The notes below the pieces were generated by a model. That model was not told the origin of the DNA, made no database searches, and saw only the letters and a program-made list of their open reading frames with translations. This document shows, piece by piece, positions 1 through 64,000 of a stretch of DNA of 64,000 nucleotides (its first letter is position 1; every line of letters begins with the position of its first letter). The translations under genes were made by a program, and so were the position numbers. The DNA comes from Candidatus Thalassarchaeaceae archaeon (GTDB taxonomy: Archaea; Thermoplasmatota; Poseidoniia; Poseidoniales; Thalassarchaeaceae): the NCBI GenBank assembly GCA_045568235.1, contig JBJLBJ010000001.1, positions 167 to 64,166 on the forward strand, in the 5' to 3' direction.

Positions 1-2
1 TG

Positions 3-2120
3 AAGAAAGCAGCAGAAGAAAAAGAAAAGAAGAAGATCGCAAGTGCTACGGCCAAGGCAAAGGGACAATCAGAAAGGGCCGCAGGAATTGTGGAAAGTTC
101 TGAGAAAAAACTTGCAAATGAAAAACAAAAGAAGAGCAAAAATGAAAGTGATATAGATAAACTCACGAAATCAATAGCCAAGTCAAGAGAAGAGATGAAA
201 GAAAACGCTCAGTCTAAAGCACGTTTGGAAAAAGAAACTGCAGAAATAATGAAGATAAATAGGGCACTTGATAAAAAATTAAGTTCATTAAATAAAACAA
301 GTAGTGAAACAACAAAGGCATTAGAAAAGTTAGTTAAAGAAGTGAAGCAACTCAGCGAAAAAACGGCCATTGACAATAAGGCTAGGAAAAAAATGGAATT
401 AGATATTGGGAAAGAAACCCATAAACTAGAGCAAGCAAAAAAGAAAATTACAGAAATAAAAAGGAAGAAGGAGTCGGCGATTTCTGAAGGTAAAGTTGCA
501 ACAAAATTAAGGGCAGAGCGAGATATAAAGTATCAAGCCGAAGTTAAGCCAAGAGTAGAGGCTGAAAGAAAATTGAAGAGTCTTGAGGCAGAAGAACACG
601 AATTAACTATAAAATTAAAGAAAACCAAACTTGAGTTGAATAATGTTGAAGAGTTAATTCAAACAAATATTGAAGATAGGAAAAAGATTGAAAAGAAGTT
701 ATTAGAACAAGAAAAGGCGATAGAAAAAATACACAAAGAAAATGACGAAAAACGTCAGAAGATAGAAGAATTGCACAAAGAAGTAGAACAAGAAAAAGGA
801 ACCTCAGCAGAAAAGAAAGAGGTTTTGGAAGCATCTCGAAAGAAACATAAACAAGCAGAAAAGTCTGCAGTTGATATTTTAGTTAGAAGAGAAGAAGTTG
901 AGAAGAAGTTAGACACTTTTAGGGAAAATAATGAAAAAATGGAAAAGGATGCTGAGAAGGAAGAAATGTTAGCAAAAGAAGCTGAGAAAAAGGCAGAAGA
1001 AGATAAGATAAAGGCTAAGAAAATAGAAGAAGAAATTAAAAAGTTAAAAAAATCATTTGAAGAATCCAAGAAAAAGTATGAAATTGCAAAGAAGACAAAA
1101 CAGGAAACTGAAAGGCTTGTCTTAGAAGAAGCAAAGATAAGAAGAGAGTTAGAGCAGAAGACAATCAAGCAGAAGAGTACTATATCAGAATTGAAGAAGC
1201 AATTAGAAGAGCAGAATAAGCAAAAAATAGAAGCTGAAAGACGTTCTCAAGAAGAAATAAAGAAGCGAAAGGCTACAGAAAGAGTTCTCAAAGAAGAAAC
1301 TGAAAGGTATATCGAATCAATGTCTCAAGTCAGTGCAGAAACACTGGCTAGAGAAGAGGCTGAAAGAAAGCAGAGGGTCGAAACTAAGGCGCATGCTGAT
1401 ATGGCAAAAAAGGCTAGTGATATGAAAGTTTCAAGGATTGAAGAAGAAAATAAAGCGAAAGAGGCGATGAGAGGAAAGGCTGCTGCAGAAAAAGAAGAAG
1501 AAAGAGTAAAGGAAGAAAGAATTAATCTTGAGAAGCAAATAAAAGAAGATGAAAAAGTAAGATTAAGAGCAATTAGAATAGCAGAGAGAGAAGATAAGTC
1601 AAAGATGACTGCAGAAGAAAAGATACTTGCAGAGAAAAAGGCTATGCAAAAGGCAAGAGATGATGTCAAAAAGAAGGCTGAAGCAAGAAAGAAGAAGGAA
1701 GAAGAAGAAAGAATGAATAAGCGTATGCGAGAATCAGAAAAAGAGCGAATAAAAAGAGAATTAGAAGAAGAGATTAGTACTGAATTAGAGAGATTGAGAG
1801 GCGAAGAAGACAAAATGACTCCAAAGGAATACATACTAGCTAGAGTTGATGTAAAAGGTCATTTGGTTGACTTTGATCTAATTGGCAGAGCGAGAGGTCG
1901 AGAAGATGATTTGCAAATGATAAAGGGAATTGATAGTTCCTTAGAAGAAAGGTTGAATTTAATAGGAATTACTACTTTTGACCAAATATCAAAAATGAAT
2001 GATGAAGTTGCAGACGTTGTTAATGATGCAATAGAGCATTTCCCAGGAAGAATTAGGAGACAAGGCTGGGTACAACAAGCAAAGGTCATCCTTGAAGATA
2101 ATTTGCTAAGTTCCTTGTGA
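3..2120 (+). CDS. Lys/Glu-rich coiled-coil protein, 5' end outside the window, with a C-terminal H3TH-like (COG3743-type) domain
   Basis: The frame is open from nt 3 to the TGA at 2118-2120, with no upstream stop, so GTG at 90 is only the first in-window start. The sequence is dominated by Lys/Glu low-complexity stretches typical of coiled coils. The last ~65 aa form a distinct globular-looking module. Confidence 0.8.
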   Translation, partial: KKAAEEKEKKKIASATAKAKGQSERAAGIVESSEKKLANEKQKKSKNESDIDKLTKSIAKSREEMKENAQSKARLEKETAEIMKINRALDKKLSSLNKTSSETTKALEKLVKEVKQLSEKTAIDNKARKKMELDIGKETHKLEQAKKKITEIKRKKESAISEGKVATKLRAERDIKYQAEVKPRVEAERKLKSLEAEEHELTIKLKKTKLELNNVEELIQTNIEDRKKIEKKLLEQEKAIEKIHKENDEKRQKIEELHKEVEQEKGTSAEKKEVLEASRKKHKQAEKSAVDILVRREEVEKKLDTFRENNEKMEKDAEKEEMLAKEAEKKAEEDKIKAKKIEEEIKKLKKSFEESKKKYEIAKKTKQETERLVLEEAKIRRELEQKTIKQKSTISELKKQLEEQNKQKIEAERRSQEEIKKRKATERVLKEETERYIESMSQVSAETLAREEAERKQRVETKAHADMAKKASDMKVSRIEEENKAKEAMRGKAAAEKEEERVKEERINLEKQIKEDEKVRLRAIRIAEREDKSKMTAEEKILAEKKAMQKARDDVKKKAEARKKKEEEERMNKRMRESEKERIKRELEEEISTELERLRGEEDKMTPKEYILARVDVKGHLVDFDLIGRARGREDDLQMIKGIDSSLEERLNLIGITTFDQISKMNDEVADVVNDAIEHFPGRIRRQGWVQQAKVILEDNLLSSL
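1901..2100 (+). other. C-terminal ~65-aa domain resembling the COG3743 'flap-endonuclease-like H3TH' module
   Basis: EDDLQMIKGIDSSLEERLNLIGITTFDQISKMNDEVADVVNDAIEHFPGRIRRQGWVQQAKVIL. The pattern IKGIG..LE.kLN.lGI.tF.QIA...........F.GRI.Rd.W..QA matches my recollection of the COG3743 domain found at C-termini of some NuoE and L21 proteins. No profile search was run. Confidence 0.55.
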
Positions 2121-2245
2121 AACTATCTAATATTTCTCCCTTATTTATGTCATTCAATATTAATTGATATGTTGATGATGATATTACATTAAAATTAATA
2201 TTAAGGTATATCATTAATAGTTAAAATGCCTTCGCAGACATTGGA

Positions 2246-5200
2246 ATGTATGGCAAGAAAGAAGTCGGTGCCATCTTTCTAGTTTTCTTGATGATATTGA
2301 GTACGCAAATTGCAATAATTGCTCAATGGGATTATGAATCAAAAGAGTTGTCCGATAATAGTCAGAGATTTGATTCAAACAATGCTGGTGTTAGTACTAT
2401 CTCACTTGGAGATAATTCAGCTTGTGCCATTGGAACAAATCAAAAAATGAAATGCTGGGGAGATGGGGCATTTGGTAAAACAGGTCATGGTAACACAGAA
2501 GATTATGGCGATGAAGAGTCTGAGATGGGACGTTACTTATATTTCACTGATGTAGGAGAAGGCATAACTTTCACAGATATTGCAATTGGTGAAACATTTT
2601 CTTGTGCACTTACTAATGATAGTGCAATAAGATGTTGGGGTGAAAATGACAAGTTAGGTAGTAGTGCAGGATTATCGGGGTCAGGCGCGATTGGAGATGG
2701 ATACCGTGAAATGGGAGCAAATATCAATGTTGTAACTATTGGTACGTGGAATGGAACATCGGTAGAAGCTGGTTCAAATCACGCCTGTGCCGTTGTTAAT
2801 AATGGTACGAATGATTCACTAGTATGTTGGGGAGGAAATTCTGCGGGTCAACTCGGACTTGGCCATACTAACACTATTGGTGATGATTCTGGCGATTTAG
2901 TAGGAGGAGAATTACCTCATGTAGATTTACCAGATAGAGGCCCAATAACAAATATTGCATTAGGCAATGACCACACATGTGTATTGTGGAGTGATGGACA
3001 AATAGGTTGTTGGGGAGATAATTCTCAAGGTCAATTAGGAATTGGTAACACAAACACTATTGGAGATGAATCTAATGAAATGGGTTCCAATTTAGTCTTG
3101 GTTGATTTGCCTAGTTCTAGGAGTGCTACAGCAATAACGGCAGGTAACGATTTTACTTGTGCAATCTTAGATGATTCATCTGCCTCCTGCTGGGGAGACG
3201 GATCTAATGGAAGATTAGGAACAGGATCTACTGGAGATCAAGGAGATGAGTCTGATGAGATTGGGGACGATCTAAATATTCTTAATTTAGGGACTGGACT
3301 TGGTGTAACATCATTTGATGCTGGGGAATCTCATGTTTGTGCAATCTTGACGAATGGTCTCTTAAAATGCTGGGGGTACAACGGCTTTGGACAACTTGGT
3401 TATGGAGATGGATATGATAGAGGAGATGATGACAATGAAATGGGTAACGAATTGGAATCCATACAATTAGGTAGTGGTAGGTTTGCTACTTCGATTCAAG
3501 CAGGAAATGCGTTCACATGTGCCTTACTAGATAATGCACAACTAAAATGTTGGGGAACTGGAGCAGATGGCAGAACAGGTTTAGAATTAACTGGTGCAAT
3601 GGGCGAACAAGTCAATGAAATGGGCGATAATTTGGCATATGTGCAACTTTTTATGCCGTTACCAACATTTTCGATTGAGTGTGATACTCAGGCAGAAGGA
3701 ACAATAGCAGAAAAAAAGGCACTAGATAGTACATCCAGTAGCGTTGGTAACAAAGTATCTAGCACTTTAACATCAAAAAACTGTGCCAGTATAGCATATG
3801 TAGATGATGACTCAAATAAATTAAAATTTGGGATATTTCATAAAAATAAATGGACAATAGAGAAAGTAGTTGAATGGGACTCAGGGATATATGATACGAG
3901 TATTGTTCTTGATTCGGACGATGATGCCCATATTTTCTTCATGGAGGAGGATGGGCCTGTCTATTCAACAAAAATAGATAGTGTATGGAGCTATGTTGAG
4001 CTTGATTCAGAATGGAGTGGTACTACTTTAAGTGCAGAAATTGATAGTTCTGGCAATTTCTATCTTTTTACGTTGACTACAACAGAGATGATAATTATTA
4101 CTTGTCTAGAATCTGCTGATTGCACTAATTCAGGTTCCTGGTCTGAAGTTGGCAGTAGAGCCGTAAACAGTGGAGGTTATGGGCTAGATAGTGACATCTC
4201 ATATGATGATGAGATTTGGATTACATATACTCATGTGAATTTTCATACTCATGTGATGGCTGACACATGTTCCAATCTATGTTATTCGTCACTAAGTAAT
4301 TGGATTCAAAAAACAATTAGTATTTTTGGAAATGTGTCTAGTTCGAATGCATCTTTAGCGATAGACATTGGAGCAGATAAGTCAATTCATATCGTACATA
4401 ATAATATGACCAATGGATTGCAATACTCACACTGTGAAACATCTTGTACCTCCTCCTCATCATGGTCAACTGAAGAAATAGCATCAGAGTATAGTACTGG
4501 AGTTGTAGATATTGCAACAGGCCCAGATACAACAGTCGTGATACTAGCAGGTACACCGGACGGAGAATTTACTCTTCATAAAAAGAATAATCAGTGGCAT
4601 TACAATGAAGTAAAGAATATTGGGGATTCTGGGTGGATGGCTGTAGAAATTACCGATCTTGGACAAATGTGGGGATTTGCATATTATCCAGACGATCCAA
4701 ATCCATTTTACTTGTTGAGACAAAAAGGTATGACTAGTTCAGGACTTAATCTCGATATCGACGGCGATGGATGGTCGAGACTAGAAGAACAAAATTGTGG
4801 TACTGATTTTAAAGATAGTACAAGCTATCCTTCCGATACTGATAACGATGGTATTTGTGAAGCAAATGATGGTGCTGTTACTGGAGAGTTAAGTTTAGGA
4901 GAATCTGATGCATTGTCATTAGGCGAGAAATTTGGATGTGCGCTATTATCTAACAATTCAGTGGCATGTTGGGGAGATAATTCAGAAGGCCAGCTTGGTA
5001 ATACTACGGTAGGCATGAATGTAAGTAATTATGCTGTAATGGTGGATTTTCCGGATGGATTCAAAGCAACTTCAATAGATGCAGGCGCTGCACATGCGTG
5101 TTCAGTTGGAGTAGATTTTACCGCCGTTTGCTGGGGGAGGAACACTGCAGGAGAATTAGGTAGAGGTACATTCTCATCTTATGAATCTCCAGGGCATGTA

Positions 5201-8200
5201 ATTTTGCCTGATGACCAATTAGTTAGGAATCTAGCAGTTGGGACATCTCATAATTGTATCAAAACATTAGAAGGAAATCTGTATTGTTGGGGCGAAAGCG
5301 ACAATCAGAGACTTGGGAGAATAAGTAATGTAAATGTTCAGATTGATAACAACGAAAATTTTGATGATATCACCCAATTGGGATGGACTGGTAACTTTTG
5401 GTCTATAGAAACTTCTAATGGAAATAAAATATTGAAAAGAGATTATTATAATAATTGGAGAGATAATTCATACCAATTACCAGAAAATACTCTGTTCCTA
5501 GTTCCTGGATCGAAAATACAATTCGAATTTGATGCGTATGGTTTTGGGAACAATGCGAACGAATGGCTTAAAGTATGGTCTGGTGATGTTTTGATAGGAA
5601 CATTAGTCGATAATTCGTCAACTAGTTGGGAGGATAATTCATGGTTGAGCTTCGATGAAGGTAAGACAACAATCACTATGACAGTACCTGAAGATTTTTC
5701 TGATACAAGTGGTTCTTTAAGATTTCAAGTAAACTGTTACAGATGTCAAATTAGAATAGACGATTTATCTACCAAGACCTATGCATTTGGATCTACAGAA
5801 GATCAAAATACTCCTGCTAAAGTTACTCTAAGCAATACTAACTCAATATCAGAAATAGCACTAGGAAATCGACACTCTTGCTACACCCTAGAAACCAATT
5901 ATGGAGGTGACGAAACATACTGTTGGGGATATAATGGAGGAAGACACTTCAATGTACTAGGAAATCCCAGATACAATGGTGAAACTAGTTATGAGCCTCA
6001 GTTAGTTGATCTTTCTTCAAGAAGAAGTTTAATTTCTTCTGTATGGGACAATTACAACGTAGATAGTATCAATGCCGGTAGTGATACCTCCTGCGTAATA
6101 ATGGATAATTTAGAATCTATTTGTTGGGGTAAATCATCTCAGACCGAATATAATAGTCCGAGTTCAAATGTAATAATTTCAGATGGAGAATATCCTGCAT
6201 TAATGAAAACGGGCAATATTTGGAGCGTTGCATACTATGATTCCTCAAGTCAAGATTTAGGTTATGCTATTTATGATGGAAGCGTATGGAATACAGAATA
6301 TGTTTACTCAGGCAGTAACGATGTAGGCAATGGAGTATCGATAAGTGTAAACTCAAGAAATCAAACCAACATAATTGCATATGATTTTACCAATGATTCA
6401 CTAGTTCACTTTAATAGACTTACAAATAGTACCGAATATACCGCTGTTGACAGTGGAAACAGTTACTTTCCGACTACAGTAGTTGGACCAGATGGATACA
6501 AACATGTAGTTTATTATGACAATAGTAATAGGGATATGAAATACACGTTCTTTAATGGCTCAGAGTGGTCAACGCCGACAATTATTGAGGCAGGATCTTC
6601 GTCAAGTGGCATTTATTCTGGATGGGGAATTAAAGATTTAGAAGTAGACTCAGATGGAAATTTACATCTAAGTTATTTTAGATGGAATGCTGGACCTAGT
6701 AATGATATTATATATCTGAAATATGCTAAATATAATGGAACTTCTTGGAACATAACACAAGTTCGTGAGATAATATCAAGTGGAGGAGTGAGTACTTGGG
6801 TAGGAAAACTAGAAACCTCATTGGATTTAGATTCAAATAATAATCCGCATATAGCATATTATGATAGTAGAAATTCAACTTTAAACTACGTATACTATGA
6901 TGGAACGGCATGGTCTGATACGGTTTTAACAGATGAGAGTTATGATAGAGGACAATTTGGTTCAATTGGTTTGGATAGTAATGATTATCCAAGAATTGCA
7001 TACTTTAATCAATCAGGGTATAATTTAGAACTAGCAGTCTGGAATGGTTCGAGTTGGAACTTCGAAGTAGTTGAATCTCCTGCAAATTCAGGCACTAGTT
7101 TAGGAAAGTATTGTAATCTAGAAATAGGATCTAATGATTTAACTCAGATATCTTATTATGGAGAAAGCGGTCATTCTATAAAATATGCCATAAATGAAGA
7201 TGATAATTGGAATATAGAAGAAATCAATACTTTTGGCATTCAAATTAGCAACAATTATCCGCTAAGATTTGGAATCGACAATATTAATAATCCCAAGATT
7301 GCTGTTACAGACTACACAGGGACTGACAATGTAGTAGTTATTTACAAAAGTTTGGGAGCTTGGAATATATATGAGGTCGAAGATAATTCAGGAAAACATA
7401 GTGCATTTCCAGACTTACATGTTGACTCTGAAGGAACGGCACATGTGGCTTATGTGGATGTGAATCATAGATATGTAAGATATACAACAGTTTACACAGA
7501 TACAATATGGACTGAAGAAACAAATTTAATAGAAACTGGTGATGTCTCGGGTTCTGAACCAGGTACATCATTGCACTTTGATCAAAATCAAGAGTTGAAT
7601 GCAATATATATTGATGGTGATGAATCGAAATTAAAACAACTCATTGTTCATGAATCAGGAGACATAAAAAGAACTGTTTTTGCAGACAGAGGATGGTATT
7701 CCTCGATGGAAATAGATAGTTCAGGAGTTTTGCATGCAGCATATTGGGAATATACTAACTCAAATCTAGTTTATGCGAAAAAGGAAGGAAGTCTGTGGCA
7801 AACTACCATAATAGATTCTGAAGGATCGGTTGGGAAATATCCATCTTTAGTATTGGATAATAATCAAATGCCTCATATTTCATATAAAGATGAGACGAAT
7901 GATGAGTTGAAATATGCTAAATATAATGGTTCTGGTTGGGAAATAAGCCAAATCGATAATAACTGGGACACTTATTATAATTATGGAAATATTGGTGAGA
8001 CTTCGATCGGTATTGATTCAGAGAATAATCCTCATATCGCATATAAGGTACAAGATGGGAATGGAAATGGGGCTTGGGAGTATTTTGTAAGGTATGCCTA
8101 CTATAACGGAAGTGGATGGGAATTAATTGATGTAAAGACTCAAGATAGAACTGAGTCGTCTTGGACAAGTTACAGCAATACAGGTAGAGATGTTTCAATA

Positions 8201-11200
8201 GCAATAAATAGTACAGATTCAGTTTTCATCATATATTTTGATGACTACCAAGATGATTTGCGTGTAGCCAACATTACTGGGCTGAGTTTGGCGACAGGAA
8301 GAGTGGCAAATAACGCAGCGGGACTTGAGAGGAGTGCTGCTTTAACTATTGATTCCAATGATTCATTACATGTAGCATATTATGATAGAAGTGGTGCAGA
8401 TCTGCATTACGCTTATTGTTCTCTTTCATGTGAAATAGAAGGAAATTGGGATATTACTACTGATGTAGATGCTTCTACTAACAGTATTGGAAGGAGAGTG
8501 GACATAACTGTAGATACAGATAATAACCCCCATATCGCTCACTATGATGCTAGGAATGATGATTTGGAGTATGCGTATTGTGAAAATACTTGCGATAATC
8601 AAGCGTCATGGAATAAGACGACAATCGAATCAGGGAACAATGTAGGCTACATGCCTTCCCTTGTGCTGGACAATGATGGGAATAAGCATTTTATTCACTA
8701 TAATTTTTCATCTATAAAAGTCGAATATTCAGTTCTCTATTCAGGTATAAATTCAATTTATAATATATCATCCGTGGGTTCTCATCACTATCAATTAGGA
8801 TCTGCTGTTACCAGTAGTAATAATTTCATACATCTATCATATTACAATGGAAGTGAAAGTGATGGGAAATTACAATATTCAAATATTAATATAATAACTG
8901 GAATGTGGGAAACTACAGTAATTGATGAAACCGCAACAAAAATCGGACTATACTCCGATATCGATCTTGATAGTGATGGTAATCCACATATCTCTTACTT
9001 TGATGCAACAAATAATCAAATAAAATATGCAAAATTTGATGGAACTTCATGGACAATTACAGTAATAACTACAGTAGGGAGTGCAAGTAGTCATACTTCA
9101 ATCGTGTTGGATGATCTAGACAAAGCACACGTTGCATATAGAAATTCAAATAATGGAAATTTGGAGATGGCATCATGGAGTGGTTCGGATTGGGCAATGA
9201 CTACTCAAGATAATGGAGGAACAGGAATTACTGATAACTCAGGTGTTGAAATTAATATCCTTGATGGGAAAAAATATTTAGCATTCTATAATGGAGGAAA
9301 TGATAATTTAGAATTTGCTACAGCAGGATATTACAGTCCATTATTAACAGGCAATTCAGTATATCATCACTCTGGTACTTCATTAGATGGCGGATCTAGC
9401 CCAGTAAGTGCAATTGATATTGGAGATACACATGGATGTGCCATCATTAATAATGCAACTAAATGTTGGGGGATAGGGACTTTCGGGCAACTTGGCGATA
9501 ATAATTTTGGAGCTGGGTCACTATCTCCAGTGAGCGTAACTTCCATATCTGGATTTATTCCAATTGAAGTTGCTGTATCAATAGAGGAGTCTGAATCTTC
9601 CGATTCAGGATTTTCTTGTTCCATATATAGAAATTTATCAACAGATGGAAGATATGTAATGTGTTGGGGCCATACTGAAAATGGCAGGATTGGGTCTGGT
9701 TCTTCCTCGGGCAATTTAGGTGAGCCAAGTGTAACAAATATGGTAAAGACTGGAGAATCAACTAATTTGGCAATTGTTGATGGTAGTGAATATCATGCTA
9801 CAGGGCCAAATGATGTAATGGAAGTAGTTTTGAATAAGTGGGTAGATTCTGGACATGGTTGTGCATTATCATATGCAGGACACGTAAAATGTTGGGGATA
9901 CAATCTCTATGGAGAACTTGGAATTGGAAATACCACAACTATGGGCGATAATGTAAATGAAATGGGAGACGATTTAGCATTCGTACCTCTTGGAAATAAT
10001 AGAACTGCAAAGAAGATATCCGTAGGAGCATACCATACATGTGCAATTTTAGATAATGATAGTGTAAAATGTTGGGGTTATAATGGCCATGGTCAACTTG
10101 GAATTGGAAATACTACTACTATTGGCAATAACTTATGGAGCATGTGGGGAGATAATCATCCCACGGTTGATTTAGGAACTAATGTAACTGCTACGCATAT
10201 AACGACTGGGGTTTGGCATACATGTGTAATAACAAATTTAGGAGATGTAAAGTGTTGGGGAAGGAATAACGTTGGCCAACTTGGACTTGGAAATACCACA
10301 CAAATTGGAGATGAGTCTGATGAGATCGGAGATAATTTACCGAGTGTTGACCTAGGATATGGAAGGACGGCTATAGATATTGTTGCTGGGTACCAAAGTA
10401 CTTGTGTCATATTAGATAGTGGATTGGTAAAATGTTGGGGATACAATGGCTATAATCAACTTGGACTTTCAAATACAAACAACATAGGAGACTATGCAGA
10501 TGAAATGGGTAATGATCTAGCGATAACAGATTTGGGAGATAATATAACTGCAACATCTTTGGATTCTGGCCTTTACCACTATTGTGCTATTATAAATACT
10601 GGAGATGTAAAATGTTGGGGATACAATGCCTATGGTCAACTTGGACTTGGAAATACCACATCCCCTTGGGGGAATGTTGATGGCCATATGGGAGATAATT
10701 TACCGAGTGTTGACCTAGGTTCAGGAAGAACTGCAAAGCAGATAGGCGTAGGAGGATACCATACATGCTTAATTTTAGATAATGAAGATTTAAAATGTTG
10801 GGGACATAATAACCAGGGCCAACTTGGACTTGGAAATACCAACCAGATTGGAGACCAACTTGGAGAAATGGGAGATAACTTGATTTCGCCAACAATACCA
10901 TCCAGTTATATTAAGTCGGTTACAAGTGGTTTGAGAACGTCTTGTGCCATCATATTTGATGATTCAGTCAGATGTTGGGGATATAATGGCTATGGTCAAC
11001 TTGGACTTGGAAATACAGACAACATTGGAGACGGTGTAGATGAAATGGGCAGTAACATGCAAATTACTGACATTAATCTTGTAGTGCCCGATACTGATGG
11101 CGATGGATGGATAGATATATGGGATGATGACGATGATAATGATGGATATATAGATTTTAATGATGATTTACCATTGGACGTAAGGGATTGGATAGATTCC

Positions 11201-14200
11201 GATGGAGATGGTCTTGGAAATAATGTAGATACTGATGATGATGATCCTACAGTCAAAAATTCAGAACAGGATACAAAATTAACGTGGTCAGATATTGAAG
11301 AAGAAGCTTGTAGATATTTGCCTTGGAGTTCTGCGTCTACACCTTCGGATTACGATGGTGATGGCATATGTGATAAATTAGATTCGGACATTGATGGCAA
11401 TGGTTGGGAAAATTCGTATCAAAGACAATGTCATGATGTTGGATATTCAGATTCATGGCAGCAAACAGAATTCTATGGTGATTCCATATACGATGGAGCC
11501 AATTATGGAGGTTATGATTTTGTCATAGGAGATTATGGAATTCAGTTATTTGCCACATATTATGATGATTATCTTCAACATAAATTACTAAAGCATTGGA
11601 TGAATCTAGTCTCCTCGAGACCATCTGATTTATATGACGCAAATGGATATAATCATTTTGATGTAGAGTCTCAAAATGGAACATTATTCGTTGCTAATGA
11701 ATATCGCATAAGACAAGGTGCAATACTGAATGGAAGTCTATTATCGAGCAGCAATATGCCAGAAGCATCAGTAATGACTCAATCCTCCAATGGAGGTGAA
11801 TTAACGATAAGTCAAGATGGTCAAATGGTTGTAAGATATAATACCGGTAGTGGCAATAGAGTATATGGTAGTTATTTAAACACAGGAATAAATTTCAATT
11901 TTGATACGCCAATATCGGCATCCGGAGGTCAAATGATTTTTGGCCCTAATGGAAGGCTACATTTATTACAAGTTGATTTAGATGCAAGAAATTCGGACTT
12001 ACCTGTTGGATTTTACCACTCATATGCCGATCTTGGAAATTCTATGTCAGGTTCGACTACAGTCGATTGGAGTGAGCCTGAATTAATTCTAAATAGAAAT
12101 CAAAGTACATCCCAATACTCAGCTACCGATTATTCAGATGCCTCAGATTATTATGCCGACTTACATGTATCAAATGATGGAACAATTTATGCTGCAATGT
12201 ATAATACTACTAATTTAGTGATTGGAACATATGATGGCAGCTCATGGGGTAGCCAAGTTATTGCAGAAGCAACAGGGTCTAATGCAGGTGTTACGATATC
12301 ATCAAATTCAACTGGTATACCTCATATAGCTTGGCTGAATCAATCCTCAGACGTTTTAATGCTTTCAACCCTTGAAGGATCTGATTGGACTAATGTAGAA
12401 GTTTACAATGCGTCAGGAATTACTTCGTGGACGTATTCACAAACATACAGTAAACTCACACTGAGATTTAATGAATTTGATGATATATTCTTGATGTCTT
12501 CTTATGGAAGTCAGCCTAGTGCATTAATTCACCATAAAAGTCCGTTAAATTTCCCAGAATATAGTTACAGTCCCGGCGATTCCAATACTGATGGGATATG
12601 TGATAATTTGCAATATGCAGTTATTGAATACGAGACTGACCGTATTGTTTTCACAGAAGGCGAAGAAGATAGTGTAACGCCTACGTTTAGAGGTCAAGAA
12701 TTAGTGGAAGTTTGGGCTCCTTCACTCCCATCCGGATTAACCATAAATAACACAACGGGAATCATATCTGGAACGCCAATTATTTCGGATTTAGAAGGTA
12801 CTACTTACACCATATATTCTAATAGCTCTGATTCATCTTATCCTTACTCTTTAATCATATATGTAACTTCAAAGCCCTCTCATTATGCGGGATATGGTAG
12901 TTATTATGGATATCAAAGTTTATCAAATGGAATAAAAGAGATGTCTAATGCATATGATTCTGAAGGAAACCTGTATTATTATGGACATTGTCAATATATC
13001 TCGGAATGGGCGACAGATGGGGCTGTAGATAATTCATTTAATAGTTGTATTAATTATTATGACCTTATAGTAGCTAAAAGATATAGTAATTCAACATGGG
13101 CATGGGTAAAGCACTTAGATTGTAGTAGTGGTTGTTATGAAGGAGGATTGACCTTAGATGATGCAGGTAACTTATATGTTATTGGACACAGAAACGGAGG
13201 AGATCTAAATCTACCTGGTGATGATTGGGACTTGCCTTCTAGGAATGCAGCTTATACGATATCTTTCGATAATGATGGAGAAATAAGATGGGCGAAAGAC
13301 ATCTACAATCCATCTGGGGGCTATACAGTTTTTGTATTAGGGCATATGTATTCTTCCAGTGGAGCAGGTTTAAGTCAGATTAGTGTGAATAATTCTACAG
13401 GTGAATTGACATTCGCTGGAAGTTTATATTTTACAACGTCGAGCATGTCTTATAGAACAATTCGAATTGGAGATTTAACATATACAGAAGATGGAACATA
13501 TTACAGTTACTATAGGCCATTCATTGTAAGAATGAATGCAAATGGAAACTTTTCATGGTTTCAAAGTTTTAACTCCTTGCATGGGAGTCATAATACCTTG
13601 GAAGATATGGTAGTTCATGATAATGGAACGGTGAGCATATTAATGAAAGCATTTGGAAATGTTCAATTGGGTGAACATTATATTGCAGATACTGGCAATA
13701 AAGCAATATTAGGGAACATAAATTCATCTGGTAATTGGACTGGTGGCATCATTATAACTTCCAATCACGAAGAAAGTAATTTGTTTGATAATAGCCAAAC
13801 TTATTTAATGATGGAAAAAATATCTAGTGGTAACTTGATAATTTCATTGTTAGTTACAGATGATGCTACAGAAATGACAATAAATGGAGTTTCTTACTGG
13901 CTGAATACCACATGTGAATATGATGACCTAGTCCTATTCAAAATAAATAAAGATGATTATACTGTTCAAAGTAGCAGAGAAATATGTTACCTTAACGGTG
14001 CATTATCTAATGGGCATAAAGGAAGCGATATGAAAGTTGACTCAAAGGATAGGTTATGGCTATTTGTTGGCAATCACGCATCATACTATGCCTCCTTCCA
14101 TGGAATTATTAGAACCGACTCGAATCTTAATACAGACTTCAGAGAGAATTTTACGCATTATAATAATCCTAGTAGTACTTATCAATTTGGATGGCAAGAT

Positions 14201-17200
14201 GTTTGTTTTGATTCAAATGATAATCTAAAAGCAACAGCATATACCTCATCAGCTGGTCTATATTATGGTTCTGAATATGTGTATTATTCAGGATCTTACT
14301 ATTACAGAGATTTGTTCTTCATGGATACTGTAGAACATACCATAGATGGAAAAATGCCAGTATCAGGTGAATTAATGAGATTTAAAATCAAGGGACTCGG
14401 TGCTATTCAGAGAGGGACAAGTGACAATATAGATTCATTTGCAATTTATCCTGAAATACCAGATGGTTTGGCATTTAATACCGGAAATGGAGAAATAACA
14501 GGAACACCATTGACTAATTCTTCAATGGTCAATTACACCATATGGGTTAATGATACAACCTTTGGAAATCATATACTCAATATATCGTTTGGAATCGGCA
14601 ATGGTAAACCTACTGTAACATATAATGAGACCGAATATGTATTTGAAAGAGGGACTCCAATATCTCCAATAATACCAGCAGAGATTAATGGAAGTATAAT
14701 TTCATGGCAAATAGTTCCTGAGTTACCTGAAGGATTAGAATTAGGCGATGATAATGGAACAATATGGGGCACTCCGACGGTTAATTTAACAGCATCAACA
14801 TTTATGTTACAAGTAAGTAGTGATGGTGCAACCAGAAATATTAATTTCAATTTTACGATTAATGAACCAATAGCGACAATAGAATATGAAAATGGAACAG
14901 TAACAGTAGGCAGAGATACCGTAGTAAATGTACATCCTACTTTAGGAGGAGGAGTTGTAGCTTCATTTGGAATTTCTCCCTCCAGTCTTCCCTTAGGACT
15001 GTCATTTGACACAGAGTCAGGGAGAATATACGGAACTCCACGATTAACCACTGCAGGAGTAAATTATACTGCTTGGGCAACTAATAGTGGAGGAACAGCA
15101 TATACTAACTTTACATTGATTGTGACTGGAAGTGGCATTAGCCTTACATTCCCTACCTCAACCTTGCAGCTCGTTAATGGAAGTGAAATGCAACCATTCG
15201 CAGGACAAACCTCTGGTTCTGCGCCAGAATCATGGAATATTACTCCATATTTGCCAAATGGATTGGAATTTGGCGAGAATAATGGAACAATATGGGGAAC
15301 GCCTGAGAATATAATGAATGGAACGATATATACAATTTGGGCAAACACATCTGCTGGAGAATCTGCAAATGCGGAATTGAATATCTCAGTATTATTAGAT
15401 ACAGATGGAGATGGAGTGCCAGATATAACAGACTTTGATGATGATAATGACGGATGGTTTGACTCAGATGAGATATCATGTGGAAATGATCCTTTAGACC
15501 ATACTGATGTACCTTCAGATATGGATAATGATGGAATTTGCGACATATTAGATGAATCAGATGATTCAGTCATTGTAATTTCGTACTTAACAGATAATCT
15601 AAATATCACAGTAAATCAAAGTTTTACTCCACTTGTTCCTGTAACTTCTGGTGGAGCAATAACTAGTTGGGAAGTTTCCCCTGAATTACCATCTGATATA
15701 TTACTTAACCCTAGTAATGGAATTATTTCTGGAATGGCAATTACAACCTTTAATGCCACATTGTATACTATTTGGGCTAATAATTCGGCATATTCAGATT
15801 CATTTGACATCACAATTACTTCATCATTATTGGATACTGACGGAGATGGAATTCCTGATCAGACTGATGAAGATGATGATGGTGATGGTTGGTTAGATAC
15901 TGAGGAGATAATCTGTTTAACAGATGCTTTGGATGAAACAGAAGTTCCAACTGATAGTGATGGAGATGGTTTGTGTGATGGACAAGATAGTATAAACGAT
16001 AGTCAAGTATACCTATCATATGGAGTTGAACAAGTAATATACATAGTCAATCAAACTACAGATGCTTTGCATCCATTGGTATTTGGAGGAGATGTAGTTA
16101 CTTGGGAAATTTATCCAGAGCTTCCTGATGACTTAATTTTCAGCAATAATACGGGAGCAATAACGGGTATGGCAACATCATTATTTGAATCTCTAAATAT
16201 CACTATTTGGGCAAATAACTCCCTGCACTCATCAGAATATGTAATCGAAATATTATCCATATTACTGGATACTGACGGAGATGGAATTCCTGATGAAATT
16301 GACGATGATGACGATGATGATGGTTGGTTGGATGCTGATGAGATAACTTGTCTAACCGATACCATAGATGAAACTGATTACCCAACTGACAATGATAGAG
16401 ATAGTGTATGTGATGGTCTTGATGACGTAAATGACAGTCCGATATACCTCACATATTCCAGCATTGCTCAGAATCTATTTGTCAATGAACCAATGGATGT
16501 ACTTGTAGCAACAACATATGGAGGAGATGTGAGAGAATGGGAAATATATCCAGAATTGCCTGAAGGATTATATTTCGACAAGGGAATTGCCTATAGATCG
16601 TTAAATTCTGTAGGGACTGGAATCATTTCTGGAGCCCCAATAAATGAATTCAATCTTTCCACATTCACAATTTGGGCGAATAACTCACAACACAGTGATT
16701 CAGTTGTAATTACACTCAGGGCTTCAATTGCAGACATTGATGATTCGGACTTTGAATTAATTTACTTAGATGATTATGCCAATTTAACTGTGGATTTAGA
16801 TTATTTGTACCTCGAACCAATGATTTTTGGAGGAAATGTAACCAGTTGGAGTATAGTACCGGGAATGTTTGGAGGAATAACATTCAATACTACAAATGGA
16901 GTTATTTCTGGTACACCAAATATCGATATCGACTTGACTATATTTGAAATAACTGCTAGTAATTCAATCTATATTGATTCTTATAATGTTTCAATAATTG
17001 CCCAACATTTAGATACGGATTTAGATGGAATTCCTGATTACTTAGATGAAGATGATGATGGAGATGGGTGGACAGATGAAGTTGAAGAGTTATGTGGTAC
17101 AGACTCACTAGAATTTTATGATTTCCCAGGAGATATGGATTCTGATAATTTATGCGACTTTTTAGATGATGTTGATGATTCTCCAATATTGTTCTTTTAT

Positions 17201-19294
17201 CCAAATGACAAGATAGTAGCGACAGTAGGAGAAGCTATACAACCCATTGTACCTATAATTGCCCCAACGGGAGGAGATATCCTAAACTATAGTGTAACTC
17301 CGCAACTCCCAGAAGGATTGGGAATAGATAATGTAACAGGAATAATTTCAGGCATACCACTAAAAGAGTTCAATCACTTAATCTTAGAATATTCACATAC
17401 AATTAAAGCAACAAATGGACAATATGAATTTAGATATACTGTTGATTTTGATATTTTACCAGAAGTCATTAATAACACCGATAGTGATGAAGATGGATGG
17501 ACAGATGCAGATGAACTTGAATGTGGAACTTCACCATTTGATTCAATATCATATCCACTTGATATCGATAATGATGGTAAATGTGCTATGATTGATGATG
17601 ATGATGATGGAGATGGAAGAGCAGATTTGATAGATGATTTTGCCAACGATTCTACTGCATGGCTTGACACAGATGGCGATGGTTTACCTGATGAAGTAAC
17701 ATGTCAATATGCAGTTAACTCTGCTGAATGTGCATTAATGGACCTCATAGAAGATGATGATGATGATAATGATGGCTGGAATGATACCAGAGAGATTGAT
17801 TGTTCAACAGATCCTAAAAATAGTACTCATATACCAATTGATGATGATGATAATGGAATCTGTGACAGGCTTGAAGGGGTAGGAATTGAAAATGTTCCAA
17901 AAATATTGTGGATCTGCTGTTTCCCATTAATACTATTGTTGCTCTTACTTCTTTGGTTGGCCAATCCATTCGGCATCAATGATGAAGAGATTAGAGGCCC
18001 TGAACCGCCATATACTAGCTCCTCTCCTAAGATTGAAGGAGGCTCTGGAGAATATGATGACCCATTCATTCTCAAAACAATAAAGAATGTTAGAGCAGGA
18101 GGAAGTGTAGAAAGTAAAGAGTTAATTAAGATTACAAATATCACTCCGAGACTAGAAATAGACTTCATAAATCTATCAGTTGACGATGACGATGGTCGAT
18201 TCAATATGAATAATATGAAAGCTAATTCTAGAGGCGAAACTCAATTTAGATTACAATTTAATGATTTTAATATGAGTTCTGAAAATAAAAAATATATGGC
18301 ATTCATCAGAGTTGGAAAAGCATCAGTATATTTCAAATGGGAAGTTCAAGTAGTTATTCCCAAAGATTTGACTGATGAAGAAGTCGAAGCATCGAAAATC
18401 GCTGCCATGTCGGCTGCTGTAGCAGCGGAAGCGGAACGAAAAGCTGCTGAAGCAAATGCTGAAGCTGAAAGAGCGTTGGCAGAAGCTGAAAGAGAAGCTG
18501 CAATTGCTATGGAAACCTCTGCTGCTGCAAAGGCTGCTGAAGAGGAGGCGTCTGCAAAGGCTGCTGAAGAGGAGGCGTCTGCAAAGGCTGCTGAAGAGGA
18601 GGCGGCTGCAAAGGCTGCTGAAGAGGAGGCGGCTGCAAAGGCTGCTGAAGAGGAGGCGGCTGCAAAGGCTGCTGCTGTAAGAGCAAATTTGAAGGCGGCT
18701 CAAGAAGAAGCCGTAAGAATTGCTCAAGAAGAAGCCGAAAGAGCGTTAGAAAAGATGAATGAAGAAGAAAGAGCTGCTGCTGAAAAGGCTGCTGCTGCTG
18801 AAGAGAAGAAACGTAAGTTACTTGAAAGAGTAGCAGAAAAGGCTGAAAACATTGATTTTGCTACAATTGGTATTGCAGCAACTTCAGATATTGTTTCCGA
18901 AATTACAACTGAATCTACTAGTATAACCTTATCTGATGCCTCTTCATTCCCTGATAGTGGTAATGCATATATTTATGATCCAAGTGGTAATATTATACTA
19001 AAATGGGAAGGAAAGAAAGATAATACATTAATTGGAGTAAGTGGCATAACAAAAAACCCACCATTAGGTGCTATAATTATTGAGAGAGATAATCTTCAAG
19101 AAATCAAAGGAGTTGGTCCATTTATAGAAGAAAAATTAAATGCATTAGGAATATACACATTTAGACAGATTGCAAATATGAATTTTGAAATTGAAGAACA
19201 AGTAAATGTAGCTATAGAATTCTTCCCTGGAAGAATTAGAAGAGATGAATGGGCGAAACAGGCATATGATTTCATTAATGTCGATGAAAGTTAA
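2246..19294 (+). CDS. Giant (5,682 aa) type-I membrane surface protein: signal peptide, RCC1 repeats, propeller-blade repeats, Ca-binding Asp-rich repeats, Ig-like domains, one TM helix, coiled-coil cytoplasmic tail with an H3TH-like end
   Basis: A single uninterrupted 17,049-nt ORF. It has an N-terminal hydrophobic segment (GAIFLVFLMILSTQIAIIA). RCC1 signatures recur (CWGxNxxGQLGxGNT). DTDGDGIPD/DDDGDGW Asp-rich repeats alternate with LPxGLxxxxxTGxISGTP Ig-like units. A hydrophobic helix (ILWICCFPLILLLLLLLWLANPF) lies near the C-terminus and is followed by an Ala/Glu-rich region. Confidence 0.92.
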   Translation: MYGKKEVGAIFLVFLMILSTQIAIIAQWDYESKELSDNSQRFDSNNAGVSTISLGDNSACAIGTNQKMKCWGDGAFGKTGHGNTEDYGDEESEMGRYLYFTDVGEGITFTDIAIGETFSCALTNDSAIRCWGENDKLGSSAGLSGSGAIGDGYREMGANINVVTIGTWNGTSVEAGSNHACAVVNNGTNDSLVCWGGNSAGQLGLGHTNTIGDDSGDLVGGELPHVDLPDRGPITNIALGNDHTCVLWSDGQIGCWGDNSQGQLGIGNTNTIGDESNEMGSNLVLVDLPSSRSATAITAGNDFTCAILDDSSASCWGDGSNGRLGTGSTGDQGDESDEIGDDLNILNLGTGLGVTSFDAGESHVCAILTNGLLKCWGYNGFGQLGYGDGYDRGDDDNEMGNELESIQLGSGRFATSIQAGNAFTCALLDNAQLKCWGTGADGRTGLELTGAMGEQVNEMGDNLAYVQLFMPLPTFSIECDTQAEGTIAEKKALDSTSSSVGNKVSSTLTSKNCASIAYVDDDSNKLKFGIFHKNKWTIEKVVEWDSGIYDTSIVLDSDDDAHIFFMEEDGPVYSTKIDSVWSYVELDSEWSGTTLSAEIDSSGNFYLFTLTTTEMIIITCLESADCTNSGSWSEVGSRAVNSGGYGLDSDISYDDEIWITYTHVNFHTHVMADTCSNLCYSSLSNWIQKTISIFGNVSSSNASLAIDIGADKSIHIVHNNMTNGLQYSHCETSCTSSSSWSTEEIASEYSTGVVDIATGPDTTVVILAGTPDGEFTLHKKNNQWHYNEVKNIGDSGWMAVEITDLGQMWGFAYYPDDPNPFYLLRQKGMTSSGLNLDIDGDGWSRLEEQNCGTDFKDSTSYPSDTDNDGICEANDGAVTGELSLGESDALSLGEKFGCALLSNNSVACWGDNSEGQLGNTTVGMNVSNYAVMVDFPDGFKATSIDAGAAHACSVGVDFTAVCWGRNTAGELGRGTFSSYESPGHVILPDDQLVRNLAVGTSHNCIKTLEGNLYCWGESDNQRLGRISNVNVQIDNNENFDDITQLGWTGNFWSIETSNGNKILKRDYYNNWRDNSYQLPENTLFLVPGSKIQFEFDAYGFGNNANEWLKVWSGDVLIGTLVDNSSTSWEDNSWLSFDEGKTTITMTVPEDFSDTSGSLRFQVNCYRCQIRIDDLSTKTYAFGSTEDQNTPAKVTLSNTNSISEIALGNRHSCYTLETNYGGDETYCWGYNGGRHFNVLGNPRYNGETSYEPQLVDLSSRRSLISSVWDNYNVDSINAGSDTSCVIMDNLESICWGKSSQTEYNSPSSNVIISDGEYPALMKTGNIWSVAYYDSSSQDLGYAIYDGSVWNTEYVYSGSNDVGNGVSISVNSRNQTNIIAYDFTNDSLVHFNRLTNSTEYTAVDSGNSYFPTTVVGPDGYKHVVYYDNSNRDMKYTFFNGSEWSTPTIIEAGSSSSGIYSGWGIKDLEVDSDGNLHLSYFRWNAGPSNDIIYLKYAKYNGTSWNITQVREIISSGGVSTWVGKLETSLDLDSNNNPHIAYYDSRNSTLNYVYYDGTAWSDTVLTDESYDRGQFGSIGLDSNDYPRIAYFNQSGYNLELAVWNGSSWNFEVVESPANSGTSLGKYCNLEIGSNDLTQISYYGESGHSIKYAINEDDNWNIEEINTFGIQISNNYPLRFGIDNINNPKIAVTDYTGTDNVVVIYKSLGAWNIYEVEDNSGKHSAFPDLHVDSEGTAHVAYVDVNHRYVRYTTVYTDTIWTEETNLIETGDVSGSEPGTSLHFDQNQELNAIYIDGDESKLKQLIVHESGDIKRTVFADRGWYSSMEIDSSGVLHAAYWEYTNSNLVYAKKEGSLWQTTIIDSEGSVGKYPSLVLDNNQMPHISYKDETNDELKYAKYNGSGWEISQIDNNWDTYYNYGNIGETSIGIDSENNPHIAYKVQDGNGNGAWEYFVRYAYYNGSGWELIDVKTQDRTESSWTSYSNTGRDVSIAINSTDSVFIIYFDDYQDDLRVANITGLSLATGRVANNAAGLERSAALTIDSNDSLHVAYYDRSGADLHYAYCSLSCEIEGNWDITTDVDASTNSIGRRVDITVDTDNNPHIAHYDARNDDLEYAYCENTCDNQASWNKTTIESGNNVGYMPSLVLDNDGNKHFIHYNFSSIKVEYSVLYSGINSIYNISSVGSHHYQLGSAVTSSNNFIHLSYYNGSESDGKLQYSNINIITGMWETTVIDETATKIGLYSDIDLDSDGNPHISYFDATNNQIKYAKFDGTSWTITVITTVGSASSHTSIVLDDLDKAHVAYRNSNNGNLEMASWSGSDWAMTTQDNGGTGITDNSGVEINILDGKKYLAFYNGGNDNLEFATAGYYSPLLTGNSVYHHSGTSLDGGSSPVSAIDIGDTHGCAIINNATKCWGIGTFGQLGDNNFGAGSLSPVSVTSISGFIPIEVAVSIEESESSDSGFSCSIYRNLSTDGRYVMCWGHTENGRIGSGSSSGNLGEPSVTNMVKTGESTNLAIVDGSEYHATGPNDVMEVVLNKWVDSGHGCALSYAGHVKCWGYNLYGELGIGNTTTMGDNVNEMGDDLAFVPLGNNRTAKKISVGAYHTCAILDNDSVKCWGYNGHGQLGIGNTTTIGNNLWSMWGDNHPTVDLGTNVTATHITTGVWHTCVITNLGDVKCWGRNNVGQLGLGNTTQIGDESDEIGDNLPSVDLGYGRTAIDIVAGYQSTCVILDSGLVKCWGYNGYNQLGLSNTNNIGDYADEMGNDLAITDLGDNITATSLDSGLYHYCAIINTGDVKCWGYNAYGQLGLGNTTSPWGNVDGHMGDNLPSVDLGSGRTAKQIGVGGYHTCLILDNEDLKCWGHNNQGQLGLGNTNQIGDQLGEMGDNLISPTIPSSYIKSVTSGLRTSCAIIFDDSVRCWGYNGYGQLGLGNTDNIGDGVDEMGSNMQITDINLVVPDTDGDGWIDIWDDDDDNDGYIDFNDDLPLDVRDWIDSDGDGLGNNVDTDDDDPTVKNSEQDTKLTWSDIEEEACRYLPWSSASTPSDYDGDGICDKLDSDIDGNGWENSYQRQCHDVGYSDSWQQTEFYGDSIYDGANYGGYDFVIGDYGIQLFATYYDDYLQHKLLKHWMNLVSSRPSDLYDANGYNHFDVESQNGTLFVANEYRIRQGAILNGSLLSSSNMPEASVMTQSSNGGELTISQDGQMVVRYNTGSGNRVYGSYLNTGINFNFDTPISASGGQMIFGPNGRLHLLQVDLDARNSDLPVGFYHSYADLGNSMSGSTTVDWSEPELILNRNQSTSQYSATDYSDASDYYADLHVSNDGTIYAAMYNTTNLVIGTYDGSSWGSQVIAEATGSNAGVTISSNSTGIPHIAWLNQSSDVLMLSTLEGSDWTNVEVYNASGITSWTYSQTYSKLTLRFNEFDDIFLMSSYGSQPSALIHHKSPLNFPEYSYSPGDSNTDGICDNLQYAVIEYETDRIVFTEGEEDSVTPTFRGQELVEVWAPSLPSGLTINNTTGIISGTPIISDLEGTTYTIYSNSSDSSYPYSLIIYVTSKPSHYAGYGSYYGYQSLSNGIKEMSNAYDSEGNLYYYGHCQYISEWATDGAVDNSFNSCINYYDLIVAKRYSNSTWAWVKHLDCSSGCYEGGLTLDDAGNLYVIGHRNGGDLNLPGDDWDLPSRNAAYTISFDNDGEIRWAKDIYNPSGGYTVFVLGHMYSSSGAGLSQISVNNSTGELTFAGSLYFTTSSMSYRTIRIGDLTYTEDGTYYSYYRPFIVRMNANGNFSWFQSFNSLHGSHNTLEDMVVHDNGTVSILMKAFGNVQLGEHYIADTGNKAILGNINSSGNWTGGIIITSNHEESNLFDNSQTYLMMEKISSGNLIISLLVTDDATEMTINGVSYWLNTTCEYDDLVLFKINKDDYTVQSSREICYLNGALSNGHKGSDMKVDSKDRLWLFVGNHASYYASFHGIIRTDSNLNTDFRENFTHYNNPSSTYQFGWQDVCFDSNDNLKATAYTSSAGLYYGSEYVYYSGSYYYRDLFFMDTVEHTIDGKMPVSGELMRFKIKGLGAIQRGTSDNIDSFAIYPEIPDGLAFNTGNGEITGTPLTNSSMVNYTIWVNDTTFGNHILNISFGIGNGKPTVTYNETEYVFERGTPISPIIPAEINGSIISWQIVPELPEGLELGDDNGTIWGTPTVNLTASTFMLQVSSDGATRNINFNFTINEPIATIEYENGTVTVGRDTVVNVHPTLGGGVVASFGISPSSLPLGLSFDTESGRIYGTPRLTTAGVNYTAWATNSGGTAYTNFTLIVTGSGISLTFPTSTLQLVNGSEMQPFAGQTSGSAPESWNITPYLPNGLEFGENNGTIWGTPENIMNGTIYTIWANTSAGESANAELNISVLLDTDGDGVPDITDFDDDNDGWFDSDEISCGNDPLDHTDVPSDMDNDGICDILDESDDSVIVISYLTDNLNITVNQSFTPLVPVTSGGAITSWEVSPELPSDILLNPSNGIISGMAITTFNATLYTIWANNSAYSDSFDITITSSLLDTDGDGIPDQTDEDDDGDGWLDTEEIICLTDALDETEVPTDSDGDGLCDGQDSINDSQVYLSYGVEQVIYIVNQTTDALHPLVFGGDVVTWEIYPELPDDLIFSNNTGAITGMATSLFESLNITIWANNSLHSSEYVIEILSILLDTDGDGIPDEIDDDDDDDGWLDADEITCLTDTIDETDYPTDNDRDSVCDGLDDVNDSPIYLTYSSIAQNLFVNEPMDVLVATTYGGDVREWEIYPELPEGLYFDKGIAYRSLNSVGTGIISGAPINEFNLSTFTIWANNSQHSDSVVITLRASIADIDDSDFELIYLDDYANLTVDLDYLYLEPMIFGGNVTSWSIVPGMFGGITFNTTNGVISGTPNIDIDLTIFEITASNSIYIDSYNVSIIAQHLDTDLDGIPDYLDEDDDGDGWTDEVEELCGTDSLEFYDFPGDMDSDNLCDFLDDVDDSPILFFYPNDKIVATVGEAIQPIVPIIAPTGGDILNYSVTPQLPEGLGIDNVTGIISGIPLKEFNHLILEYSHTIKATNGQYEFRYTVDFDILPEVINNTDSDEDGWTDADELECGTSPFDSISYPLDIDNDGKCAMIDDDDDGDGRADLIDDFANDSTAWLDTDGDGLPDEVTCQYAVNSAECALMDLIEDDDDDNDGWNDTREIDCSTDPKNSTHIPIDDDDNGICDRLEGVGIENVPKILWICCFPLILLLLLLLWLANPFGINDEEIRGPEPPYTSSSPKIEGGSGEYDDPFILKTIKNVRAGGSVESKELIKITNITPRLEIDFINLSVDDDDGRFNMNNMKANSRGETQFRLQFNDFNMSSENKKYMAFIRVGKASVYFKWEVQVVIPKDLTDEEVEASKIAAMSAAVAAEAERKAAEANAEAERALAEAEREAAIAMETSAAAKAAEEEASAKAAEEEASAKAAEEEAAAKAAEEEAAAKAAEEEAAAKAAAVRANLKAAQEEAVRIAQEEAERALEKMNEEERAAAEKAAAAEEKKRKLLERVAEKAENIDFATIGIAATSDIVSEITTESTSITLSDASSFPDSGNAYIYDPSGNIILKWEGKKDNTLIGVSGITKNPPLGAIIIERDNLQEIKGVGPFIEEKLNALGIYTFRQIANMNFEIEEQVNVAIEFFPGRIRRDEWAKQAYDFINVDES
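2390..3650 (+). repeat. RCC1-like repeat block 1 (about 7-8 blades) of the giant protein
   Basis: Repeated ~55-60-aa units, each with a C[AV]I/L....[KR]CWG.[ND]..GQLG.G motif, for example MKCWGDGAFGKTGHG, IGCWGDNSQGQLGIGNT and LKCWGYNGFGQLGYGD. Confidence 0.75.
6190..9330 (+). repeat. Roughly twenty ~45-55-aa blade-like repeats of an unnamed family
   Basis: Approximate consensus: D[SD][DN]gNPHI[AS]Y.D..n..L.YA.y.G..W. Examples read by eye: HIAYYDSRNSTLNYVYYDGTAWS, HISYKDETNDELKYAKYNGSGWE, HVAYYDRSGADLHYAYC, HISYFDATNNQIKYAKFDGTSWT and HVAYRNSNNGNLEMASWSGSDW. I cannot assign a named family without a profile search. Confidence 0.55.
9400..11080 (+). repeat. RCC1-like repeat block 3; seven well-conserved blades with a 177-183-nt DNA period
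   Basis: The string tgttgggg (CWG) starts at 9890, 10070, 10253, 10433, 10613, 10796 and 10973. Each is followed by near-identical DNA (ggatacaatggctatggtcaacttggacttggaaatac and variants). Confidence 0.85.
15392..17890 (+). repeat. Tandem modules of [Asp-rich Ca-binding/Cys-containing repeat + Ig-like domain] in the giant protein
   Basis: LLDTDGDG[IV]PD..D.DDDGDGW.D..E..C.TD..D....P.D.D.D..CD..D...DS starts (gat ac. ga. gga gat gga) at 15398, 15833, 16268 and 17012, giving spacings of 435, 435 and 744 nt. Each is followed by a ~90-aa unit with the W[EN]I.PELP...........G.I[ST]G motif. Confidence 0.75.
17903..17971 (+). other. Predicted single transmembrane helix of the giant protein
   Basis: KILWICCFPLILLLLLLLWLANPFGI is the only strongly hydrophobic stretch after the N-terminal signal. 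What follows is charged Ala/Glu/Lys-rich sequence, consistent with a cytoplasmic location. Confidence 0.7.
18527..18675 (+). repeat. Five tandem 27-nt in-frame repeats plus a partial copy, encoding AKAAEEEA[S/A]
   Basis: gcaaaggctgctgaagaggaggcg[t/g]ct is repeated head-to-tail and reads AKAAEEEAS AKAAEEEAS AKAAEEEAA AKAAEEEAA AKAAEEEAA. Confidence 0.95.
19088..19291 (+). other. C-terminal H3TH-like (COG3743-type) module of the giant protein, paralogous to 1901..2100
   Basis: DNLQEIKGVGPFIEEKLNALGIYTFRQIANMNFEIEEQVNVAIEFFPGRIRRDEWAKQAYDFI aligns without gaps to the tail of the upstream protein. Shared elements are L-Q-x-IKG, E-E-[KR]-LN, GI-x-TF-x-QI, AIE-x-FPGRIRR, W-x-QA. Confidence 0.6.
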
Positions 19295-19343
19295 GAGATA
19301 AGCATTTAATAGAAATTGGTAGGGACAGAATAGAGGAACTAAC

Positions 19344-20711
19344 ATGGCAGGTGAATTAGAAAGTGTGTTATCTTCATTAACTGATGGATTGGACGATATA
19401 GAAGAAATGGGGTTTCTGTATCAAATTGGATTTAGTATTATTCTTATCTCTATCGCAATACTCGCCGTTAGATTTGGATTCTCTAGACTAGCATGGAGAA
19501 TAGTAAAAAAAACTGAGAATGAATGGGATAATGCAGCTTTAGGCCCAGTAACAAATAGGCTGTACATATTTGTTTTATGTGCCGGTTTAGAATTATCAAT
19601 CGATTGGATTGATAGTGGTAGCGATAGTGCATTTTATTCAGGCATAGAGCCTTATTTCTCTGCATCTTATATTCTATTAACAACTTCTCTGATTAGCGTT
19701 GGCATAAAGTATGTAGTCCCTGCAATTTTTGAGAAATATACTGTAAATAGATCAGTAACAGTTACTGGTGGCAATCCAATAATGGTGTTTATTTCTAGGG
19801 CTGTAATTTGGTTTATTGGATTGAATTTGGCACTGAATACCATAGGAATAGAATTACTAGGAATATTGGCATCTTTAGCAGTATTCTCGCTAATAATTGG
19901 TCTTGCAGTTCAGCAAACCCTAGGCAATATAGTAAATTCATTCATGCTTGCTATTGACCAGCCCTTTGAAGTTGGAGATAGGATAGAAGTAGATGGAGTG
20001 ATGGGTAATGTAGTTTCAGTCGGAATATTGTCGACGAAAATAATTACAATTTCAGAACAATTAGTTATCATACCAAATAATAGGCTCATAGATTCTACCA
20101 TTACTAATTTCGCAAGAGGAGGAGGAGATGGAGTAGCTACAAGAGTCTCCCTAAGGATCGATATAGGAGTAGATTATGATGAAAATTCTGCTCATGTAAA
20201 ACAAGTAATCTCAAATGTTGCAGGTAAGTGCGAATATGTATTATCTGATCCTCAACCAATGGTACTGCTAAGAGAATTGGGAGATTATGCAAAAGTTTAC
20301 CGACTTTATGCTTGGATAGAAGATTACAGTGATGAATTCTTGGCTAAAGACTGGTTATTAAGAGAAATTGATGTTCGCTTTGGAATTGAAAGTATAAGTA
20401 TTCCATATCCTGTATCAGTAGAACTTTCTCAGAAGATGTCTCCATTTGGATTTGATGCTTCCGGGAAGTTAGATAATGATGAATCAGCCCTTGGTAGGCG
20501 TAGTAGAAGAAAAGCTAGCAGACAGCACATAGCTACTATGAATATGGAAAGGGACGAAGCTAGAGTTAAAGATGAGAGAGAGAGTATGAAAGAAGATTTG
20601 GAATATCTTCAGGCGCAGTTGTCACAAGGGGATTTGAAACGTATCGAAAGAGAAACTATAGAGAGTGATATAAGGAATCTTGAGAGTTTATTGGCTCAAT
20701 TCTCCGATTAA
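19344..20711 (+). CDS. Small-conductance mechanosensitive channel (MscS family) with a C-terminal coiled-coil extension
   Basis: Several N-terminal TM segments are followed by GLAVQQTLGNIVNSFMLAIDQPFEVGDRIEVDGVMGNVVSVGILSTKIIT...IPNN, which is the MscS pore-helix/beta-domain signature. Confidence 0.85.
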   Translation: MAGELESVLSSLTDGLDDIEEMGFLYQIGFSIILISIAILAVRFGFSRLAWRIVKKTENEWDNAALGPVTNRLYIFVLCAGLELSIDWIDSGSDSAFYSGIEPYFSASYILLTTSLISVGIKYVVPAIFEKYTVNRSVTVTGGNPIMVFISRAVIWFIGLNLALNTIGIELLGILASLAVFSLIIGLAVQQTLGNIVNSFMLAIDQPFEVGDRIEVDGVMGNVVSVGILSTKIITISEQLVIIPNNRLIDSTITNFARGGGDGVATRVSLRIDIGVDYDENSAHVKQVISNVAGKCEYVLSDPQPMVLLRELGDYAKVYRLYAWIEDYSDEFLAKDWLLREIDVRFGIESISIPYPVSVELSQKMSPFGFDASGKLDNDESALGRRSRRKASRQHIATMNMERDEARVKDERESMKEDLEYLQAQLSQGDLKRIERETIESDIRNLESLLAQFSD

Positions 20712-20751
20712 TTTTCGTAATAGATTTAGCCCTCCTACACATCCGGTGTTT

Positions 20752-22050
20752 ATGGAGATAGATACTGCAACCTCTGCGAAAAGTGCTGGCTTGAAAATAT
20801 CAAATAGAAAAGTCCCTGGAATAAGTAGGGAAAAAATAGAAATTAAGTCAGAAGAAGATGATAAAATAAAGATAGAGTGGAAATATATTAACCCAGATGG
20901 CAAGATTTTGAAAGATGAGGAAAGAATAGTATTTCTAAACTCTCTTGCAGTTCCTCCTGCTTGGACAGATGTATGGTTCGATAGTAACTCAAAAGGACAC
21001 ATTCAAGCTACTGGAAAGGATGATAAAGGAAGATTGCAGTATAGATATCACCCAGATTGGATAAAGAAAAGAGCGGATATGAAGTTTGATGATGTTGATG
21101 AATTCGGCGTTGCACTCCAAGAAATAAGAGATCGGTATTGGGGCGATTTGGAAATGAGAACACAAAAAGGAAATTTTCCTTTTCACAAAGCGGTTGCGCT
21201 TGTAATATACTTAATGGATAGATATCATATCCGAGTTGGATCAGACCAATACGCAGCAGAAAATGAATCATATGGACTTACAACAATAACAAAGGGGCAT
21301 TTTACTCTTTTGAAAGGAAAAAAGGCTATTGAAGGTAGAATAGATGCAATATTCAGTTTTACAGGGAAATCAGGAAAGCCATGGAAACTATTAATCAGGG
21401 ATGATGATATCGTAAAAATGATTCAGGAATCAAAAGCTTTAGGAGATAATGATGAAGAAACGGATTTATTTAGTTATAGCGATGATATGGGAAATATTGT
21501 AGACATAAAGGCAGATCATGTAAATAAATATATTCAAGAAGCTACAGAGAAAGGATATACTGCAAAGAACTTCAGGACATGGGCTGCTACTTGGAAGGCA
21601 GGCGCGAGACTGGCATTAATTACTGAGGCTACTGAGGAAGAAATACTAAAAATACCGAAATTATATGAAGAGTGGAATGAATTAGATAACCCTCATGAAT
21701 TTGAACCAATGATAGAATGGAAAGGTGCTAGGCTAAAGAGGCCTGAGGGATTGGTTAAGTTAGCACAGAATTCTAAATTACCCGGAAAGACCGAGAAAGA
21801 AAGAATGGCTACAATGCTGGCAGTTGTAGATACCGTTGCGGCTGACTTAGGAAATACCAGATCTGTATGCAGGTCTTCATACATCAGACCTATGTTCTTA
21901 GAAGATTGGGAAAAAGGAGTTTTTCACAAAAAATGGATGGAAGCCACAAAGATGGTTAAAACAGAGGATTTGCAAAGGCAGGGATTTACAAAAGAGGAAA
22001 CTTTAGCTGAGGCAACAGCAATTCATTACATGAAAAAGAATGAAAAATAG
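20752..22050 (+). CDS. DNA topoisomerase IB, short (poxvirus/bacterial-like) form
   Basis: The motifs GKDDKGRLQYRYHPDW, RVGSDQYAAENESYGLTTI, KNFRTWAATW and CRSSYIRP (putative catalytic Tyr) fit the type IB signature as I recall it. I placed the start at ATG 20752 because the longer ORF start at 20680 overlaps the mscS end. Confidence 0.78.
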   Translation: MEIDTATSAKSAGLKISNRKVPGISREKIEIKSEEDDKIKIEWKYINPDGKILKDEERIVFLNSLAVPPAWTDVWFDSNSKGHIQATGKDDKGRLQYRYHPDWIKKRADMKFDDVDEFGVALQEIRDRYWGDLEMRTQKGNFPFHKAVALVIYLMDRYHIRVGSDQYAAENESYGLTTITKGHFTLLKGKKAIEGRIDAIFSFTGKSGKPWKLLIRDDDIVKMIQESKALGDNDEETDLFSYSDDMGNIVDIKADHVNKYIQEATEKGYTAKNFRTWAATWKAGARLALITEATEEEILKIPKLYEEWNELDNPHEFEPMIEWKGARLKRPEGLVKLAQNSKLPGKTEKERMATMLAVVDTVAADLGNTRSVCRSSYIRPMFLEDWEKGVFHKKWMEATKMVKTEDLQRQGFTKEETLAEATAIHYMKKNEK

Positions 22051-22089
22051 GGTGATAATATCGATAAAAAGATAATTTATCTTGATTTA

Positions 22090-22296
22090 TTGGGTTTTTA
22101 TTGTCCAATACCTGTCCATGAATTAAGGAAAGCAATCAATTCTACACATCAAGAATCTATCTTTGAATTAGTATGTGATGATCCAGAAACATTGCACGAT
22201 ATACCGTCACTCTGCGAAAGGATGGGAGTTAAATTAGAAAGTGTTACGGAAAAATCTGGAGAATATCATTTTAGAATTAAAAAAACTATTCCTTAA
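22090..22296 (+). CDS. TusA/SirA-like sulfur-carrier protein; start codon uncertain
   Basis: LDLLGFYCPIPVHELRKAI contains the CPxP active-site Cys motif and the size fits the family. The only in-frame canonical start (TTG 22090) would cut off the conserved LDLLG strand. The ORF is in the same frame as the topoisomerase gene, 13 codons after its TAG. Confidence 0.6.
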   Translation: MGFYCPIPVHELRKAINSTHQESIFELVCDDPETLHDIPSLCERMGVKLESVTEKSGEYHFRIKKTIP

Positions 22297-22347
22297 GTGA
22301 TATTGTGTACTAGATGGTTCAATAAATGAATAGTGTTTGGTGAGTGT

Positions 22348-22971
22348 ATGGAGAAACGGGAGATAGTATCCGAAACTAAAGTTCCTGCGGATGCAAAACT
22401 ACCAACAATTCATGGCGAATTTAGAATCAGAGTCTTTCATGAAGAAGATACTGGCTTTGATCACGTAGCACTTACGCTTGGCGATATGGTTGGCCCGGAT
22501 CCTGTTCTAGTTCGAGTACATTCTGAATGCCTTACAGGAGATGCTTTCAGTAGTCTTAGATGTGATTGTGGCGCACAATTAGATACTGCACTAAAGCAAA
22601 TACAAGAAAAGGGCTGGGGTTGTTTGGTTTATTTGCGTCAAGAAGGAAGAGGTATCGGCCTACATGCTAAAATTCAGGCATATAACTTACAAGATAAGGG
22701 CGCAGATACACATGATGCTAATTTAATGCTAGGACATCCAGTAGATGCAAGGAACTATAATATTGCATCAGTAATACTTAATTCAATTGGAATCGAGAAA
22801 ATTTCTCTTATGACGAATAATCCTGAGAAAGTAAAACAATTGAATAAATTTGGCATAGAAGTTGAAGAGACAGTTCCACTAATTGTAGGAGTAGTTGAAG
22901 AAAATAAAGATTATTTAGTTACGAAAGTAGATAGGATGGGGCACTCAATAGATGAAGATTTTCTAAATTGA
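22348..22971 (+). CDS. ribA: GTP cyclohydrolase II
   Basis: VRVHSECLTGDAFSSLRCDCGAQL contains the zinc-binding Cys cluster, and LRQEGRGIGL is present. The ~200-aa length fits. ATG 22348 is preferred over GTG 22333. Confidence 0.9.
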   Translation: MEKREIVSETKVPADAKLPTIHGEFRIRVFHEEDTGFDHVALTLGDMVGPDPVLVRVHSECLTGDAFSSLRCDCGAQLDTALKQIQEKGWGCLVYLRQEGRGIGLHAKIQAYNLQDKGADTHDANLMLGHPVDARNYNIASVILNSIGIEKISLMTNNPEKVKQLNKFGIEVEETVPLIVGVVEENKDYLVTKVDRMGHSIDEDFLN

Positions 22972-22973
22972 CA

Positions 22974-23049
22974 TGGGGCCGTGACCGGGAATTGAACCCG
23001 GACCGGCGGGACCACAACCCACCGTGCTAACCATTACACCATCACAGCC
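22974..23049 (-). tRNA. tRNA-His (anticodon GTG) with encoded G-1 and encoded CCA
   Basis: The reverse complement is G-GCTGTGA..TGGTGTAATGGTTAGCAC..GTGGG-TTGTGGT-CCCGC..GGTCCGGGTTCAATTCCCGG-TCACGGC-C-CCA. It folds as a cloverleaf with a 7-bp acceptor stem, anticodon loop TTGTGGT, and the G-1 opposite C73 that is typical of tRNA-His. Confidence 0.9.
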
Positions 23050-23152
23050 GTATGTATGCTTAGCGCAATATGTAACGTTTATCAATCGTATGTTCAAAAT
23101 ATTTACACTATTATACCAACGTATTGAAGCATAGCACTCCTACGCAAGTATC

Positions 23153-24394
23153 ATGGAGTGGAGAGAACAATGTTTGTTTACTGTGATTGTAATCTTGGGT
23201 TTACTATTTCCTCTACCTATTTACAGTGCTGATGAAGTAATTTCTGTAGAAGAGATAGAATTACTGGAAAGTGGAAATTTTCAAGATTCAGAAGAATGGG
23301 AAATTTCATCTACATCTGGTTTTTCAACTAATATAGCTGAATACAGTGTCGGAATGGTTGCAGATAATGAATTATCAATAACTCACTCTAGGCCGGATAA
23401 TTTTGTAACCCATACAGAATGGGCAACATCTAGTATTACTAATTCCAATAATACTCTTGGAAATCCAGACTCATTTTATACATGGTCAAAAGGGCCTGAT
23501 ATAACTATGAGTGGGTATGATTTTTCAAGTTTCAATACTTACATAATTGAAAATGTATCAGTAGTTTTACACATCAGTATTCCTGAAGAATTATATCAAG
23601 ATGAAGTTTACATAAAACTTCAAAATCATGGATCTGATAAATTAATTACTGTATTAACAAATGTCGATACTCCCGGAGGACTCAATCGGATGAATAATCC
23701 GTTAGTCATATCATTGGATGATTTGGTAGAATGGGACTGGGAGAAAATAGAAGATACACAGTTCACAATAGATTATGCTTCAGATAATATAGGACCGGAT
23801 GATTCTGAAGTTCGAGTAGACGCAGTAGGAATTAGAGTAAAATATAATCAACCATGGTATTCCTTTGAGAACGTAAAAGCAGAAACGGTAGTATCAAGTA
23901 ATGAATTACCTATCATTGACTTTGGACCATATGAAGGAAGTATTGAAAAATTAATTTATTCTACTTGTGGTTTAGAAAAGGAAGAACAGTTAGAAGATGG
24001 GATTTGGGATATAACTGAAATAGAAAAACCTCCTTCACAGGAATTTGGAAGGATACATTCCTATGGAGATGGTAATTTCACATTGAAATACAAAAAAAGT
24101 GATGGAACATTCCAAAGTATTAATTCTGGAGAATTGTTACCTATATTAGGAGAAAAAATAGATTTGAAGATTTTAGTTCACGATGGTTGCATAGAAAAAA
24201 TAAGGATAGATATTAATGACCCCGTGCTAATAATAGAGGGAGGAGTGACAGGGAAAACTGATGGCCTATCAAACTCTTCACAAGTTTTGTTTGCTATTGA
24301 TGATGAATTAGTATTTTCTATGAATATAGGAATAGGTAATTTCTCATATTCTATTCCAATTGGATTTGCATTTCCAGAAGAGGGGAGATTTTGA
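23153..24394 (+). CDS. Secreted hypothetical protein; probably the N-terminal part of a frameshift-split gene
   Basis: It has a signal-peptide-like N-terminus (CLFTVIVILGLLFPLPIYSADE) and no recognisable named domain. It ends at a TGA just after a GGGG run (24382-24385), where the next ORF is already open in another frame. Confidence 0.6.
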   Translation: MEWREQCLFTVIVILGLLFPLPIYSADEVISVEEIELLESGNFQDSEEWEISSTSGFSTNIAEYSVGMVADNELSITHSRPDNFVTHTEWATSSITNSNNTLGNPDSFYTWSKGPDITMSGYDFSSFNTYIIENVSVVLHISIPEELYQDEVYIKLQNHGSDKLITVLTNVDTPGGLNRMNNPLVISLDDLVEWDWEKIEDTQFTIDYASDNIGPDDSEVRVDAVGIRVKYNQPWYSFENVKAETVVSSNELPIIDFGPYEGSIEKLIYSTCGLEKEEQLEDGIWDITEIEKPPSQEFGRIHSYGDGNFTLKYKKSDGTFQSINSGELLPILGEKIDLKILVHDGCIEKIRIDINDPVLIIEGGVTGKTDGLSNSSQVLFAIDDELVFSMNIGIGNFSYSIPIGFAFPEEGRF

Positions 24395-25526
24395 AGTTGG
24401 TATCGCTACAAGATTTCAATGGGCATCGGATGGGACCAGTGAAACAACTGTTCTACACCTTAGATCAATCGGAATTGAAGGAGGTTTTCACATTGAATGG
24501 GATTACAACCCAGAATGTATACAAATGGATGATTTAGAAATAGATGAAGATCAAGGTGGTTTAATTATGCCGATATCAACCAGATGTGAAGATGACATTA
24601 CAGGTCAGGAGGATTTTATCTTAACTGCAATTAGCATGGATGAAGAGTTAGTAGAGGTTTCATCGGAAGGTGGTGATTTAAGGATACAACCAGTAGAGAA
24701 CAAATATGGTGAGACTAACATAAATATTAGTATTATTGATCAAAGAGGTAATACTTGGGATGACACTTTTAAAATAAGAATAAATTCAGTACACGATTCT
24801 CCAGTTCTTAGTAATCTACCGCTAACTGCTTATGTAGAATTAGGAGAAACAGAAATTGTAAATATTTCAATAATTGATGTAGATACTGAAGAATTATTTA
24901 TCTCAACAAGTAGAAGTTGGGCAACTATTGATCCGTCTCGTAATTTAGTACTAACACCAGTACAGAGTGGCACTCACAAAGTTGAGATAGTTATTAGTGA
25001 CGGGGAATTCGAAATAAGAGAAACAATAGAAGTTGTAGTTTCAGCAAAACCAGACCTATCTGTAGATGAGATTGAAGTTACAAAGAGTGGAGTAAAATAC
25101 GATATCTTAGAAGAAGGAGACATAGTACAAATAATTTCATATGTGAGAAATTTAGGGAGAACAGAGGCCAATAATATAAATGTTCAATGTAATGTTGATG
25201 GTATTTTGGTTGGACAAGATACTATTGAAAAGATTGCCCCAGGAGGATTAGGAATTTCAACTTGCGATACACAATTTGATTATCAAAGTGAAGGAATAGA
25301 AATTATGATAGAAGTTGACAGTACAACAGAAATATTGGAAACGAATGAGGAAAATAATCTAATGACCATTTTCATTGAAGTCGTAGGCATAGATTCTGGA
25401 GAGAATAATGAAATTGATAGAGAATTGATAATTATTATTTCGTCATTTACCGTGATGACTTTAGCATTTGCAGTATTGCAAATGGGTCCAAAAAAGATCA
25501 AAAGAGAATTTGAGAAGATAAAATAA
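24360..25526 (+). CDS. Hypothetical cell-surface protein with a CARDB-like domain and a C-terminal TM anchor; probably the C-terminal part of a frameshift-split gene
   Basis: PDLSVDEIEVTKSG...GDIVQIISYVRNLGRTEANNINVQCNVDG resembles a CARDB-type beta-sandwich. The C-terminus has the hydrophobic helix LIIIISSFTVMTLAFAVLQ followed by a basic tail. It has no signal peptide of its own, and its only start is TTG at 24360. Confidence 0.6.
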   Translation: MDLHFQKRGDFEVGIATRFQWASDGTSETTVLHLRSIGIEGGFHIEWDYNPECIQMDDLEIDEDQGGLIMPISTRCEDDITGQEDFILTAISMDEELVEVSSEGGDLRIQPVENKYGETNINISIIDQRGNTWDDTFKIRINSVHDSPVLSNLPLTAYVELGETEIVNISIIDVDTEELFISTSRSWATIDPSRNLVLTPVQSGTHKVEIVISDGEFEIRETIEVVVSAKPDLSVDEIEVTKSGVKYDILEEGDIVQIISYVRNLGRTEANNINVQCNVDGILVGQDTIEKIAPGGLGISTCDTQFDYQSEGIEIMIEVDSTTEILETNEENNLMTIFIEVVGIDSGENNEIDRELIIIISSFTVMTLAFAVLQMGPKKIKREFEKIK

Positions 25527-25742
25527 TTTATTTCAATCTAAAAAAACAATACGTATGGCCGATAATCACTCTAAAGTAGGGAATAGTTATATCAGGATTG
25601 GTGGCGAAATATACTTACTACGCTCTCAGGTTGTGTGGCCAATGAGCTTAGTGGTGTGTGAAAAAAATGATGAAACTGAAAATTCGTTTAGAAACGGAAG
25701 AATGGGTTTATGAAGAACACGAATTGATTTAAAATTCGTATA

Positions 25743-26723
25743 TTACTTTGTAGACCAAGTCTGAGGATAAGTTCCCGGAGTCATTAATACAGATTGTGAT
25801 GTTGCAATTTGTCCTGATTTGATATCGATTAAATTGTCTGAGTCTACTTCTAAATTAGCTATTGCAACTGCTTCTTCTTTTAGACTCATGATTATGATTG
25901 TATCGCCTTTTTTAATTCCCTTTTCTATTTTAACTAATCCTGGCCTGGCAAGAGGTGCTCCATGAGAAACGGCTGATGCCGCTCCATCTTTTACATATGC
26001 TTTTGGCAAATTTCTCAATACTGATTCAATTGGAGATATTAGTTTTCTAAGGCCTTGATCATCACCTTGATTATTCCATAAAAATACAGCATCAGTTAGT
26101 TGATGCATTGTACATGCCATGCTTTCATTAAAGTTTCCTGTATTGTCTCTGTGGAGCTCTGTTAAGTCACATTTTGTTCCTAGCAGTAATCCAATATCTT
26201 TTGCTAAAGTTCGAATATAAGTACCTGCATTACAAGAAACATGAATTATTGCTATTTTGCCATCCTTGTCAAAATCAATTAATTCATTAGAAAATATCAT
26301 TCTTGTACGGACTTGTACCTTAACGGCCGAGTCTTTTGGAGGGACATTATATATTTCTCCTTTAACAATATTTAGGACATTTTCTAATTCTTCACTTGCG
26401 ATGGCATCAGAAAATCTGAGAACAGCAGTATAACTTTTATTTGAATTTAGGACAACATTAGTTATTTTAGTGGCTCTTCCACATAACAAAGTAAGTAATC
26501 CTGTTGCAAATGGATCTAAAGTACCTCCATGACCAAGTCTATTCAGTCCCAGTAAATCCCTTGCCCAAGCAGTCAATTGGTGACTAGTCGGACCAGATGG
26601 TTTATTCACCAAAATGATTCCTGAATCAAGTAATTCTGTAATACTACGATTATTTGGTGGACACCCATACTTATGATTAGTTTCTGCGGAATCATCAAAA
26701 ATCCAATAATCTTGATTTGACAT
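25743..26723 (-). CDS. cbf5: tRNA/rRNA pseudouridine synthase Cbf5 (TruB family, with PUA domain)
   Basis: GPTSHQLTAWARDLLGLNRLGHGGTLDPFATGLL carries the TruB catalytic Asp motif. The C-terminus is PUA-like (KDGAASAVSHGAPLARPGLV). It follows cmk, as in the conserved archaeal cluster. Confidence 0.92.
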   Translation of the reverse strand: MSNQDYWIFDDSAETNHKYGCPPNNRSITELLDSGIILVNKPSGPTSHQLTAWARDLLGLNRLGHGGTLDPFATGLLTLLCGRATKITNVVLNSNKSYTAVLRFSDAIASEELENVLNIVKGEIYNVPPKDSAVKVQVRTRMIFSNELIDFDKDGKIAIIHVSCNAGTYIRTLAKDIGLLLGTKCDLTELHRDNTGNFNESMACTMHQLTDAVFLWNNQGDDQGLRKLISPIESVLRNLPKAYVKDGAASAVSHGAPLARPGLVKIEKGIKKGDTIIIMSLKEEAVAIANLEVDSDNLIDIKSGQIATSQSVLMTPGTYPQTWSTK

Positions 26724-26727
26724 AATC

Positions 26728-27276
26728 CTAACTCCCTAAATAATTATTTACAATTTGAAATACATCATCTTCATTCTTGTCATCTGCCTCTACTATAAGG
26801 TCATATGGAGATAAATCATCCAAATCAATATTATAAAGAGTCTCATATCTATCCATATCGTCCTTTTGGCGTTTTCTAGATTTTTCTAGGCAAGCATTAA
26901 ATTCCCCTCCTTCTCTATTTTGGATTCTTTTTGCTCTTTCAATGTCAGATACAGAAATCCAAATTTTAATACAGTCTAATTTTAATTCTTGAGCCCACCA
27001 TCCGCATAATCTACTCTCAATAATTTCTGGAGAGTTTGGAGAAGTCATAATTTGTTTTAGAGTATTATCTAAAGATCTATCGGCATCTAAATCATTCTTA
27101 CATAAAGCACTAAATTCTTCTATACTTATATTTCTTTCAAATGCGGCAGATCTAAATATCTCACCACCGTTGATGTAATTCCAATTCCTTTCTTTAGATA
27201 ATCTTGAAACAAGAGTTGAAGTTCCACTGCCTGGAGGGCCACTAATAGTTACTTTGGGCAAAGATATCATCTCCAT
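26728..27276 (-). CDS. cmk: Archaeal-type cytidylate kinase
   Basis: P-loop ISGPPGSGTST, ~180 aa, and the conserved archaeal position between the DUF106 membrane protein and cbf5. Confidence 0.8.
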   Translation of the reverse strand: MEMISLPKVTISGPPGSGTSTLVSRLSKERNWNYINGGEIFRSAAFERNISIEEFSALCKNDLDADRSLDNTLKQIMTSPNSPEIIESRLCGWWAQELKLDCIKIWISVSDIERAKRIQNREGGEFNACLEKSRKRQKDDMDRYETLYNIDLDDLSPYDLIVEADDKNEDDVFQIVNNYLGS

Positions 27277-28223
27277 TCATAGCGACACATTTCACAACGT
27301 AACTTACCGGTTGATGTTCTGTAGACCATGTCTGAACTGCATGACTTACAAGTTGTGCCATCCTTTGGAGGTGCAACATGTAAATTTCCTGACGACCTCT
27401 TAGAATTATTAGAATCACCGGTTTTCCTAGGCCCGGCACGTTTTCTCTGGGTACGTTGATTACGAGGGCTATTATTCTTATTTGTACGACTTTCTTCCAA
27501 TAAATACAATAGAGGTTCAGGTATTGATTCACCGGCTGTTACTAACGGATGAGACTTATATCTTACTAGTTTTATATGCCTATCTACTATTCTTCCCAAT
27601 GGTGCACTCATGGATATATACGTCGCAATCCACGCAGGGAATATCCAAAACACTTTATTTTCGAAATTCCATGTTGCTGACCATGGCGTACTTACATAAT
27701 CAACTCTAAAACTTTCAGTCGATGTTGCCATCCAACTAAAAATAGCAATAATGAAAATCATAGTAAACATCATCGGCTTCATCATTGCAGCCTGCATAGC
27801 CATTTGTTCAGGCATCATTTGCATTTGTAATTTCTGCATTTTTTCCGTAGTAGCCATATCTCTAGCCATTCTAGCTTCTCTTGTTTTTTGACCTATTTGC
27901 CTAGACCTATGAGAATAATGCGCTTGTCTAATTGGATCTAAGAAAAATGACCTTATAATTGTGTTAACAATCATTATAGAAGATCCCAAGAAGAATACTG
28001 TTGGAATGAAATATTGGTTATGGAAAGGTAGCATGGGCTCTATTACAGTTCCTGCACTATCTGATAATAGATCTCTGAAGCCAGGAAAAAACATCAAAAG
28101 AACCATCATTCCAATTAAAAAAAGCATAGGAAAAAGCATAGCTGACATAGCTTCAGTTTGAGCATCCCCACTAGGCTCCGCGGTAACCATGAATATACGG
28201 TCGTAACAATCTAGAATGAACAC
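27267..28223 (-). CDS. DUF106/EMC3-TMCO1-like membrane protein (archaeal YidC/Oxa1-superfamily insertase candidate) with a basic tail and a C-terminal zinc ribbon
   Basis: A TM helix is followed by a Met/Gln-rich amphipathic segment (TEKMQKLQMQMMPEQMAMQAAMMKPMMFTMIFIIAIFSWM) and further TM helices, as in DUF106 proteins. It sits immediately upstream of cmk. The extra C-terminal region is SPRNQRTQRKRAGPRKTG...CKSCSSDMVYRTSTGKLRCEMCRYEW. Confidence 0.75.
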   Translation of the reverse strand: MFILDCYDRIFMVTAEPSGDAQTEAMSAMLFPMLFLIGMMVLLMFFPGFRDLLSDSAGTVIEPMLPFHNQYFIPTVFFLGSSIMIVNTIIRSFFLDPIRQAHYSHRSRQIGQKTREARMARDMATTEKMQKLQMQMMPEQMAMQAAMMKPMMFTMIFIIAIFSWMATSTESFRVDYVSTPWSATWNFENKVFWIFPAWIATYISMSAPLGRIVDRHIKLVRYKSHPLVTAGESIPEPLLYLLEESRTNKNNSPRNQRTQRKRAGPRKTGDSNNSKRSSGNLHVAPPKDGTTCKSCSSDMVYRTSTGKLRCEMCRYEWR

Positions 28224-28249
28224 TTCGGTTTAAATCTCAAAAAAAGGCA

Positions 28250-31207
28250 TTACTGGGCGAAAGAAAAGCCACACAAAATACATTTTGAAGAGCCGATAGG
28301 ATTTTCAGAACCACAAGTAGGACACTCTTGGATAGAATCTATGGCATCTCTAGTCTCTTCTTTATTTTCCTCAGCAATTTCTTCTGTAGTTTCTTCTTCT
28401 GTAGTTTCTTCTTCTGCAGTTTCTTCTTCTGCAGTTTCTTCTTCTGCAGTTTCTTCTTCTGTAGTTTCTTCTTCTATAGGTTGTTCTTCAAAGTCTTTTG
28501 ATTCAGGATATAATATAACATCATTATTGGCACTTAGTGGCGTACTAGAAGTTGATTCTTCAACCCATTCAGGAAGATTTGGATCTTCATCAACTTCTTC
28601 TCCAAATGTTGCCCCATGAAAATCTTGAACATCAGACATCTTGTATTCTGACTCTGGATCTCCTTGAATTACATAAACTACTTCGATTCTTTCATCTTTT
28701 TCTATCCTACCAATTGCCCAAGTAACGTGCGTTCCTTCTCTGGCAGATTCTTTTGTAGTGGATGCCTCTCTTTCACCACTTAAAGACGAACGTACACTAG
28801 AATTTTCAATTGAAAAAGTACCAGGAACTACGTCATGTAAAGCTAAATCTTCTAATGCACTATCTGAATTGTTATCAAACATCAACATTATTTCATATTT
28901 GCCAAGTCCGCCACCGGGAAATACTTCTTTTCCTGTACTTATATTTCTTCGACGATGAACAACCCTTATTTGAGGAGGTTTCTTTACCATTCTTTCTGCA
29001 ACGGGTCCAAAGCGTTCTGAACTAAAATAAGCCTTTACAGGTGCTGAAAGTAACTTATTTTGAGGAGAAGGGTCTGGAGAATGTAAGGGATATCGAATTA
29101 TCATTGTTTTACCTGGCCTGAGCCCTAGAGGAGCTGAAGTTCCGATAGTTGCACGTAGGCCATGCCCATTAGAATCTGGGGAAATGAGTTTTTCTTCGAT
29201 CTGAATGCCGTTTATAATTTCAACTTGATATTGTTCTGGTTTCAGATCAAGACCTTCTATTTCTATAGATATTTGGCTGTGAGATGGTGGATTGAAGATT
29301 CCTGGTATATCATCCAATATCCTTACTACATTCATAATTGCAGAACCTGTGTTTTCGATAGTTATTACTGCTTCGATATCAGAAGAGACATAAGACTTGA
29401 TTCTGGATTTATCATATCTTTTGTTTACAATTGCATCGAGTATAGTTAATTTTTGTTCTTTTAAAGAAACTTTACCTTTGGATTCGACAGAAATTCTTGG
29501 AAGTATTGAATATCTAACTTCTTGAGTAAAACTAGGTTGCTCTTCTGATTCAACTCTTTTTATCATAGAATCCCATCTTCCTTCCGGAGGTATGTCTTGC
29601 CTTATATCAGAAACATCGAGTATTGGTTCATCTCTTCCTATCAAACGAACAGTTGCTCCAGAAAGAGCAACTACAAAAGAAGATTTATTCTCAAAAACAC
29701 ATTTACAATCCCAAACTCCGGGTCTATCTTGTTCTTGGGCATTAACATAAGAAAATTGCCTACCTGAGCTTGTTACTTTCTCAAATTTCGATCTAGAAAT
29801 TGTAGCATCGGCAGAATATGTTGCTGTAGAAATACCAGCAGATATTTTGTCAACAGAAGATATATTTGCAGAAACTGAGAGAGATAATGGTCTTTTTTCA
29901 CCTGGATTTAGACGTCCTATATTCCAAACTAGCATTTCATCTTCTATGACATATTCTGCATCTTCAGCATGAACAAAGGATTCAGGCATAGACCTTGTAA
30001 CTTGTACATCATTTAATGGTACAGAAGATATATTCTCTAACTCAATAGATATTAGGATATCTTGAGGATTATCCAAATAAACAAGCGATAGGCTTGATTC
30101 TTCATTTCTTTCAGAATCTGTATCTATTGATTCTGTCATTACAATCATTCTTGGTCCTTTGGCAGAATATTTGATGATTTTTTCTTCAGTCGCATCAAGT
30201 TCTCTTATTGGTATAATGGCTTCACCGAAATCCGTAGAATCAGTATTATTCAATTGTATTTCAATATCCCATGCACGGTGTTTTTTACTAGCATTTCTAA
30301 GTATTAATTCTCCTTTGATACTTTGGTTTCTCACTGTTCCGTTTGGATTCAAAGAGGATTCTTCAGATTCTTTAAGAATCGCATGTAATTTATCGCCCGA
30401 AATTGAATCAACTTCTATAGAAGGCCTTAAAATAGAGAATTTAGGCTCATCTCCGGCTGAAAATTGTTGATCCTCGGAACCATACATTATAGAGAATGAA
30501 TCCGTCGTCGACTCTAATTCCGAGTCAGAATAATTTGCGGTATTTTCTGTTTCTTGAAAGTTTTCTCCAGAAAAAATTGATAATGAATCAGCTAAAGATT
30601 TTAGAGAATCTGTAGATTCTGTACTAGTTACATCTGAATTTTCCTCTTCATCGGGATCTTCTTCATTATTTTCCAATAATTGAGAAAATGCAGAAGATAT
30701 TTGTAAATTAGAATCACCCTCAGATTCGGATTCAGATTCTATTGGTTCTGGATCACTTAATGACGATTTTGTGTTTGTATTCGAATCTTCACTCTCTAAG
30801 TCATCAGATAATGATGGCAGATTCAGGTCAGGCGGAGGCGGAGTTAGGCTAGGAGGAGGCAGAGGAGGCGGAGGAGGCGGAGTTAGGCCAGGTGGCGGCG
30901 GAGGAGGCGGAGTTAGGCCAGACGGCGGCGGAGGAGGCGGAGTTAGGCCAGGTGGAGGCGGAGGAGGCGGAGTTAGGCCAGGTGGAGGCGGAGGAGGCGG
31001 AGTTAGGCCAGGTGGCGGCGGAGGAGTTGTATTGGGTTCTTTATTTTCTATTTCATCAGTATTTTCAACTTCTGAAATGGTTTTTTCTAGTTTATTTTCA
31101 TCATCATCAGAACCCGAATCTGGAGGCGGAGGAGGAGGGAGTGGGAATCCCGGAGGAGGAGGAGGAAATTTTTCAGCCATACGTAAACAACCCTTGGCGG
31201 TAAACAC
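28250..31207 (-). CDS. Large (985 aa) signal-less protein with N-terminal polyproline repeats, an acidic linker, DUF11/CARDB-like beta-sandwich regions, an acidic EEET repeat and a C-terminal zinc ribbon
   Basis: The N-terminus (MAEKFPPPPPGFPLPPPPPP, then five copies of GLTPPPPPPP) has no hydrophobic signal. Segments such as VITIENTGSAIMNVVRILDDIPG and NNSDSALEDLALHDVVPGTF resemble DUF11-type repeats. The end is CPTCGSENPIGSSKCILCGF. Confidence 0.8.
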   Translation of the reverse strand: MFTAKGCLRMAEKFPPPPPGFPLPPPPPPDSGSDDDENKLEKTISEVENTDEIENKEPNTTPPPPPGLTPPPPPPPGLTPPPPPPPGLTPPPPPPSGLTPPPPPPPGLTPPPPPPLPPPSLTPPPPDLNLPSLSDDLESEDSNTNTKSSLSDPEPIESESESEGDSNLQISSAFSQLLENNEEDPDEEENSDVTSTESTDSLKSLADSLSIFSGENFQETENTANYSDSELESTTDSFSIMYGSEDQQFSAGDEPKFSILRPSIEVDSISGDKLHAILKESEESSLNPNGTVRNQSIKGELILRNASKKHRAWDIEIQLNNTDSTDFGEAIIPIRELDATEEKIIKYSAKGPRMIVMTESIDTDSERNEESSLSLVYLDNPQDILISIELENISSVPLNDVQVTRSMPESFVHAEDAEYVIEDEMLVWNIGRLNPGEKRPLSLSVSANISSVDKISAGISTATYSADATISRSKFEKVTSSGRQFSYVNAQEQDRPGVWDCKCVFENKSSFVVALSGATVRLIGRDEPILDVSDIRQDIPPEGRWDSMIKRVESEEQPSFTQEVRYSILPRISVESKGKVSLKEQKLTILDAIVNKRYDKSRIKSYVSSDIEAVITIENTGSAIMNVVRILDDIPGIFNPPSHSQISIEIEGLDLKPEQYQVEIINGIQIEEKLISPDSNGHGLRATIGTSAPLGLRPGKTMIIRYPLHSPDPSPQNKLLSAPVKAYFSSERFGPVAERMVKKPPQIRVVHRRRNISTGKEVFPGGGLGKYEIMLMFDNNSDSALEDLALHDVVPGTFSIENSSVRSSLSGEREASTTKESAREGTHVTWAIGRIEKDERIEVVYVIQGDPESEYKMSDVQDFHGATFGEEVDEDPNLPEWVEESTSSTPLSANNDVILYPESKDFEEQPIEEETTEEETAEEETAEEETAEEETTEEETTEEIAEENKEETRDAIDSIQECPTCGSENPIGSSKCILCGFSFAQ
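28376..28480 (-). repeat. Tandem 15-nt in-frame repeat encoding (EEET[TA])n
   Basis: The plus strand reads ttcttcttctg[t/c]agt about seven times. The protein reads EEETTEEETAEEETAEEETAEEETTEEETTEE. Confidence 0.9.
30835..31025 (-). repeat. Tandem 30-nt in-frame repeat encoding GLTPPPPPPP (five good copies plus degenerate flanks)
   Basis: The plus-strand unit gaggaggcggagttaggccaggtgg[c/a]ggcg recurs at 30871, 30901, 30931, 30961 and 30991. Confidence 0.95.
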
Positions 31208-31299
31208 CCCCCATAGTTAGAGGGTATAACGATTACCTGTTCATTATTCTAAACAACTGTCAACAGAATACTTGAAACTATGAATCACTTGGGAGTAAT

Positions 31300-32145
31300 A
31301 TGAGTGCACAAGACAGTACTAGTCCACCGGTGATTTTTGTAGTTGGAACTGCAGGTGCGGGAAAGAGTTCGTTAGTGACTGCTTATCAAAGATGGGCAAG
31401 ATTTCTTGAAGTTGATGTCATGGCAATTAACCTCGATCCAGGTGCAGAAAGAGTCCATTATGATCCTGAGTTCGATGTAAGAGATTTAGTTTCCTTATCG
31501 GATGTTATGAGTGAATATGATTTAGGACCTAATGGAGCGCAAATATTGGCTGCAGATTTGGTAGCATCACAAGCAGAAGATGTTTTTGAACAAATTGAAG
31601 GTTTATCTGGCGATATGTTAATTGTAGACACTCCTGGTCAAGTTGAATTATTTGCTTTCAGAGAAGCTTCAAGTCATCTTGTTGATGTTTTAGGACAGGG
31701 AAGAGCATGTCTTGTTTTCCTGTTTGACCCTATGTTATCAAGAACACCTAGTGGTTTTGTTTCTCAAATGCTACTATCTTCTATAGTTCATTTCAGATTA
31801 GGGCTGCCAACTGCCAATTTCTTATCTAAAACTGATCTGCTAGAACCTGAAGAGTTGGAAAAAATAATGGAATGGGGAGATAATTTGGATATATTAGAGG
31901 TGGCTTTGTATGAAGAGTCAGAGAATCAGGCTAACGATGCTCGCTCTGGTAGTCAGAGAGCAGAATTCGCTATTGGACAGTTGAGAATGATGCAAAATGC
32001 CGCCATTCAGCCAGGATTAATTCCTTTGTCTAGTGAGGTTGAAGATGGATTAGCAGATGTATTAACCTTCGCTCAAACAATGTTTGGAGGAATGGGCGAT
32101 ACAAGAGATGGATATGCAGGAGATATTGAAGATGAACGATTATGA
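31300..32145 (+). CDS. GPN-loop GTPase
   Basis: P-loop GTAGAGKSS, the diagnostic LGPNGA (GPN) motif and DTPGQVELF. Confidence 0.9.
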   Translation: MSAQDSTSPPVIFVVGTAGAGKSSLVTAYQRWARFLEVDVMAINLDPGAERVHYDPEFDVRDLVSLSDVMSEYDLGPNGAQILAADLVASQAEDVFEQIEGLSGDMLIVDTPGQVELFAFREASSHLVDVLGQGRACLVFLFDPMLSRTPSGFVSQMLLSSIVHFRLGLPTANFLSKTDLLEPEELEKIMEWGDNLDILEVALYEESENQANDARSGSQRAEFAIGQLRMMQNAAIQPGLIPLSSEVEDGLADVLTFAQTMFGGMGDTRDGYAGDIEDERL

Positions 32146-33091
32146 AGAAAAAAAGGATTTATTGGCTATTGATGATTTCTATAAGGAACTTCCCGATATA
32201 ATTGATTGGGCTATGAAAATTAAGAATGGAGAAGGTCTTGTAGAAGATTTTAGGCCATTGGAAGGTATGTCAATTGGATCAATTTATGAAAAGCCATCTA
32301 CAAGAACTAGAGTATCTTTTGAAGTGGGAGTGAATAAATTAGGAGGGCAGCCATTGACATTACTTTCTAATGATATACAATTAGGAAAAAGTGAGTCTAT
32401 AGCAGATACTGCGGCAGTATTATCACGTTTTTTAGATGGAATGACATATAGATGCTTTAAACATTCAGACGTAGAGGAATTAGCAAAGTATTCCACCGTT
32501 CCCGTGATAAATGCTCTTTCAGATTTACATCATCCCTGTCAAGCTGCTGCGGATTTGATGACAATTACTGAAAATAAAGAAAAGGTAAATGGCCATGTAA
32601 CCTGGATAGGAGATGGTAATAATGTCCTACATGACCTTTTACTAGCTAGTGTGTCGATGGGGCATGACTTCAGTTATGCAACACCTGTGGGCTATGAACC
32701 AGATGAAATGGTCATCAAAAGAGCAAACGATATTGCTGAAAAAACCGGTGCAAGAATTATTTCGTCAAATGATCCTGAAAAAGCAGTTCAAGGTGCTGGC
32801 GTAATATACACAGATATTTTTGTTTCAATGGGTGAAGAACACATGAAAGATAAAAAGAATGCATTCGAAGGATTCCAAGTAAACGAAGATTTAGTTTCTA
32901 ATGCTGATTCTGATTATTTGTTCATGCATTGCCTACCTGCACATAGAGGCGAAGAAGTAACTGATGAGGTAATTGATTCCAAGAATAGTGTTGTACTTGA
33001 TCAAGCAGAGAATAGAATGTGGGCTCAAATGTCACTCCTTACATATATTTGTAATGAAAATGCATGGCATACTTTTAGAGAATTATTTTAA
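32132..33091 (+). CDS. argF: Ornithine carbamoyltransferase
   Basis: STRTRVSFE, HPCQ, DGNNV and FMHCLPAHRGEEV motifs. The start is set at ATG 32132, which overlaps the upstream stop by 14 nt, rather than at 32084. Confidence 0.85.
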   Translation: MNDYEEKKDLLAIDDFYKELPDIIDWAMKIKNGEGLVEDFRPLEGMSIGSIYEKPSTRTRVSFEVGVNKLGGQPLTLLSNDIQLGKSESIADTAAVLSRFLDGMTYRCFKHSDVEELAKYSTVPVINALSDLHHPCQAAADLMTITENKEKVNGHVTWIGDGNNVLHDLLLASVSMGHDFSYATPVGYEPDEMVIKRANDIAEKTGARIISSNDPEKAVQGAGVIYTDIFVSMGEEHMKDKKNAFEGFQVNEDLVSNADSDYLFMHCLPAHRGEEVTDEVIDSKNSVVLDQAENRMWAQMSLLTYICNENAWHTFRELF

Positions 33092-33984
33092 ATTAATGAG
33101 ATAATAGTAAATGCTCCCAGGCATAAGTATAATGATTTTTTGAGTAATTGTTGAGCCGCATAATCTTGAGCGAGTGAAAGCTTATTTTTTACCATCAATA
33201 AAACAAGAATACTGGGCAGTACCAAGATAAGATATTGCTGTTCGAATAGATCTAAGGCAAAAGGAAGAAGAATTGATATTAATGCAGACAGTGATATTAG
33301 ATATGCCGTAATTCTAGTTTTTTCCGGACCGATTTTCATCGCTAAAGTATTGCGTCCTTTGTCAGCTTCCATATCTTCAACATCTTTTATTATTTCTCTT
33401 GACAAATTGTAAAGAAATCCAATTATTGCAATTGATATAACTTTACTATTTGTTGATTGATAGACTCCTGCCGAACCGAATAAAACAACCATGGCAACTG
33501 AAGCACTAATTGCGATATTTCCTGGAAGTCCACGATTTTTTAAATTTAAACTATACTTTGATTCAGACTCATAATTGATTAAAAGTATTAATGCTATAAA
33601 CCAAATTAATATAGATGGCGCCCATGAATAGAAACCATTACTTGAGTTATATGCAAAGAAAGCAGCTCCTATCATTGAGATTAAAGAAATAATCATTAGA
33701 AAAATAATTGCTATTTTTGCTTCTTTTAACGATATTTCTCCAGAAGGTAGTGGCCTATCTGGCTTACCAATTTTATCTATTTCAAAATCGAAATAGTCAT
33801 TTAATGCATTCCATGACGCCATAAATGAAAACACAGATAAGGCTTGTAAAATAGTAATATAAAGTAGAAAGTCATGTGGAATATTTTCTAGTGCCATTAT
33901 AGCTCCAAGAAATACTGCAATAATACCTCCTAAACTATTTCCTGCACGAAAAAGGATTAGCCATGACTTGTATGTGTTGCCCAT
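33088..33984 (-). CDS. UbiA-family prenyltransferase, probably digeranylgeranylglyceryl phosphate synthase
   Basis: A polytopic membrane protein with NALNDYFDFEIDK (NxxxDxxxD) and KDVEDMEADKGRNTLA (second Asp-rich motif). The specific substrate is inferred from the archaeal context. Confidence 0.7.
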   Translation of the reverse strand: MGNTYKSWLILFRAGNSLGGIIAVFLGAIMALENIPHDFLLYITILQALSVFSFMASWNALNDYFDFEIDKIGKPDRPLPSGEISLKEAKIAIIFLMIISLISMIGAAFFAYNSSNGFYSWAPSILIWFIALILLINYESESKYSLNLKNRGLPGNIAISASVAMVVLFGSAGVYQSTNSKVISIAIIGFLYNLSREIIKDVEDMEADKGRNTLAMKIGPEKTRITAYLISLSALISILLPFALDLFEQQYLILVLPSILVLLMVKNKLSLAQDYAAQQLLKKSLYLCLGAFTIISLI

Positions 33985-34019
33985 ACTAATTGCTATGGAG
34001 ATGTTATGTAAACTTGACC

Positions 34020-34277
34020 TTATTGGCTCATTACTACCGAAGCATCATTATTTATAGACCAAACACATACTGTGTAAACACTGCCTCGGAATTCACCCCT
34101 AGTATGTCCGATTTTATCAAACCTGATATCTTTGGCAAGGATATTCCCGACTTGGTTCATTGTTGCTCCCCACCGAAAACGGTTGTTTAAATGATCAAAT
34201 ATTTCAACAGTATTGGCTGATCCTTGTTTTTCAAGAAATACTCGAACAGCTTCTCTTAATCTTCTAGTTCCGGACAT
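34020..34277 (-). CDS. Small hypothetical protein, possibly winged-helix-like
   Basis: An 85-aa ORF whose ATG lies 1 nt after the stop of the upstream 101-aa ORF. The pattern of three helices followed by a beta hairpin (GEFRGSVYTVCVWSI) is judged by eye only. Confidence 0.45.
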   Translation of the reverse strand: MSGTRRLREAVRVFLEKQGSANTVEIFDHLNNRFRWGATMNQVGNILAKDIRFDKIGHTRGEFRGSVYTVCVWSINNDASVVMSQ

Positions 34278-34278
34278 T

Positions 34279-34584
34279 TTATGCCCTCACAGAATTTTCT
34301 TTACTTTCATTAAATCTTTTTACTAGACCATTCCAGCTGGATTTATTAATTGCAACAGGCAGTATAGTCTTGCGTAATGGATGCCAAATATCATCAGAAG
34401 ACAATATTCCGTCATCATTGACCAAAAGACCGTTATTTTGGCTTTTTAAAGTATCAGTAGTATCATTTGTTTGAATCAATAAATCAAAAGATACTATTCT
34501 ACAGGGTTCTGCTCGTTTCCTGTAAATTATTTCATTGGCATCATACATATTCTTATTCATATTCTTATGAAGGACAATTAGCAT
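34279..34584 (-). CDS. Small hypothetical protein
   Basis: A 101-aa ORF co-oriented with and abutting the 85-aa ORF. No recognisable motif. The true start may be an internal Met (MNKNMYD or MYD). Confidence 0.4.
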   Translation of the reverse strand: MLIVLHKNMNKNMYDANEIIYRKRAEPCRIVSFDLLIQTNDTTDTLKSQNNGLLVNDDGILSSDDIWHPLRKTILPVAINKSSWNGLVKRFNESKENSVRA

Positions 34585-34688
34585 ATTAAGAAAGGTAGAA
34601 GAGAGTATAGTGAAAGTGAAAGTGAAGATTATTGTGGAGAGATTTATGCACTGTTTTCATAAACATTAGTCATTCACGTCAACTTATC

Positions 34689-34766
34689 GCTCGTGTGGTG
34701 TAGTTCGGCCCATCATGTCGCCCTCTCGAGGCGACGACCCGGGTTCAAATCCCGGCACGAGCACCA
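34689..34766 (+). tRNA. tRNA-Glu (anticodon CTC) with encoded CCA
   Basis: GCTCGTG-TG-GTGTAGTTCGGCCCATCAT-G-TCGCC-CTCTCGA-GGCGA-CGAC-CCGGG-TTCAAAT-CCCGG-CACGAGC-A-CCA. The acceptor, anticodon and T arms pair perfectly, and the sequence closely resembles archaeal tRNA-Glu. Confidence 0.9.
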
Positions 34767-34876
34767 AAATATATCACAAAATGCTCGTTATATTATAGTT
34801 CAAAAAACATTTCTGAAATAATTTCTTGGATCACTAACTATAAATTTGTTAAATATTATAGACAACTATTCATATC

Positions 34877-35665
34877 ATGAAAGCGGAGAGTGATAACATG
34901 GATATATGTAAGTTTGAAGATATTGTTGACTTACGAGATAATCAAAAACTAATACCTCTATTTACTCTTAATTCATTATTAATGCCAGGAGAAAAGATGC
35001 TTATGCGTGTTTTTGAACCTAGATATAAGCAAATGTTAGATGATGTTGTAATAGATGACTTATGTTATGGGCATGTCATGTCTAACCCTGCAATGACAAT
35101 GTTGAATGGTTGGTCTACTCCTTTTGACATAGGCACATTAGTGAAAGTTGAAAAAATGGAAGAGCAAGGTACAAACATATTGTATGATGCCATTGGCAGA
35201 GAAAGATTTAGAATTATTTCATTAATAGAACCATCATTAGCCCCAGAAGATTTTGGAAGTATATTCCCGTCTGTAAGTGAATTAGAAGAAGGTTATTTGG
35301 AAGAAGATCCTTATGGTAAATTATATTCACGTGCTTTAATTGAGGTAATGCCACCTTTAAGAGGAGAGGTGAACATGAAAAAATGGAACAATCTAATTAT
35401 TCTTTGGGAACATTATATCGAACAAATAATTGATTTAACAGGAATGAACGAAGAAATTAAGTTACATATTGAAGATATGAAAGAAATGTTCTCTAATCCT
35501 GTAGAAGAATCAGTATGGGCATTGGCCTCCATGGTAATTGATACTCAAGAAGGTCAAGTATCTTGCCTGAAGGCCGAATTCGCAAAAGAAATAGTAAGTA
35601 TAATTGAATCCAATTTACAGATGAAGATGAAAAGAATAAGTATCTTTCGTGAAGGAAATGAATAA
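34877..35665 (+). CDS. Lon N-terminal (LON substrate-binding/PUA-like) domain protein
   Basis: IPLFTLNSLLMPGEKMLMRVFEPRYKQMLDD matches the LPLFPL..vlfPG....L.iFEpRY..M signature of stand-alone Lon N-domain proteins. Confidence 0.7.
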   Translation: MKAESDNMDICKFEDIVDLRDNQKLIPLFTLNSLLMPGEKMLMRVFEPRYKQMLDDVVIDDLCYGHVMSNPAMTMLNGWSTPFDIGTLVKVEKMEEQGTNILYDAIGRERFRIISLIEPSLAPEDFGSIFPSVSELEEGYLEEDPYGKLYSRALIEVMPPLRGEVNMKKWNNLIILWEHYIEQIIDLTGMNEEIKLHIEDMKEMFSNPVEESVWALASMVIDTQEGQVSCLKAEFAKEIVSIIESNLQMKMKRISIFREGNE

Positions 35666-35741
35666 AAAATATTACTAAAATAATTACTTAATTCCTTCAG
35701 AACAATCTTAAGTGTTTGTACATTCGATAATTAAGGTCTGA

Positions 35742-36140
35742 ATGCGTATAGAACAAGATGTTAAGCTAACTTTTAATGATGTATTAATAAGACCGAAGCG
35801 CAGTACCCTTGTTTCTAGATCAGATGTTAATTTAGAACGTGAATTTAGTTTTCGGCATTCGAATGAAAAATGGTTTGGTATACCAATAGTGTCTGCGAAC
35901 ATGGATACCACCGGATTATTTTCTGTTGCCAAAATTTTACAAAAATACAAAATGCTAACATGTACTCAGAAATTTTATTCCACAAAAGAATATTCTGAAG
36001 CTTGGGAACAAGGAATTAAGCCAGGATATATTGCAATAACATGCGGTTCGACAGAAAATAGTTTTGATCTTGTTAGGAGAAAGGTTGCAACTAATAAAAA
36101 TCTAAAAAATGATATGTATAGATGTTGCAAATGGTTATAG
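35742..36140 (+). CDS. guaC: GMP reductase, N-terminal fragment (frameshift-split)
   Basis: [40 protein letters not shown]...[12 protein letters not shown] is nearly collinear with E. coli GuaC as I recall it ([40 protein letters not shown]...). The frame breaks at the A6 run at 36104-36109. Confidence 0.88.
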
Positions 36141-36795
36141 AGAGATTTTTCTTGAATTCGTAAAAAGAGTTAGAGAAGAATTTCCTGCCAAAATAATTAT
36201 CGCAGGAAATGTTGCAACAAGAGAAATGACTGAAGCATTGATTCTTGCAGGTGCTGATATAGTAAAAGTTGGAATTGGCCCTGGTTCTGTATGTACCACA
36301 AGGAAAGTGGCAGGCGTAGGTTATCCACAATTGTCTGCAATATCTGAATGTGCTGATGCAGCACATGGATTACTAGGCCATGTTATGGCTGATGGAGGAT
36401 GCTCATCCCCAGGAGATGTTGCAAAGGCATTTGCTGCAGGTGCAGATTTTGTAATGTTAGGAGGAATGTTTGCCGGGCACGATGAGTCCGGAGGAGAAAT
36501 AGTCGAAGGAGGAAATGGTAAAATGTACAAATCATTTTACGGAATGTCATCGGCAAAGGCTATGGAAACTCATTATGGAGAAATTGCCAAACACAGAGCT
36601 CCTGAAGGTAAAGAAGTTCGAGTCCCATACAGAGGTCCGATGGAAGATACTATTCAATCAATATTAGGGGGTTTGAGGTCTGCTTGTTCCTATGTTGGAG
36701 CGAGAAGAATCAAAGATTTACCTAAATGTACTACTTTCATTAGAGTAACTCAAACTACCAATGAAGTTTATCAGAGATTTAATGTTGAGGAGTAA
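36109..36795 (+). CDS. guaC: GMP reductase, C-terminal fragment (frameshift-split)
   Basis: ICIDVANGY...AGNVATREM...[18 protein letters not shown]...[17 protein letters not shown]...[30 protein letters not shown] continues the GuaC/IMPDH-family TIM barrel exactly where the N-terminal fragment stops. Confidence 0.9.
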
Positions 36796-36798
36796 TTT

Positions 36799-37098
36799 TC
36801 ATAGATGCCCTCTTATCAATAATTTTTCTATCAAATTATTGGCATGTAATCTTCCACCTTGTAGGTGCCAATTTTTCTTTAGTATAGATAATTGACCTGC
36901 CAAGTCAGTCTGCCAACCATTTCCAACTACACAATTCCACACTAGTTCTTCAATACGAGCAGTAGAAGGTAAGGATTTATTCAATACTGGTTTAATTAGA
37001 TTTGAAATTGAAACTGATTTATTCTCTATATCAAGTTCATCCCAAGAAATGGACAAGTTAATCAGCGCCGTTTCATCAATCCAACTATAATTTCCCAT
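36799..37098 (-). CDS. Hypothetical protein; probably the C-terminal part of a frameshift-split ~290-aa gene downstream of rps15
   Basis: Its ATG lies 10 nt after an A8 run on the coding strand (T8 at 37105-37112 on the plus strand). Removing one A joins it in-frame to the upstream ORF. Confidence 0.5.
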   Translation of the reverse strand: MGNYSWIDETALINLSISWDELDIENKSVSISNLIKPVLNKSLPSTARIEELVWNCVVGNGWQTDLAGQLSILKKNWHLQGGRLHANNLIEKLLIRGHL

Positions 37099-37660
37099 AT
37101 ATGGTTTTTTTTACTTCTGTTATAGGAACTATTTTGATAGTTCCCTCATTTACCAGAATTTCTTTAATTTTTGAAAAAATCGGATCATATGTATTATCAA
37201 GAGAATCATCAATCCAACTGCCCGATAAAGACCATGGTCGCAAATATCTCAATCTAGGGCTGGAAGGAGATATGGCCTGTGCAAGCGCATGAGATTGTAA
37301 TATTGAATTCAATGGACCTTGTTTACGGCCTCCATGCGCACCACTAAATCCATCAACTATTTTACTTGAGATAGCAAGGCAAGAACCATTATTTTCTAGA
37401 TTAGATCCTAAAAAGATATCTTTTTTTAAAATATTTATACAAGGGAAACTGTTTTTATTATCTTCAGAAAATGATCGGCGGTAAGGAATATTTTCATCCA
37501 ATAATGCGGCTTCAAGAGGAATTAATGCTAATGCGCCCTGTAAAGTAGGAGGTGCAAATAAAAATATTTTTTTCCTAGAATTTTTAATATGGGATGAAAA
37601 CTGTAGGAAAATATCAGAAACAGAAGCAAATAAATCGTCCTGAAGTAAATCATACATCAT
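37085..37660 (-). CDS. Hypothetical protein; probably the N-terminal part of a frameshift-split gene. A degenerate DHH/RecJ-like identity is only a weak guess.
   Basis: A 191-aa ORF directly downstream of rps15, a position where many Euryarchaeota encode a RecJ/DHH-family protein. The segment KKIFLFAPPTLQGALALIPLEAAL loosely resembles a DHH motif-I strand/helix without the acidic residues. Not verifiable here. Confidence 0.45.
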   Translation of the reverse strand: MMYDLLQDDLFASVSDIFLQFSSHIKNSRKKIFLFAPPTLQGALALIPLEAALLDENIPYRRSFSEDNKNSFPCINILKKDIFLGSNLENNGSCLAISSKIVDGFSGAHGGRKQGPLNSILQSHALAQAISPSSPRLRYLRPWSLSGSWIDDSLDNTYDPIFSKIKEILVNEGTIKIVPITEVKKTIYGKL

Positions 37661-37702
37661 AATAACGAAGGAGAAAAGGTAATTGAAAACTTCTATTAAA
37701 AA

Positions 37703-38158
37703 TTATTCTACCATTAGTCTTAATTGATCTCTTTTGTATGTCCATGAATCAGGAAGAGTTCCATTTTTCTTGTAATAACGAGATAATCGACGTATTTTTG
37801 ATTCACATAACGATAACTGTCTGCGATTGTGCAAATCTTTAGAATTATTATTCAAATGATCAATTATTCCCAGAGCCCGACGCATTAAATTCATCATGTC
37901 TTCAGGATATGTAGTAGTGATATCATTTTTTGAAAGAATTTTTGAAATTCTTTCTCCCATCACCAATCTTACATCAGGCACTGCATAGCGATCTCTTAAG
38001 ATAGTACCAATAGAAGCAGTAGAATTTCCAGCATTTGAAAGTTCGACTATTAACTTCTCTACTTCTTTCTTGTCGCTATTTGACCAAGCCGAAGGCGCAT
38101 TGGAATCAGGCTTCTTTGAGCCGCTACTTCCTTTACCATTGCTGTGCATACGTGCCAT
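37703..38158 (-). CDS. rps15: 30S ribosomal protein S15P/S13e
   Basis: MARMHSNGKGSSGSKKP... at the N-terminus and a C-terminal S15 fold (LHNRRQLSLCESKIRRLSRYYKKNG) are typical of archaeal S15P. Confidence 0.92.
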   Translation of the reverse strand: MARMHSNGKGSSGSKKPDSNAPSAWSNSDKKEVEKLIVELSNAGNSTASIGTILRDRYAVPDVRLVMGERISKILSKNDITTTYPEDMMNLMRRALGIIDHLNNNSKDLHNRRQLSLCESKIRRLSRYYKKNGTLPDSWTYKRDQLRLMVE

Positions 38159-38234
38159 TCATAACCACCTTGGATAAGCGTGCGACTAACCCTTCCTCTT
38201 TAATCGCTACGGATATAAATGCAGATAAAATACA

Positions 38235-39092
38235 TCAAAGACGGTGTTGTGCTTTACCTAATCTTCCTGGTCCATTTGGCCATTCCCATCCTGGTGCTTC
38301 AGCTCTTGCTGAACCAATTAGTTGATTATTTTGAAAGACTAGTACTTCATCTCCACGTCTAATTTCCCCACTTATATCGCTAACATTGGTAGAAAAAAGA
38401 TCTCCTTTCCAAGAATGATCTTGATATAAAAAAACTCTTGGAAGAGTATCATGTTTATCGAGAATTTTGAGACAGTATTTGGAAAATGCAAATCTACCAC
38501 TTCTGGGATTCCATTGGGCTAACTGTATCCCGTCTTTTTTTATGGTAAAAATTGGAGGGCGACCTTCAACTTTTGAACCCTCTAGCCATAAATCACTTCC
38601 ATGTTGGAATCTAGAAAGAGATTTGAGCTTCTCTAAGCGATGGATGTTTTCTTTTATTTTTGGTAATTTAAAGTCCTCCACAGCCTTATTAATCTCATCA
38701 TTAAGCATTGAAAGGGCTTCATTAGAACCAGCAGAAAAATCTTTCCTAGTATCAATAATTTCTACTTCACATTCACCAAAATCTACTCCAGAGTGATTAA
38801 TTATCCTCGAATAACCTACTCTACTGACTAAATTAAAAAACATTTCTTTTATTATTCTCAACTCATCTATATCCCATTCTCCTGTCACAGGAATATCATA
38901 ATTACTTGCAGGCCATATATCTTCTAGTTCCCTAGGAACAAGGCCCAATGGCGCAGTGACCATGACTTCGTGAACATCTCTTGAATTGATAGATTTGGAG
39001 AACCTTTGATGGCTCTGTGAAAGCCTGTAAGGCTTTGTTGCTGAACAAGGCAATAAGACTAGTACCGTCGTTTGAAGGAGGAGTATGATCAA
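38235..39092 (-). CDS. arcS: Archaeosine synthase ArcS (TgtA2), C-terminal fragment with PUA domain (frameshift-split)
   Basis: It contains PCSATKPYRLSQSH, which matches the PC-x3-KPY-x2-S-x2-H motif I recall as diagnostic for ArcS. The C-terminus is PUA-like (GEIRRGDEVLVFQNNQLIGSARAE). The only available start is TTG, and there is a stop a few codons upstream in this frame. Confidence 0.8.
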   Translation of the reverse strand: MIILLLQTTVLVLLPCSATKPYRLSQSHQRFSKSINSRDVHEVMVTAPLGLVPRELEDIWPASNYDIPVTGEWDIDELRIIKEMFFNLVSRVGYSRIINHSGVDFGECEVEIIDTRKDFSAGSNEALSMLNDEINKAVEDFKLPKIKENIHRLEKLKSLSRFQHGSDLWLEGSKVEGRPPIFTIKKDGIQLAQWNPRSGRFAFSKYCLKILDKHDTLPRVFLYQDHSWKGDLFSTNVSDISGEIRRGDEVLVFQNNQLIGSARAEAPGWEWPNGPGRLGKAQHRL

Positions 39093-40014
39093 AAGAAATT
39101 CTCTTGTGCCAATCTTGAATTAAAGGATCTGAGCGACTAGTAAAGGAGTTACAACGTAATCTAGCCTTATTTCCCAATATTCTTGAAAGTCCTGATCTTT
39201 TTCCCTGTTGATTACTGATTTTCTTATCATGAATTCTGAGCCTTTCAACAGATCTTGGGCTAGAAAGACTTTGTTTTTCTACTAATTCCCTTAGAGAACC
39301 ATCCCTTATTGCTGCCCTAGTCGCAGAAATTGATTTTCTCCACTCTTCACATTGAGCTTCCATATCTGCCACTTCATTCATAGAATCGTCCACTTCTCTA
39401 GGGCCTAAAGAAGTGAGAAGAATATTTAGAGAGGCTGCACTTCTAGAACGAGACAAATCAAACAAATCAACACCTAACCATGATAGGAGAGCGCAATTAT
39501 CTGGCCCACCAATGCCAGGAGTCCAAATTAGAGAAGAAGGGAATCTAATTCTTATAGAATCTAGAGCGTCAACTAGCATGCCTTGAGTCTGTACAAGTTG
39601 TGGAGAATCAACTAAAATAACTATAGAAGGTTCAATTTCATCATTAAGAAGAGATTTATCATGATGTAGTGATTGCCAAGAAACAAGCAATATTTCGCCA
39701 CCAATACTTAATTTACCCGAATTAGAATCTGCTAGGCTTGGAGGGAGAGTTAATCCTTCAACTGAAGACCATGTATCTGTAGAATCAAATGGATAACAAA
39801 ATTTGCCTCGTGTAGTAATGGAAATATTGGCAGGTAAAGATGTAGAGTCCCTGTATGAAATAAAGGGAGCTAATGAAATAGGGAGGGAGGGATCATCTTC
39901 ATTCAAAATAATAGCAGGAGTCCATGAAGTAGGCTTCTTTCTATCTCCTAGTGAAAAAATACGAGAAAAACGCATTCTAGAATCGACACCACGTGCCAAG
40001 GGGCGCGCCACCAT
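38932..40014 (-). CDS. arcS: Archaeosine synthase ArcS (TgtA2), N-terminal TGT-like fragment (frameshift-split)
   Basis: This is a TGT-like barrel remnant (LIWTPGIGGPDNCALLSWLGVDLFDLSRS). The last ~45 aa (GTSLIALFSNKALQAFTEPSKVLQIYQFKRCSRSHGHCAIGPCS) overlap the other fragment's coding frame and look like out-of-frame translation. Confidence 0.75.
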   Translation of the reverse strand: MVARPLARGVDSRMRFSRIFSLGDRKKPTSWTPAIILNEDDPSLPISLAPFISYRDSTSLPANISITTRGKFCYPFDSTDTWSSVEGLTLPPSLADSNSGKLSIGGEILLVSWQSLHHDKSLLNDEIEPSIVILVDSPQLVQTQGMLVDALDSIRIRFPSSLIWTPGIGGPDNCALLSWLGVDLFDLSRSRSAASLNILLTSLGPREVDDSMNEVADMEAQCEEWRKSISATRAAIRDGSLRELVEKQSLSSPRSVERLRIHDKKISNQQGKRSGLSRILGNKARLRCNSFTSRSDPLIQDWHKRISFDHTPPSNDGTSLIALFSNKALQAFTEPSKVLQIYQFKRCSRSHGHCAIGPCS

Positions 40015-40076
40015 ATTAACTACGAGTGATACATTTCGCTTGAAGGATTCTAATGTAAAGAGTCTTTCGATAAACC

Positions 40077-42176
40077 GTGGGAAGAGTAGCGGCGTGTGTT
40101 TTGACTATTATTTTAGCAATATCATACACTTTAATAGGAGTGAATGCCCAAAGTGATGAAAAGATAGAAATTTTTAGTTATTCAATAAATACGACTGGTC
40201 CTGTTTGGTTAGAATATAATTGTGAACAAACTGCATGTCAAGGAATGGAGTTAATTGTAAATAATAGTGGTTTAATTCATACAAGTTCAGATCCGCACAA
40301 AGTAGAATGGGAGGGGATAGTTGAAGGAAATATCTCATGGCAATTACTATTAGAAGAAGGTATTAGTAAAGAATTGATTAAATTTGACTCCATAATTAGT
40401 AATGAAATATGGAGTGAGAAGGGAGATTTGCCCGACATAGTACCTTCTCCGAGCCAACAAGAAGATTTCGAAGAGATAGAAACATTTTCACAGTGCCAAA
40501 TGAATCGTTGCCAATCAAATTATCTTGAGGCAGAAGGAGTTGTTTTTGCTGGCGCTTTAGAATCCCTTAATGATAAGGATGCAGTAAGGATAGTAGGAAA
40601 TGAAGGAGATGTGTTATTACTGCCAAATTTTAGATCTTCTAGTGAAATGGAAATAGAAATATGGATGAGGAATAATGAAATAAAGGAGCGAATAGAAAGC
40701 CTAAGTTCTGGACATGATACTGAATATTTTTTTGAATATCCAGAAGGTGAATTATGGCTAAGAGTGATTTCATCGGTTGAATCGGAATATTCTACATATG
40801 AATTTGAAATTGTTAGATATGATGCAAATAGAGAATCCTTAGACTTGAGAGAGTTGACAAATCCATGGACACATGGGGACGCCTTAGCGTTCAATGATAC
40901 TTATCATGGCCACATTGCTGCTTCAGATACAGAAGGCGATTCTGTCCTAATAGAACTAGGTTCTAAGATGTCTATAAAGCCCATTTGTCATTTTCCTAAT
41001 GATTTCATATTGGATATCATTATTCATGAAATAAATTCAATTGAAATAAAATATTTAGAAAATATAAGTTCGTGTCCTGAAATAATAAATTCGACATATT
41101 TAACAATCTCAATAGAGTTTAGAATAAAATCGAATTTTACACAACCATGGTCGATAAGAATAAACACTGATACTTACGGAGATGGAAAGAGTATGGGAGA
41201 TGCTCCTGATTTTATCTGGCAACCAGAAACAAGGGACGAACGTTGGGAATTAGTAGATCCAGGAATGGGAGAATATTCCGGAAGTTTAGGGATTCAGGAT
41301 TATATAGATATTTTTGCTTTTGAAGTTATTCATGAGAATGGTTCAAAGGTTTATTTCAATGATACTGAAGGAGAAGTAAGTTTCAAAATTTTAGTACTAA
41401 ATCAAACTAGTGGAGCTATCATTAATTCCACAGATCAGAGTTTAATAATTGCTCCACAAGGAATTCATGCAATTCGAATTGAAAAAAATAATAGTAGCTC
41501 GGAACTTATAAATTATCATTTCAGAGCACCAGAAATTAGAGAATATCAGATTGAGAATAGAGAATTAGAAGATTTATCAAGATTGTTTACCAACTTCTAT
41601 ATAATTGCTGGAGTAATGTTCCTAACGCCAATGATTATAGTTATTTGGTGGAATAGAAATACTATATTTAAGGGCGATAAAAATAGTATTCATATTGAGC
41701 AGCATGAATTAATAATGTTAAATAGATTAAAGGATAGGATAGTAAAAAAAATAGATAAAGAAATAATTCTTTCATCTTTACATCAACTTGGAGATAGCCC
41801 ATGGGATTCAGTTATACAAGAATGGGGCAAACCCACTCTCAGGCATATGACAGATAATCTAGAGATATGCCTATGGAAGATAAGTAATTTAGATATTTTA
41901 CTTGGAATTAAGATAAACCGGCACGCATGGAATTTGGCAGCAATTAGAATATATTCATCCGAGGGAGAATCGGTAAGAATAGATTCTATTGCTCCAGAAA
42001 AGATTTTTCAAGAAGATGAGATTTATTTGGATAGTATAAAACCCAAAAGTAATCTTTTCCTAAAGATTGGATTGAAAAATAAACCAACAAATATAAATTT
42101 TCAAATTTCTGGAATGGTAAATGGAGAACCTGTTGCAGCCGCTTCGAATAAAACGATAAATTGGGAAGAAGAATAG
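40077..42176 (+). CDS. Membrane-anchored hypothetical protein (699 aa): signal peptide, large ectodomain, one TM, and a ~150-aa cytoplasmic domain ending in WEEE
   Basis: GTG start, N-terminal hydrophobic segment (AACVLTIILAISYTLIGVNAQ) and TM helix FYIIAGVMFLTPMIIVIWW. The ectodomain has possible PPC-like beta-sandwich segments (weak). The C-terminus is NGEPVAAASNKTINWEEE. Confidence 0.75.
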   Translation: MGRVAACVLTIILAISYTLIGVNAQSDEKIEIFSYSINTTGPVWLEYNCEQTACQGMELIVNNSGLIHTSSDPHKVEWEGIVEGNISWQLLLEEGISKELIKFDSIISNEIWSEKGDLPDIVPSPSQQEDFEEIETFSQCQMNRCQSNYLEAEGVVFAGALESLNDKDAVRIVGNEGDVLLLPNFRSSSEMEIEIWMRNNEIKERIESLSSGHDTEYFFEYPEGELWLRVISSVESEYSTYEFEIVRYDANRESLDLRELTNPWTHGDALAFNDTYHGHIAASDTEGDSVLIELGSKMSIKPICHFPNDFILDIIIHEINSIEIKYLENISSCPEIINSTYLTISIEFRIKSNFTQPWSIRINTDTYGDGKSMGDAPDFIWQPETRDERWELVDPGMGEYSGSLGIQDYIDIFAFEVIHENGSKVYFNDTEGEVSFKILVLNQTSGAIINSTDQSLIIAPQGIHAIRIEKNNSSSELINYHFRAPEIREYQIENRELEDLSRLFTNFYIIAGVMFLTPMIIVIWWNRNTIFKGDKNSIHIEQHELIMLNRLKDRIVKKIDKEIILSSLHQLGDSPWDSVIQEWGKPTLRHMTDNLEICLWKISNLDILLGIKINRHAWNLAAIRIYSSEGESVRIDSIAPEKIFQEDEIYLDSIKPKSNLFLKIGLKNKPTNINFQISGMVNGEPVAAASNKTINWEEE

Positions 42177-43322
42177 TTATTTTCCTCTGCGATTTTTGGC
42201 TTCTTCAATAATACTATCTTCGAGAGATAGAGGATTACTAATATCAGATTTTAATTCTTTTAATTTATTTTTTAAAGTCCTAGAAATCTTTTTTGGGATA
42301 TCTAATTTCAACAACACTGTTACTGATCCTCTCCCTCTACTTGATCTCATGTGCGGCAAACCACGTCTTGGTAATGCTATTGTATCTCCGGGTTTAGAAT
42401 TTGGAGGTATTTTTATCTGGAGTGGTTTACCATCAATATGAGGTATTGTAACAGTAGTCCCCAATAACAAGTCTGCATAATTAACAGGTAACGCCATTAA
42501 AATATCTGCTCCATCTCTTTCAAACCACGGGTGATCTAAAACTTCTATCTCAATAAATAAGTTTCCATTTTCTCCAATGTTGCCCCGAGGAGGTTCTCCT
42601 TGACCGGAAATTTTTATTCTATTTCCTGATGCAATTCCAGGAGGGACAGAAAATTTTATTTTTTTATTTTGATAAGAGTTCCCAGCACCATTACAAGATT
42701 TACAAGGGTTAGTTACTATAGTTCCCGATGCATTACAAGATGGACAATCAGAAACTACTTGTTGTGCAAAGGGACCTACTCTTTCTATTCTTTGAACTCT
42801 CCCTCTGCCGTTACAAGATGGACAAGATCTGGTGCCATCAGGATCTTTGGAGCCACTACCATTACAATTATTACATGACGTTAGGGCTTCAATTTCTAGT
42901 TCATCATCGAGACCATCATATACAGATTGAAATGGAACTGTATGCCTAACAAGTAAATCTCCTCCTTTTTTTCTACGATTATTAGATCGGGAGCTACCAA
43001 AAATTTGACCAAAAATACTTTCAAAACCCCCTCCAAATAAATCATCAATATTAATATTGACGCCTTGGAAACCTCCTGGACCAAATGGAGAACCTCCGGG
43101 CCTATTGTGCCCATAGGCGTCATATTTTCGCCTTTCTTCTGGATTTGATAGAATAGCATATGCTTCTTGTATTTCCTTGAACTTATTCTCAGCACTGGGG
43201 TCATCAGGATTTTTATCTGGATGGAATTTTCTAGCAAGACTTCGGAATGCTTTTTTGATTTCGGATTCACTAGATTCCTTAGAAATACCAAGAATTTCAT
43301 AGTAGTCACGCTTATCTACCAT
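42177..43322 (-). CDS. dnaJ: Chaperone DnaJ (type I: J domain, G/F region, four CxxCxGxG zinc-finger repeats)
   Basis: DYYEILGISKESSESEIKKAFRSLARKFHPDKNP contains the HPD motif. The zinc-finger repeats are CNNCNGSG, CPSCNGRG, CPSCNASG and CKSCNGAG. The start is set at ATG 43322 (MVDKRDYYEILG) rather than the longer ORF start at 43421. Confidence 0.92.
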   Translation of the reverse strand: MVDKRDYYEILGISKESSESEIKKAFRSLARKFHPDKNPDDPSAENKFKEIQEAYAILSNPEERRKYDAYGHNRPGGSPFGPGGFQGVNINIDDLFGGGFESIFGQIFGSSRSNNRRKKGGDLLVRHTVPFQSVYDGLDDELEIEALTSCNNCNGSGSKDPDGTRSCPSCNGRGRVQRIERVGPFAQQVVSDCPSCNASGTIVTNPCKSCNGAGNSYQNKKIKFSVPPGIASGNRIKISGQGEPPRGNIGENGNLFIEIEVLDHPWFERDGADILMALPVNYADLLLGTTVTIPHIDGKPLQIKIPPNSKPGDTIALPRRGLPHMRSSRGRGSVTVLLKLDIPKKISRTLKNKLKELKSDISNPLSLEDSIIEEAKNRRGK

Positions 43323-43371
43323 ATAAATCCCAACCTTTCCTAAACACCGACTTTTTTCAACCGTTCCCTTT

Positions 43372-44100
43372 TCAAGAAAGATAATTACCACAAGCACCGC
43401 AATAATTTGTTTCCCCGTCATTCAACGAATGACAAGAATTACATGTCACTACTTTATTGATTCTCTTTAACCCTGATGCATTCCATTTATCATCAGACGA
43501 AATATCCAGTTCTGGATATGATTTTGGTTTGACATTCTTTTTACTTTTGTCCATCTCTTTTAATGCAGCATTATCAATAATCTTATCCAATATTGATTTG
43601 AATTTTGAAAATATAGGTGTTTTTATACTCTCATAATCCTTTTCTTCAATGATTTCTTTATCGGACAATATTTCTAGATTTCTTTCAATATCGTTTAAAG
43701 AATTATCATCAGATTTTTCATTATTGATATTTCCAATTTGTCCTTTCATTAACTTTTCAGATTTTAAAGCATTCTTACCTTTGAAATTACCCTTAGCTTT
43801 CAGTTCTAAATCTCTTATTATGGAATCGCTATCTTCCCATAATCCTTTATCCTCTAATTTATATGAACTCGAAAGTTTACGAATCGCTTTTGAGCGATGA
43901 TATTCATGATCTTCAATGATATTATATTTTAAAACCATCAAAAAACCCAAAAATAGTGAAAAACCATATGCAAGTAATTTTGACAATGTGTCATCCGAAA
44001 GTACTCCATCTAAAGCAGGCAAGATAGTTCTCAAAGCTGTTAGACAGAAAATTGGTGCCGACAAAAGAGCGAAGGACATCAAGGGTGAACGTTCTGCCAT
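43372..44100 (-). CDS. Membrane protein with a C-terminal zinc ribbon, immediately upstream of dnaJ
   Basis: It has two N-terminal hydrophobic helices, a charged middle region, and the C-terminus CNSCHSLNDGETNYCGACGNY. It is co-oriented with dnaJ, 49 nt apart. Confidence 0.65.
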   Translation of the reverse strand: MAERSPLMSFALLSAPIFCLTALRTILPALDGVLSDDTLSKLLAYGFSLFLGFLMVLKYNIIEDHEYHRSKAIRKLSSSYKLEDKGLWEDSDSIIRDLELKAKGNFKGKNALKSEKLMKGQIGNINNEKSDDNSLNDIERNLEILSDKEIIEEKDYESIKTPIFSKFKSILDKIIDNAALKEMDKSKKNVKPKSYPELDISSDDKWNASGLKRINKVVTCNSCHSLNDGETNYCGACGNYLS

Positions 44101-44171
44101 AGTCTTGCCTCATAATTTACGGTTTGAAGTATTCGCGTATATGTGGCATCGATAGATAGTAATATGGCCTA

Positions 44172-44714
44172 ATGCCTTCTGGTATTATTATGACATACAC
44201 CATAAAAGTCTCTACGAAAATTCAACCACATGAAGATGCAGAGAAAGTCATTTATTCTATAAATAATATTTTTCCAGATTGGAAACCTAATAAAATCCTA
44301 AAAAAAGAGCTTTTTCCTACTAAAAGAGAAACTATTGAAGTAAGTGGAAATTCTGATTCGATAGATGTTTTTATGCAATCTGTCACTTCTCAAAGGATAT
44401 TGGATACAGCTTTTGATGCAATGACTATGAATATCAATGTTAATAATACTAGTTTCTCAATATCTAGGCAAGCTGCAATAAAGGGTAAAGTATCATTTAT
44501 AATTGATGAAAAACCATTAGGAGGAATAATGGATATCGAAATAGAAAGAGAAAACTTAGAAATATGGCTTGAAGATGAAACTTGGCATCCCGGTAGAGAG
44601 GAAATTCCTAGACAAGTGAAAGATGATTTGGCTATGAATAGAAGAGGAGAACCAGTAGAGTGGTTTGATAAATATGGCAATCCAACTATTTCGACATCAT
44701 GGGAAGAAGAGTAA
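44172..44714 (+). CDS. Hypothetical cytoplasmic protein, possibly UPF0201/COG1931-like, with a C-terminal tail ending in WEEE
   Basis: TIKVSTKIQPHEDAEKVIYSINNIF resembles the v.a.v.PTED.eKV..a..n.f N-terminus I recall for UPF0201 proteins (weak). The C-terminus is RGEPVEWFDKYGNPTISTSWEEE. Confidence 0.5.
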   Translation: MPSGIIMTYTIKVSTKIQPHEDAEKVIYSINNIFPDWKPNKILKKELFPTKRETIEVSGNSDSIDVFMQSVTSQRILDTAFDAMTMNINVNNTSFSISRQAAIKGKVSFIIDEKPLGGIMDIEIERENLEIWLEDETWHPGREEIPRQVKDDLAMNRRGEPVEWFDKYGNPTISTSWEEE

Positions 44715-44775
44715 ATGACCCATTAGTATCTTTTTATTACGTTAAATTGATTGCTGAAGACACGTAGGCTTTGGT

Positions 44776-45108
44776 GTGGCAGAGGAATACGCAGTCACCG
44801 TTGAAACCGAAGATGAGGAAGTCAGTCGTCTAGGCGTATTAAGAGTGATATGGCATGAATTGAGCGGAGGAGTTGGTCCTTGGGGGGCTTTTAGGCCTAT
44901 TTTTTCCATACTTTTTTCATTAGTTCCCTTCGTTTATCTAGGGCAACATTTCAATGGCCACCATAACAAAGCATTTGGATGGACTCTAATACAATTGCCG
45001 TTGATATTAACTGTACTGCTTTGGCCAATACTATATATTTGGTCAATTATAGATTCATGGTGGTTTTCAAATAAAATAATTGCTTTAAAAAATATTTCTA
45101 AGAGTTAA
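44776..45108 (+). CDS. Small membrane protein (two predicted TM helices)
   Basis: A 110-aa ORF with a GTG start and the hydrophobic segments FRPIFSILFSLVPFVYLG and LPLILTVLLWPILYIWSII. Confidence 0.5.
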   Translation: MAEEYAVTVETEDEEVSRLGVLRVIWHELSGGVGPWGAFRPIFSILFSLVPFVYLGQHFNGHHNKAFGWTLIQLPLILTVLLWPILYIWSIIDSWWFSNKIIALKNISKS

Positions 45109-45578
45109 AAGTCTTCAGGTAATTCAATAGGGCTAAAAAGATGTCCTGGCTTAGTAGATTGGGATAATTGGTTACGAGTTATTGATTCCCAGTCTCTTAG
45201 TAGTGTAATAGCATTTATGAAAGGAAGTTCCGTAGAATTAATGACTGTTCTAATAATGGTATCGAAAATATCCATCCTATCTTTGTCAACGTTTTCCAAT
45301 ATAGTCTCCAATGGGAATGAGGAAATACTGGATGGCTGAGTGGAATCTTCTACTGGAAAAGGAGACATTATGGAATCCGGTATTGTCTCATTTTCTTTTT
45401 TTGCCTCGGATTCCAAAGATTTTGATAGAATTTTTATGTATTTAGATAGTACTAAAGAAACCTCCACCAATGGAAGATTATATTGATTAACAAAGTTAAC
45501 CATATTTTCTTGAAGGAATAATAATTTATCTTCAACCGGAGAGTTTACTTTCGGAACTCCGTGATTGGCTTCAGACAT
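45105..45578 (-). CDS. Hypothetical acidic protein
   Basis: A 157-aa ORF directly downstream of, and co-oriented with, the 1,902-aa gene. No recognisable motif. Confidence 0.5.
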   Translation of the reverse strand: MSEANHGVPKVNSPVEDKLLFLQENMVNFVNQYNLPLVEVSLVLSKYIKILSKSLESEAKKENETIPDSIMSPFPVEDSTQPSSISSFPLETILENVDKDRMDIFDTIIRTVINSTELPFINAITLLRDWESITRNQLSQSTKPGHLFSPIELPEDF

Positions 45579-45614
45579 AATCCTCCGACCACATATCTAC
45601 AAATTAACTAGACA

Positions 45615-48600
45615 CTATGTTGTTCTATCATCATATCTTATTGGGGAACCACTATTGCCTCGAATTCCATCCAATAAATCATCATTAATTTCAAAATAGT
45701 CATTAAGCCAGTCCCCATCAGTATCCCAATTTTTTGGATCAGTTCCTTCGGCAATCATGTCTCCATCTAAATCCAGATTCCACCAACCAAATACATATTC
45801 GCCAAGTCCGATATTTGGTAGATGATACTGATCGCCGGCAAATCTATTGTATTGATCTGTCCAAGCTCCATTTGTTAGAATTAAATCATCGGATGAATTA
45901 ATAATTTCATAGTTTTCGTCATTGTCATTAATCACTAAAGCATAAAGAGAATCAGTTTCACTAATCCTATTCATACGTAAATAATTGGTAGAAATTGCAG
46001 TATTCCCAGAGCAGGTCCCTAGCAAGGATTCTCTGAGTTGCCACCATTCTTCAACAATATCTCCTGAACAATCATATAAATTAGCGGCACGAACGAGAGA
46101 CGGTGAGGAAAGAGTAGCATTAACTGTTGCATAATATTCTTGGAAGTTAGTATATGGTTGATAAATACACGAACCAGAAGAACAGACCCAATCTCCATCA
46201 TTATCTGCATCTTGACCTGCATCATCTGGATTGGTTGGATCGTGAGTAAACCATGTCCAGTTTAACGATGGTCTGGATATGTAACCTTTTGATACATCTA
46301 CTGGTTTCCAATTAGTAGAAGATACTTGATACCACTCCACAGCAATTTGTAGATAAGATGACCAATTGTCATTAGTCTCATTCCATCCTCTTGAATATTC
46401 ATAAAAATCTGGCATCATATCACCATCAGTATCATTATCAAGTGGGTTTGTCCCATATTTGAAAACTTCACGTCCATCAGAAAGGCTTCTGTCTCTGATA
46501 TAATTTGTTACAAGACCATTCTCAAAAATTGGAATCATGATTATTGAATCGTCGTCTGAATCATCATCTAGAGGGTGAGTACCATTTTCATATTCCATTA
46601 AATTATTGAAATATAACTCTAAGACTCCGGAATCAAGTTGTTCTTCATTTGAACCTTGAATAAATTGTCGATCAACCCATTGTCCTTGGCTTGCAGGAGT
46701 ATCATCGAACGTTCTATCATACCACCCATCAGAATCAGGATCATAAGAGACATCTAGTGGATTTAGCGGGTTCAATGACCAGCGATAAGCATTTACAGGT
46801 AAAAATTCACCATAAATAGAATAGCAATACTCCCAACCATCTGTCATACCATCCCTATCTGAATCGGCATCATTTGGATCACTAATACCAGCCAAACTAA
46901 TATTGAAATTATTAGGATCGACCTCATTTATCAGACCTATCTTTTCTGAAGAAGAGATACTCTTCGAAGAAAATAGAGTGTATAGAATACTTTTCGCAGT
47001 CGAAGGCGAAAGTCCATTCTCTTCAATTTGAGCAGTGATTGCATCCGAACCATATGAAATAAGACCCGATCCATTTGGAATAGTATCTATTGCAAGTCTC
47101 TTACCATATACTCTTGAATCGTACTCAGCCAAATTATCGAAAGATTCTGAATCGGATATTTCACCATCTCCATTACAATCAAAAGAATCTTGATCAGAGT
47201 CAATATTTACATCGTAATCAGTTAGTGGATTCATAGACCATGAATTATTTTCAAGATTCCATTCTGTGAACCAATATTCATAACCATCACTCATACCATC
47301 TCTATCAGTGTCTTGAGAATTAGGATCAGTAATTCCAAATACTGATTCCAATAGTGGTTTTGCTGGTTTTCCAGACTCCCAATCAACAAATTGCTGCATA
47401 GCCAAATCGGCACGGCCTCCTTTGGAAAAGATTATTCTGTAAATTCTGTTTATCGATTCTTGAGAATTTATTGAATTTGCTTCATCCCAGAATTTAGGAG
47501 CATCATAAGGAGACAATCCGCCATTTACGGGATTATTATTTGTCATATTTAATTCTACAATATCAGTTATGCCATCATTGTCAGAATCATAATATCCGTC
47601 CCCTGGAACTAAGGGATTTAGGGTCCAGACTTGATCTGTTGAGTTCCACTGAGTGAATAATAATTCTATGCCATCTAAAATACCATCACCATCAGAATCT
47701 GGATTATTGGGATCTGTAGTAAGGCCAGTTAAATTTATTTGTTCTTCTGAAATAAAATCTCCAAATGATAATGCTGAATCAGCCCCTATCCAAGGCACAG
47801 GAGTTATTTCACCTAAGACGCTCATTAAGAAAAACTGAGGAGAAGATATAGAATTATCAATTTCACTTAAATTAGTTGAGATTGAGTTATATTCTTCCCA
47901 ATTATTCATCCCGTCTCCATCATAGTCTTCTACATTATCCTTTTCATTAACAGGATTTAATGACCATTTTTGATCGAAAATACTCCACCTAGCATGATAA
48001 AACTCCCAACCATCTGGCATACCATCCCTATCAGAGTCAGCCTTTAATGGATCAGATGACCCTAAGTCTGAAGGAATCATACCATCTACTAAAAAGGAAT
48101 AAAATACAGTAGATTGATCGCCAAAGGAAGTATCGGCTAATCCTTCCCAGGATTCATGAGATAGTTGTGTTGAAAAATTATCAGGATAGGAGATCCCAGA
48201 GGAGGTACTAGATTGGTACAATATATCTGACATCAAATAATATTCCATCCAATTAACTAATTGTTCATTTAATTCTAATACTCCATTATGATTAACATCA
48301 TACCCATCGCCATCTGGGTTACTCAGATAATCTGAGCCATTTAGAGGATTTATACCTGCATTCCTTGGAGACCAACTGCACTTATATCTAGCTTCCCAAC
48401 CATCTGGTATTGTATCTCCATCAGAATCTATCGAATTAGGATCTGTATGAGACCAATTTAGAGCAGCTTCAGCAGATTCGCCATGACTATCCAAACCTTC
48501 TCGTAATGTTAAATCAAGTAAATTACTCCACCTATACTCACACAAATTACTCAAACCGTCACCATCTGCATCTTGATCGGCGTCCAAAGGATTTCTAGGA

Positions 48601-51323
48601 TCTAACGACCAAGAATTACCACCTGTATAAGTATCACCAATCCATCTTCTATTCTCTATTTCCCATCCATCTGGCATACCATCTCCATCTGAATCTGGAT
48701 TAGTGGGGTCAGTTGGACCATCTGTTCCTCCTCCAGTACCTGACCCAAGCCACCCTTCCATGTGAACTTGGAGAGCATCAATACCAGTTTCTTCATCACA
48801 AATATAATTTTTATTTACATAGTGACATTCAAAAATAGTTGAATTTGTAAACCACCCCCAATATTCTTCACCATCAGTTAGTCCATCTCCATCTGAGTCC
48901 ATTTGCCTAGGATCTGTACTATTTACTCCTGCATCAGAAATGGAGCTAAATCTATATTCATCCAAATTAGTCCATAATCGATCAAATAATACTCCTTCTT
49001 CTGTGAAATATCTAACTCCATCATAATCAGGATCTCTCGCTGCATCAAATGGATCTGTAGGATCTAAACCATTGATAAACTCCCAACCATCATTCATGCC
49101 ATCTAAATCAGAATCATTTGATAATGGATTTAATGAAGCGATATTCATATAGTCTCCTGGAGAAATGCCAGCAAAAATCCACTCTTGCCCTTGGTTTTCA
49201 ATCATTGCAAATGAGGTAACTAAACCAGGAATCCTAGTTTGATTAAGATACATGCCAAGGATGCCATCTTGGGCGCTACCTTCTAGACACCATGAGCCAT
49301 ATGATGACCCAATTATCACCATTCCCTGATATGAAAATACAGATCTGATATCATTAGCGCCATTTAGAATATTTTCTATATTTAACATCCTGTCACTATT
49401 GAAGGCCTCAGTGGGCTGAGAAGTTATAAGATTCAATTCGACGAGATAAAGTCCCCCCGACATGCCCAGCCATAGGCCAGGAGTTGCGCCATCATTTTCC
49501 TCCTTTTGTAAAATATTTACTCTAGGAGTAGTTGTCGAATCATAAATATTCTCATTTATAAAATATTCAGCATTAGTTCTATTGAATACCCAATAAGGAT
49601 TTCCAATAGAATTTGCTCCATCTGTAGTATTCCAAGCAATTAAACCAGAATCAGTACCTACGAATAATATAGGAATTCGCCCTTGCATCTCAACATGAAC
49701 GGATGTAGTTATAGATGCATTTTCGTAATTGATCAAATTAGAAACCTTAGTTAAATAATCTATTTTGACATCTTCGACCGAATCTTCAAAATCTTCAGAT
49801 AGTTGAATTGTCCATATCTTGGAATCACTAGCTATTAATAAATTCAAATCATCACTCTGTGTTTGTAGTTTAGTAATTATTTCTACAGGACCTAAAGAAA
49901 ATACTTTTTCAGATTCAGTAACGGGCAATCCATTATCTAATTGGATTGTATGTAATCCCTTATTAGTTCCAAAAAATAAATAACTTTTTTCTCCTAGCTC
50001 GTATTTCTCCATGACGTTCATTTCTGTACCATGTTCCAAAGGGAATAATGATGATGTATTTCTAAAAGGATCTAATACTGTAATACCGTATTTAGAACCT
50101 ACTAGTAATCTATCTCTTTGAGAATCGGGAATTATTTTATGGATTGAAGTATCAACAAATTCTACATCGGATTTATAATTCAAAGAAATTAATTCTCCAT
50201 CTGCAGAATTGATTCTAGCCCCAGTTACCCCTGGTATGACGCCAAATCCTGAATCTGAATCTACTAAATATTCTTCATAATTACTAAATTCTTCACCCCA
50301 ATGAGATGTTGAGATTGTTATATCAGGTGTTATGTAACCATCTCTGTTTTCATCCCAACCATCAGAATCCAAGTCCGTAATTGCATCTGAGGAATTTCTA
50401 GGATCAAGTCCGTTATATGCCTCCCAACCATCGGGTATTCCATCTCCGAGTGAAGTGAGTTCCAGAGCTTCAAAATCAGACCATACATAATAGTCTGAAT
50501 CTGCAAATCTTGGATCTGTACCTAGCCAACCATCATCTAAAGTAGCTCTTTGAAATTCAGTTTGACAAGAAGGCGATAATCCTTGAATATCTCCCACACA
50601 CCAAAGACCGTCTCTTTCAGTGACCCAATCTTCAGGAGAGCCATAAAGATACTCTTCGGCATTGGTGAATCTCTCTCCTATATCGATAATACCATCTTTA
50701 TTAAAATCAAATCCGTCTCCACACCCCCAAGTAAAATCTTTTTCACATCTATCAAAATCAACTATCAAATCTTTAGGATCGAGAGGGTCGAAATATAAGC
50801 AATCCCAAGCATTTGTTAGTGGATTAATAGAACCAACTCCTCCATTTGTACACATATATATTTCATAACCATCGGGCAATCCATCTCCATCGGTATCTGC
50901 TATACGCGGGTCTAAATATTCCCTTAATCCGGAGATTGATTCCTCAGGTGATTTACCAGTTAATGAGTTTCTTTTTTCAGAATCTAAACAAGCATCCAAA
51001 GTGAATGGCCAACAATATTCCATTAAAGCAGATGCGCCATCTTTATCCCGATCAGTTACATTATCGGTCGCGTTGTAAGAATCTAATCCTTCTATAACCA
51101 AATTAAAAGAATTTATTTGGAGATTAATATCTTCACTGAAGATGAATTCATGCATATCTGGTATTAAATCTCCATCTTGATCTGTGATTGGAGGATCTCC
51201 TCCTTCTGCTACATTTGGGTCAATAGATGAAACTGAGGATTGTGGTCTTGTTTGCGATACAAATGCCAAACTAGCCAACATAAGGAAAGATAATAATAAG
51301 GCACTTATTTGTTTGCGGCGCAT
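45615..51323 (-). CDS. Large secreted protein (1,902 aa) with many Asp-rich Ca-binding (thrombospondin type-3-like) repeats and a central propeller-like region
   Basis: The signal peptide is MRRKQISALLLSFLMLASLAFVSQ. There are at least six clear copies of [ST]DP...DSD.DGM.DGWE......W[ST]LNP, plus further degenerate ones. The central region has G[LI].[VIL] motifs (LFFGTNKGLHTI, ILFVGTDSGLIAW, GLWLGMSGGLYLV) that resemble two-component-regulator propeller repeats. Confidence 0.88.
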   Translation of the reverse strand: MRRKQISALLLSFLMLASLAFVSQTRPQSSVSSIDPNVAEGGDPPITDQDGDLIPDMHEFIFSEDINLQINSFNLVIEGLDSYNATDNVTDRDKDGASALMEYCWPFTLDACLDSEKRNSLTGKSPEESISGLREYLDPRIADTDGDGLPDGYEIYMCTNGGVGSINPLTNAWDCLYFDPLDPKDLIVDFDRCEKDFTWGCGDGFDFNKDGIIDIGERFTNAEEYLYGSPEDWVTERDGLWCVGDIQGLSPSCQTEFQRATLDDGWLGTDPRFADSDYYVWSDFEALELTSLGDGIPDGWEAYNGLDPRNSSDAITDLDSDGWDENRDGYITPDITISTSHWGEEFSNYEEYLVDSDSGFGVIPGVTGARINSADGELISLNYKSDVEFVDTSIHKIIPDSQRDRLLVGSKYGITVLDPFRNTSSLFPLEHGTEMNVMEKYELGEKSYLFFGTNKGLHTIQLDNGLPVTESEKVFSLGPVEIITKLQTQSDDLNLLIASDSKIWTIQLSEDFEDSVEDVKIDYLTKVSNLINYENASITTSVHVEMQGRIPILFVGTDSGLIAWNTTDGANSIGNPYWVFNRTNAEYFINENIYDSTTTPRVNILQKEENDGATPGLWLGMSGGLYLVELNLITSQPTEAFNSDRMLNIENILNGANDIRSVFSYQGMVIIGSSYGSWCLEGSAQDGILGMYLNQTRIPGLVTSFAMIENQGQEWIFAGISPGDYMNIASLNPLSNDSDLDGMNDGWEFINGLDPTDPFDAARDPDYDGVRYFTEEGVLFDRLWTNLDEYRFSSISDAGVNSTDPRQMDSDGDGLTDGEEYWGWFTNSTIFECHYVNKNYICDEETGIDALQVHMEGWLGSGTGGGTDGPTDPTNPDSDGDGMPDGWEIENRRWIGDTYTGGNSWSLDPRNPLDADQDADGDGLSNLCEYRWSNLLDLTLREGLDSHGESAEAALNWSHTDPNSIDSDGDTIPDGWEARYKCSWSPRNAGINPLNGSDYLSNPDGDGYDVNHNGVLELNEQLVNWMEYYLMSDILYQSSTSSGISYPDNFSTQLSHESWEGLADTSFGDQSTVFYSFLVDGMIPSDLGSSDPLKADSDRDGMPDGWEFYHARWSIFDQKWSLNPVNEKDNVEDYDGDGMNNWEEYNSISTNLSEIDNSISSPQFFLMSVLGEITPVPWIGADSALSFGDFISEEQINLTGLTTDPNNPDSDGDGILDGIELLFTQWNSTDQVWTLNPLVPGDGYYDSDNDGITDIVELNMTNNNPVNGGLSPYDAPKFWDEANSINSQESINRIYRIIFSKGGRADLAMQQFVDWESGKPAKPLLESVFGITDPNSQDTDRDGMSDGYEYWFTEWNLENNSWSMNPLTDYDVNIDSDQDSFDCNGDGEISDSESFDNLAEYDSRVYGKRLAIDTIPNGSGLISYGSDAITAQIEENGLSPSTAKSILYTLFSSKSISSSEKIGLINEVDPNNFNISLAGISDPNDADSDRDGMTDGWEYCYSIYGEFLPVNAYRWSLNPLNPLDVSYDPDSDGWYDRTFDDTPASQGQWVDRQFIQGSNEEQLDSGVLELYFNNLMEYENGTHPLDDDSDDDSIIMIPIFENGLVTNYIRDRSLSDGREVFKYGTNPLDNDTDGDMMPDFYEYSRGWNETNDNWSSYLQIAVEWYQVSSTNWKPVDVSKGYISRPSLNWTWFTHDPTNPDDAGQDADNDGDWVCSSGSCIYQPYTNFQEYYATVNATLSSPSLVRAANLYDCSGDIVEEWWQLRESLLGTCSGNTAISTNYLRMNRISETDSLYALVINDNDENYEIINSSDDLILTNGAWTDQYNRFAGDQYHLPNIGLGEYVFGWWNLDLDGDMIAEGTDPKNWDTDGDWLNDYFEINDDLLDGIRGNSGSPIRYDDRTT

Positions 51324-51504
51324 TGTTACTCACCAACTAATAGATTTAGCAAAGTAAAGTGATTTATCATACTGATGGAGCGTAGTTCGGACATAAAGAA
51401 AAAATAAATGATTTGAAGAATTAATTAAACAATAAAAAAACTATAATTGGGCATCAAAAAAAACCATTTATTCATAGACCAAGATACATGCCGTTAGATG
51501 TAAC

Positions 51505-52311
51505 ATGAGCCTGAAAATAACTCATCTCGGATCAGGAAGTAAGGGTAATGCCACTTTATTGAGTACTGATAATGAGAATATTTTAATCGATTGTGGTTTT
51601 TCACTATTACAGACTGAGAAAAAACTGAAAAGTGTTGGCCTAGAAGGAGGAGACATTAGTGCAATTATTGTGACGCATCATCATGGAGATCATTCTAACT
51701 CGGCAGAAAGGGCTTCAAAAAAATGGGGCTCTGAATTACATTGTAACATAGAAACAGCGATAAAAATGGGCTGGGAACCAATTAATACATGTAAGACGTT
51801 TAACAACTTAGATAGAGTTGAATGTGGCCATAATTTTAGTTTTATAGGCGTTCCAATACCTCATGATAAAGCTGATAATGTTGCAATTATTACAAACAGT
51901 GGAAGAGGAGAAAAAGCTGCCTTTCTTACAGATTTGGGAGAATCTACGGTAGAATTAAAAAAATATCTTGAAGGTTGTAGGCATATTTCAATAGAAGCAA
52001 ATTATGACCAAAAAAAATTGTTTATGAGTAGTTATCCTGAATCCCTGAAAAGAAGAATTTCCGGCAGGGGCGGCCACTTATCTAATTTTCAAACCGGCAA
52101 ATTACTTTCTGAAGTTATGCATACAAAATTAGAGAGTATAGTTCTATGTCATTTATCAGATAAAAACAATGCACCACACCTTGCAGAAAGTGAAGTATTA
52201 TACCATATCGGAGATAAATATAATGGAGATATAGCTATCTCTAGACAAATAGGGCCGGAATTTAGTCACCATCTAGGGCAGCAGGATGAAGAAAAAATCA
52301 GAGTTTTATAA
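51505..52311 (+). CDS. Metallo-beta-lactamase-fold hydrolase (YycJ/PhnP-like)
   Basis: ITHLGSGSKGNATLL....ILIDCG....VTHHHGDHS carries the HxHxDH motif. ~268 aa. Confidence 0.8.
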   Translation: MSLKITHLGSGSKGNATLLSTDNENILIDCGFSLLQTEKKLKSVGLEGGDISAIIVTHHHGDHSNSAERASKKWGSELHCNIETAIKMGWEPINTCKTFNNLDRVECGHNFSFIGVPIPHDKADNVAIITNSGRGEKAAFLTDLGESTVELKKYLEGCRHISIEANYDQKKLFMSSYPESLKRRISGRGGHLSNFQTGKLLSEVMHTKLESIVLCHLSDKNNAPHLAESEVLYHIGDKYNGDIAISRQIGPEFSHHLGQQDEEKIRVL

Positions 52312-54840
52312 TTAATTACCCATTATTGCTCTATGAACTGAATTTTGAACATCTTTCATCCTATCTACTGCCCCTAATTCTCTGAAAACAGATAATGAAC
52401 TTTGTAAATAATTCATTCTTTGTGAACGATCACTTTCAACTTCTCCTAGTCTAGACAATAGTTCTCCTTGCATCATACGGAAGTCATTTGCTTCAGCAAC
52501 TGCTAATCCTCCAAGATAATGATTAGCTGCTTCTTCATTTCTACCTGCATCCATCAATACTTGCCCGAGAAGCAAAGATACTTCCACCACACTTCTAGGG
52601 TCATCTTGTTTGGATAGTTCTTCTAAGGCGGCCGAGTAATGATGTAGGGCTAACTCGTTATCAGAAACTTTGGCATAATATCTACCAAGTACTGCTCTCG
52701 ACCTAGCGTGAAGGAATGCTTGGCCATTATTTTTAGTTTCTTCGAAAGCAAGTAATGCGTGTTCTCTGGATCTATCTAACTCTCCCATTTCCAAAAATGC
52801 AGAAGACAGTCGGATACGGGCATCGCATAATTCAGGATTATTCTCAGATTTAAGTAAATCTTCTACATTACCATACACTTCTAATGCATGCCTAACATCT
52901 TTTCTTCTTCTAAAAATATATCCCATATTGTTGTATGATTTTGCTGCACCTACTGCATCCCTGATTGATATTTGAATTTCTAGTGCTTTTCTATGTAATT
53001 CCAAAGCATCATCCATTGCTCCACGCTTCACAGCAATATCGGCTCTAGCCGAAAGAAGACGGGATAATTCTGAAATCATCTTATTTTTACCAATACTTTT
53101 CATTGCAGCATCATATTCTATTTCTGCTTCGTCCCAGTGACCTTGAATTGAAAGAATATTACCTCTTAATTCTCTTATCAATCCCCAACTATTGTTTTCA
53201 AAATCTTCTGATTCTAATGATTTTAGTATTGAATATAATTCAGTATGGCCAGCTTTAACTAAATCGTGTCCCTCGGAAATTAAAACCTTAGACAATTCTT
53301 CATTATTCTCTGAGAAATGTAAATGGTGAATGTATTCAATTCTATCAGCAGCACTTTCATATTTATTCCTATACCATTCAACAGCATTAGAATGTAATTC
53401 ATGACGTAATGATTCTTCCATAGATCTTACAAGAAACTCACGAACGAGATCGTGAACATCGTAAGATTCTGTATCGGATTGTCTAGCAAGCCCTTTCTCA
53501 ACTAATTCATCTAACATATCTGTTTCACTTTCAATAGAATTAATTGCTTCAAGAATTATTGGCTCTCGAAATACTGCTATTGCACCCAATAACCTTTTTT
53601 CAGATCCAGAAAGGCGACTAAAAATTTCTTGATCTACAAAGGCTTCTAATGTTGAATGAAATTTTTCACCAACATTACCTCTATTAATTAGCTCCAGAAT
53701 AAGAGGATGCCCCCTAGATAGTGTAAAAATATGCATAAATTGTTGATTTTCAAGATTTGGCATAGTAGTCAGTATTTGTTTACTTGAGTCTTCATCAAGT
53801 CCTTCTAGAGGTATAACTAAAGTAACGATTTGGCCACTTGAGTCAGATTCTGGCACAACCATCCTAAATGATCTTGAAAACATCACTAATCCAACTTCTT
53901 TTAGATTAGATATTCTAAGAGTTAATCCCCTTAGAAGAGAAATTAAAGACTCATCTCCTACTTTATGCAAGTCGTCTATTACTATCAAAGCAGGAGAATG
54001 CGCAAGACCCTGAGAAATTAAATTGACGGCAATGGAAGATTGGGGAACCGGAGTAGAAGTAATATAGTCTGAAAGATTGTTATCGCCAATTGCTGATAGC
54101 CATTCCGCACAGGCTTCAAGGAATGAACGAGAACCTTCCCAATCTTGACATCGGTGATATAGTAAATTTCTCCTATGAGTAAATTTTTCTAATAATTTAG
54201 CAGCTAAAGCAGTTTTTCCTATTCCTGCAATACCGGGAACTAAGATTGAATTTGATTTAGATTCTAGAAGAGCCACCATATTATCAAGTTCTTTCTCTCG
54301 GCCGAAGAATCTTCTAGTTCTTGGAATATCATTAAGGTAAGAAACAAGTTGCTTTTCAATATGCTTTGATAAATCTCTCTCAATTAAATCAGGAGATAAA
54401 GAAGAGAGATCTACTGAACCATTCTCATCCATATATCTCAATATGTCAACATGACGCAGAGGTAGATCTGACATTTCTACAGCATCCGACAAAGGAACAT
54501 CTTCAGAGCGCCCGTCTGGAAGAATTAACCTTACAGTCTGTTGGGAAACTTTTGCCCAAATTTCATCAGCAATTTTAGCACCCTCAGAGGTTAAAAAATA
54601 CGCCTTTCTTTTTCTTGAAACGCCAGCGACATGTGCTTGCCTCTCTATTAATTGGCCATTATCTTTCATACCTGCAATGGCTCTCGGAACATTTGATCTA
54701 GCTATTGCAACAGCATTAGCAATACCCATTTGAGATAATGCAAATGGTACTTCTACCTTTCCTGAGTGATCTACAAAGTCCCTAAGATGAAGAAAAATCC
54801 TTTCTTGGACTCCAGGACGAGTTGTGGGCACGCTCGGCAT
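52312..54840 (-). CDS. STAND-like regulator: N-terminal winged-HTH, P-loop NTPase, C-terminal TPR repeats
   Basis: The N-terminus is wHTH-like (ALSQMGIANAVAIARSNVPRAIAGMKDNGQLIERQ). Walker A is VPGIAGIGKTALAAK and Walker B is ALIVIDDLHKV. The C-terminal ~350 aa carry repeated TPR-like A..Y....L.......A units. Confidence 0.8.
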   Translation of the reverse strand: MPSVPTTRPGVQERIFLHLRDFVDHSGKVEVPFALSQMGIANAVAIARSNVPRAIAGMKDNGQLIERQAHVAGVSRKRKAYFLTSEGAKIADEIWAKVSQQTVRLILPDGRSEDVPLSDAVEMSDLPLRHVDILRYMDENGSVDLSSLSPDLIERDLSKHIEKQLVSYLNDIPRTRRFFGREKELDNMVALLESKSNSILVPGIAGIGKTALAAKLLEKFTHRRNLLYHRCQDWEGSRSFLEACAEWLSAIGDNNLSDYITSTPVPQSSIAVNLISQGLAHSPALIVIDDLHKVGDESLISLLRGLTLRISNLKEVGLVMFSRSFRMVVPESDSSGQIVTLVIPLEGLDEDSSKQILTTMPNLENQQFMHIFTLSRGHPLILELINRGNVGEKFHSTLEAFVDQEIFSRLSGSEKRLLGAIAVFREPIILEAINSIESETDMLDELVEKGLARQSDTESYDVHDLVREFLVRSMEESLRHELHSNAVEWYRNKYESAADRIEYIHHLHFSENNEELSKVLISEGHDLVKAGHTELYSILKSLESEDFENNSWGLIRELRGNILSIQGHWDEAEIEYDAAMKSIGKNKMISELSRLLSARADIAVKRGAMDDALELHRKALEIQISIRDAVGAAKSYNNMGYIFRRRKDVRHALEVYGNVEDLLKSENNPELCDARIRLSSAFLEMGELDRSREHALLAFEETKNNGQAFLHARSRAVLGRYYAKVSDNELALHHYSAALEELSKQDDPRSVVEVSLLLGQVLMDAGRNEEAANHYLGGLAVAEANDFRMMQGELLSRLGEVESDRSQRMNYLQSSLSVFRELGAVDRMKDVQNSVHRAIMGN

Positions 54841-54939
54841 AAATGGTCAACCCGAATCATCATTCAATAATGTTAGTGATAAAAGATTCATGCAATTTTT
54901 AAATTGATAACATATTTAATCAAAAATAGAGTAGAATAA

Positions 54940-57900
54940 TTACCAAGAATGATCTGGATCTGGCACCCATTCTTCTTCTTCTGAATCCCATAACCATCCC
55001 GGATGATCTTCATGTTTCTCAAGTTTACTTGAATCTGTTTCTACTTGTTTTTCAAGACCGAAATTTTCATCTACTTCAATATCTGTTTTTGGTTGTTCAT
55101 CAGTTTCTAACTCTATAAAGAAATATCCAAAAGCACCAATTAATAGTATTACTATAACCAAACCAATGACAATTCCCGTGGGGAAGCTGCTCTCTTCTTG
55201 AGCGCCTTTGTAAATTGTTTCGACAATGACAGGATCTTGCCCTCCCATTACAAATGAAGGAGTGACTGAAGAACCGGGAATTCTAGAAGCGGGGACTCCC
55301 AATTCCCATGTTGAATCAGAAGAAACAATGGTACTATTTATCTGATTACCATTAATTATCACTGATACCTTTTGACCGGGTAAACCAACTCCAGAATAAA
55401 CTGCAACTCCTTCATCATCAACTGAATTACTATCAGGCTCTGAGATTACAAACTGGATAGGCTTTACTTCAAAAGAAACTGGGTTAGAGTTTATCTTAGA
55501 ACCAAAAGAATCGGTAGCTTCGAATATGACATTGGGAAGTGACCAAGTTGAGATATCAGTATCATAAAAATTCATATCAGTCGGATTATAAGTTGCGATT
55601 CCGGAATTAGAAACCTTAACAACTATCCCATAATTATCATCATAGGTTAAATTATCGTTACTGTAAACAGAAATATATTCAATATTATCTTCCAGATCAC
55701 TAAAATAATCAAATAAATTTATTTCCGAGGTAGTACATCTGTTTGATGCTTTAGATACGGTATCGCAATACAAAACAATATTTTCTATCCAGTCATCAGC
55801 ACTAAATATTGGCTGAGTATTATCTTTACCTGGAGGATTATCAGCAGTAATCTCTATTTCAGTCCATGTACTGTAATCGTAACCATCATATGATCTAAAT
55901 CTCAATAAATATGTTGAGTCGTGTCTTAACAAATTAGTTGTGTCCCATGTAAAATTCCATTCACCATTTTCTGAGAAATCAATAATAGTTTTTTGATCGA
56001 CTATCATAAAATCTCGTTGAATATCTTTTACTTCTATTTCTACTCTAGAAATATCTCCATCAAAGTCTCTAGCAACACCACTAACAAGATTTGATTCTGA
56101 AACTGATAAACGCATACCATTTACAGGTTGATTAATATTAATAATTGGTGCTAAGTTAGTATTATCAACAATTAGTAATAATGTATATGCTTGACATACG
56201 TCTATGATTCCATTGCAAAAGTCTGAGTCTGAAGCCCAAATTGTAATGGTGAATTCTGCAGATTCACGAGGTTGTGAGTTAAAATCCCATGTCCAATTCC
56301 AGTAGCCATCTTCTCCCATATCACTTGTATCTACTGCAGACGTAATTTTATTTTCATCTTCATTAATGTCTGGTCCGTCAATTTCAAAATAAATATTATC
56401 TATATCTTTGTTACATTGTCCAATATCACATCCATAAGGATCTGATGCATACCCTTCGAAGTATATTGTACCATCAGAATGTGTGGAAAGTGAACTAGGA
56501 TTGGTTACCAAAATAGTTGGTGCTTCGGTATTTAACTTAATCACTTTAGAAATAATCGGACTATAGTCGGTGCCATCGAAGGCGCGAAACTCAAACAGAT
56601 AATTTCCTTCTTGTTTATCTGACATATCAAGTTCATAATACCAATCTTTGAATGGATGATTAAATCGTGTTACTTTAGCTGGATCAGCACCACTATCATC
56701 TACTGCAAGAGAAGCGGTTTCCCATGAACTTGTAAATGGATTCTTAACTTCTACACTGTGTACATAACCTCGCTGACTCCACTGTGCCAATTCATCAGTT
56801 GCATATGCGTTGGACAAGATACCATCGTGTGCACTTCCAGTTATATTTATGATGTTTCTATAGGAATGATAATCATCCTGAACTACTGAAACGGTCGGTG
56901 CGATATTTTCCAATTCTATAGAGTCTTGATATGTGGATTCATTGAGAGTAAATTCCCCTGTTTGATAACCTGAATCAAATTTGTATATTGTGTAGAAGTA
57001 ACGTGAAAGTTCCCTAGTTCCTTGTGAGTAATCGCAATCATCATCATCCATATCTAAAGTCAAATCACCATCATTGTCTATACCATCGAAGCATGAGTCT
57101 TCGTATTCATCATCAGCGAAGCCATCAGGATTATCTCCGCCGCCCAATCCTCTGAAGTCAAGATGAAAATTTGAGGGTAAAGAAAACCAGGGAGTATATC
57201 CATTTTCATCAGTAGTTAGAGAATACAAATCATTTCCAAGTGCATCTTCTATCAAAACTAAAGCATCAGATACCTTTAGGCCGTTGATAAGTGCTTGTAA
57301 TCGTACTAATTCTGCACGACTAACTTGAGTTGCATAGGGAGTTGGTTGAGCTTCAATAAAGATGTTATCAGTATCTAGATTAGTTAAATTGGAAAACGTA
57401 AATACAGTAGAGTTATTGTCCATAACATGTGCTAGCGGGAAATTTCTTGGTAAAATCTCAGGACTGTTTGGGCCACTCTTTATTGGTGGCGGGAATATTC
57501 TTGATTGAAATTCATTAATTGGTGCTGGCTCCTGGTCGGGCCATGAAAGGCGGACAGGGTATTCGCCGGAAGGTGCACTAGGTATTGTCTCAGATTGAAC
57601 GGTTACAGAACTCTTAGTAATGTTGTAAGTCTTTTCAATATTTAACCATGTATTCTCAGCAAAAAATGCTAGAGAGCCATACTGTGGACTCCCTACACTA
57701 CCATCATTATAATGCTTTATTATTGCACCTGTTGATGCCCCATCGAATGTATTTCTTTGTACATCTAACAGCGACCCGATGGCCATAATTCCATTTGCAG
57801 CACCTGCTGAAATATCATTATCATGAATAGTTGATCCTGTTCTAAATATCATTATAGCAGGACATGCAAATTCGCCGCCCCACCACTTGTTGCTTGAACA

Positions 57901-59256
57901 TGTTCCAGTACCATCTGTTGTTATTTCATTATTTGCAAGATATAAACGTGAGATAGCTGTATCAGAATAGTAATAACTACCTGCAACAACTGGTTCAGCG
58001 TTAGTTTCTGAAATAGTATTATTCTCTACAACTACATCAAATGTATTTCGTAACCATATTCCATTCCAACCTTCAATTGGACCGATTTCGTTGTTGTGGA
58101 TTTCTGCCTGACTGGCGACTACAACTATTCCCGAACCCTGACTAGCTCCTGAAAGTACATTGGAAATTATATTTGTTAAGCCTTGGTTAGTAACTACTAT
58201 TGGCCCACCTTGAGTAGTTATAATTCGATTATTGAGTACATCAAATGAAAATGAATTAGAACTTACAGTTCTTTTACCTTCAATCCCTACACCTGTGCAT
58301 GTAACTGCAATATTTGAATTTGATATTTGTCCGGCTGAGTTTCGAATTGATAATCCATAATCTCCGAATTGAATATCAGCATCATCGATATCAACAAAGG
58401 AATCTTGTATCCACATTGCAGAACGTCCACCTGCGTTTTGTTCGCAACCTCTTTCTGTTCCGTCTTTGAAATATGGATTATCTAATGTGAATGGTGCTAT
58501 TGAAGAACCAGAGGCATAAATTTGCATGGCAGAACCACCAACCCCACTTTCATCATCATTACCTACAGAAAATGAACTATCAATAAATGTAGGCTGAGCG
58601 AGGCTGGTTGTTAAAACACTAGAGGTGTTGATATCATTGAAATCTATGTTTGTGAGAACAGGACTAGCTCCGTCAATAACCAATGCCCCATATCTCCATT
58701 CATTTACGGCATCAATAAAATGGGGAACGCCATAAGCCCCGTCCATTACTAAGTATCTGATACCGGTTAATGACAAGTCGATAGAACTCCTGATGAGTAT
58801 GCCTTCGTAGCATGAGGGGTCTGTGACCGTAATCTTTTGTCCATTTTCTTCTAAATCAAGACAATCTCCTGTAGCACTTTCATTGACTGGATCAGACCAT
58901 TGGAATGTTATTTTTTGACTTGGATTGGCATTAGAACTAGCGCCACAACTGATTTCTCCTATGCAAATACTTCCTCTTACATCAATATGTGTTCCATTGG
59001 ATGCAGAAATAGTTGTACCTGGATTGATGATTAATTGCGCACCTGTTGCAATTGTAACATCTCCAGTTAATTGATGAAGCCCGGACCATGTTTCAGTGCC
59101 CGTAATAGTTCCTACAGAGGTTTCATTTGAGGCAGATACTGTAGAAACTGGACCGATAAATGAAACTAGAAGGCTAGAAATCATTAAAAAAACTAGGAAC
59201 GAACTTCTTGACCTTACATTGTCACTCATAATATGCACTCTAAAGCGCTCCCTCAT
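54940..59256 (-). CDS. Large surface protein (1,438 aa): signal peptide, right-handed parallel beta-helix (PbH1/NosD-like) repeats, beta-sandwich domains, C-terminal TM anchor and a W-acidic cytoplasmic tail
   Basis: The N-terminal hydrophobic segment is SSFLVFLMISSLLVSFIGPVSTVSA. Repeated ..N.I.....GI.. units are typical of PbH1 repeats (SIRNSAGQISNSNI, VLNNRIITTQGGPIVV, IHNNEIGPIEGWNGIWL, VENNTISETN). The TM helix is GIVIGLVIVILLIGAFGYFFI and the tail ends HPGWLWDSEEEEWVPDPDHSW. Confidence 0.88.
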   Translation of the reverse strand: MRERFRVHIMSDNVRSRSSFLVFLMISSLLVSFIGPVSTVSASNETSVGTITGTETWSGLHQLTGDVTIATGAQLIINPGTTISASNGTHIDVRGSICIGEISCGASSNANPSQKITFQWSDPVNESATGDCLDLEENGQKITVTDPSCYEGILIRSSIDLSLTGIRYLVMDGAYGVPHFIDAVNEWRYGALVIDGASPVLTNIDFNDINTSSVLTTSLAQPTFIDSSFSVGNDDESGVGGSAMQIYASGSSIAPFTLDNPYFKDGTERGCEQNAGGRSAMWIQDSFVDIDDADIQFGDYGLSIRNSAGQISNSNIAVTCTGVGIEGKRTVSSNSFSFDVLNNRIITTQGGPIVVTNQGLTNIISNVLSGASQGSGIVVVASQAEIHNNEIGPIEGWNGIWLRNTFDVVVENNTISETNAEPVVAGSYYYSDTAISRLYLANNEITTDGTGTCSSNKWWGGEFACPAIMIFRTGSTIHDNDISAGAANGIMAIGSLLDVQRNTFDGASTGAIIKHYNDGSVGSPQYGSLAFFAENTWLNIEKTYNITKSSVTVQSETIPSAPSGEYPVRLSWPDQEPAPINEFQSRIFPPPIKSGPNSPEILPRNFPLAHVMDNNSTVFTFSNLTNLDTDNIFIEAQPTPYATQVSRAELVRLQALINGLKVSDALVLIEDALGNDLYSLTTDENGYTPWFSLPSNFHLDFRGLGGGDNPDGFADDEYEDSCFDGIDNDGDLTLDMDDDDCDYSQGTRELSRYFYTIYKFDSGYQTGEFTLNESTYQDSIELENIAPTVSVVQDDYHSYRNIINITGSAHDGILSNAYATDELAQWSQRGYVHSVEVKNPFTSSWETASLAVDDSGADPAKVTRFNHPFKDWYYELDMSDKQEGNYLFEFRAFDGTDYSPIISKVIKLNTEAPTILVTNPSSLSTHSDGTIYFEGYASDPYGCDIGQCNKDIDNIYFEIDGPDINEDENKITSAVDTSDMGEDGYWNWTWDFNSQPRESAEFTITIWASDSDFCNGIIDVCQAYTLLLIVDNTNLAPIININQPVNGMRLSVSESNLVSGVARDFDGDISRVEIEVKDIQRDFMIVDQKTIIDFSENGEWNFTWDTTNLLRHDSTYLLRFRSYDGYDYSTWTEIEITADNPPGKDNTQPIFSADDWIENIVLYCDTVSKASNRCTTSEINLFDYFSDLEDNIEYISVYSNDNLTYDDNYGIVVKVSNSGIATYNPTDMNFYDTDISTWSLPNVIFEATDSFGSKINSNPVSFEVKPIQFVISEPDSNSVDDEGVAVYSGVGLPGQKVSVIINGNQINSTIVSSDSTWELGVPASRIPGSSVTPSFVMGGQDPVIVETIYKGAQEESSFPTGIVIGLVIVILLIGAFGYFFIELETDEQPKTDIEVDENFGLEKQVETDSSKLEKHEDHPGWLWDSEEEEWVPDPDHSW

Positions 59257-59279
59257 AATGTTTGAGGAGTGTTGTGTTC

Positions 59280-59287
59280 ATTTAAAG
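59280..59287 (-). promoter_or_regulatory. Candidate archaeal TATA box for the 1,438-aa gene (leaderless or short-leader transcript)
   Basis: On the coding strand, CTTTAAAT is centred ~27 nt upstream of the ATG at 59256, the spacing expected for archaeal TATA to TSS. This rests on sequence inspection only. Confidence 0.3.
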
Positions 59288-59346
59288 ATAGGAGTTATGG
59301 CTATGATACAATGCCACATTATAGAGAATATTATATGTTCAATTAT

Positions 59347-60585
59347 CTACTCTATACCAAATTCAATTGTTATCTCCTCGGACCAAGAAATGGCATCTAA
59401 TTTACCATATCCTTTTTGAGGATGATGGGGCATATCTTGATCATCAGAAATTGCTGAATTTGCTAATGCTAACTTAACTCGATTGATTTCTGAATAATCT
59501 ATTTTCCCATCTTCTCCAGCAATATCTTCATAATATCTCTCCAAAATTAATGCTAAAGCACCCGTAACTAAAACTGTTGAATCGCTAGTACCTGAAGAAT
59601 ATGCATAAAGAGAAGAATCTGAGTCAGATGAATATGTAGAATAGAGTCTGACTCCTGGGGCAGAAATCTCTGGTTTTTGATTTGGGAAAATTCTTTCTTC
59701 TCCCGTATACGAATCTACAGTTGAGCCGAATGCACTATTTTTCCAAATATTGCCATTTTTACTTGTTGCAGCTACTGAAATGACGCCCTCGATATTGGCA
59801 GGTATAGAAACATCTGTTATTTCTTCATCTAGTCCAGTATTTCCAGCAGCAGCGACTACAAAGATACCAGCATCTAATGCTTCTTGAACTGCAATGACTG
59901 TCTCAGATTCATCATCCATTCCCATTCCTGGATTGGCTCCAAGACTTAAGCTGATAATATCTGCATCTTGCGAAATTCTGCACCATCTTATTGCCTGAGA
60001 AACCATATCTTCTTGACCAGATTTTCCTGAAGGACCTAAGGATATTGCAACAGATAGTGAGATTTCTGGAGCCACTCCAGTAAATGTTCCATTAGATAGT
60101 AATATGCCAGACATCAGAGTTCCGTGAGAATTATCTCCTATATCTCTAATATTAGAATGATCATTATAGTAGAAATCTCTGAATCCAGATAAAGAAATAT
60201 GCATTAAATCTGGATGATTAAGATCTATCCCTGTATCAACCATACAGACTCTTATGCCTTCTCCTAAGTAGCCCATATCCTGTATTTCTCTGATACCTGT
60301 ATCTTCATATGCCCACTCAGAATCTGGAAGATATGGAGAAAGAACGGCATCAATAAATGGCCATCCAACTATAAGAAAAGCAGTGAAAAATGTGAAAGCT
60401 AACGCCCCCCAAGGCCAAATAAACCGTTTTACAGGTACAAAGACTCTACGTAAAATCTTTGCATCTTTATCGCTTACTCCATAAAACTGACCTGGATATC
60501 CTGGTGCATCTTTATCAATAGCAGTCAAAATATCTGGATCTTCAGGCTCTGGTAGGAGCTCTAAATTATCAAAATGTTGTGTCAT
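59347..60585 (-). CDS. Membrane-anchored subtilisin-like serine protease (peptidase S8)
   Basis: The catalytic triad contexts are VCMVDTGIDLNHPDL (Asp), DNSHGTLMSGI (His) and SSGTSDSTVLVTGA (Ser). The N-terminal TM helix is WGALAFTFFTAFLIVGWPFI. Confidence 0.88.
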   Translation of the reverse strand: MTQHFDNLELLPEPEDPDILTAIDKDAPGYPGQFYGVSDKDAKILRRVFVPVKRFIWPWGALAFTFFTAFLIVGWPFIDAVLSPYLPDSEWAYEDTGIREIQDMGYLGEGIRVCMVDTGIDLNHPDLMHISLSGFRDFYYNDHSNIRDIGDNSHGTLMSGILLSNGTFTGVAPEISLSVAISLGPSGKSGQEDMVSQAIRWCRISQDADIISLSLGANPGMGMDDESETVIAVQEALDAGIFVVAAAGNTGLDEEITDVSIPANIEGVISVAATSKNGNIWKNSAFGSTVDSYTGEERIFPNQKPEISAPGVRLYSTYSSDSDSSLYAYSSGTSDSTVLVTGALALILERYYEDIAGEDGKIDYSEINRVKLALANSAISDDQDMPHHPQKGYGKLDAISWSEEITIEFGIE

Positions 60586-60619
60586 AATAAATCATACGCA
60601 TCCGTAATCAATAGTGATT

Positions 60620-63600
60620 CTAGAATGGTGCTCCCGGCCTTCTAGTGGAACGACTAATTATATATAAGATTATGATTACTAAAAATATACCAATGGCATA
60701 GCCCAAAATAGGTTGATCCGTATCTGTACCAGGAGCTAGAGTTTGTGCTTCCATGGTACATTCTGTCTGACCAGGCACTAAATCCACACAGGACATAAGG
60801 TCACTGGAATCTATGCGAGGGATATCAGTAAAGTATATTTGGACGAAATATTTTCCTACATCAATATTTTTAAAGTTCATTTCGACGTAGAAAGTGGCGT
60901 CACCATTAGCAGGTACATTGCGAATATCAGAACCGTTGACATTTATTCTCTCATTACAATAAATATCTTTACAAAGAATAACATTTAGTTCAACTGATTC
61001 AGCATCAATAAGTCCATTATTTTCTACTTTTACTAGATATGTGGCAATTTCTCCAGCTATTGGCCCGGAATCACCGCTCAATAGTTGAATCTTTGATGAA
61101 GAAGACAAAGATAGTATAGGAGAGGATTTTTGAATAATTACATCAAATGGACCATAGGAATTATCTGCGGTATCGGTTACTGAAAGGCTTAGTTTGTAAG
61201 GTTCTTCAGACATATTAATTGGAGGAGTAATTGTAACTGAAGTTTGGCCTTCTGAGAATGGAGCAATTGGCTGAGAGTTTATTCCTGCTATATTCCAATT
61301 TTCCAGTGAATCTATAGCAAAGTCAAATGTGAATACATCGTCTCCATTGCCATCATTGATGAAATCGAAATTGATGACTGATGGTGTACCAGGAGCAACG
61401 CCGATTACTTCTTCAGCGTAACCTATTGAAGTAAACATATTATTTTGAGGTACATTCACCAATAAAGGATGTTCAAGGCTATATCCTTGGTCAGTAGTGA
61501 AGATAATTCTTATTTGGTGACCATTAGATAAGTGATGAGCAACTGATTCATTAGGAGGGTTGACACGAACATCGAAATTATTCAAAACAAGTGTATTTTG
61601 TAAGCCCAGATCAATTGTAGTAGACAATGACCAATCGCCAGTAGAGTTTTTGAATTCGACTGACCATTCTTCACCATCTGCCCCAGGAACAACAGCGGTA
61701 ACCGAATAGCTATCGAATGCTTGATGACCTAAATAATCTATTTTCAAACTAAATTCAATATTTTCATAATCACAATCATTAGTACAATTTGTATTATTAA
61801 GAGAGAGAAGAGCATGGCCATCTCCAATATCCGATACAGAAATATCTTGTTTAGATAATCTATCAATTACAAGAGTAGTCACAGGAGTATCTTGAGATGG
61901 TCTTATGGTTGCTCCTTGACCGCCATAATAATCCATATCTCTTTCTTCCTGAGTTATGTTGAAGGAACTAGAAGCATCCATTCTTCCAACTGGCAATATT
62001 AATTCTAATAGTCCATCAGAATTCAAGGATTCATCCCAACTTATTCCTGAGTCTTGTAATTTTATAACAATATTATGCGATTCAATATCAGTAAGTGGAT
62101 GAGATATTCCATCATAATCTAACCATTCAGTGTCGAGTAATAATTTACCACCAAGTGATAATTCAGAATCGATTGTACCGCCATCTACACCGACATCAAG
62201 GGAATCTACTGAAACAAGATATGGGACATCAGAGGATGAGGAGACAAATGCCCAGACCGTCCAATCTCCAGGTTCAACCATAGCATCCCAGTCTCCGTTC
62301 CATGAATCTTCAGAATCCAATACAAAATTAGGAATTACGCGATCTCTGACTATTCCTTCGGCTGGAATTAAAAGTATTGTAAGATCGTCTTTTATCTCAT
62401 CGAATTGATTCTCGTCTATATATGATATACTACCGGAAACAGGAACTGCCCCTGCAGTAATCTGTATATGTTTTGAATTGGAATTAGAAATTAGAGATAT
62501 AGATGATGTTTCATTACTAAAACCTTCAATATATGTAGAAATATTCCATGTTCCACCATATAATAAATATGTTGACCAGCCCCCATTTTCATCAGTAGTT
62601 AGAATATGAGCTCCAGTAGTTGAATTTAATGTTACAGTAACATTGGAAACGCCTTCTCCAAAATTGGGTTGTTGATTGTCATTGAGATCCCAAAATACTG
62701 TTCCTTTAACTGTGACTAACTTAGTCACATTTAGTAATACCTCTGTATTATTTCCAGCTATAAGGCCTGAATCAGAAATTGGCATACTTTCTATAATCCA
62801 CATAACTCCTTCAGAGTCGGTATAATTTAATTCTAAATTCCAGAAACCAGGCTCTATTTTTAAATCAATTATTCCTAAATCATTTGAATATGGAGAATCT
62901 ACAGTACCTCTTTCGACACTTACGAGATTAACTTGAATATCAGATAAAGGTGAACTGTCATCTAACAAAATAATATTCACCATGGCGACCTCTGCAGTAT
63001 TCATAGATGAATTAAGGCCTCCCGAAGATGAAGAAATGGATACTGGTTCTCTCAGACTTTGATAAATACCGGCATCAGCCTCAAAAGTTTCTACTATCAC
63101 CATCCATTCTCCTTCAGGAATATATTCAGAAATTGAGCCAGTAGAATCAGTCATAAAAGACAATAACCATCCATTTTCAATGTCCTTAAATCTTACAAGA
63201 TGATCAGAAAGTGCACCTCCACTTTCATTATTGAAAGTGATATTAGTGAGCCAATTAGGCTCGAAGGCTATGGATGTAGAAATATTCTCAGAGATGAGGC
63301 CAATGTGAATATTGTCATTTGTAGTATAAAGTGTATCAAATAAATTTCCAGAATCAGGATTTGGCCTATCAATTACTATTGAATACGAACCAGGAGTTAA
63401 ATTAACTTCTGCACGGCCATCTGAAATCCATTCAGAGCTATCCAATGAAATTTCTCGGACAGGTATGAAGGGGTTCAAAGATTTTATAGCAAATGGATAT
63501 GATACTGGAGTTCCATTAGAAATATTGCCGTCCTCACTATGATCTATGTAAAAATCGATTAAAATGGTACTTGTTGCAGATAACATTGTTAAATCGACGA

Positions 63601-64000
63601 TTTTGTTCGTACTGTTTATAGAAATATTTTGATCAGTACTTTCTAATGAATTACCGTCTAAAGTAAATTTCCAATCTCCTTCTTCCATATACATTTGGAA
63701 ATTTCCACTGGAATCTACAATTTGTCTTATGTCTGGAAGGCTGGAGTTTTCAGGTATTTGAGAAGCAATGACACTAATTTCACTCCAGTCTTTCAATGTA
63801 TCTGAATAATAATTACCTATGACATCTATACTTACAGTACCTTCAATTATTACAGATTCTTCAACTATTAGTGTGATATTTTGGGAATCTGATAAAATAT
63901 CATTAACGGTGAATCTAATATTAGAAGAGTATGCTTTATCGAGCGTATACTGTACTGAGACGTCAACCACAGAATTGATTGGTAGAGTAACTTCAAATTC
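60620..64000 (-). CDS. Large surface protein (>1,126 aa, 5' end outside the window) with SdrD-B/CarboxypepD_reg-like and CARDB/DUF11-like beta-sandwich repeats and a C-terminal TM anchor
   Basis: The frame stays open from GTG 63970 to the window edge (EFEVTLPINS precedes it). GTVFWDLNDNQQPNFGEGVSNVTVTL resembles SdrD B-like repeats. IATYLVKVENNGLIDAESVELNVIL is CARDB/DUF11-like. The C-terminus is ILGYAIGIFLVIIILYIISRSTRRPGAPF. Confidence 0.85.
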   Translation of the reverse strand, partial: EFEVTLPINSVVDVSVQYTLDKAYSSNIRFTVNDILSDSQNITLIVEESVIIEGTVSIDVIGNYYSDTLKDWSEISVIASQIPENSSLPDIRQIVDSSGNFQMYMEEGDWKFTLDGNSLESTDQNISINSTNKIVDLTMLSATSTILIDFYIDHSEDGNISNGTPVSYPFAIKSLNPFIPVREISLDSSEWISDGRAEVNLTPGSYSIVIDRPNPDSGNLFDTLYTTNDNIHIGLISENISTSIAFEPNWLTNITFNNESGGALSDHLVRFKDIENGWLLSFMTDSTGSISEYIPEGEWMVIVETFEADAGIYQSLREPVSISSSSGGLNSSMNTAEVAMVNIILLDDSSPLSDIQVNLVSVERGTVDSPYSNDLGIIDLKIEPGFWNLELNYTDSEGVMWIIESMPISDSGLIAGNNTEVLLNVTKLVTVKGTVFWDLNDNQQPNFGEGVSNVTVTLNSTTGAHILTTDENGGWSTYLLYGGTWNISTYIEGFSNETSSISLISNSNSKHIQITAGAVPVSGSISYIDENQFDEIKDDLTILLIPAEGIVRDRVIPNFVLDSEDSWNGDWDAMVEPGDWTVWAFVSSSSDVPYLVSVDSLDVGVDGGTIDSELSLGGKLLLDTEWLDYDGISHPLTDIESHNIVIKLQDSGISWDESLNSDGLLELILPVGRMDASSSFNITQEERDMDYYGGQGATIRPSQDTPVTTLVIDRLSKQDISVSDIGDGHALLSLNNTNCTNDCDYENIEFSLKIDYLGHQAFDSYSVTAVVPGADGEEWSVEFKNSTGDWSLSTTIDLGLQNTLVLNNFDVRVNPPNESVAHHLSNGHQIRIIFTTDQGYSLEHPLLVNVPQNNMFTSIGYAEEVIGVAPGTPSVINFDFINDGNGDDVFTFDFAIDSLENWNIAGINSQPIAPFSEGQTSVTITPPINMSEEPYKLSLSVTDTADNSYGPFDVIIQKSSPILSLSSSSKIQLLSGDSGPIAGEIATYLVKVENNGLIDAESVELNVILCKDIYCNERINVNGSDIRNVPANGDATFYVEMNFKNIDVGKYFVQIYFTDIPRIDSSDLMSCVDLVPGQTECTMEAQTLAPGTDTDQPILGYAIGIFLVIIILYIISRSTRRPGAPF

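What the first reader, a model, noticed from the sequence alone, without database searches (positions are those of the whole stretch)
1..19294. Giant surface protein and the adjacent coiled-coil protein end in the same cytoplasmic module, suggesting a paired surface-to-cytoplasm assembly
Two consecutive co-oriented genes encode (i) a long Lys/Glu-rich coiled-coil protein with no signal sequence visible in the window and (ii) a 5,682-aa type-I membrane protein. After its single TM helix, the giant protein's ~440-aa tail has a small beta-rich domain, an Ala/Glu-rich coiled coil, and then a ~65-aa C-terminal module. That module aligns without gaps to the C-terminus of protein (i): DDLQMIKGIDSSLEERLNLIGITTFDQISKMNDEVADVVNDAIEHFPGRIRRQGWVQQAKVIL versus DNLQEIKGVGPFIEEKLNALGIYTFRQIANMNFEIEEQVNVAIEFFPGRIRRDEWAKQAYDFI. 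The module looks like the poorly characterised COG3743 H3TH domain (a fold related to flap-endonuclease DNA-binding helices). A basic/acidic coiled-coil partner beside an acidic coiled-coil tail, both capped by the same putative nucleic-acid- or protein-binding module, suggests a complex that links an enormous extracellular adhesin-like ectodomain to a cytoplasmic scaffold, or possibly to the nucleoid. I know of no described system of this kind in archaea.
Basis: partly seen in the sequence, partly recalled or inferred. Interest (0 to 1): 0.78.

Follow-up and report, generated by a model that had tools for sequence, protein, structure and literature searches.

The report
Shared DNA-binding-type cap on archaeal surface-protein tail
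A giant surface protein of an uncultured marine archaeon and the coiled-coil protein encoded next to it both end in the same small helix-hairpin-helix module, whose one studied relative ties storage granules to the chromosome. The module is a standard tail cap in this archaeal group, so the two genes are probably not a dedicated pair.

Summary
The ORF at 2246-19294 encodes a 5,682-aa type-I membrane protein. Its last ~63 residues align without gaps to the C-terminus of the upstream protein (34/59 identical, E=4e-18).

Both ends belong to the COG3743/PhaH-type helix-hairpin-helix (HhH) family. This module also caps alphaproteobacterial NuoE, S2, L21, Urf1/protein-O and the Caulobacter phasin PhaH, where it binds DNA non-specifically.

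The "paired assembly" reading is only partly supported.
- The module, in 1-3 copies, caps a conserved cytoplasmic tail cassette on many Marine Group II surface proteins. All 120 listed homologues of the tail carry it.
- It occurs in more than 14,000 protein clusters overall, typically at the far end of membrane-anchored proteins.
- In all 8 related contigs, two genes (a LysE-like gene and an opposite-strand HTH_10 gene) lie between the two genes. Direct adjacency in this window comes from a ~1.4-kb deletion.
- The Ala/Glu tail segment shows no heptad signal and is a 27-bp-repeat spacer. An orthologous tail has an acidic linker there instead.

Best reading: the module attaches the cytoplasmic end of both proteins to the nucleoid. 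This is inferred by homology and weakened by the modules' acidity. It is a new variant of a known kind, of moderate interest.

The parts
3..2120 (+). Protein (i), cut at its 5' end by the window edge: a soluble basic Lys/Glu coiled-coil protein. Orthologues are 849-906 aa.
   Evidence: Orthologue P0121 is 890 aa with no TM. Heptad periodicity z=6.8. Net charge +23, pI 9.3.
1866..1886 (+). 'VDFDLIG' motif, the N-terminal extension of the module in protein (i).
   Evidence: The same I/V-D-F-x-x-I-G element precedes modules in MGII tails and in bacterial relatives.
1905..2093 (+). HhH module of protein (i). It is a divergent copy whose first hairpin reads G-I-D instead of G-h-G.
   Evidence: HMM E=6.6e-33. 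NCBIfam NuoE/S2/L21/PhaH C-terminal region. The Asp in the hairpin is invariant in 5 orthologues.
2121..2245 (.). AT-rich 125-bp intergenic spacer and deletion scar. Relatives carry about 1.44 kb here, holding a LysE-like gene and an HTH_10 gene.
   Evidence: blastn: window 1-2120 matches L012 9960-12079, and window 2204-2947 matches L012 13521-14264. All 8 related loci keep both genes. Neither gene is anywhere in the window.
2246..19294 (+). Giant type-I membrane protein, 5,682 aa.
   Evidence: The orthologue in L007 is 53% identical over 2,812 aa.
2261..2317 (+). N-terminal signal peptide or anchor (residues 6-24).
   Evidence: Hydropathy.
2318..17890 (+). Ectodomain with RCC1-like propellers, He_PIG Ig domains and Asp-rich Ca-binding-type motifs. 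It is Cys- and sequon-rich.
   Evidence: Pfam WD40_RLD 1e-88, RCC1_2, He_PIG 7e-48. 84 Cys and 98 sequons.
17891..17965 (+). Single transmembrane helix (about residues 5216-5240).
   Evidence: Hydropathy. Homologues carry Arg/Lys just after it.
17996..18361 (+). 'GPEPP' box plus a juxtamembrane all-beta Ig-like domain of ASH/PapD/MSP-like fold.
   Evidence: AF2 pLDDT 88.7. Foldseek: HYDIN PapD-like domain E=4.7e-5, CEP192 ASH, VAP MSP. 72 of the 121 proteins held at that point (120 tail hits plus P0121) matched across nearly the whole domain.
18359..18847 (+). Ala/Glu-rich helical spacer (39% Ala, 26% Glu, net -19) that includes a 27-bp tandem repeat at 18524-18674.
   Evidence: No heptad signal. 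Orthologue P0085 has an acidic linker instead.
18851..18871 (+). 'IDFATIG' motif.
18881..19084 (+). Small beta-barrel domain inserted between the IDF motif and the module.
   Evidence: AF2 strands at model residues 26-93. Only weak Foldseek matches to small barrels, such as phage tail proteins and the F1-ATPase crown.
19088..19276 (+). C-terminal HhH module of the giant protein, with a canonical G-V-G hairpin and the P-G-R-I-R-R-D-E-W motif.
   Evidence: HMM E=8.7e-36. NCBIfam. PDB sequence hits 8yy9_O and 9wqv_a. AF2 gives a short helix, the G-V-G hairpin and four further helices.
19344..20711 (+). MscS-type channel gene. It serves as a synteny marker that identifies orthologous tails in other contigs.
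   Evidence: Pfam. 72% identical to the gene following tail P0085 in L020.

Best explanation
**What it is.** The window comes from a Marine Group II archaeon (Poseidoniales, probably Thalassarchaeaceae; nearest record is MAG TMED129). The shared ~65-80-aa element is a COG3743/PhaH-type helix-hairpin-helix module.

In this archaeal group the module is the standard C-terminal cap, in 1-3 copies, of a conserved cytoplasmic tail cassette. The cassette runs: TM, then a GPEPE box plus an Ig-like domain, then a variable helical or acidic spacer, then an IDFxxIG motif with or without a small beta-barrel, then the module. It is carried by type-I surface proteins of 1,300 to more than 5,000 aa.

Protein (i) is a separate, soluble, ~850-aa basic heptad coiled-coil protein that ends in a divergent copy of the same module.

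**How it most likely works (inferred, not shown).** The module fastens the far cytoplasmic end of its bearer to the nucleoid by sequence-independent DNA binding, as the homologous domain of Caulobacter PhaH does for PHB granules. The giant protein would then be a membrane-to-nucleoid tether with a spacer of adjustable length. Protein (i) would be a nucleoid-associated coiled-coil protein. The two would meet at most indirectly, on DNA.

**The pairing.** The neighbourhood is inherited synteny within one clade. Direct adjacency in this window results from a ~1.44-kb deletion that removed a LysE-like gene and an HTH_10 gene.
For: **Homology**
- Both tails match the same C-terminal stretch of the NCBIfam models for NuoE (E about 1e-15 to 1e-16), S2, L21 and phasin PhaH (positions about 168-232 of 234, E about 2e-6).
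- A profile search of PDB sequences finds only Urf1/protein-O strongly (E=1e-17), then the HhH motifs of Y-family polymerases, Pol beta and NusA.
- Multi-copy relatives pass the Pfam HHH_5, Cdd1, IMS_HHH and HHH thresholds.

**Function precedent**
- PhaH binds PHB granules with its N-terminus and binds DNA non-specifically with its C-terminal HhH domain (review PMC13052382, citing Salinas et al. 2023). It is also listed as a predicted DNA-binding domain in PMC12678847.

**Generality**
- All 120 listed tail homologues end in 1-3 modules.
- 14,381 50%-identity clusters hold the module. In 107 of the top 146 the last module lies within 15 aa of the C-terminus.
- Most of these also have an N-terminal or internal TM, often followed by a long coiled coil.
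- One relative is 6TM-PAS-GGDEF-EAL followed by 4 modules, which places the module in the cytoplasm.

**Synteny**
- All 8 related loci have the order protein (i), LysE-like gene, HTH_10 gene (opposite strand), giant orthologue.
- The deletion junctions were mapped by blastn.
- The orthologous tail, identified by its downstream MscS gene, keeps the module but not the Ala/Glu helix.
Against: - The modules are acidic to neutral (net 0 to -8, pI 4.3-6.8) and the giant's whole tail is -33. That is unusual for a DNA binder. Acidic HhH domains such as the NusA AR repeats bind proteins instead.
- Protein (i)'s module has a conserved Asp where the canonical G-h-G hairpin contacts phosphate.
- The module also sits on ribosomal proteins and NuoE, where DNA binding has no obvious role. 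Two structural papers call its function obscure or unknown (PMC12079452, PMC13066640).
- I could not read the primary PhaH paper or align the PhaH sequence directly.
- The two genes remain neighbours in every relative found, so a functional link is not excluded.
Confidence: 0.45

Rival explanations
1. Paired assembly. Protein (i) docks onto the giant protein's tail, either through heterodimerisation of the two C-terminal HhH modules (as the C-terminal (HhH)2 domains of ERCC1-XPF do) or through attraction between the basic coil of (i) and the acidic tail. This would build a cytoplasmic scaffold under the surface protein.
For: - The two genes are neighbours in the window and in all 8 related contigs.
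- They hold the only two module copies in 64 kb.
- The charges are opposite: coil +23, tail -33.
- The module is the most conserved part of protein (i), and its divergent hairpin Asp is invariant, which suggests a specialised role.
- In an unrelated GC-rich MGII lineage, a small tail-only membrane protein with a weak module directly follows a giant gene (L003).
- HhH2-mediated heterodimers are established knowledge for ERCC1-XPF. That is my recollection and was not tested here.
Against: - All relatives have two intervening genes, one on the opposite strand, so there is no conserved co-transcription.
- All related contigs share wide synteny, so neighbourhood there may be simple inheritance.
- Protein (i) orthologues were found only in this clade, while module-tailed surface proteins are widespread.
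- Tail genes in L001, L002, L023 and L025 have no second module gene in the flanks held.
- The Ala/Glu segment lacks heptads, grows by tandem repeat, and is replaced by an acidic linker in an orthologue.
Confidence: 0.17
2. The module is a protein-protein docking domain, not a DNA binder. It would plug membrane-anchored and soluble bearers into a common, abundant cytoplasmic partner or into each other, much as the acidic HhH repeats of NusA bind the RNA polymerase alpha-CTD.
For: - The modules are acidic.
- There are weak profile matches to NusA AR domains (E about 0.03).
- The module occurs on ribosomal proteins S2 and L21, on NuoE, and on the RC-LH1 subunit Urf1/protein-O.
- Some proteins carry arrays of up to 26 copies.
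Against: - The only member with reported biochemistry, PhaH, binds DNA.
- Most copies keep the G-h-G hairpin, and two Arg in the second hairpin are invariant.
- Acidic proteomes are common in this organism: several housekeeping proteins in the window have pI 4.1-4.6.
Confidence: 0.25
3. Protein (i) is not a separate protein but the cytoplasmic tail of another giant surface protein whose gene starts upstream of the window.
For: - The ORF runs off the window edge.
- MGII giant genes do occur in tandem (L001).
- Some tails, such as P0108, have Lys/Glu/Arg-rich helices like protein (i).
Against: - Orthologues in 8 contigs are complete 849-906-aa ORFs with a start codon and a small N-terminal helical domain, and with no TM and no GPEPE box.
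- They lie directly downstream of a DEAD-box helicase gene.
Confidence: 0.01

Closest known systems
Phasin PhaH of Caulobacter crescentus (NCBIfam NF045508; Salinas et al. 2023, as reviewed in PMC13052382)
   Same: It has a C-terminal HhH module of the same family (both window modules match model positions about 168-232 of 234). It follows the same logic: one end binds a cellular structure and the C-terminal module binds the nucleoid.
   Different: PhaH is a small soluble bacterial protein that binds PHB granules. Here the bearers are an archaeal 5,682-aa type-I surface protein and an ~850-aa coiled-coil protein. DNA binding is not shown for these copies, which are acidic.
Urf1 / protein-O / protein-3h of alphaproteobacterial RC-LH1 complexes (PDB 8yy9_O, 9wqv_a), and the C-terminal extensions of alphaproteobacterial NuoE, S2 and L21
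   Same: These are the best sequence matches among solved-structure entries (E=1e-17 with a profile). Urf1 is also membrane-anchored, with the module at the end of a flexible cytoplasmic linker.
   Different: They are bacterial, with a two- or three-helix N-terminal anchor and no ectodomain. The module is not resolved in the maps and its function is called obscure or unknown by the authors.
Membrane-anchor / long coiled coil / C-terminal HhH-array proteins from metagenomes, source organisms unknown and uncharacterised (for example P0133, P0139, P0142, P0254)
   Same: They share the module, the same IDFxxIG pre-motif, the same placement at the very C-terminus, and a long helical stalk between membrane and modules.
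   Different: The anchor is an N-terminal TM without a large ectodomain. Protein (i) resembles them but lacks the TM. None has a known function.
ERCC1-XPF / Mus81-Eme1 C-terminal (HhH)2 heterodimers
   Same: Two proteins each end in an HhH-type domain, which is the precedent for the 'paired' reading.
   Different: There is no detectable specific sequence relationship, no nuclease domains here, and heterodimerisation was not tested. This comparison rests on my own knowledge.
ComEA (membrane-anchored HhH DNA receptor for competence)
   Same: It is a membrane-tethered HhH DNA-binding domain.
   Different: The ComEA HhH domain faces outward to bind incoming DNA. Here the module follows the only TM of a type-I protein and is cytoplasmic.

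Membership tests
COG3743 / PhaH-type HhH module | Sequence match to the family's profile region | tested here: met
   Both tails match the C-terminal extension of NCBIfam NuoE (1.8e-15 and 2.1e-16), S2, L21 and PhaH (1.6e-6 and 2.9e-6). PDB hits are Urf1/protein-O at 3e-10 and 1.7e-17 with a profile.
COG3743 / PhaH-type HhH module | Canonical helix-hairpin-helix G-h-G hairpin | tested here: inconclusive
   The giant protein has IKGVGPF, which is canonical. Protein (i) has IKGIDSS, and G-[IL]-D is conserved in 5 orthologues. The second hairpin, FPGRIRR, is kept in both.
COG3743 / PhaH-type HhH module | Compact helical (HhH)2-like fold | tested here: met
   The AF2 model of the giant's last 162 aa (pLDDT 86.9) shows a short helix, the hairpin, and helices at 105-114, 119-123, 127-137 and 147-161. 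Foldseek was dominated by the adjoining barrel, so there is no fold-level match for the module itself.
COG3743 / PhaH-type HhH module | Non-specific DNA binding | not testable with these tools
   Known only for PhaH, from the literature. The modules here are acidic.
FEN-1-like 5' nuclease (the name attached to COG3743) | PIN-like/XPG nuclease catalytic domain | tested here: not met
   Pfam and NCBIfam find no nuclease domain in either protein, only the HhH-type module. The 'nuclease' name should not be transferred.
Type-I membrane protein with cytoplasmic tail | N-terminal signal, single TM, tail inside the cell | tested here: met
   Two hydrophobic segments only. Cys 84 versus 0 and sequons 18.9 versus 6.7 per 1000 aa. 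Homologues have positive residues just after the TM. The module is fused to cytoplasmic GGDEF-EAL elsewhere. No dedicated topology predictor was available.
Coiled coil | Heptad (3.5-residue) hydrophobic periodicity | tested here: met
   For protein (i), z=6.8 against shuffles.
Coiled coil (tail Ala/Glu segment) | Heptad (3.5-residue) hydrophobic periodicity | tested here: not met
   z=-1.0 with 10% hydrophobic residues. The period is 9 residues, from a 27-bp repeat.
Conserved gene pair / operon | Adjacent, co-oriented genes in related genomes | tested here: not met
   All 8 related loci have two genes in between, one on the opposite strand. Neighbourhood within about 1.5 kb is conserved, but only inside one syntenic clade. 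Five tail genes of other lineages show no soluble partner in the flanks held; one (L003) is followed by a tail-only membrane protein with a weak module.
HhH2-mediated heterodimer (ERCC1-XPF type) | Specific interface between the two C-terminal modules | not tested

The most novel reading that the evidence does not exclude
Marine Group II archaea physically couple their giant, hypervariable surface adhesins to the chromosome. A conserved tail cassette projects 1-3 DNA-binding HhH modules into the nucleoid, and the neighbouring coiled-coil protein, with its specialised module, acts as the nucleoid-side scaffold or adaptor. This would be a prokaryotic outside-to-nucleoid linkage, loosely analogous to eukaryotic integrin-cytoskeleton-LINC coupling. 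It could serve to partition the adhesins, to position them, or to transmit surface attachment to the genome.
Probability: 0.15. Interest if true: 0.85.

Novelty: new variant of a known kind. Interest (0 to 1): 0.52.

Why it matters
Marine Group II archaea are among the most abundant uncultured archaea in the surface ocean. Their giant surface proteins are thought to mediate attachment and lie in hypervariable regions.

A conserved cytoplasmic tail capped by a PhaH-type module means these proteins are wired to something inside the cell and do not simply hang on the membrane. That gives a concrete, testable handle on proteins that cannot yet be studied in culture: short recombinant modules, DNA-binding assays, and localisation in a heterologous host.

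More broadly, the same module sits at the distal end of thousands of membrane-anchored proteins in public genome and metagenome data (source organisms not identified) and on alphaproteobacterial NuoE, S2, L21 and Urf1, where its role is called unknown. A demonstrated function here would carry over to all of them.

The finding also warns against copying the database label '5' DNA nuclease' onto these proteins.

Tried and rejected
1. **Protein (i) as the tail of an upstream giant.** Rejected: orthologues are complete soluble proteins.
2. **Pfam on single modules.** Only sub-threshold hits to Cdd1, HHH_5 and DUF4332. NCBIfam was needed to place them.
3. **Homology searches with protein (i).** The full 705 aa gave 1 hit and the last 112 aa gave 7 short fragments. 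Low-complexity Lys/Glu words swamp the word index, so the family's true spread is under-sampled.
4. **The search for related loci.** This was enough for synteny but does not give a census.
5. **Foldseek on the C-terminal model.** It matched only the small barrel (phage tail proteins, F1-ATPase crown, E>=3e-4) and said nothing about the module.
6. **Long-read MGII contigs L001-L003.** Giant genes there are broken by frameshifts, and their starts lie beyond the 10-kb flanks, so upstream partners could not be checked.
7. **Literature.** Nothing was found on MGII tails or on HhH modules in Poseidoniales. DUF4332 and 'NuoE extension' searches were uninformative. The primary PhaH paper is not held.
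8. **Relocation of the two missing genes.** The LysE-like and HTH_10 genes are absent from the whole window.

Full report
**1. What is in the sequence**

The first 19.3 kb of the window hold two co-oriented ORFs. Protein (i) runs off the 5' edge and ends at 2120, with 705 codons visible. The giant ORF spans 2246-19294 and encodes 5,682 aa.

BLASTP of the two C-termini gives 34/59 identities with no gaps, E=4e-18. An HMM built from the module finds exactly two copies in all six frames of the 64-kb window, one at each of these C-termini.

**2. Organism**

Neighbouring genes include Cbf5 with DKCLD and PUA domains, an EMC3/TMCO1-like insertase and a GPN-loop GTPase. These indicate an archaeon.

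The nearest public DNA is 'Euryarchaeota archaeon TMED129', about 93% nucleotide identity over protein (i). Further relatives are labelled Candidatus Thalassarchaeaceae and Candidatus Poseidoniales. The window thus comes from Marine Group II.

**3. Anatomy of the giant protein**

Pfam finds RCC1-like propellers and He_PIG Ig domains in the ectodomain.

Hydropathy finds only an N-terminal signal/anchor (residues 6-24) and one TM at about 5216-5240. Several observations place the 448-aa tail in the cytoplasm:
- The ectodomain has 84 Cys and 18.9 sequons per 1000 aa. The tail has no Cys and 6.7 sequons per 1000 aa.
- Homologous tails carry 2-3 Arg/Lys directly after the TM.
- The module is elsewhere fused behind cytoplasmic PAS-GGDEF-EAL domains.

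The tail has five parts:
- A 'GPEPP' box and an all-beta domain. AF2 gives pLDDT 88.7. The best fold matches are ASH/PapD/MSP-type Ig-like domains such as HYDIN (E=4.7e-5), CEP192 and VAP.
- A 163-aa Ala/Glu-rich segment.
- An 'IDFATIG' motif.
- A small beta-barrel.
- The module. AF2 of the last 162 aa gives pLDDT 86.9.

The Ala/Glu segment is not a demonstrable coiled coil. It has 10% hydrophobic residues and no 3.5-residue periodicity (z=-1.0). It contains a 27-bp tandem repeat, x5.6 at 98% identity, encoding AAKAAEEEA.

Protein (i), by contrast, has strong heptad periodicity (z=6.8) and is basic, with net charge +23.

**4. What the module is**

Pfam gives only sub-threshold hits to HhH families for a single copy.

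NCBIfam places both tails on the same C-terminal stretch of several models. These are alphaproteobacterial NuoE (about 1e-15 to 1e-16), S2, L21, and the phasin PhaH (positions about 168-232 of 234, about 2e-6). JGI annotates homologues with the COG3743 name.

Among proteins with solved structures, the only strong matches are Urf1/protein-O of RC-LH1 complexes. In both structure papers the C-terminal domain is not resolved and its function is called obscure or unknown.

Relatives with many copies pass the Pfam HHH_5, Cdd1, IMS_HHH and HHH thresholds.

No nuclease domain is present, so the '5' DNA nuclease' label does not apply.

The one member with reported function is Caulobacter PhaH. Its N-terminus binds PHB granules, and its C-terminal HhH domain binds DNA non-specifically, tying granules to the nucleoid (review PMC13052382, citing Salinas et al. 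2023).

**5. How general the tail is**

A search with the tail returned 356 hits. All 120 listed hits end in the module: 88 have two copies, 19 have three and 13 have one. Many also show the TM, the GPEPE box and the Ig-like domain.

Long-read contigs show that these hits are the 3' ends of very large, frameshift-split surface-protein genes. Complete examples of 1,361 aa and 1,668 aa also exist.

An exhaustive profile search found the module in 14,381 clusters at 50% identity, with up to 26 tandem copies per protein. In 107 of the top 146, the last module lies within 15 residues of the C-terminus. Most of these have an N-terminal or internal TM, often followed by a long coiled coil.

The recurrent design is membrane anchor, then helical stalk, then distal module or modules.

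**6. Is the pair conserved?**

I first suspected that protein (i) was the tail of another giant protein. That is refuted. Orthologues are complete 849-906-aa soluble proteins encoded after a DEAD-box helicase gene.

In all eight related contigs, three at 90-95% and five at about 71-75% identity in the C-terminal 200 aa, the gene order is the same:
- protein (i)
- a LysE-like gene
- an HTH_10 gene on the opposite strand
- the giant orthologue, 53% identical over 2,812 aa

The window lacks the two middle genes. blastn maps the junctions, and neither gene is elsewhere in the window. Direct adjacency is therefore a strain-specific result of a deletion of about 1.44 kb.

The neighbourhood is conserved, but all these contigs share wide synteny, so this may be simple inheritance.

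Tail genes of other lineages were checked within the flanks held:
- L001, L002 and L025 show no second module gene in the downstream flank. L023, covered 10 kb on both sides, also shows none.
- L003 has a small tail-only membrane protein with a weak module right after a giant gene.

The orthologous tail, recognised by its downstream MscS gene (72% identical), keeps the Ig-like domain, the barrel and the module. It replaces the Ala/Glu helix with an acidic linker.

**7. Interpretation**

- **Shown:** the shared homologous module, the cytoplasmic placement, a conserved tail cassette that is widespread in MGII, and neighbourhood without conserved adjacency.
- **Inferred:** the module attaches its bearer to the nucleoid, as in PhaH. 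On this reading the giant protein is a membrane-to-nucleoid tether with an evolvable spacer, and protein (i) is a nucleoid-associated coiled-coil protein.

Four points count against the inference:
- The modules are acidic to neutral (net 0 to -8) and the tail is -33 overall.
- Protein (i) has a conserved Asp in the first hairpin.
- The module also occurs on ribosomal proteins and NuoE.
- I could not read the primary PhaH paper.

The rivals are a protein-docking role like that of the NusA acidic HhH repeats (weak profile hits), and a true heterodimeric pairing of the two modules, for which ERCC1-XPF is a precedent from my own knowledge. Neither is excluded. A multimer prediction could not be run.

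**8. Novelty**

The domain family and the PhaH-type tethering logic are known. I found no description of its use as the cytoplasmic cap of giant archaeal surface proteins.

I rate it a new variant of a known kind. Interest is moderate, and would be higher if DNA binding or a specific complex with protein (i) were demonstrated.

Noticed in passing
L019 654-720 and L020 620-690: In two independent assemblies, the orthologous tail (upstream of the MscS orthologue) is separated from its ectodomain and TM by an in-frame TAA directly after the GPEP box (ggc ccg gag ccg TAA). The ectodomain end there is a different Cys-rich repeat, so the ectodomain is mosaic while the tail and the MscS gene are conserved.
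   Followed up: partly
window 18524-18674: A 27-bp tandem repeat, 5.6 copies at 98% identity, encodes AAKAAEEEA inside the tail spacer. The spacer's length appears to change by repeat expansion.
   Followed up: yes
window 2121-2245 versus L012 12080-13520: A deletion of about 1.44 kb, relative to all 8 related contigs, removed a LysE-like membrane protein gene and a divergently oriented HTH_10 regulator gene next to the giant gene. The regulator may control the giant gene. An assembly artefact is not excluded.
   Followed up: partly
P0129, P0130, P0131: Proteins of 2,280-3,115 aa carry 20-26 tandem copies of the same HhH module. P0211 is 6TM-PAS-GGDEF-EAL followed by 4 modules. P0133 is an N-terminal TM, about 1,000 aa of coiled coil, and 4 modules.
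   Followed up: partly
L003 11721-13336: A small membrane protein with the same juxtamembrane domain, an acidic linker and a divergent module (frameshifted in the long-read assembly) lies directly downstream of a giant gene's tail in a GC-rich MGII lineage.
   Followed up: partly
L025 4260-5651: An HTH_10 gene and a 203-aa gene again sit between a module-tailed surface protein and another large gene, in a different orientation from the window's clade. This may be a recurrent regulator association with these surface-protein genes.
   Followed up: no
window 20680-22050: A type IB topoisomerase gene (Topoisom_I plus the bacterial-type N-terminal domain) overlaps the end of the MscS gene by 32 nt. 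I noted it as a possibly unusual enzyme for a euryarchaeon.
   Followed up: no
window 54940-59256 (-), 60620-63970 (-), 24360-25526 (+): Three other surface proteins in the window have a C-terminal TM followed by only a short tail of 10-65 aa, with no module. The long module-capped tail is specific to the giant protein.
   Followed up: yes
window 28250-31207 (-) and 52312-54840 (-): One gene encodes a 985-aa protein with a Pro-rich N-terminus, EETTEEE repeats and a C-terminal zinc-ribbon-like CxxC...CxxC. The other encodes an 842-aa STAND-type AAA_16 plus TPR protein.
   Followed up: no
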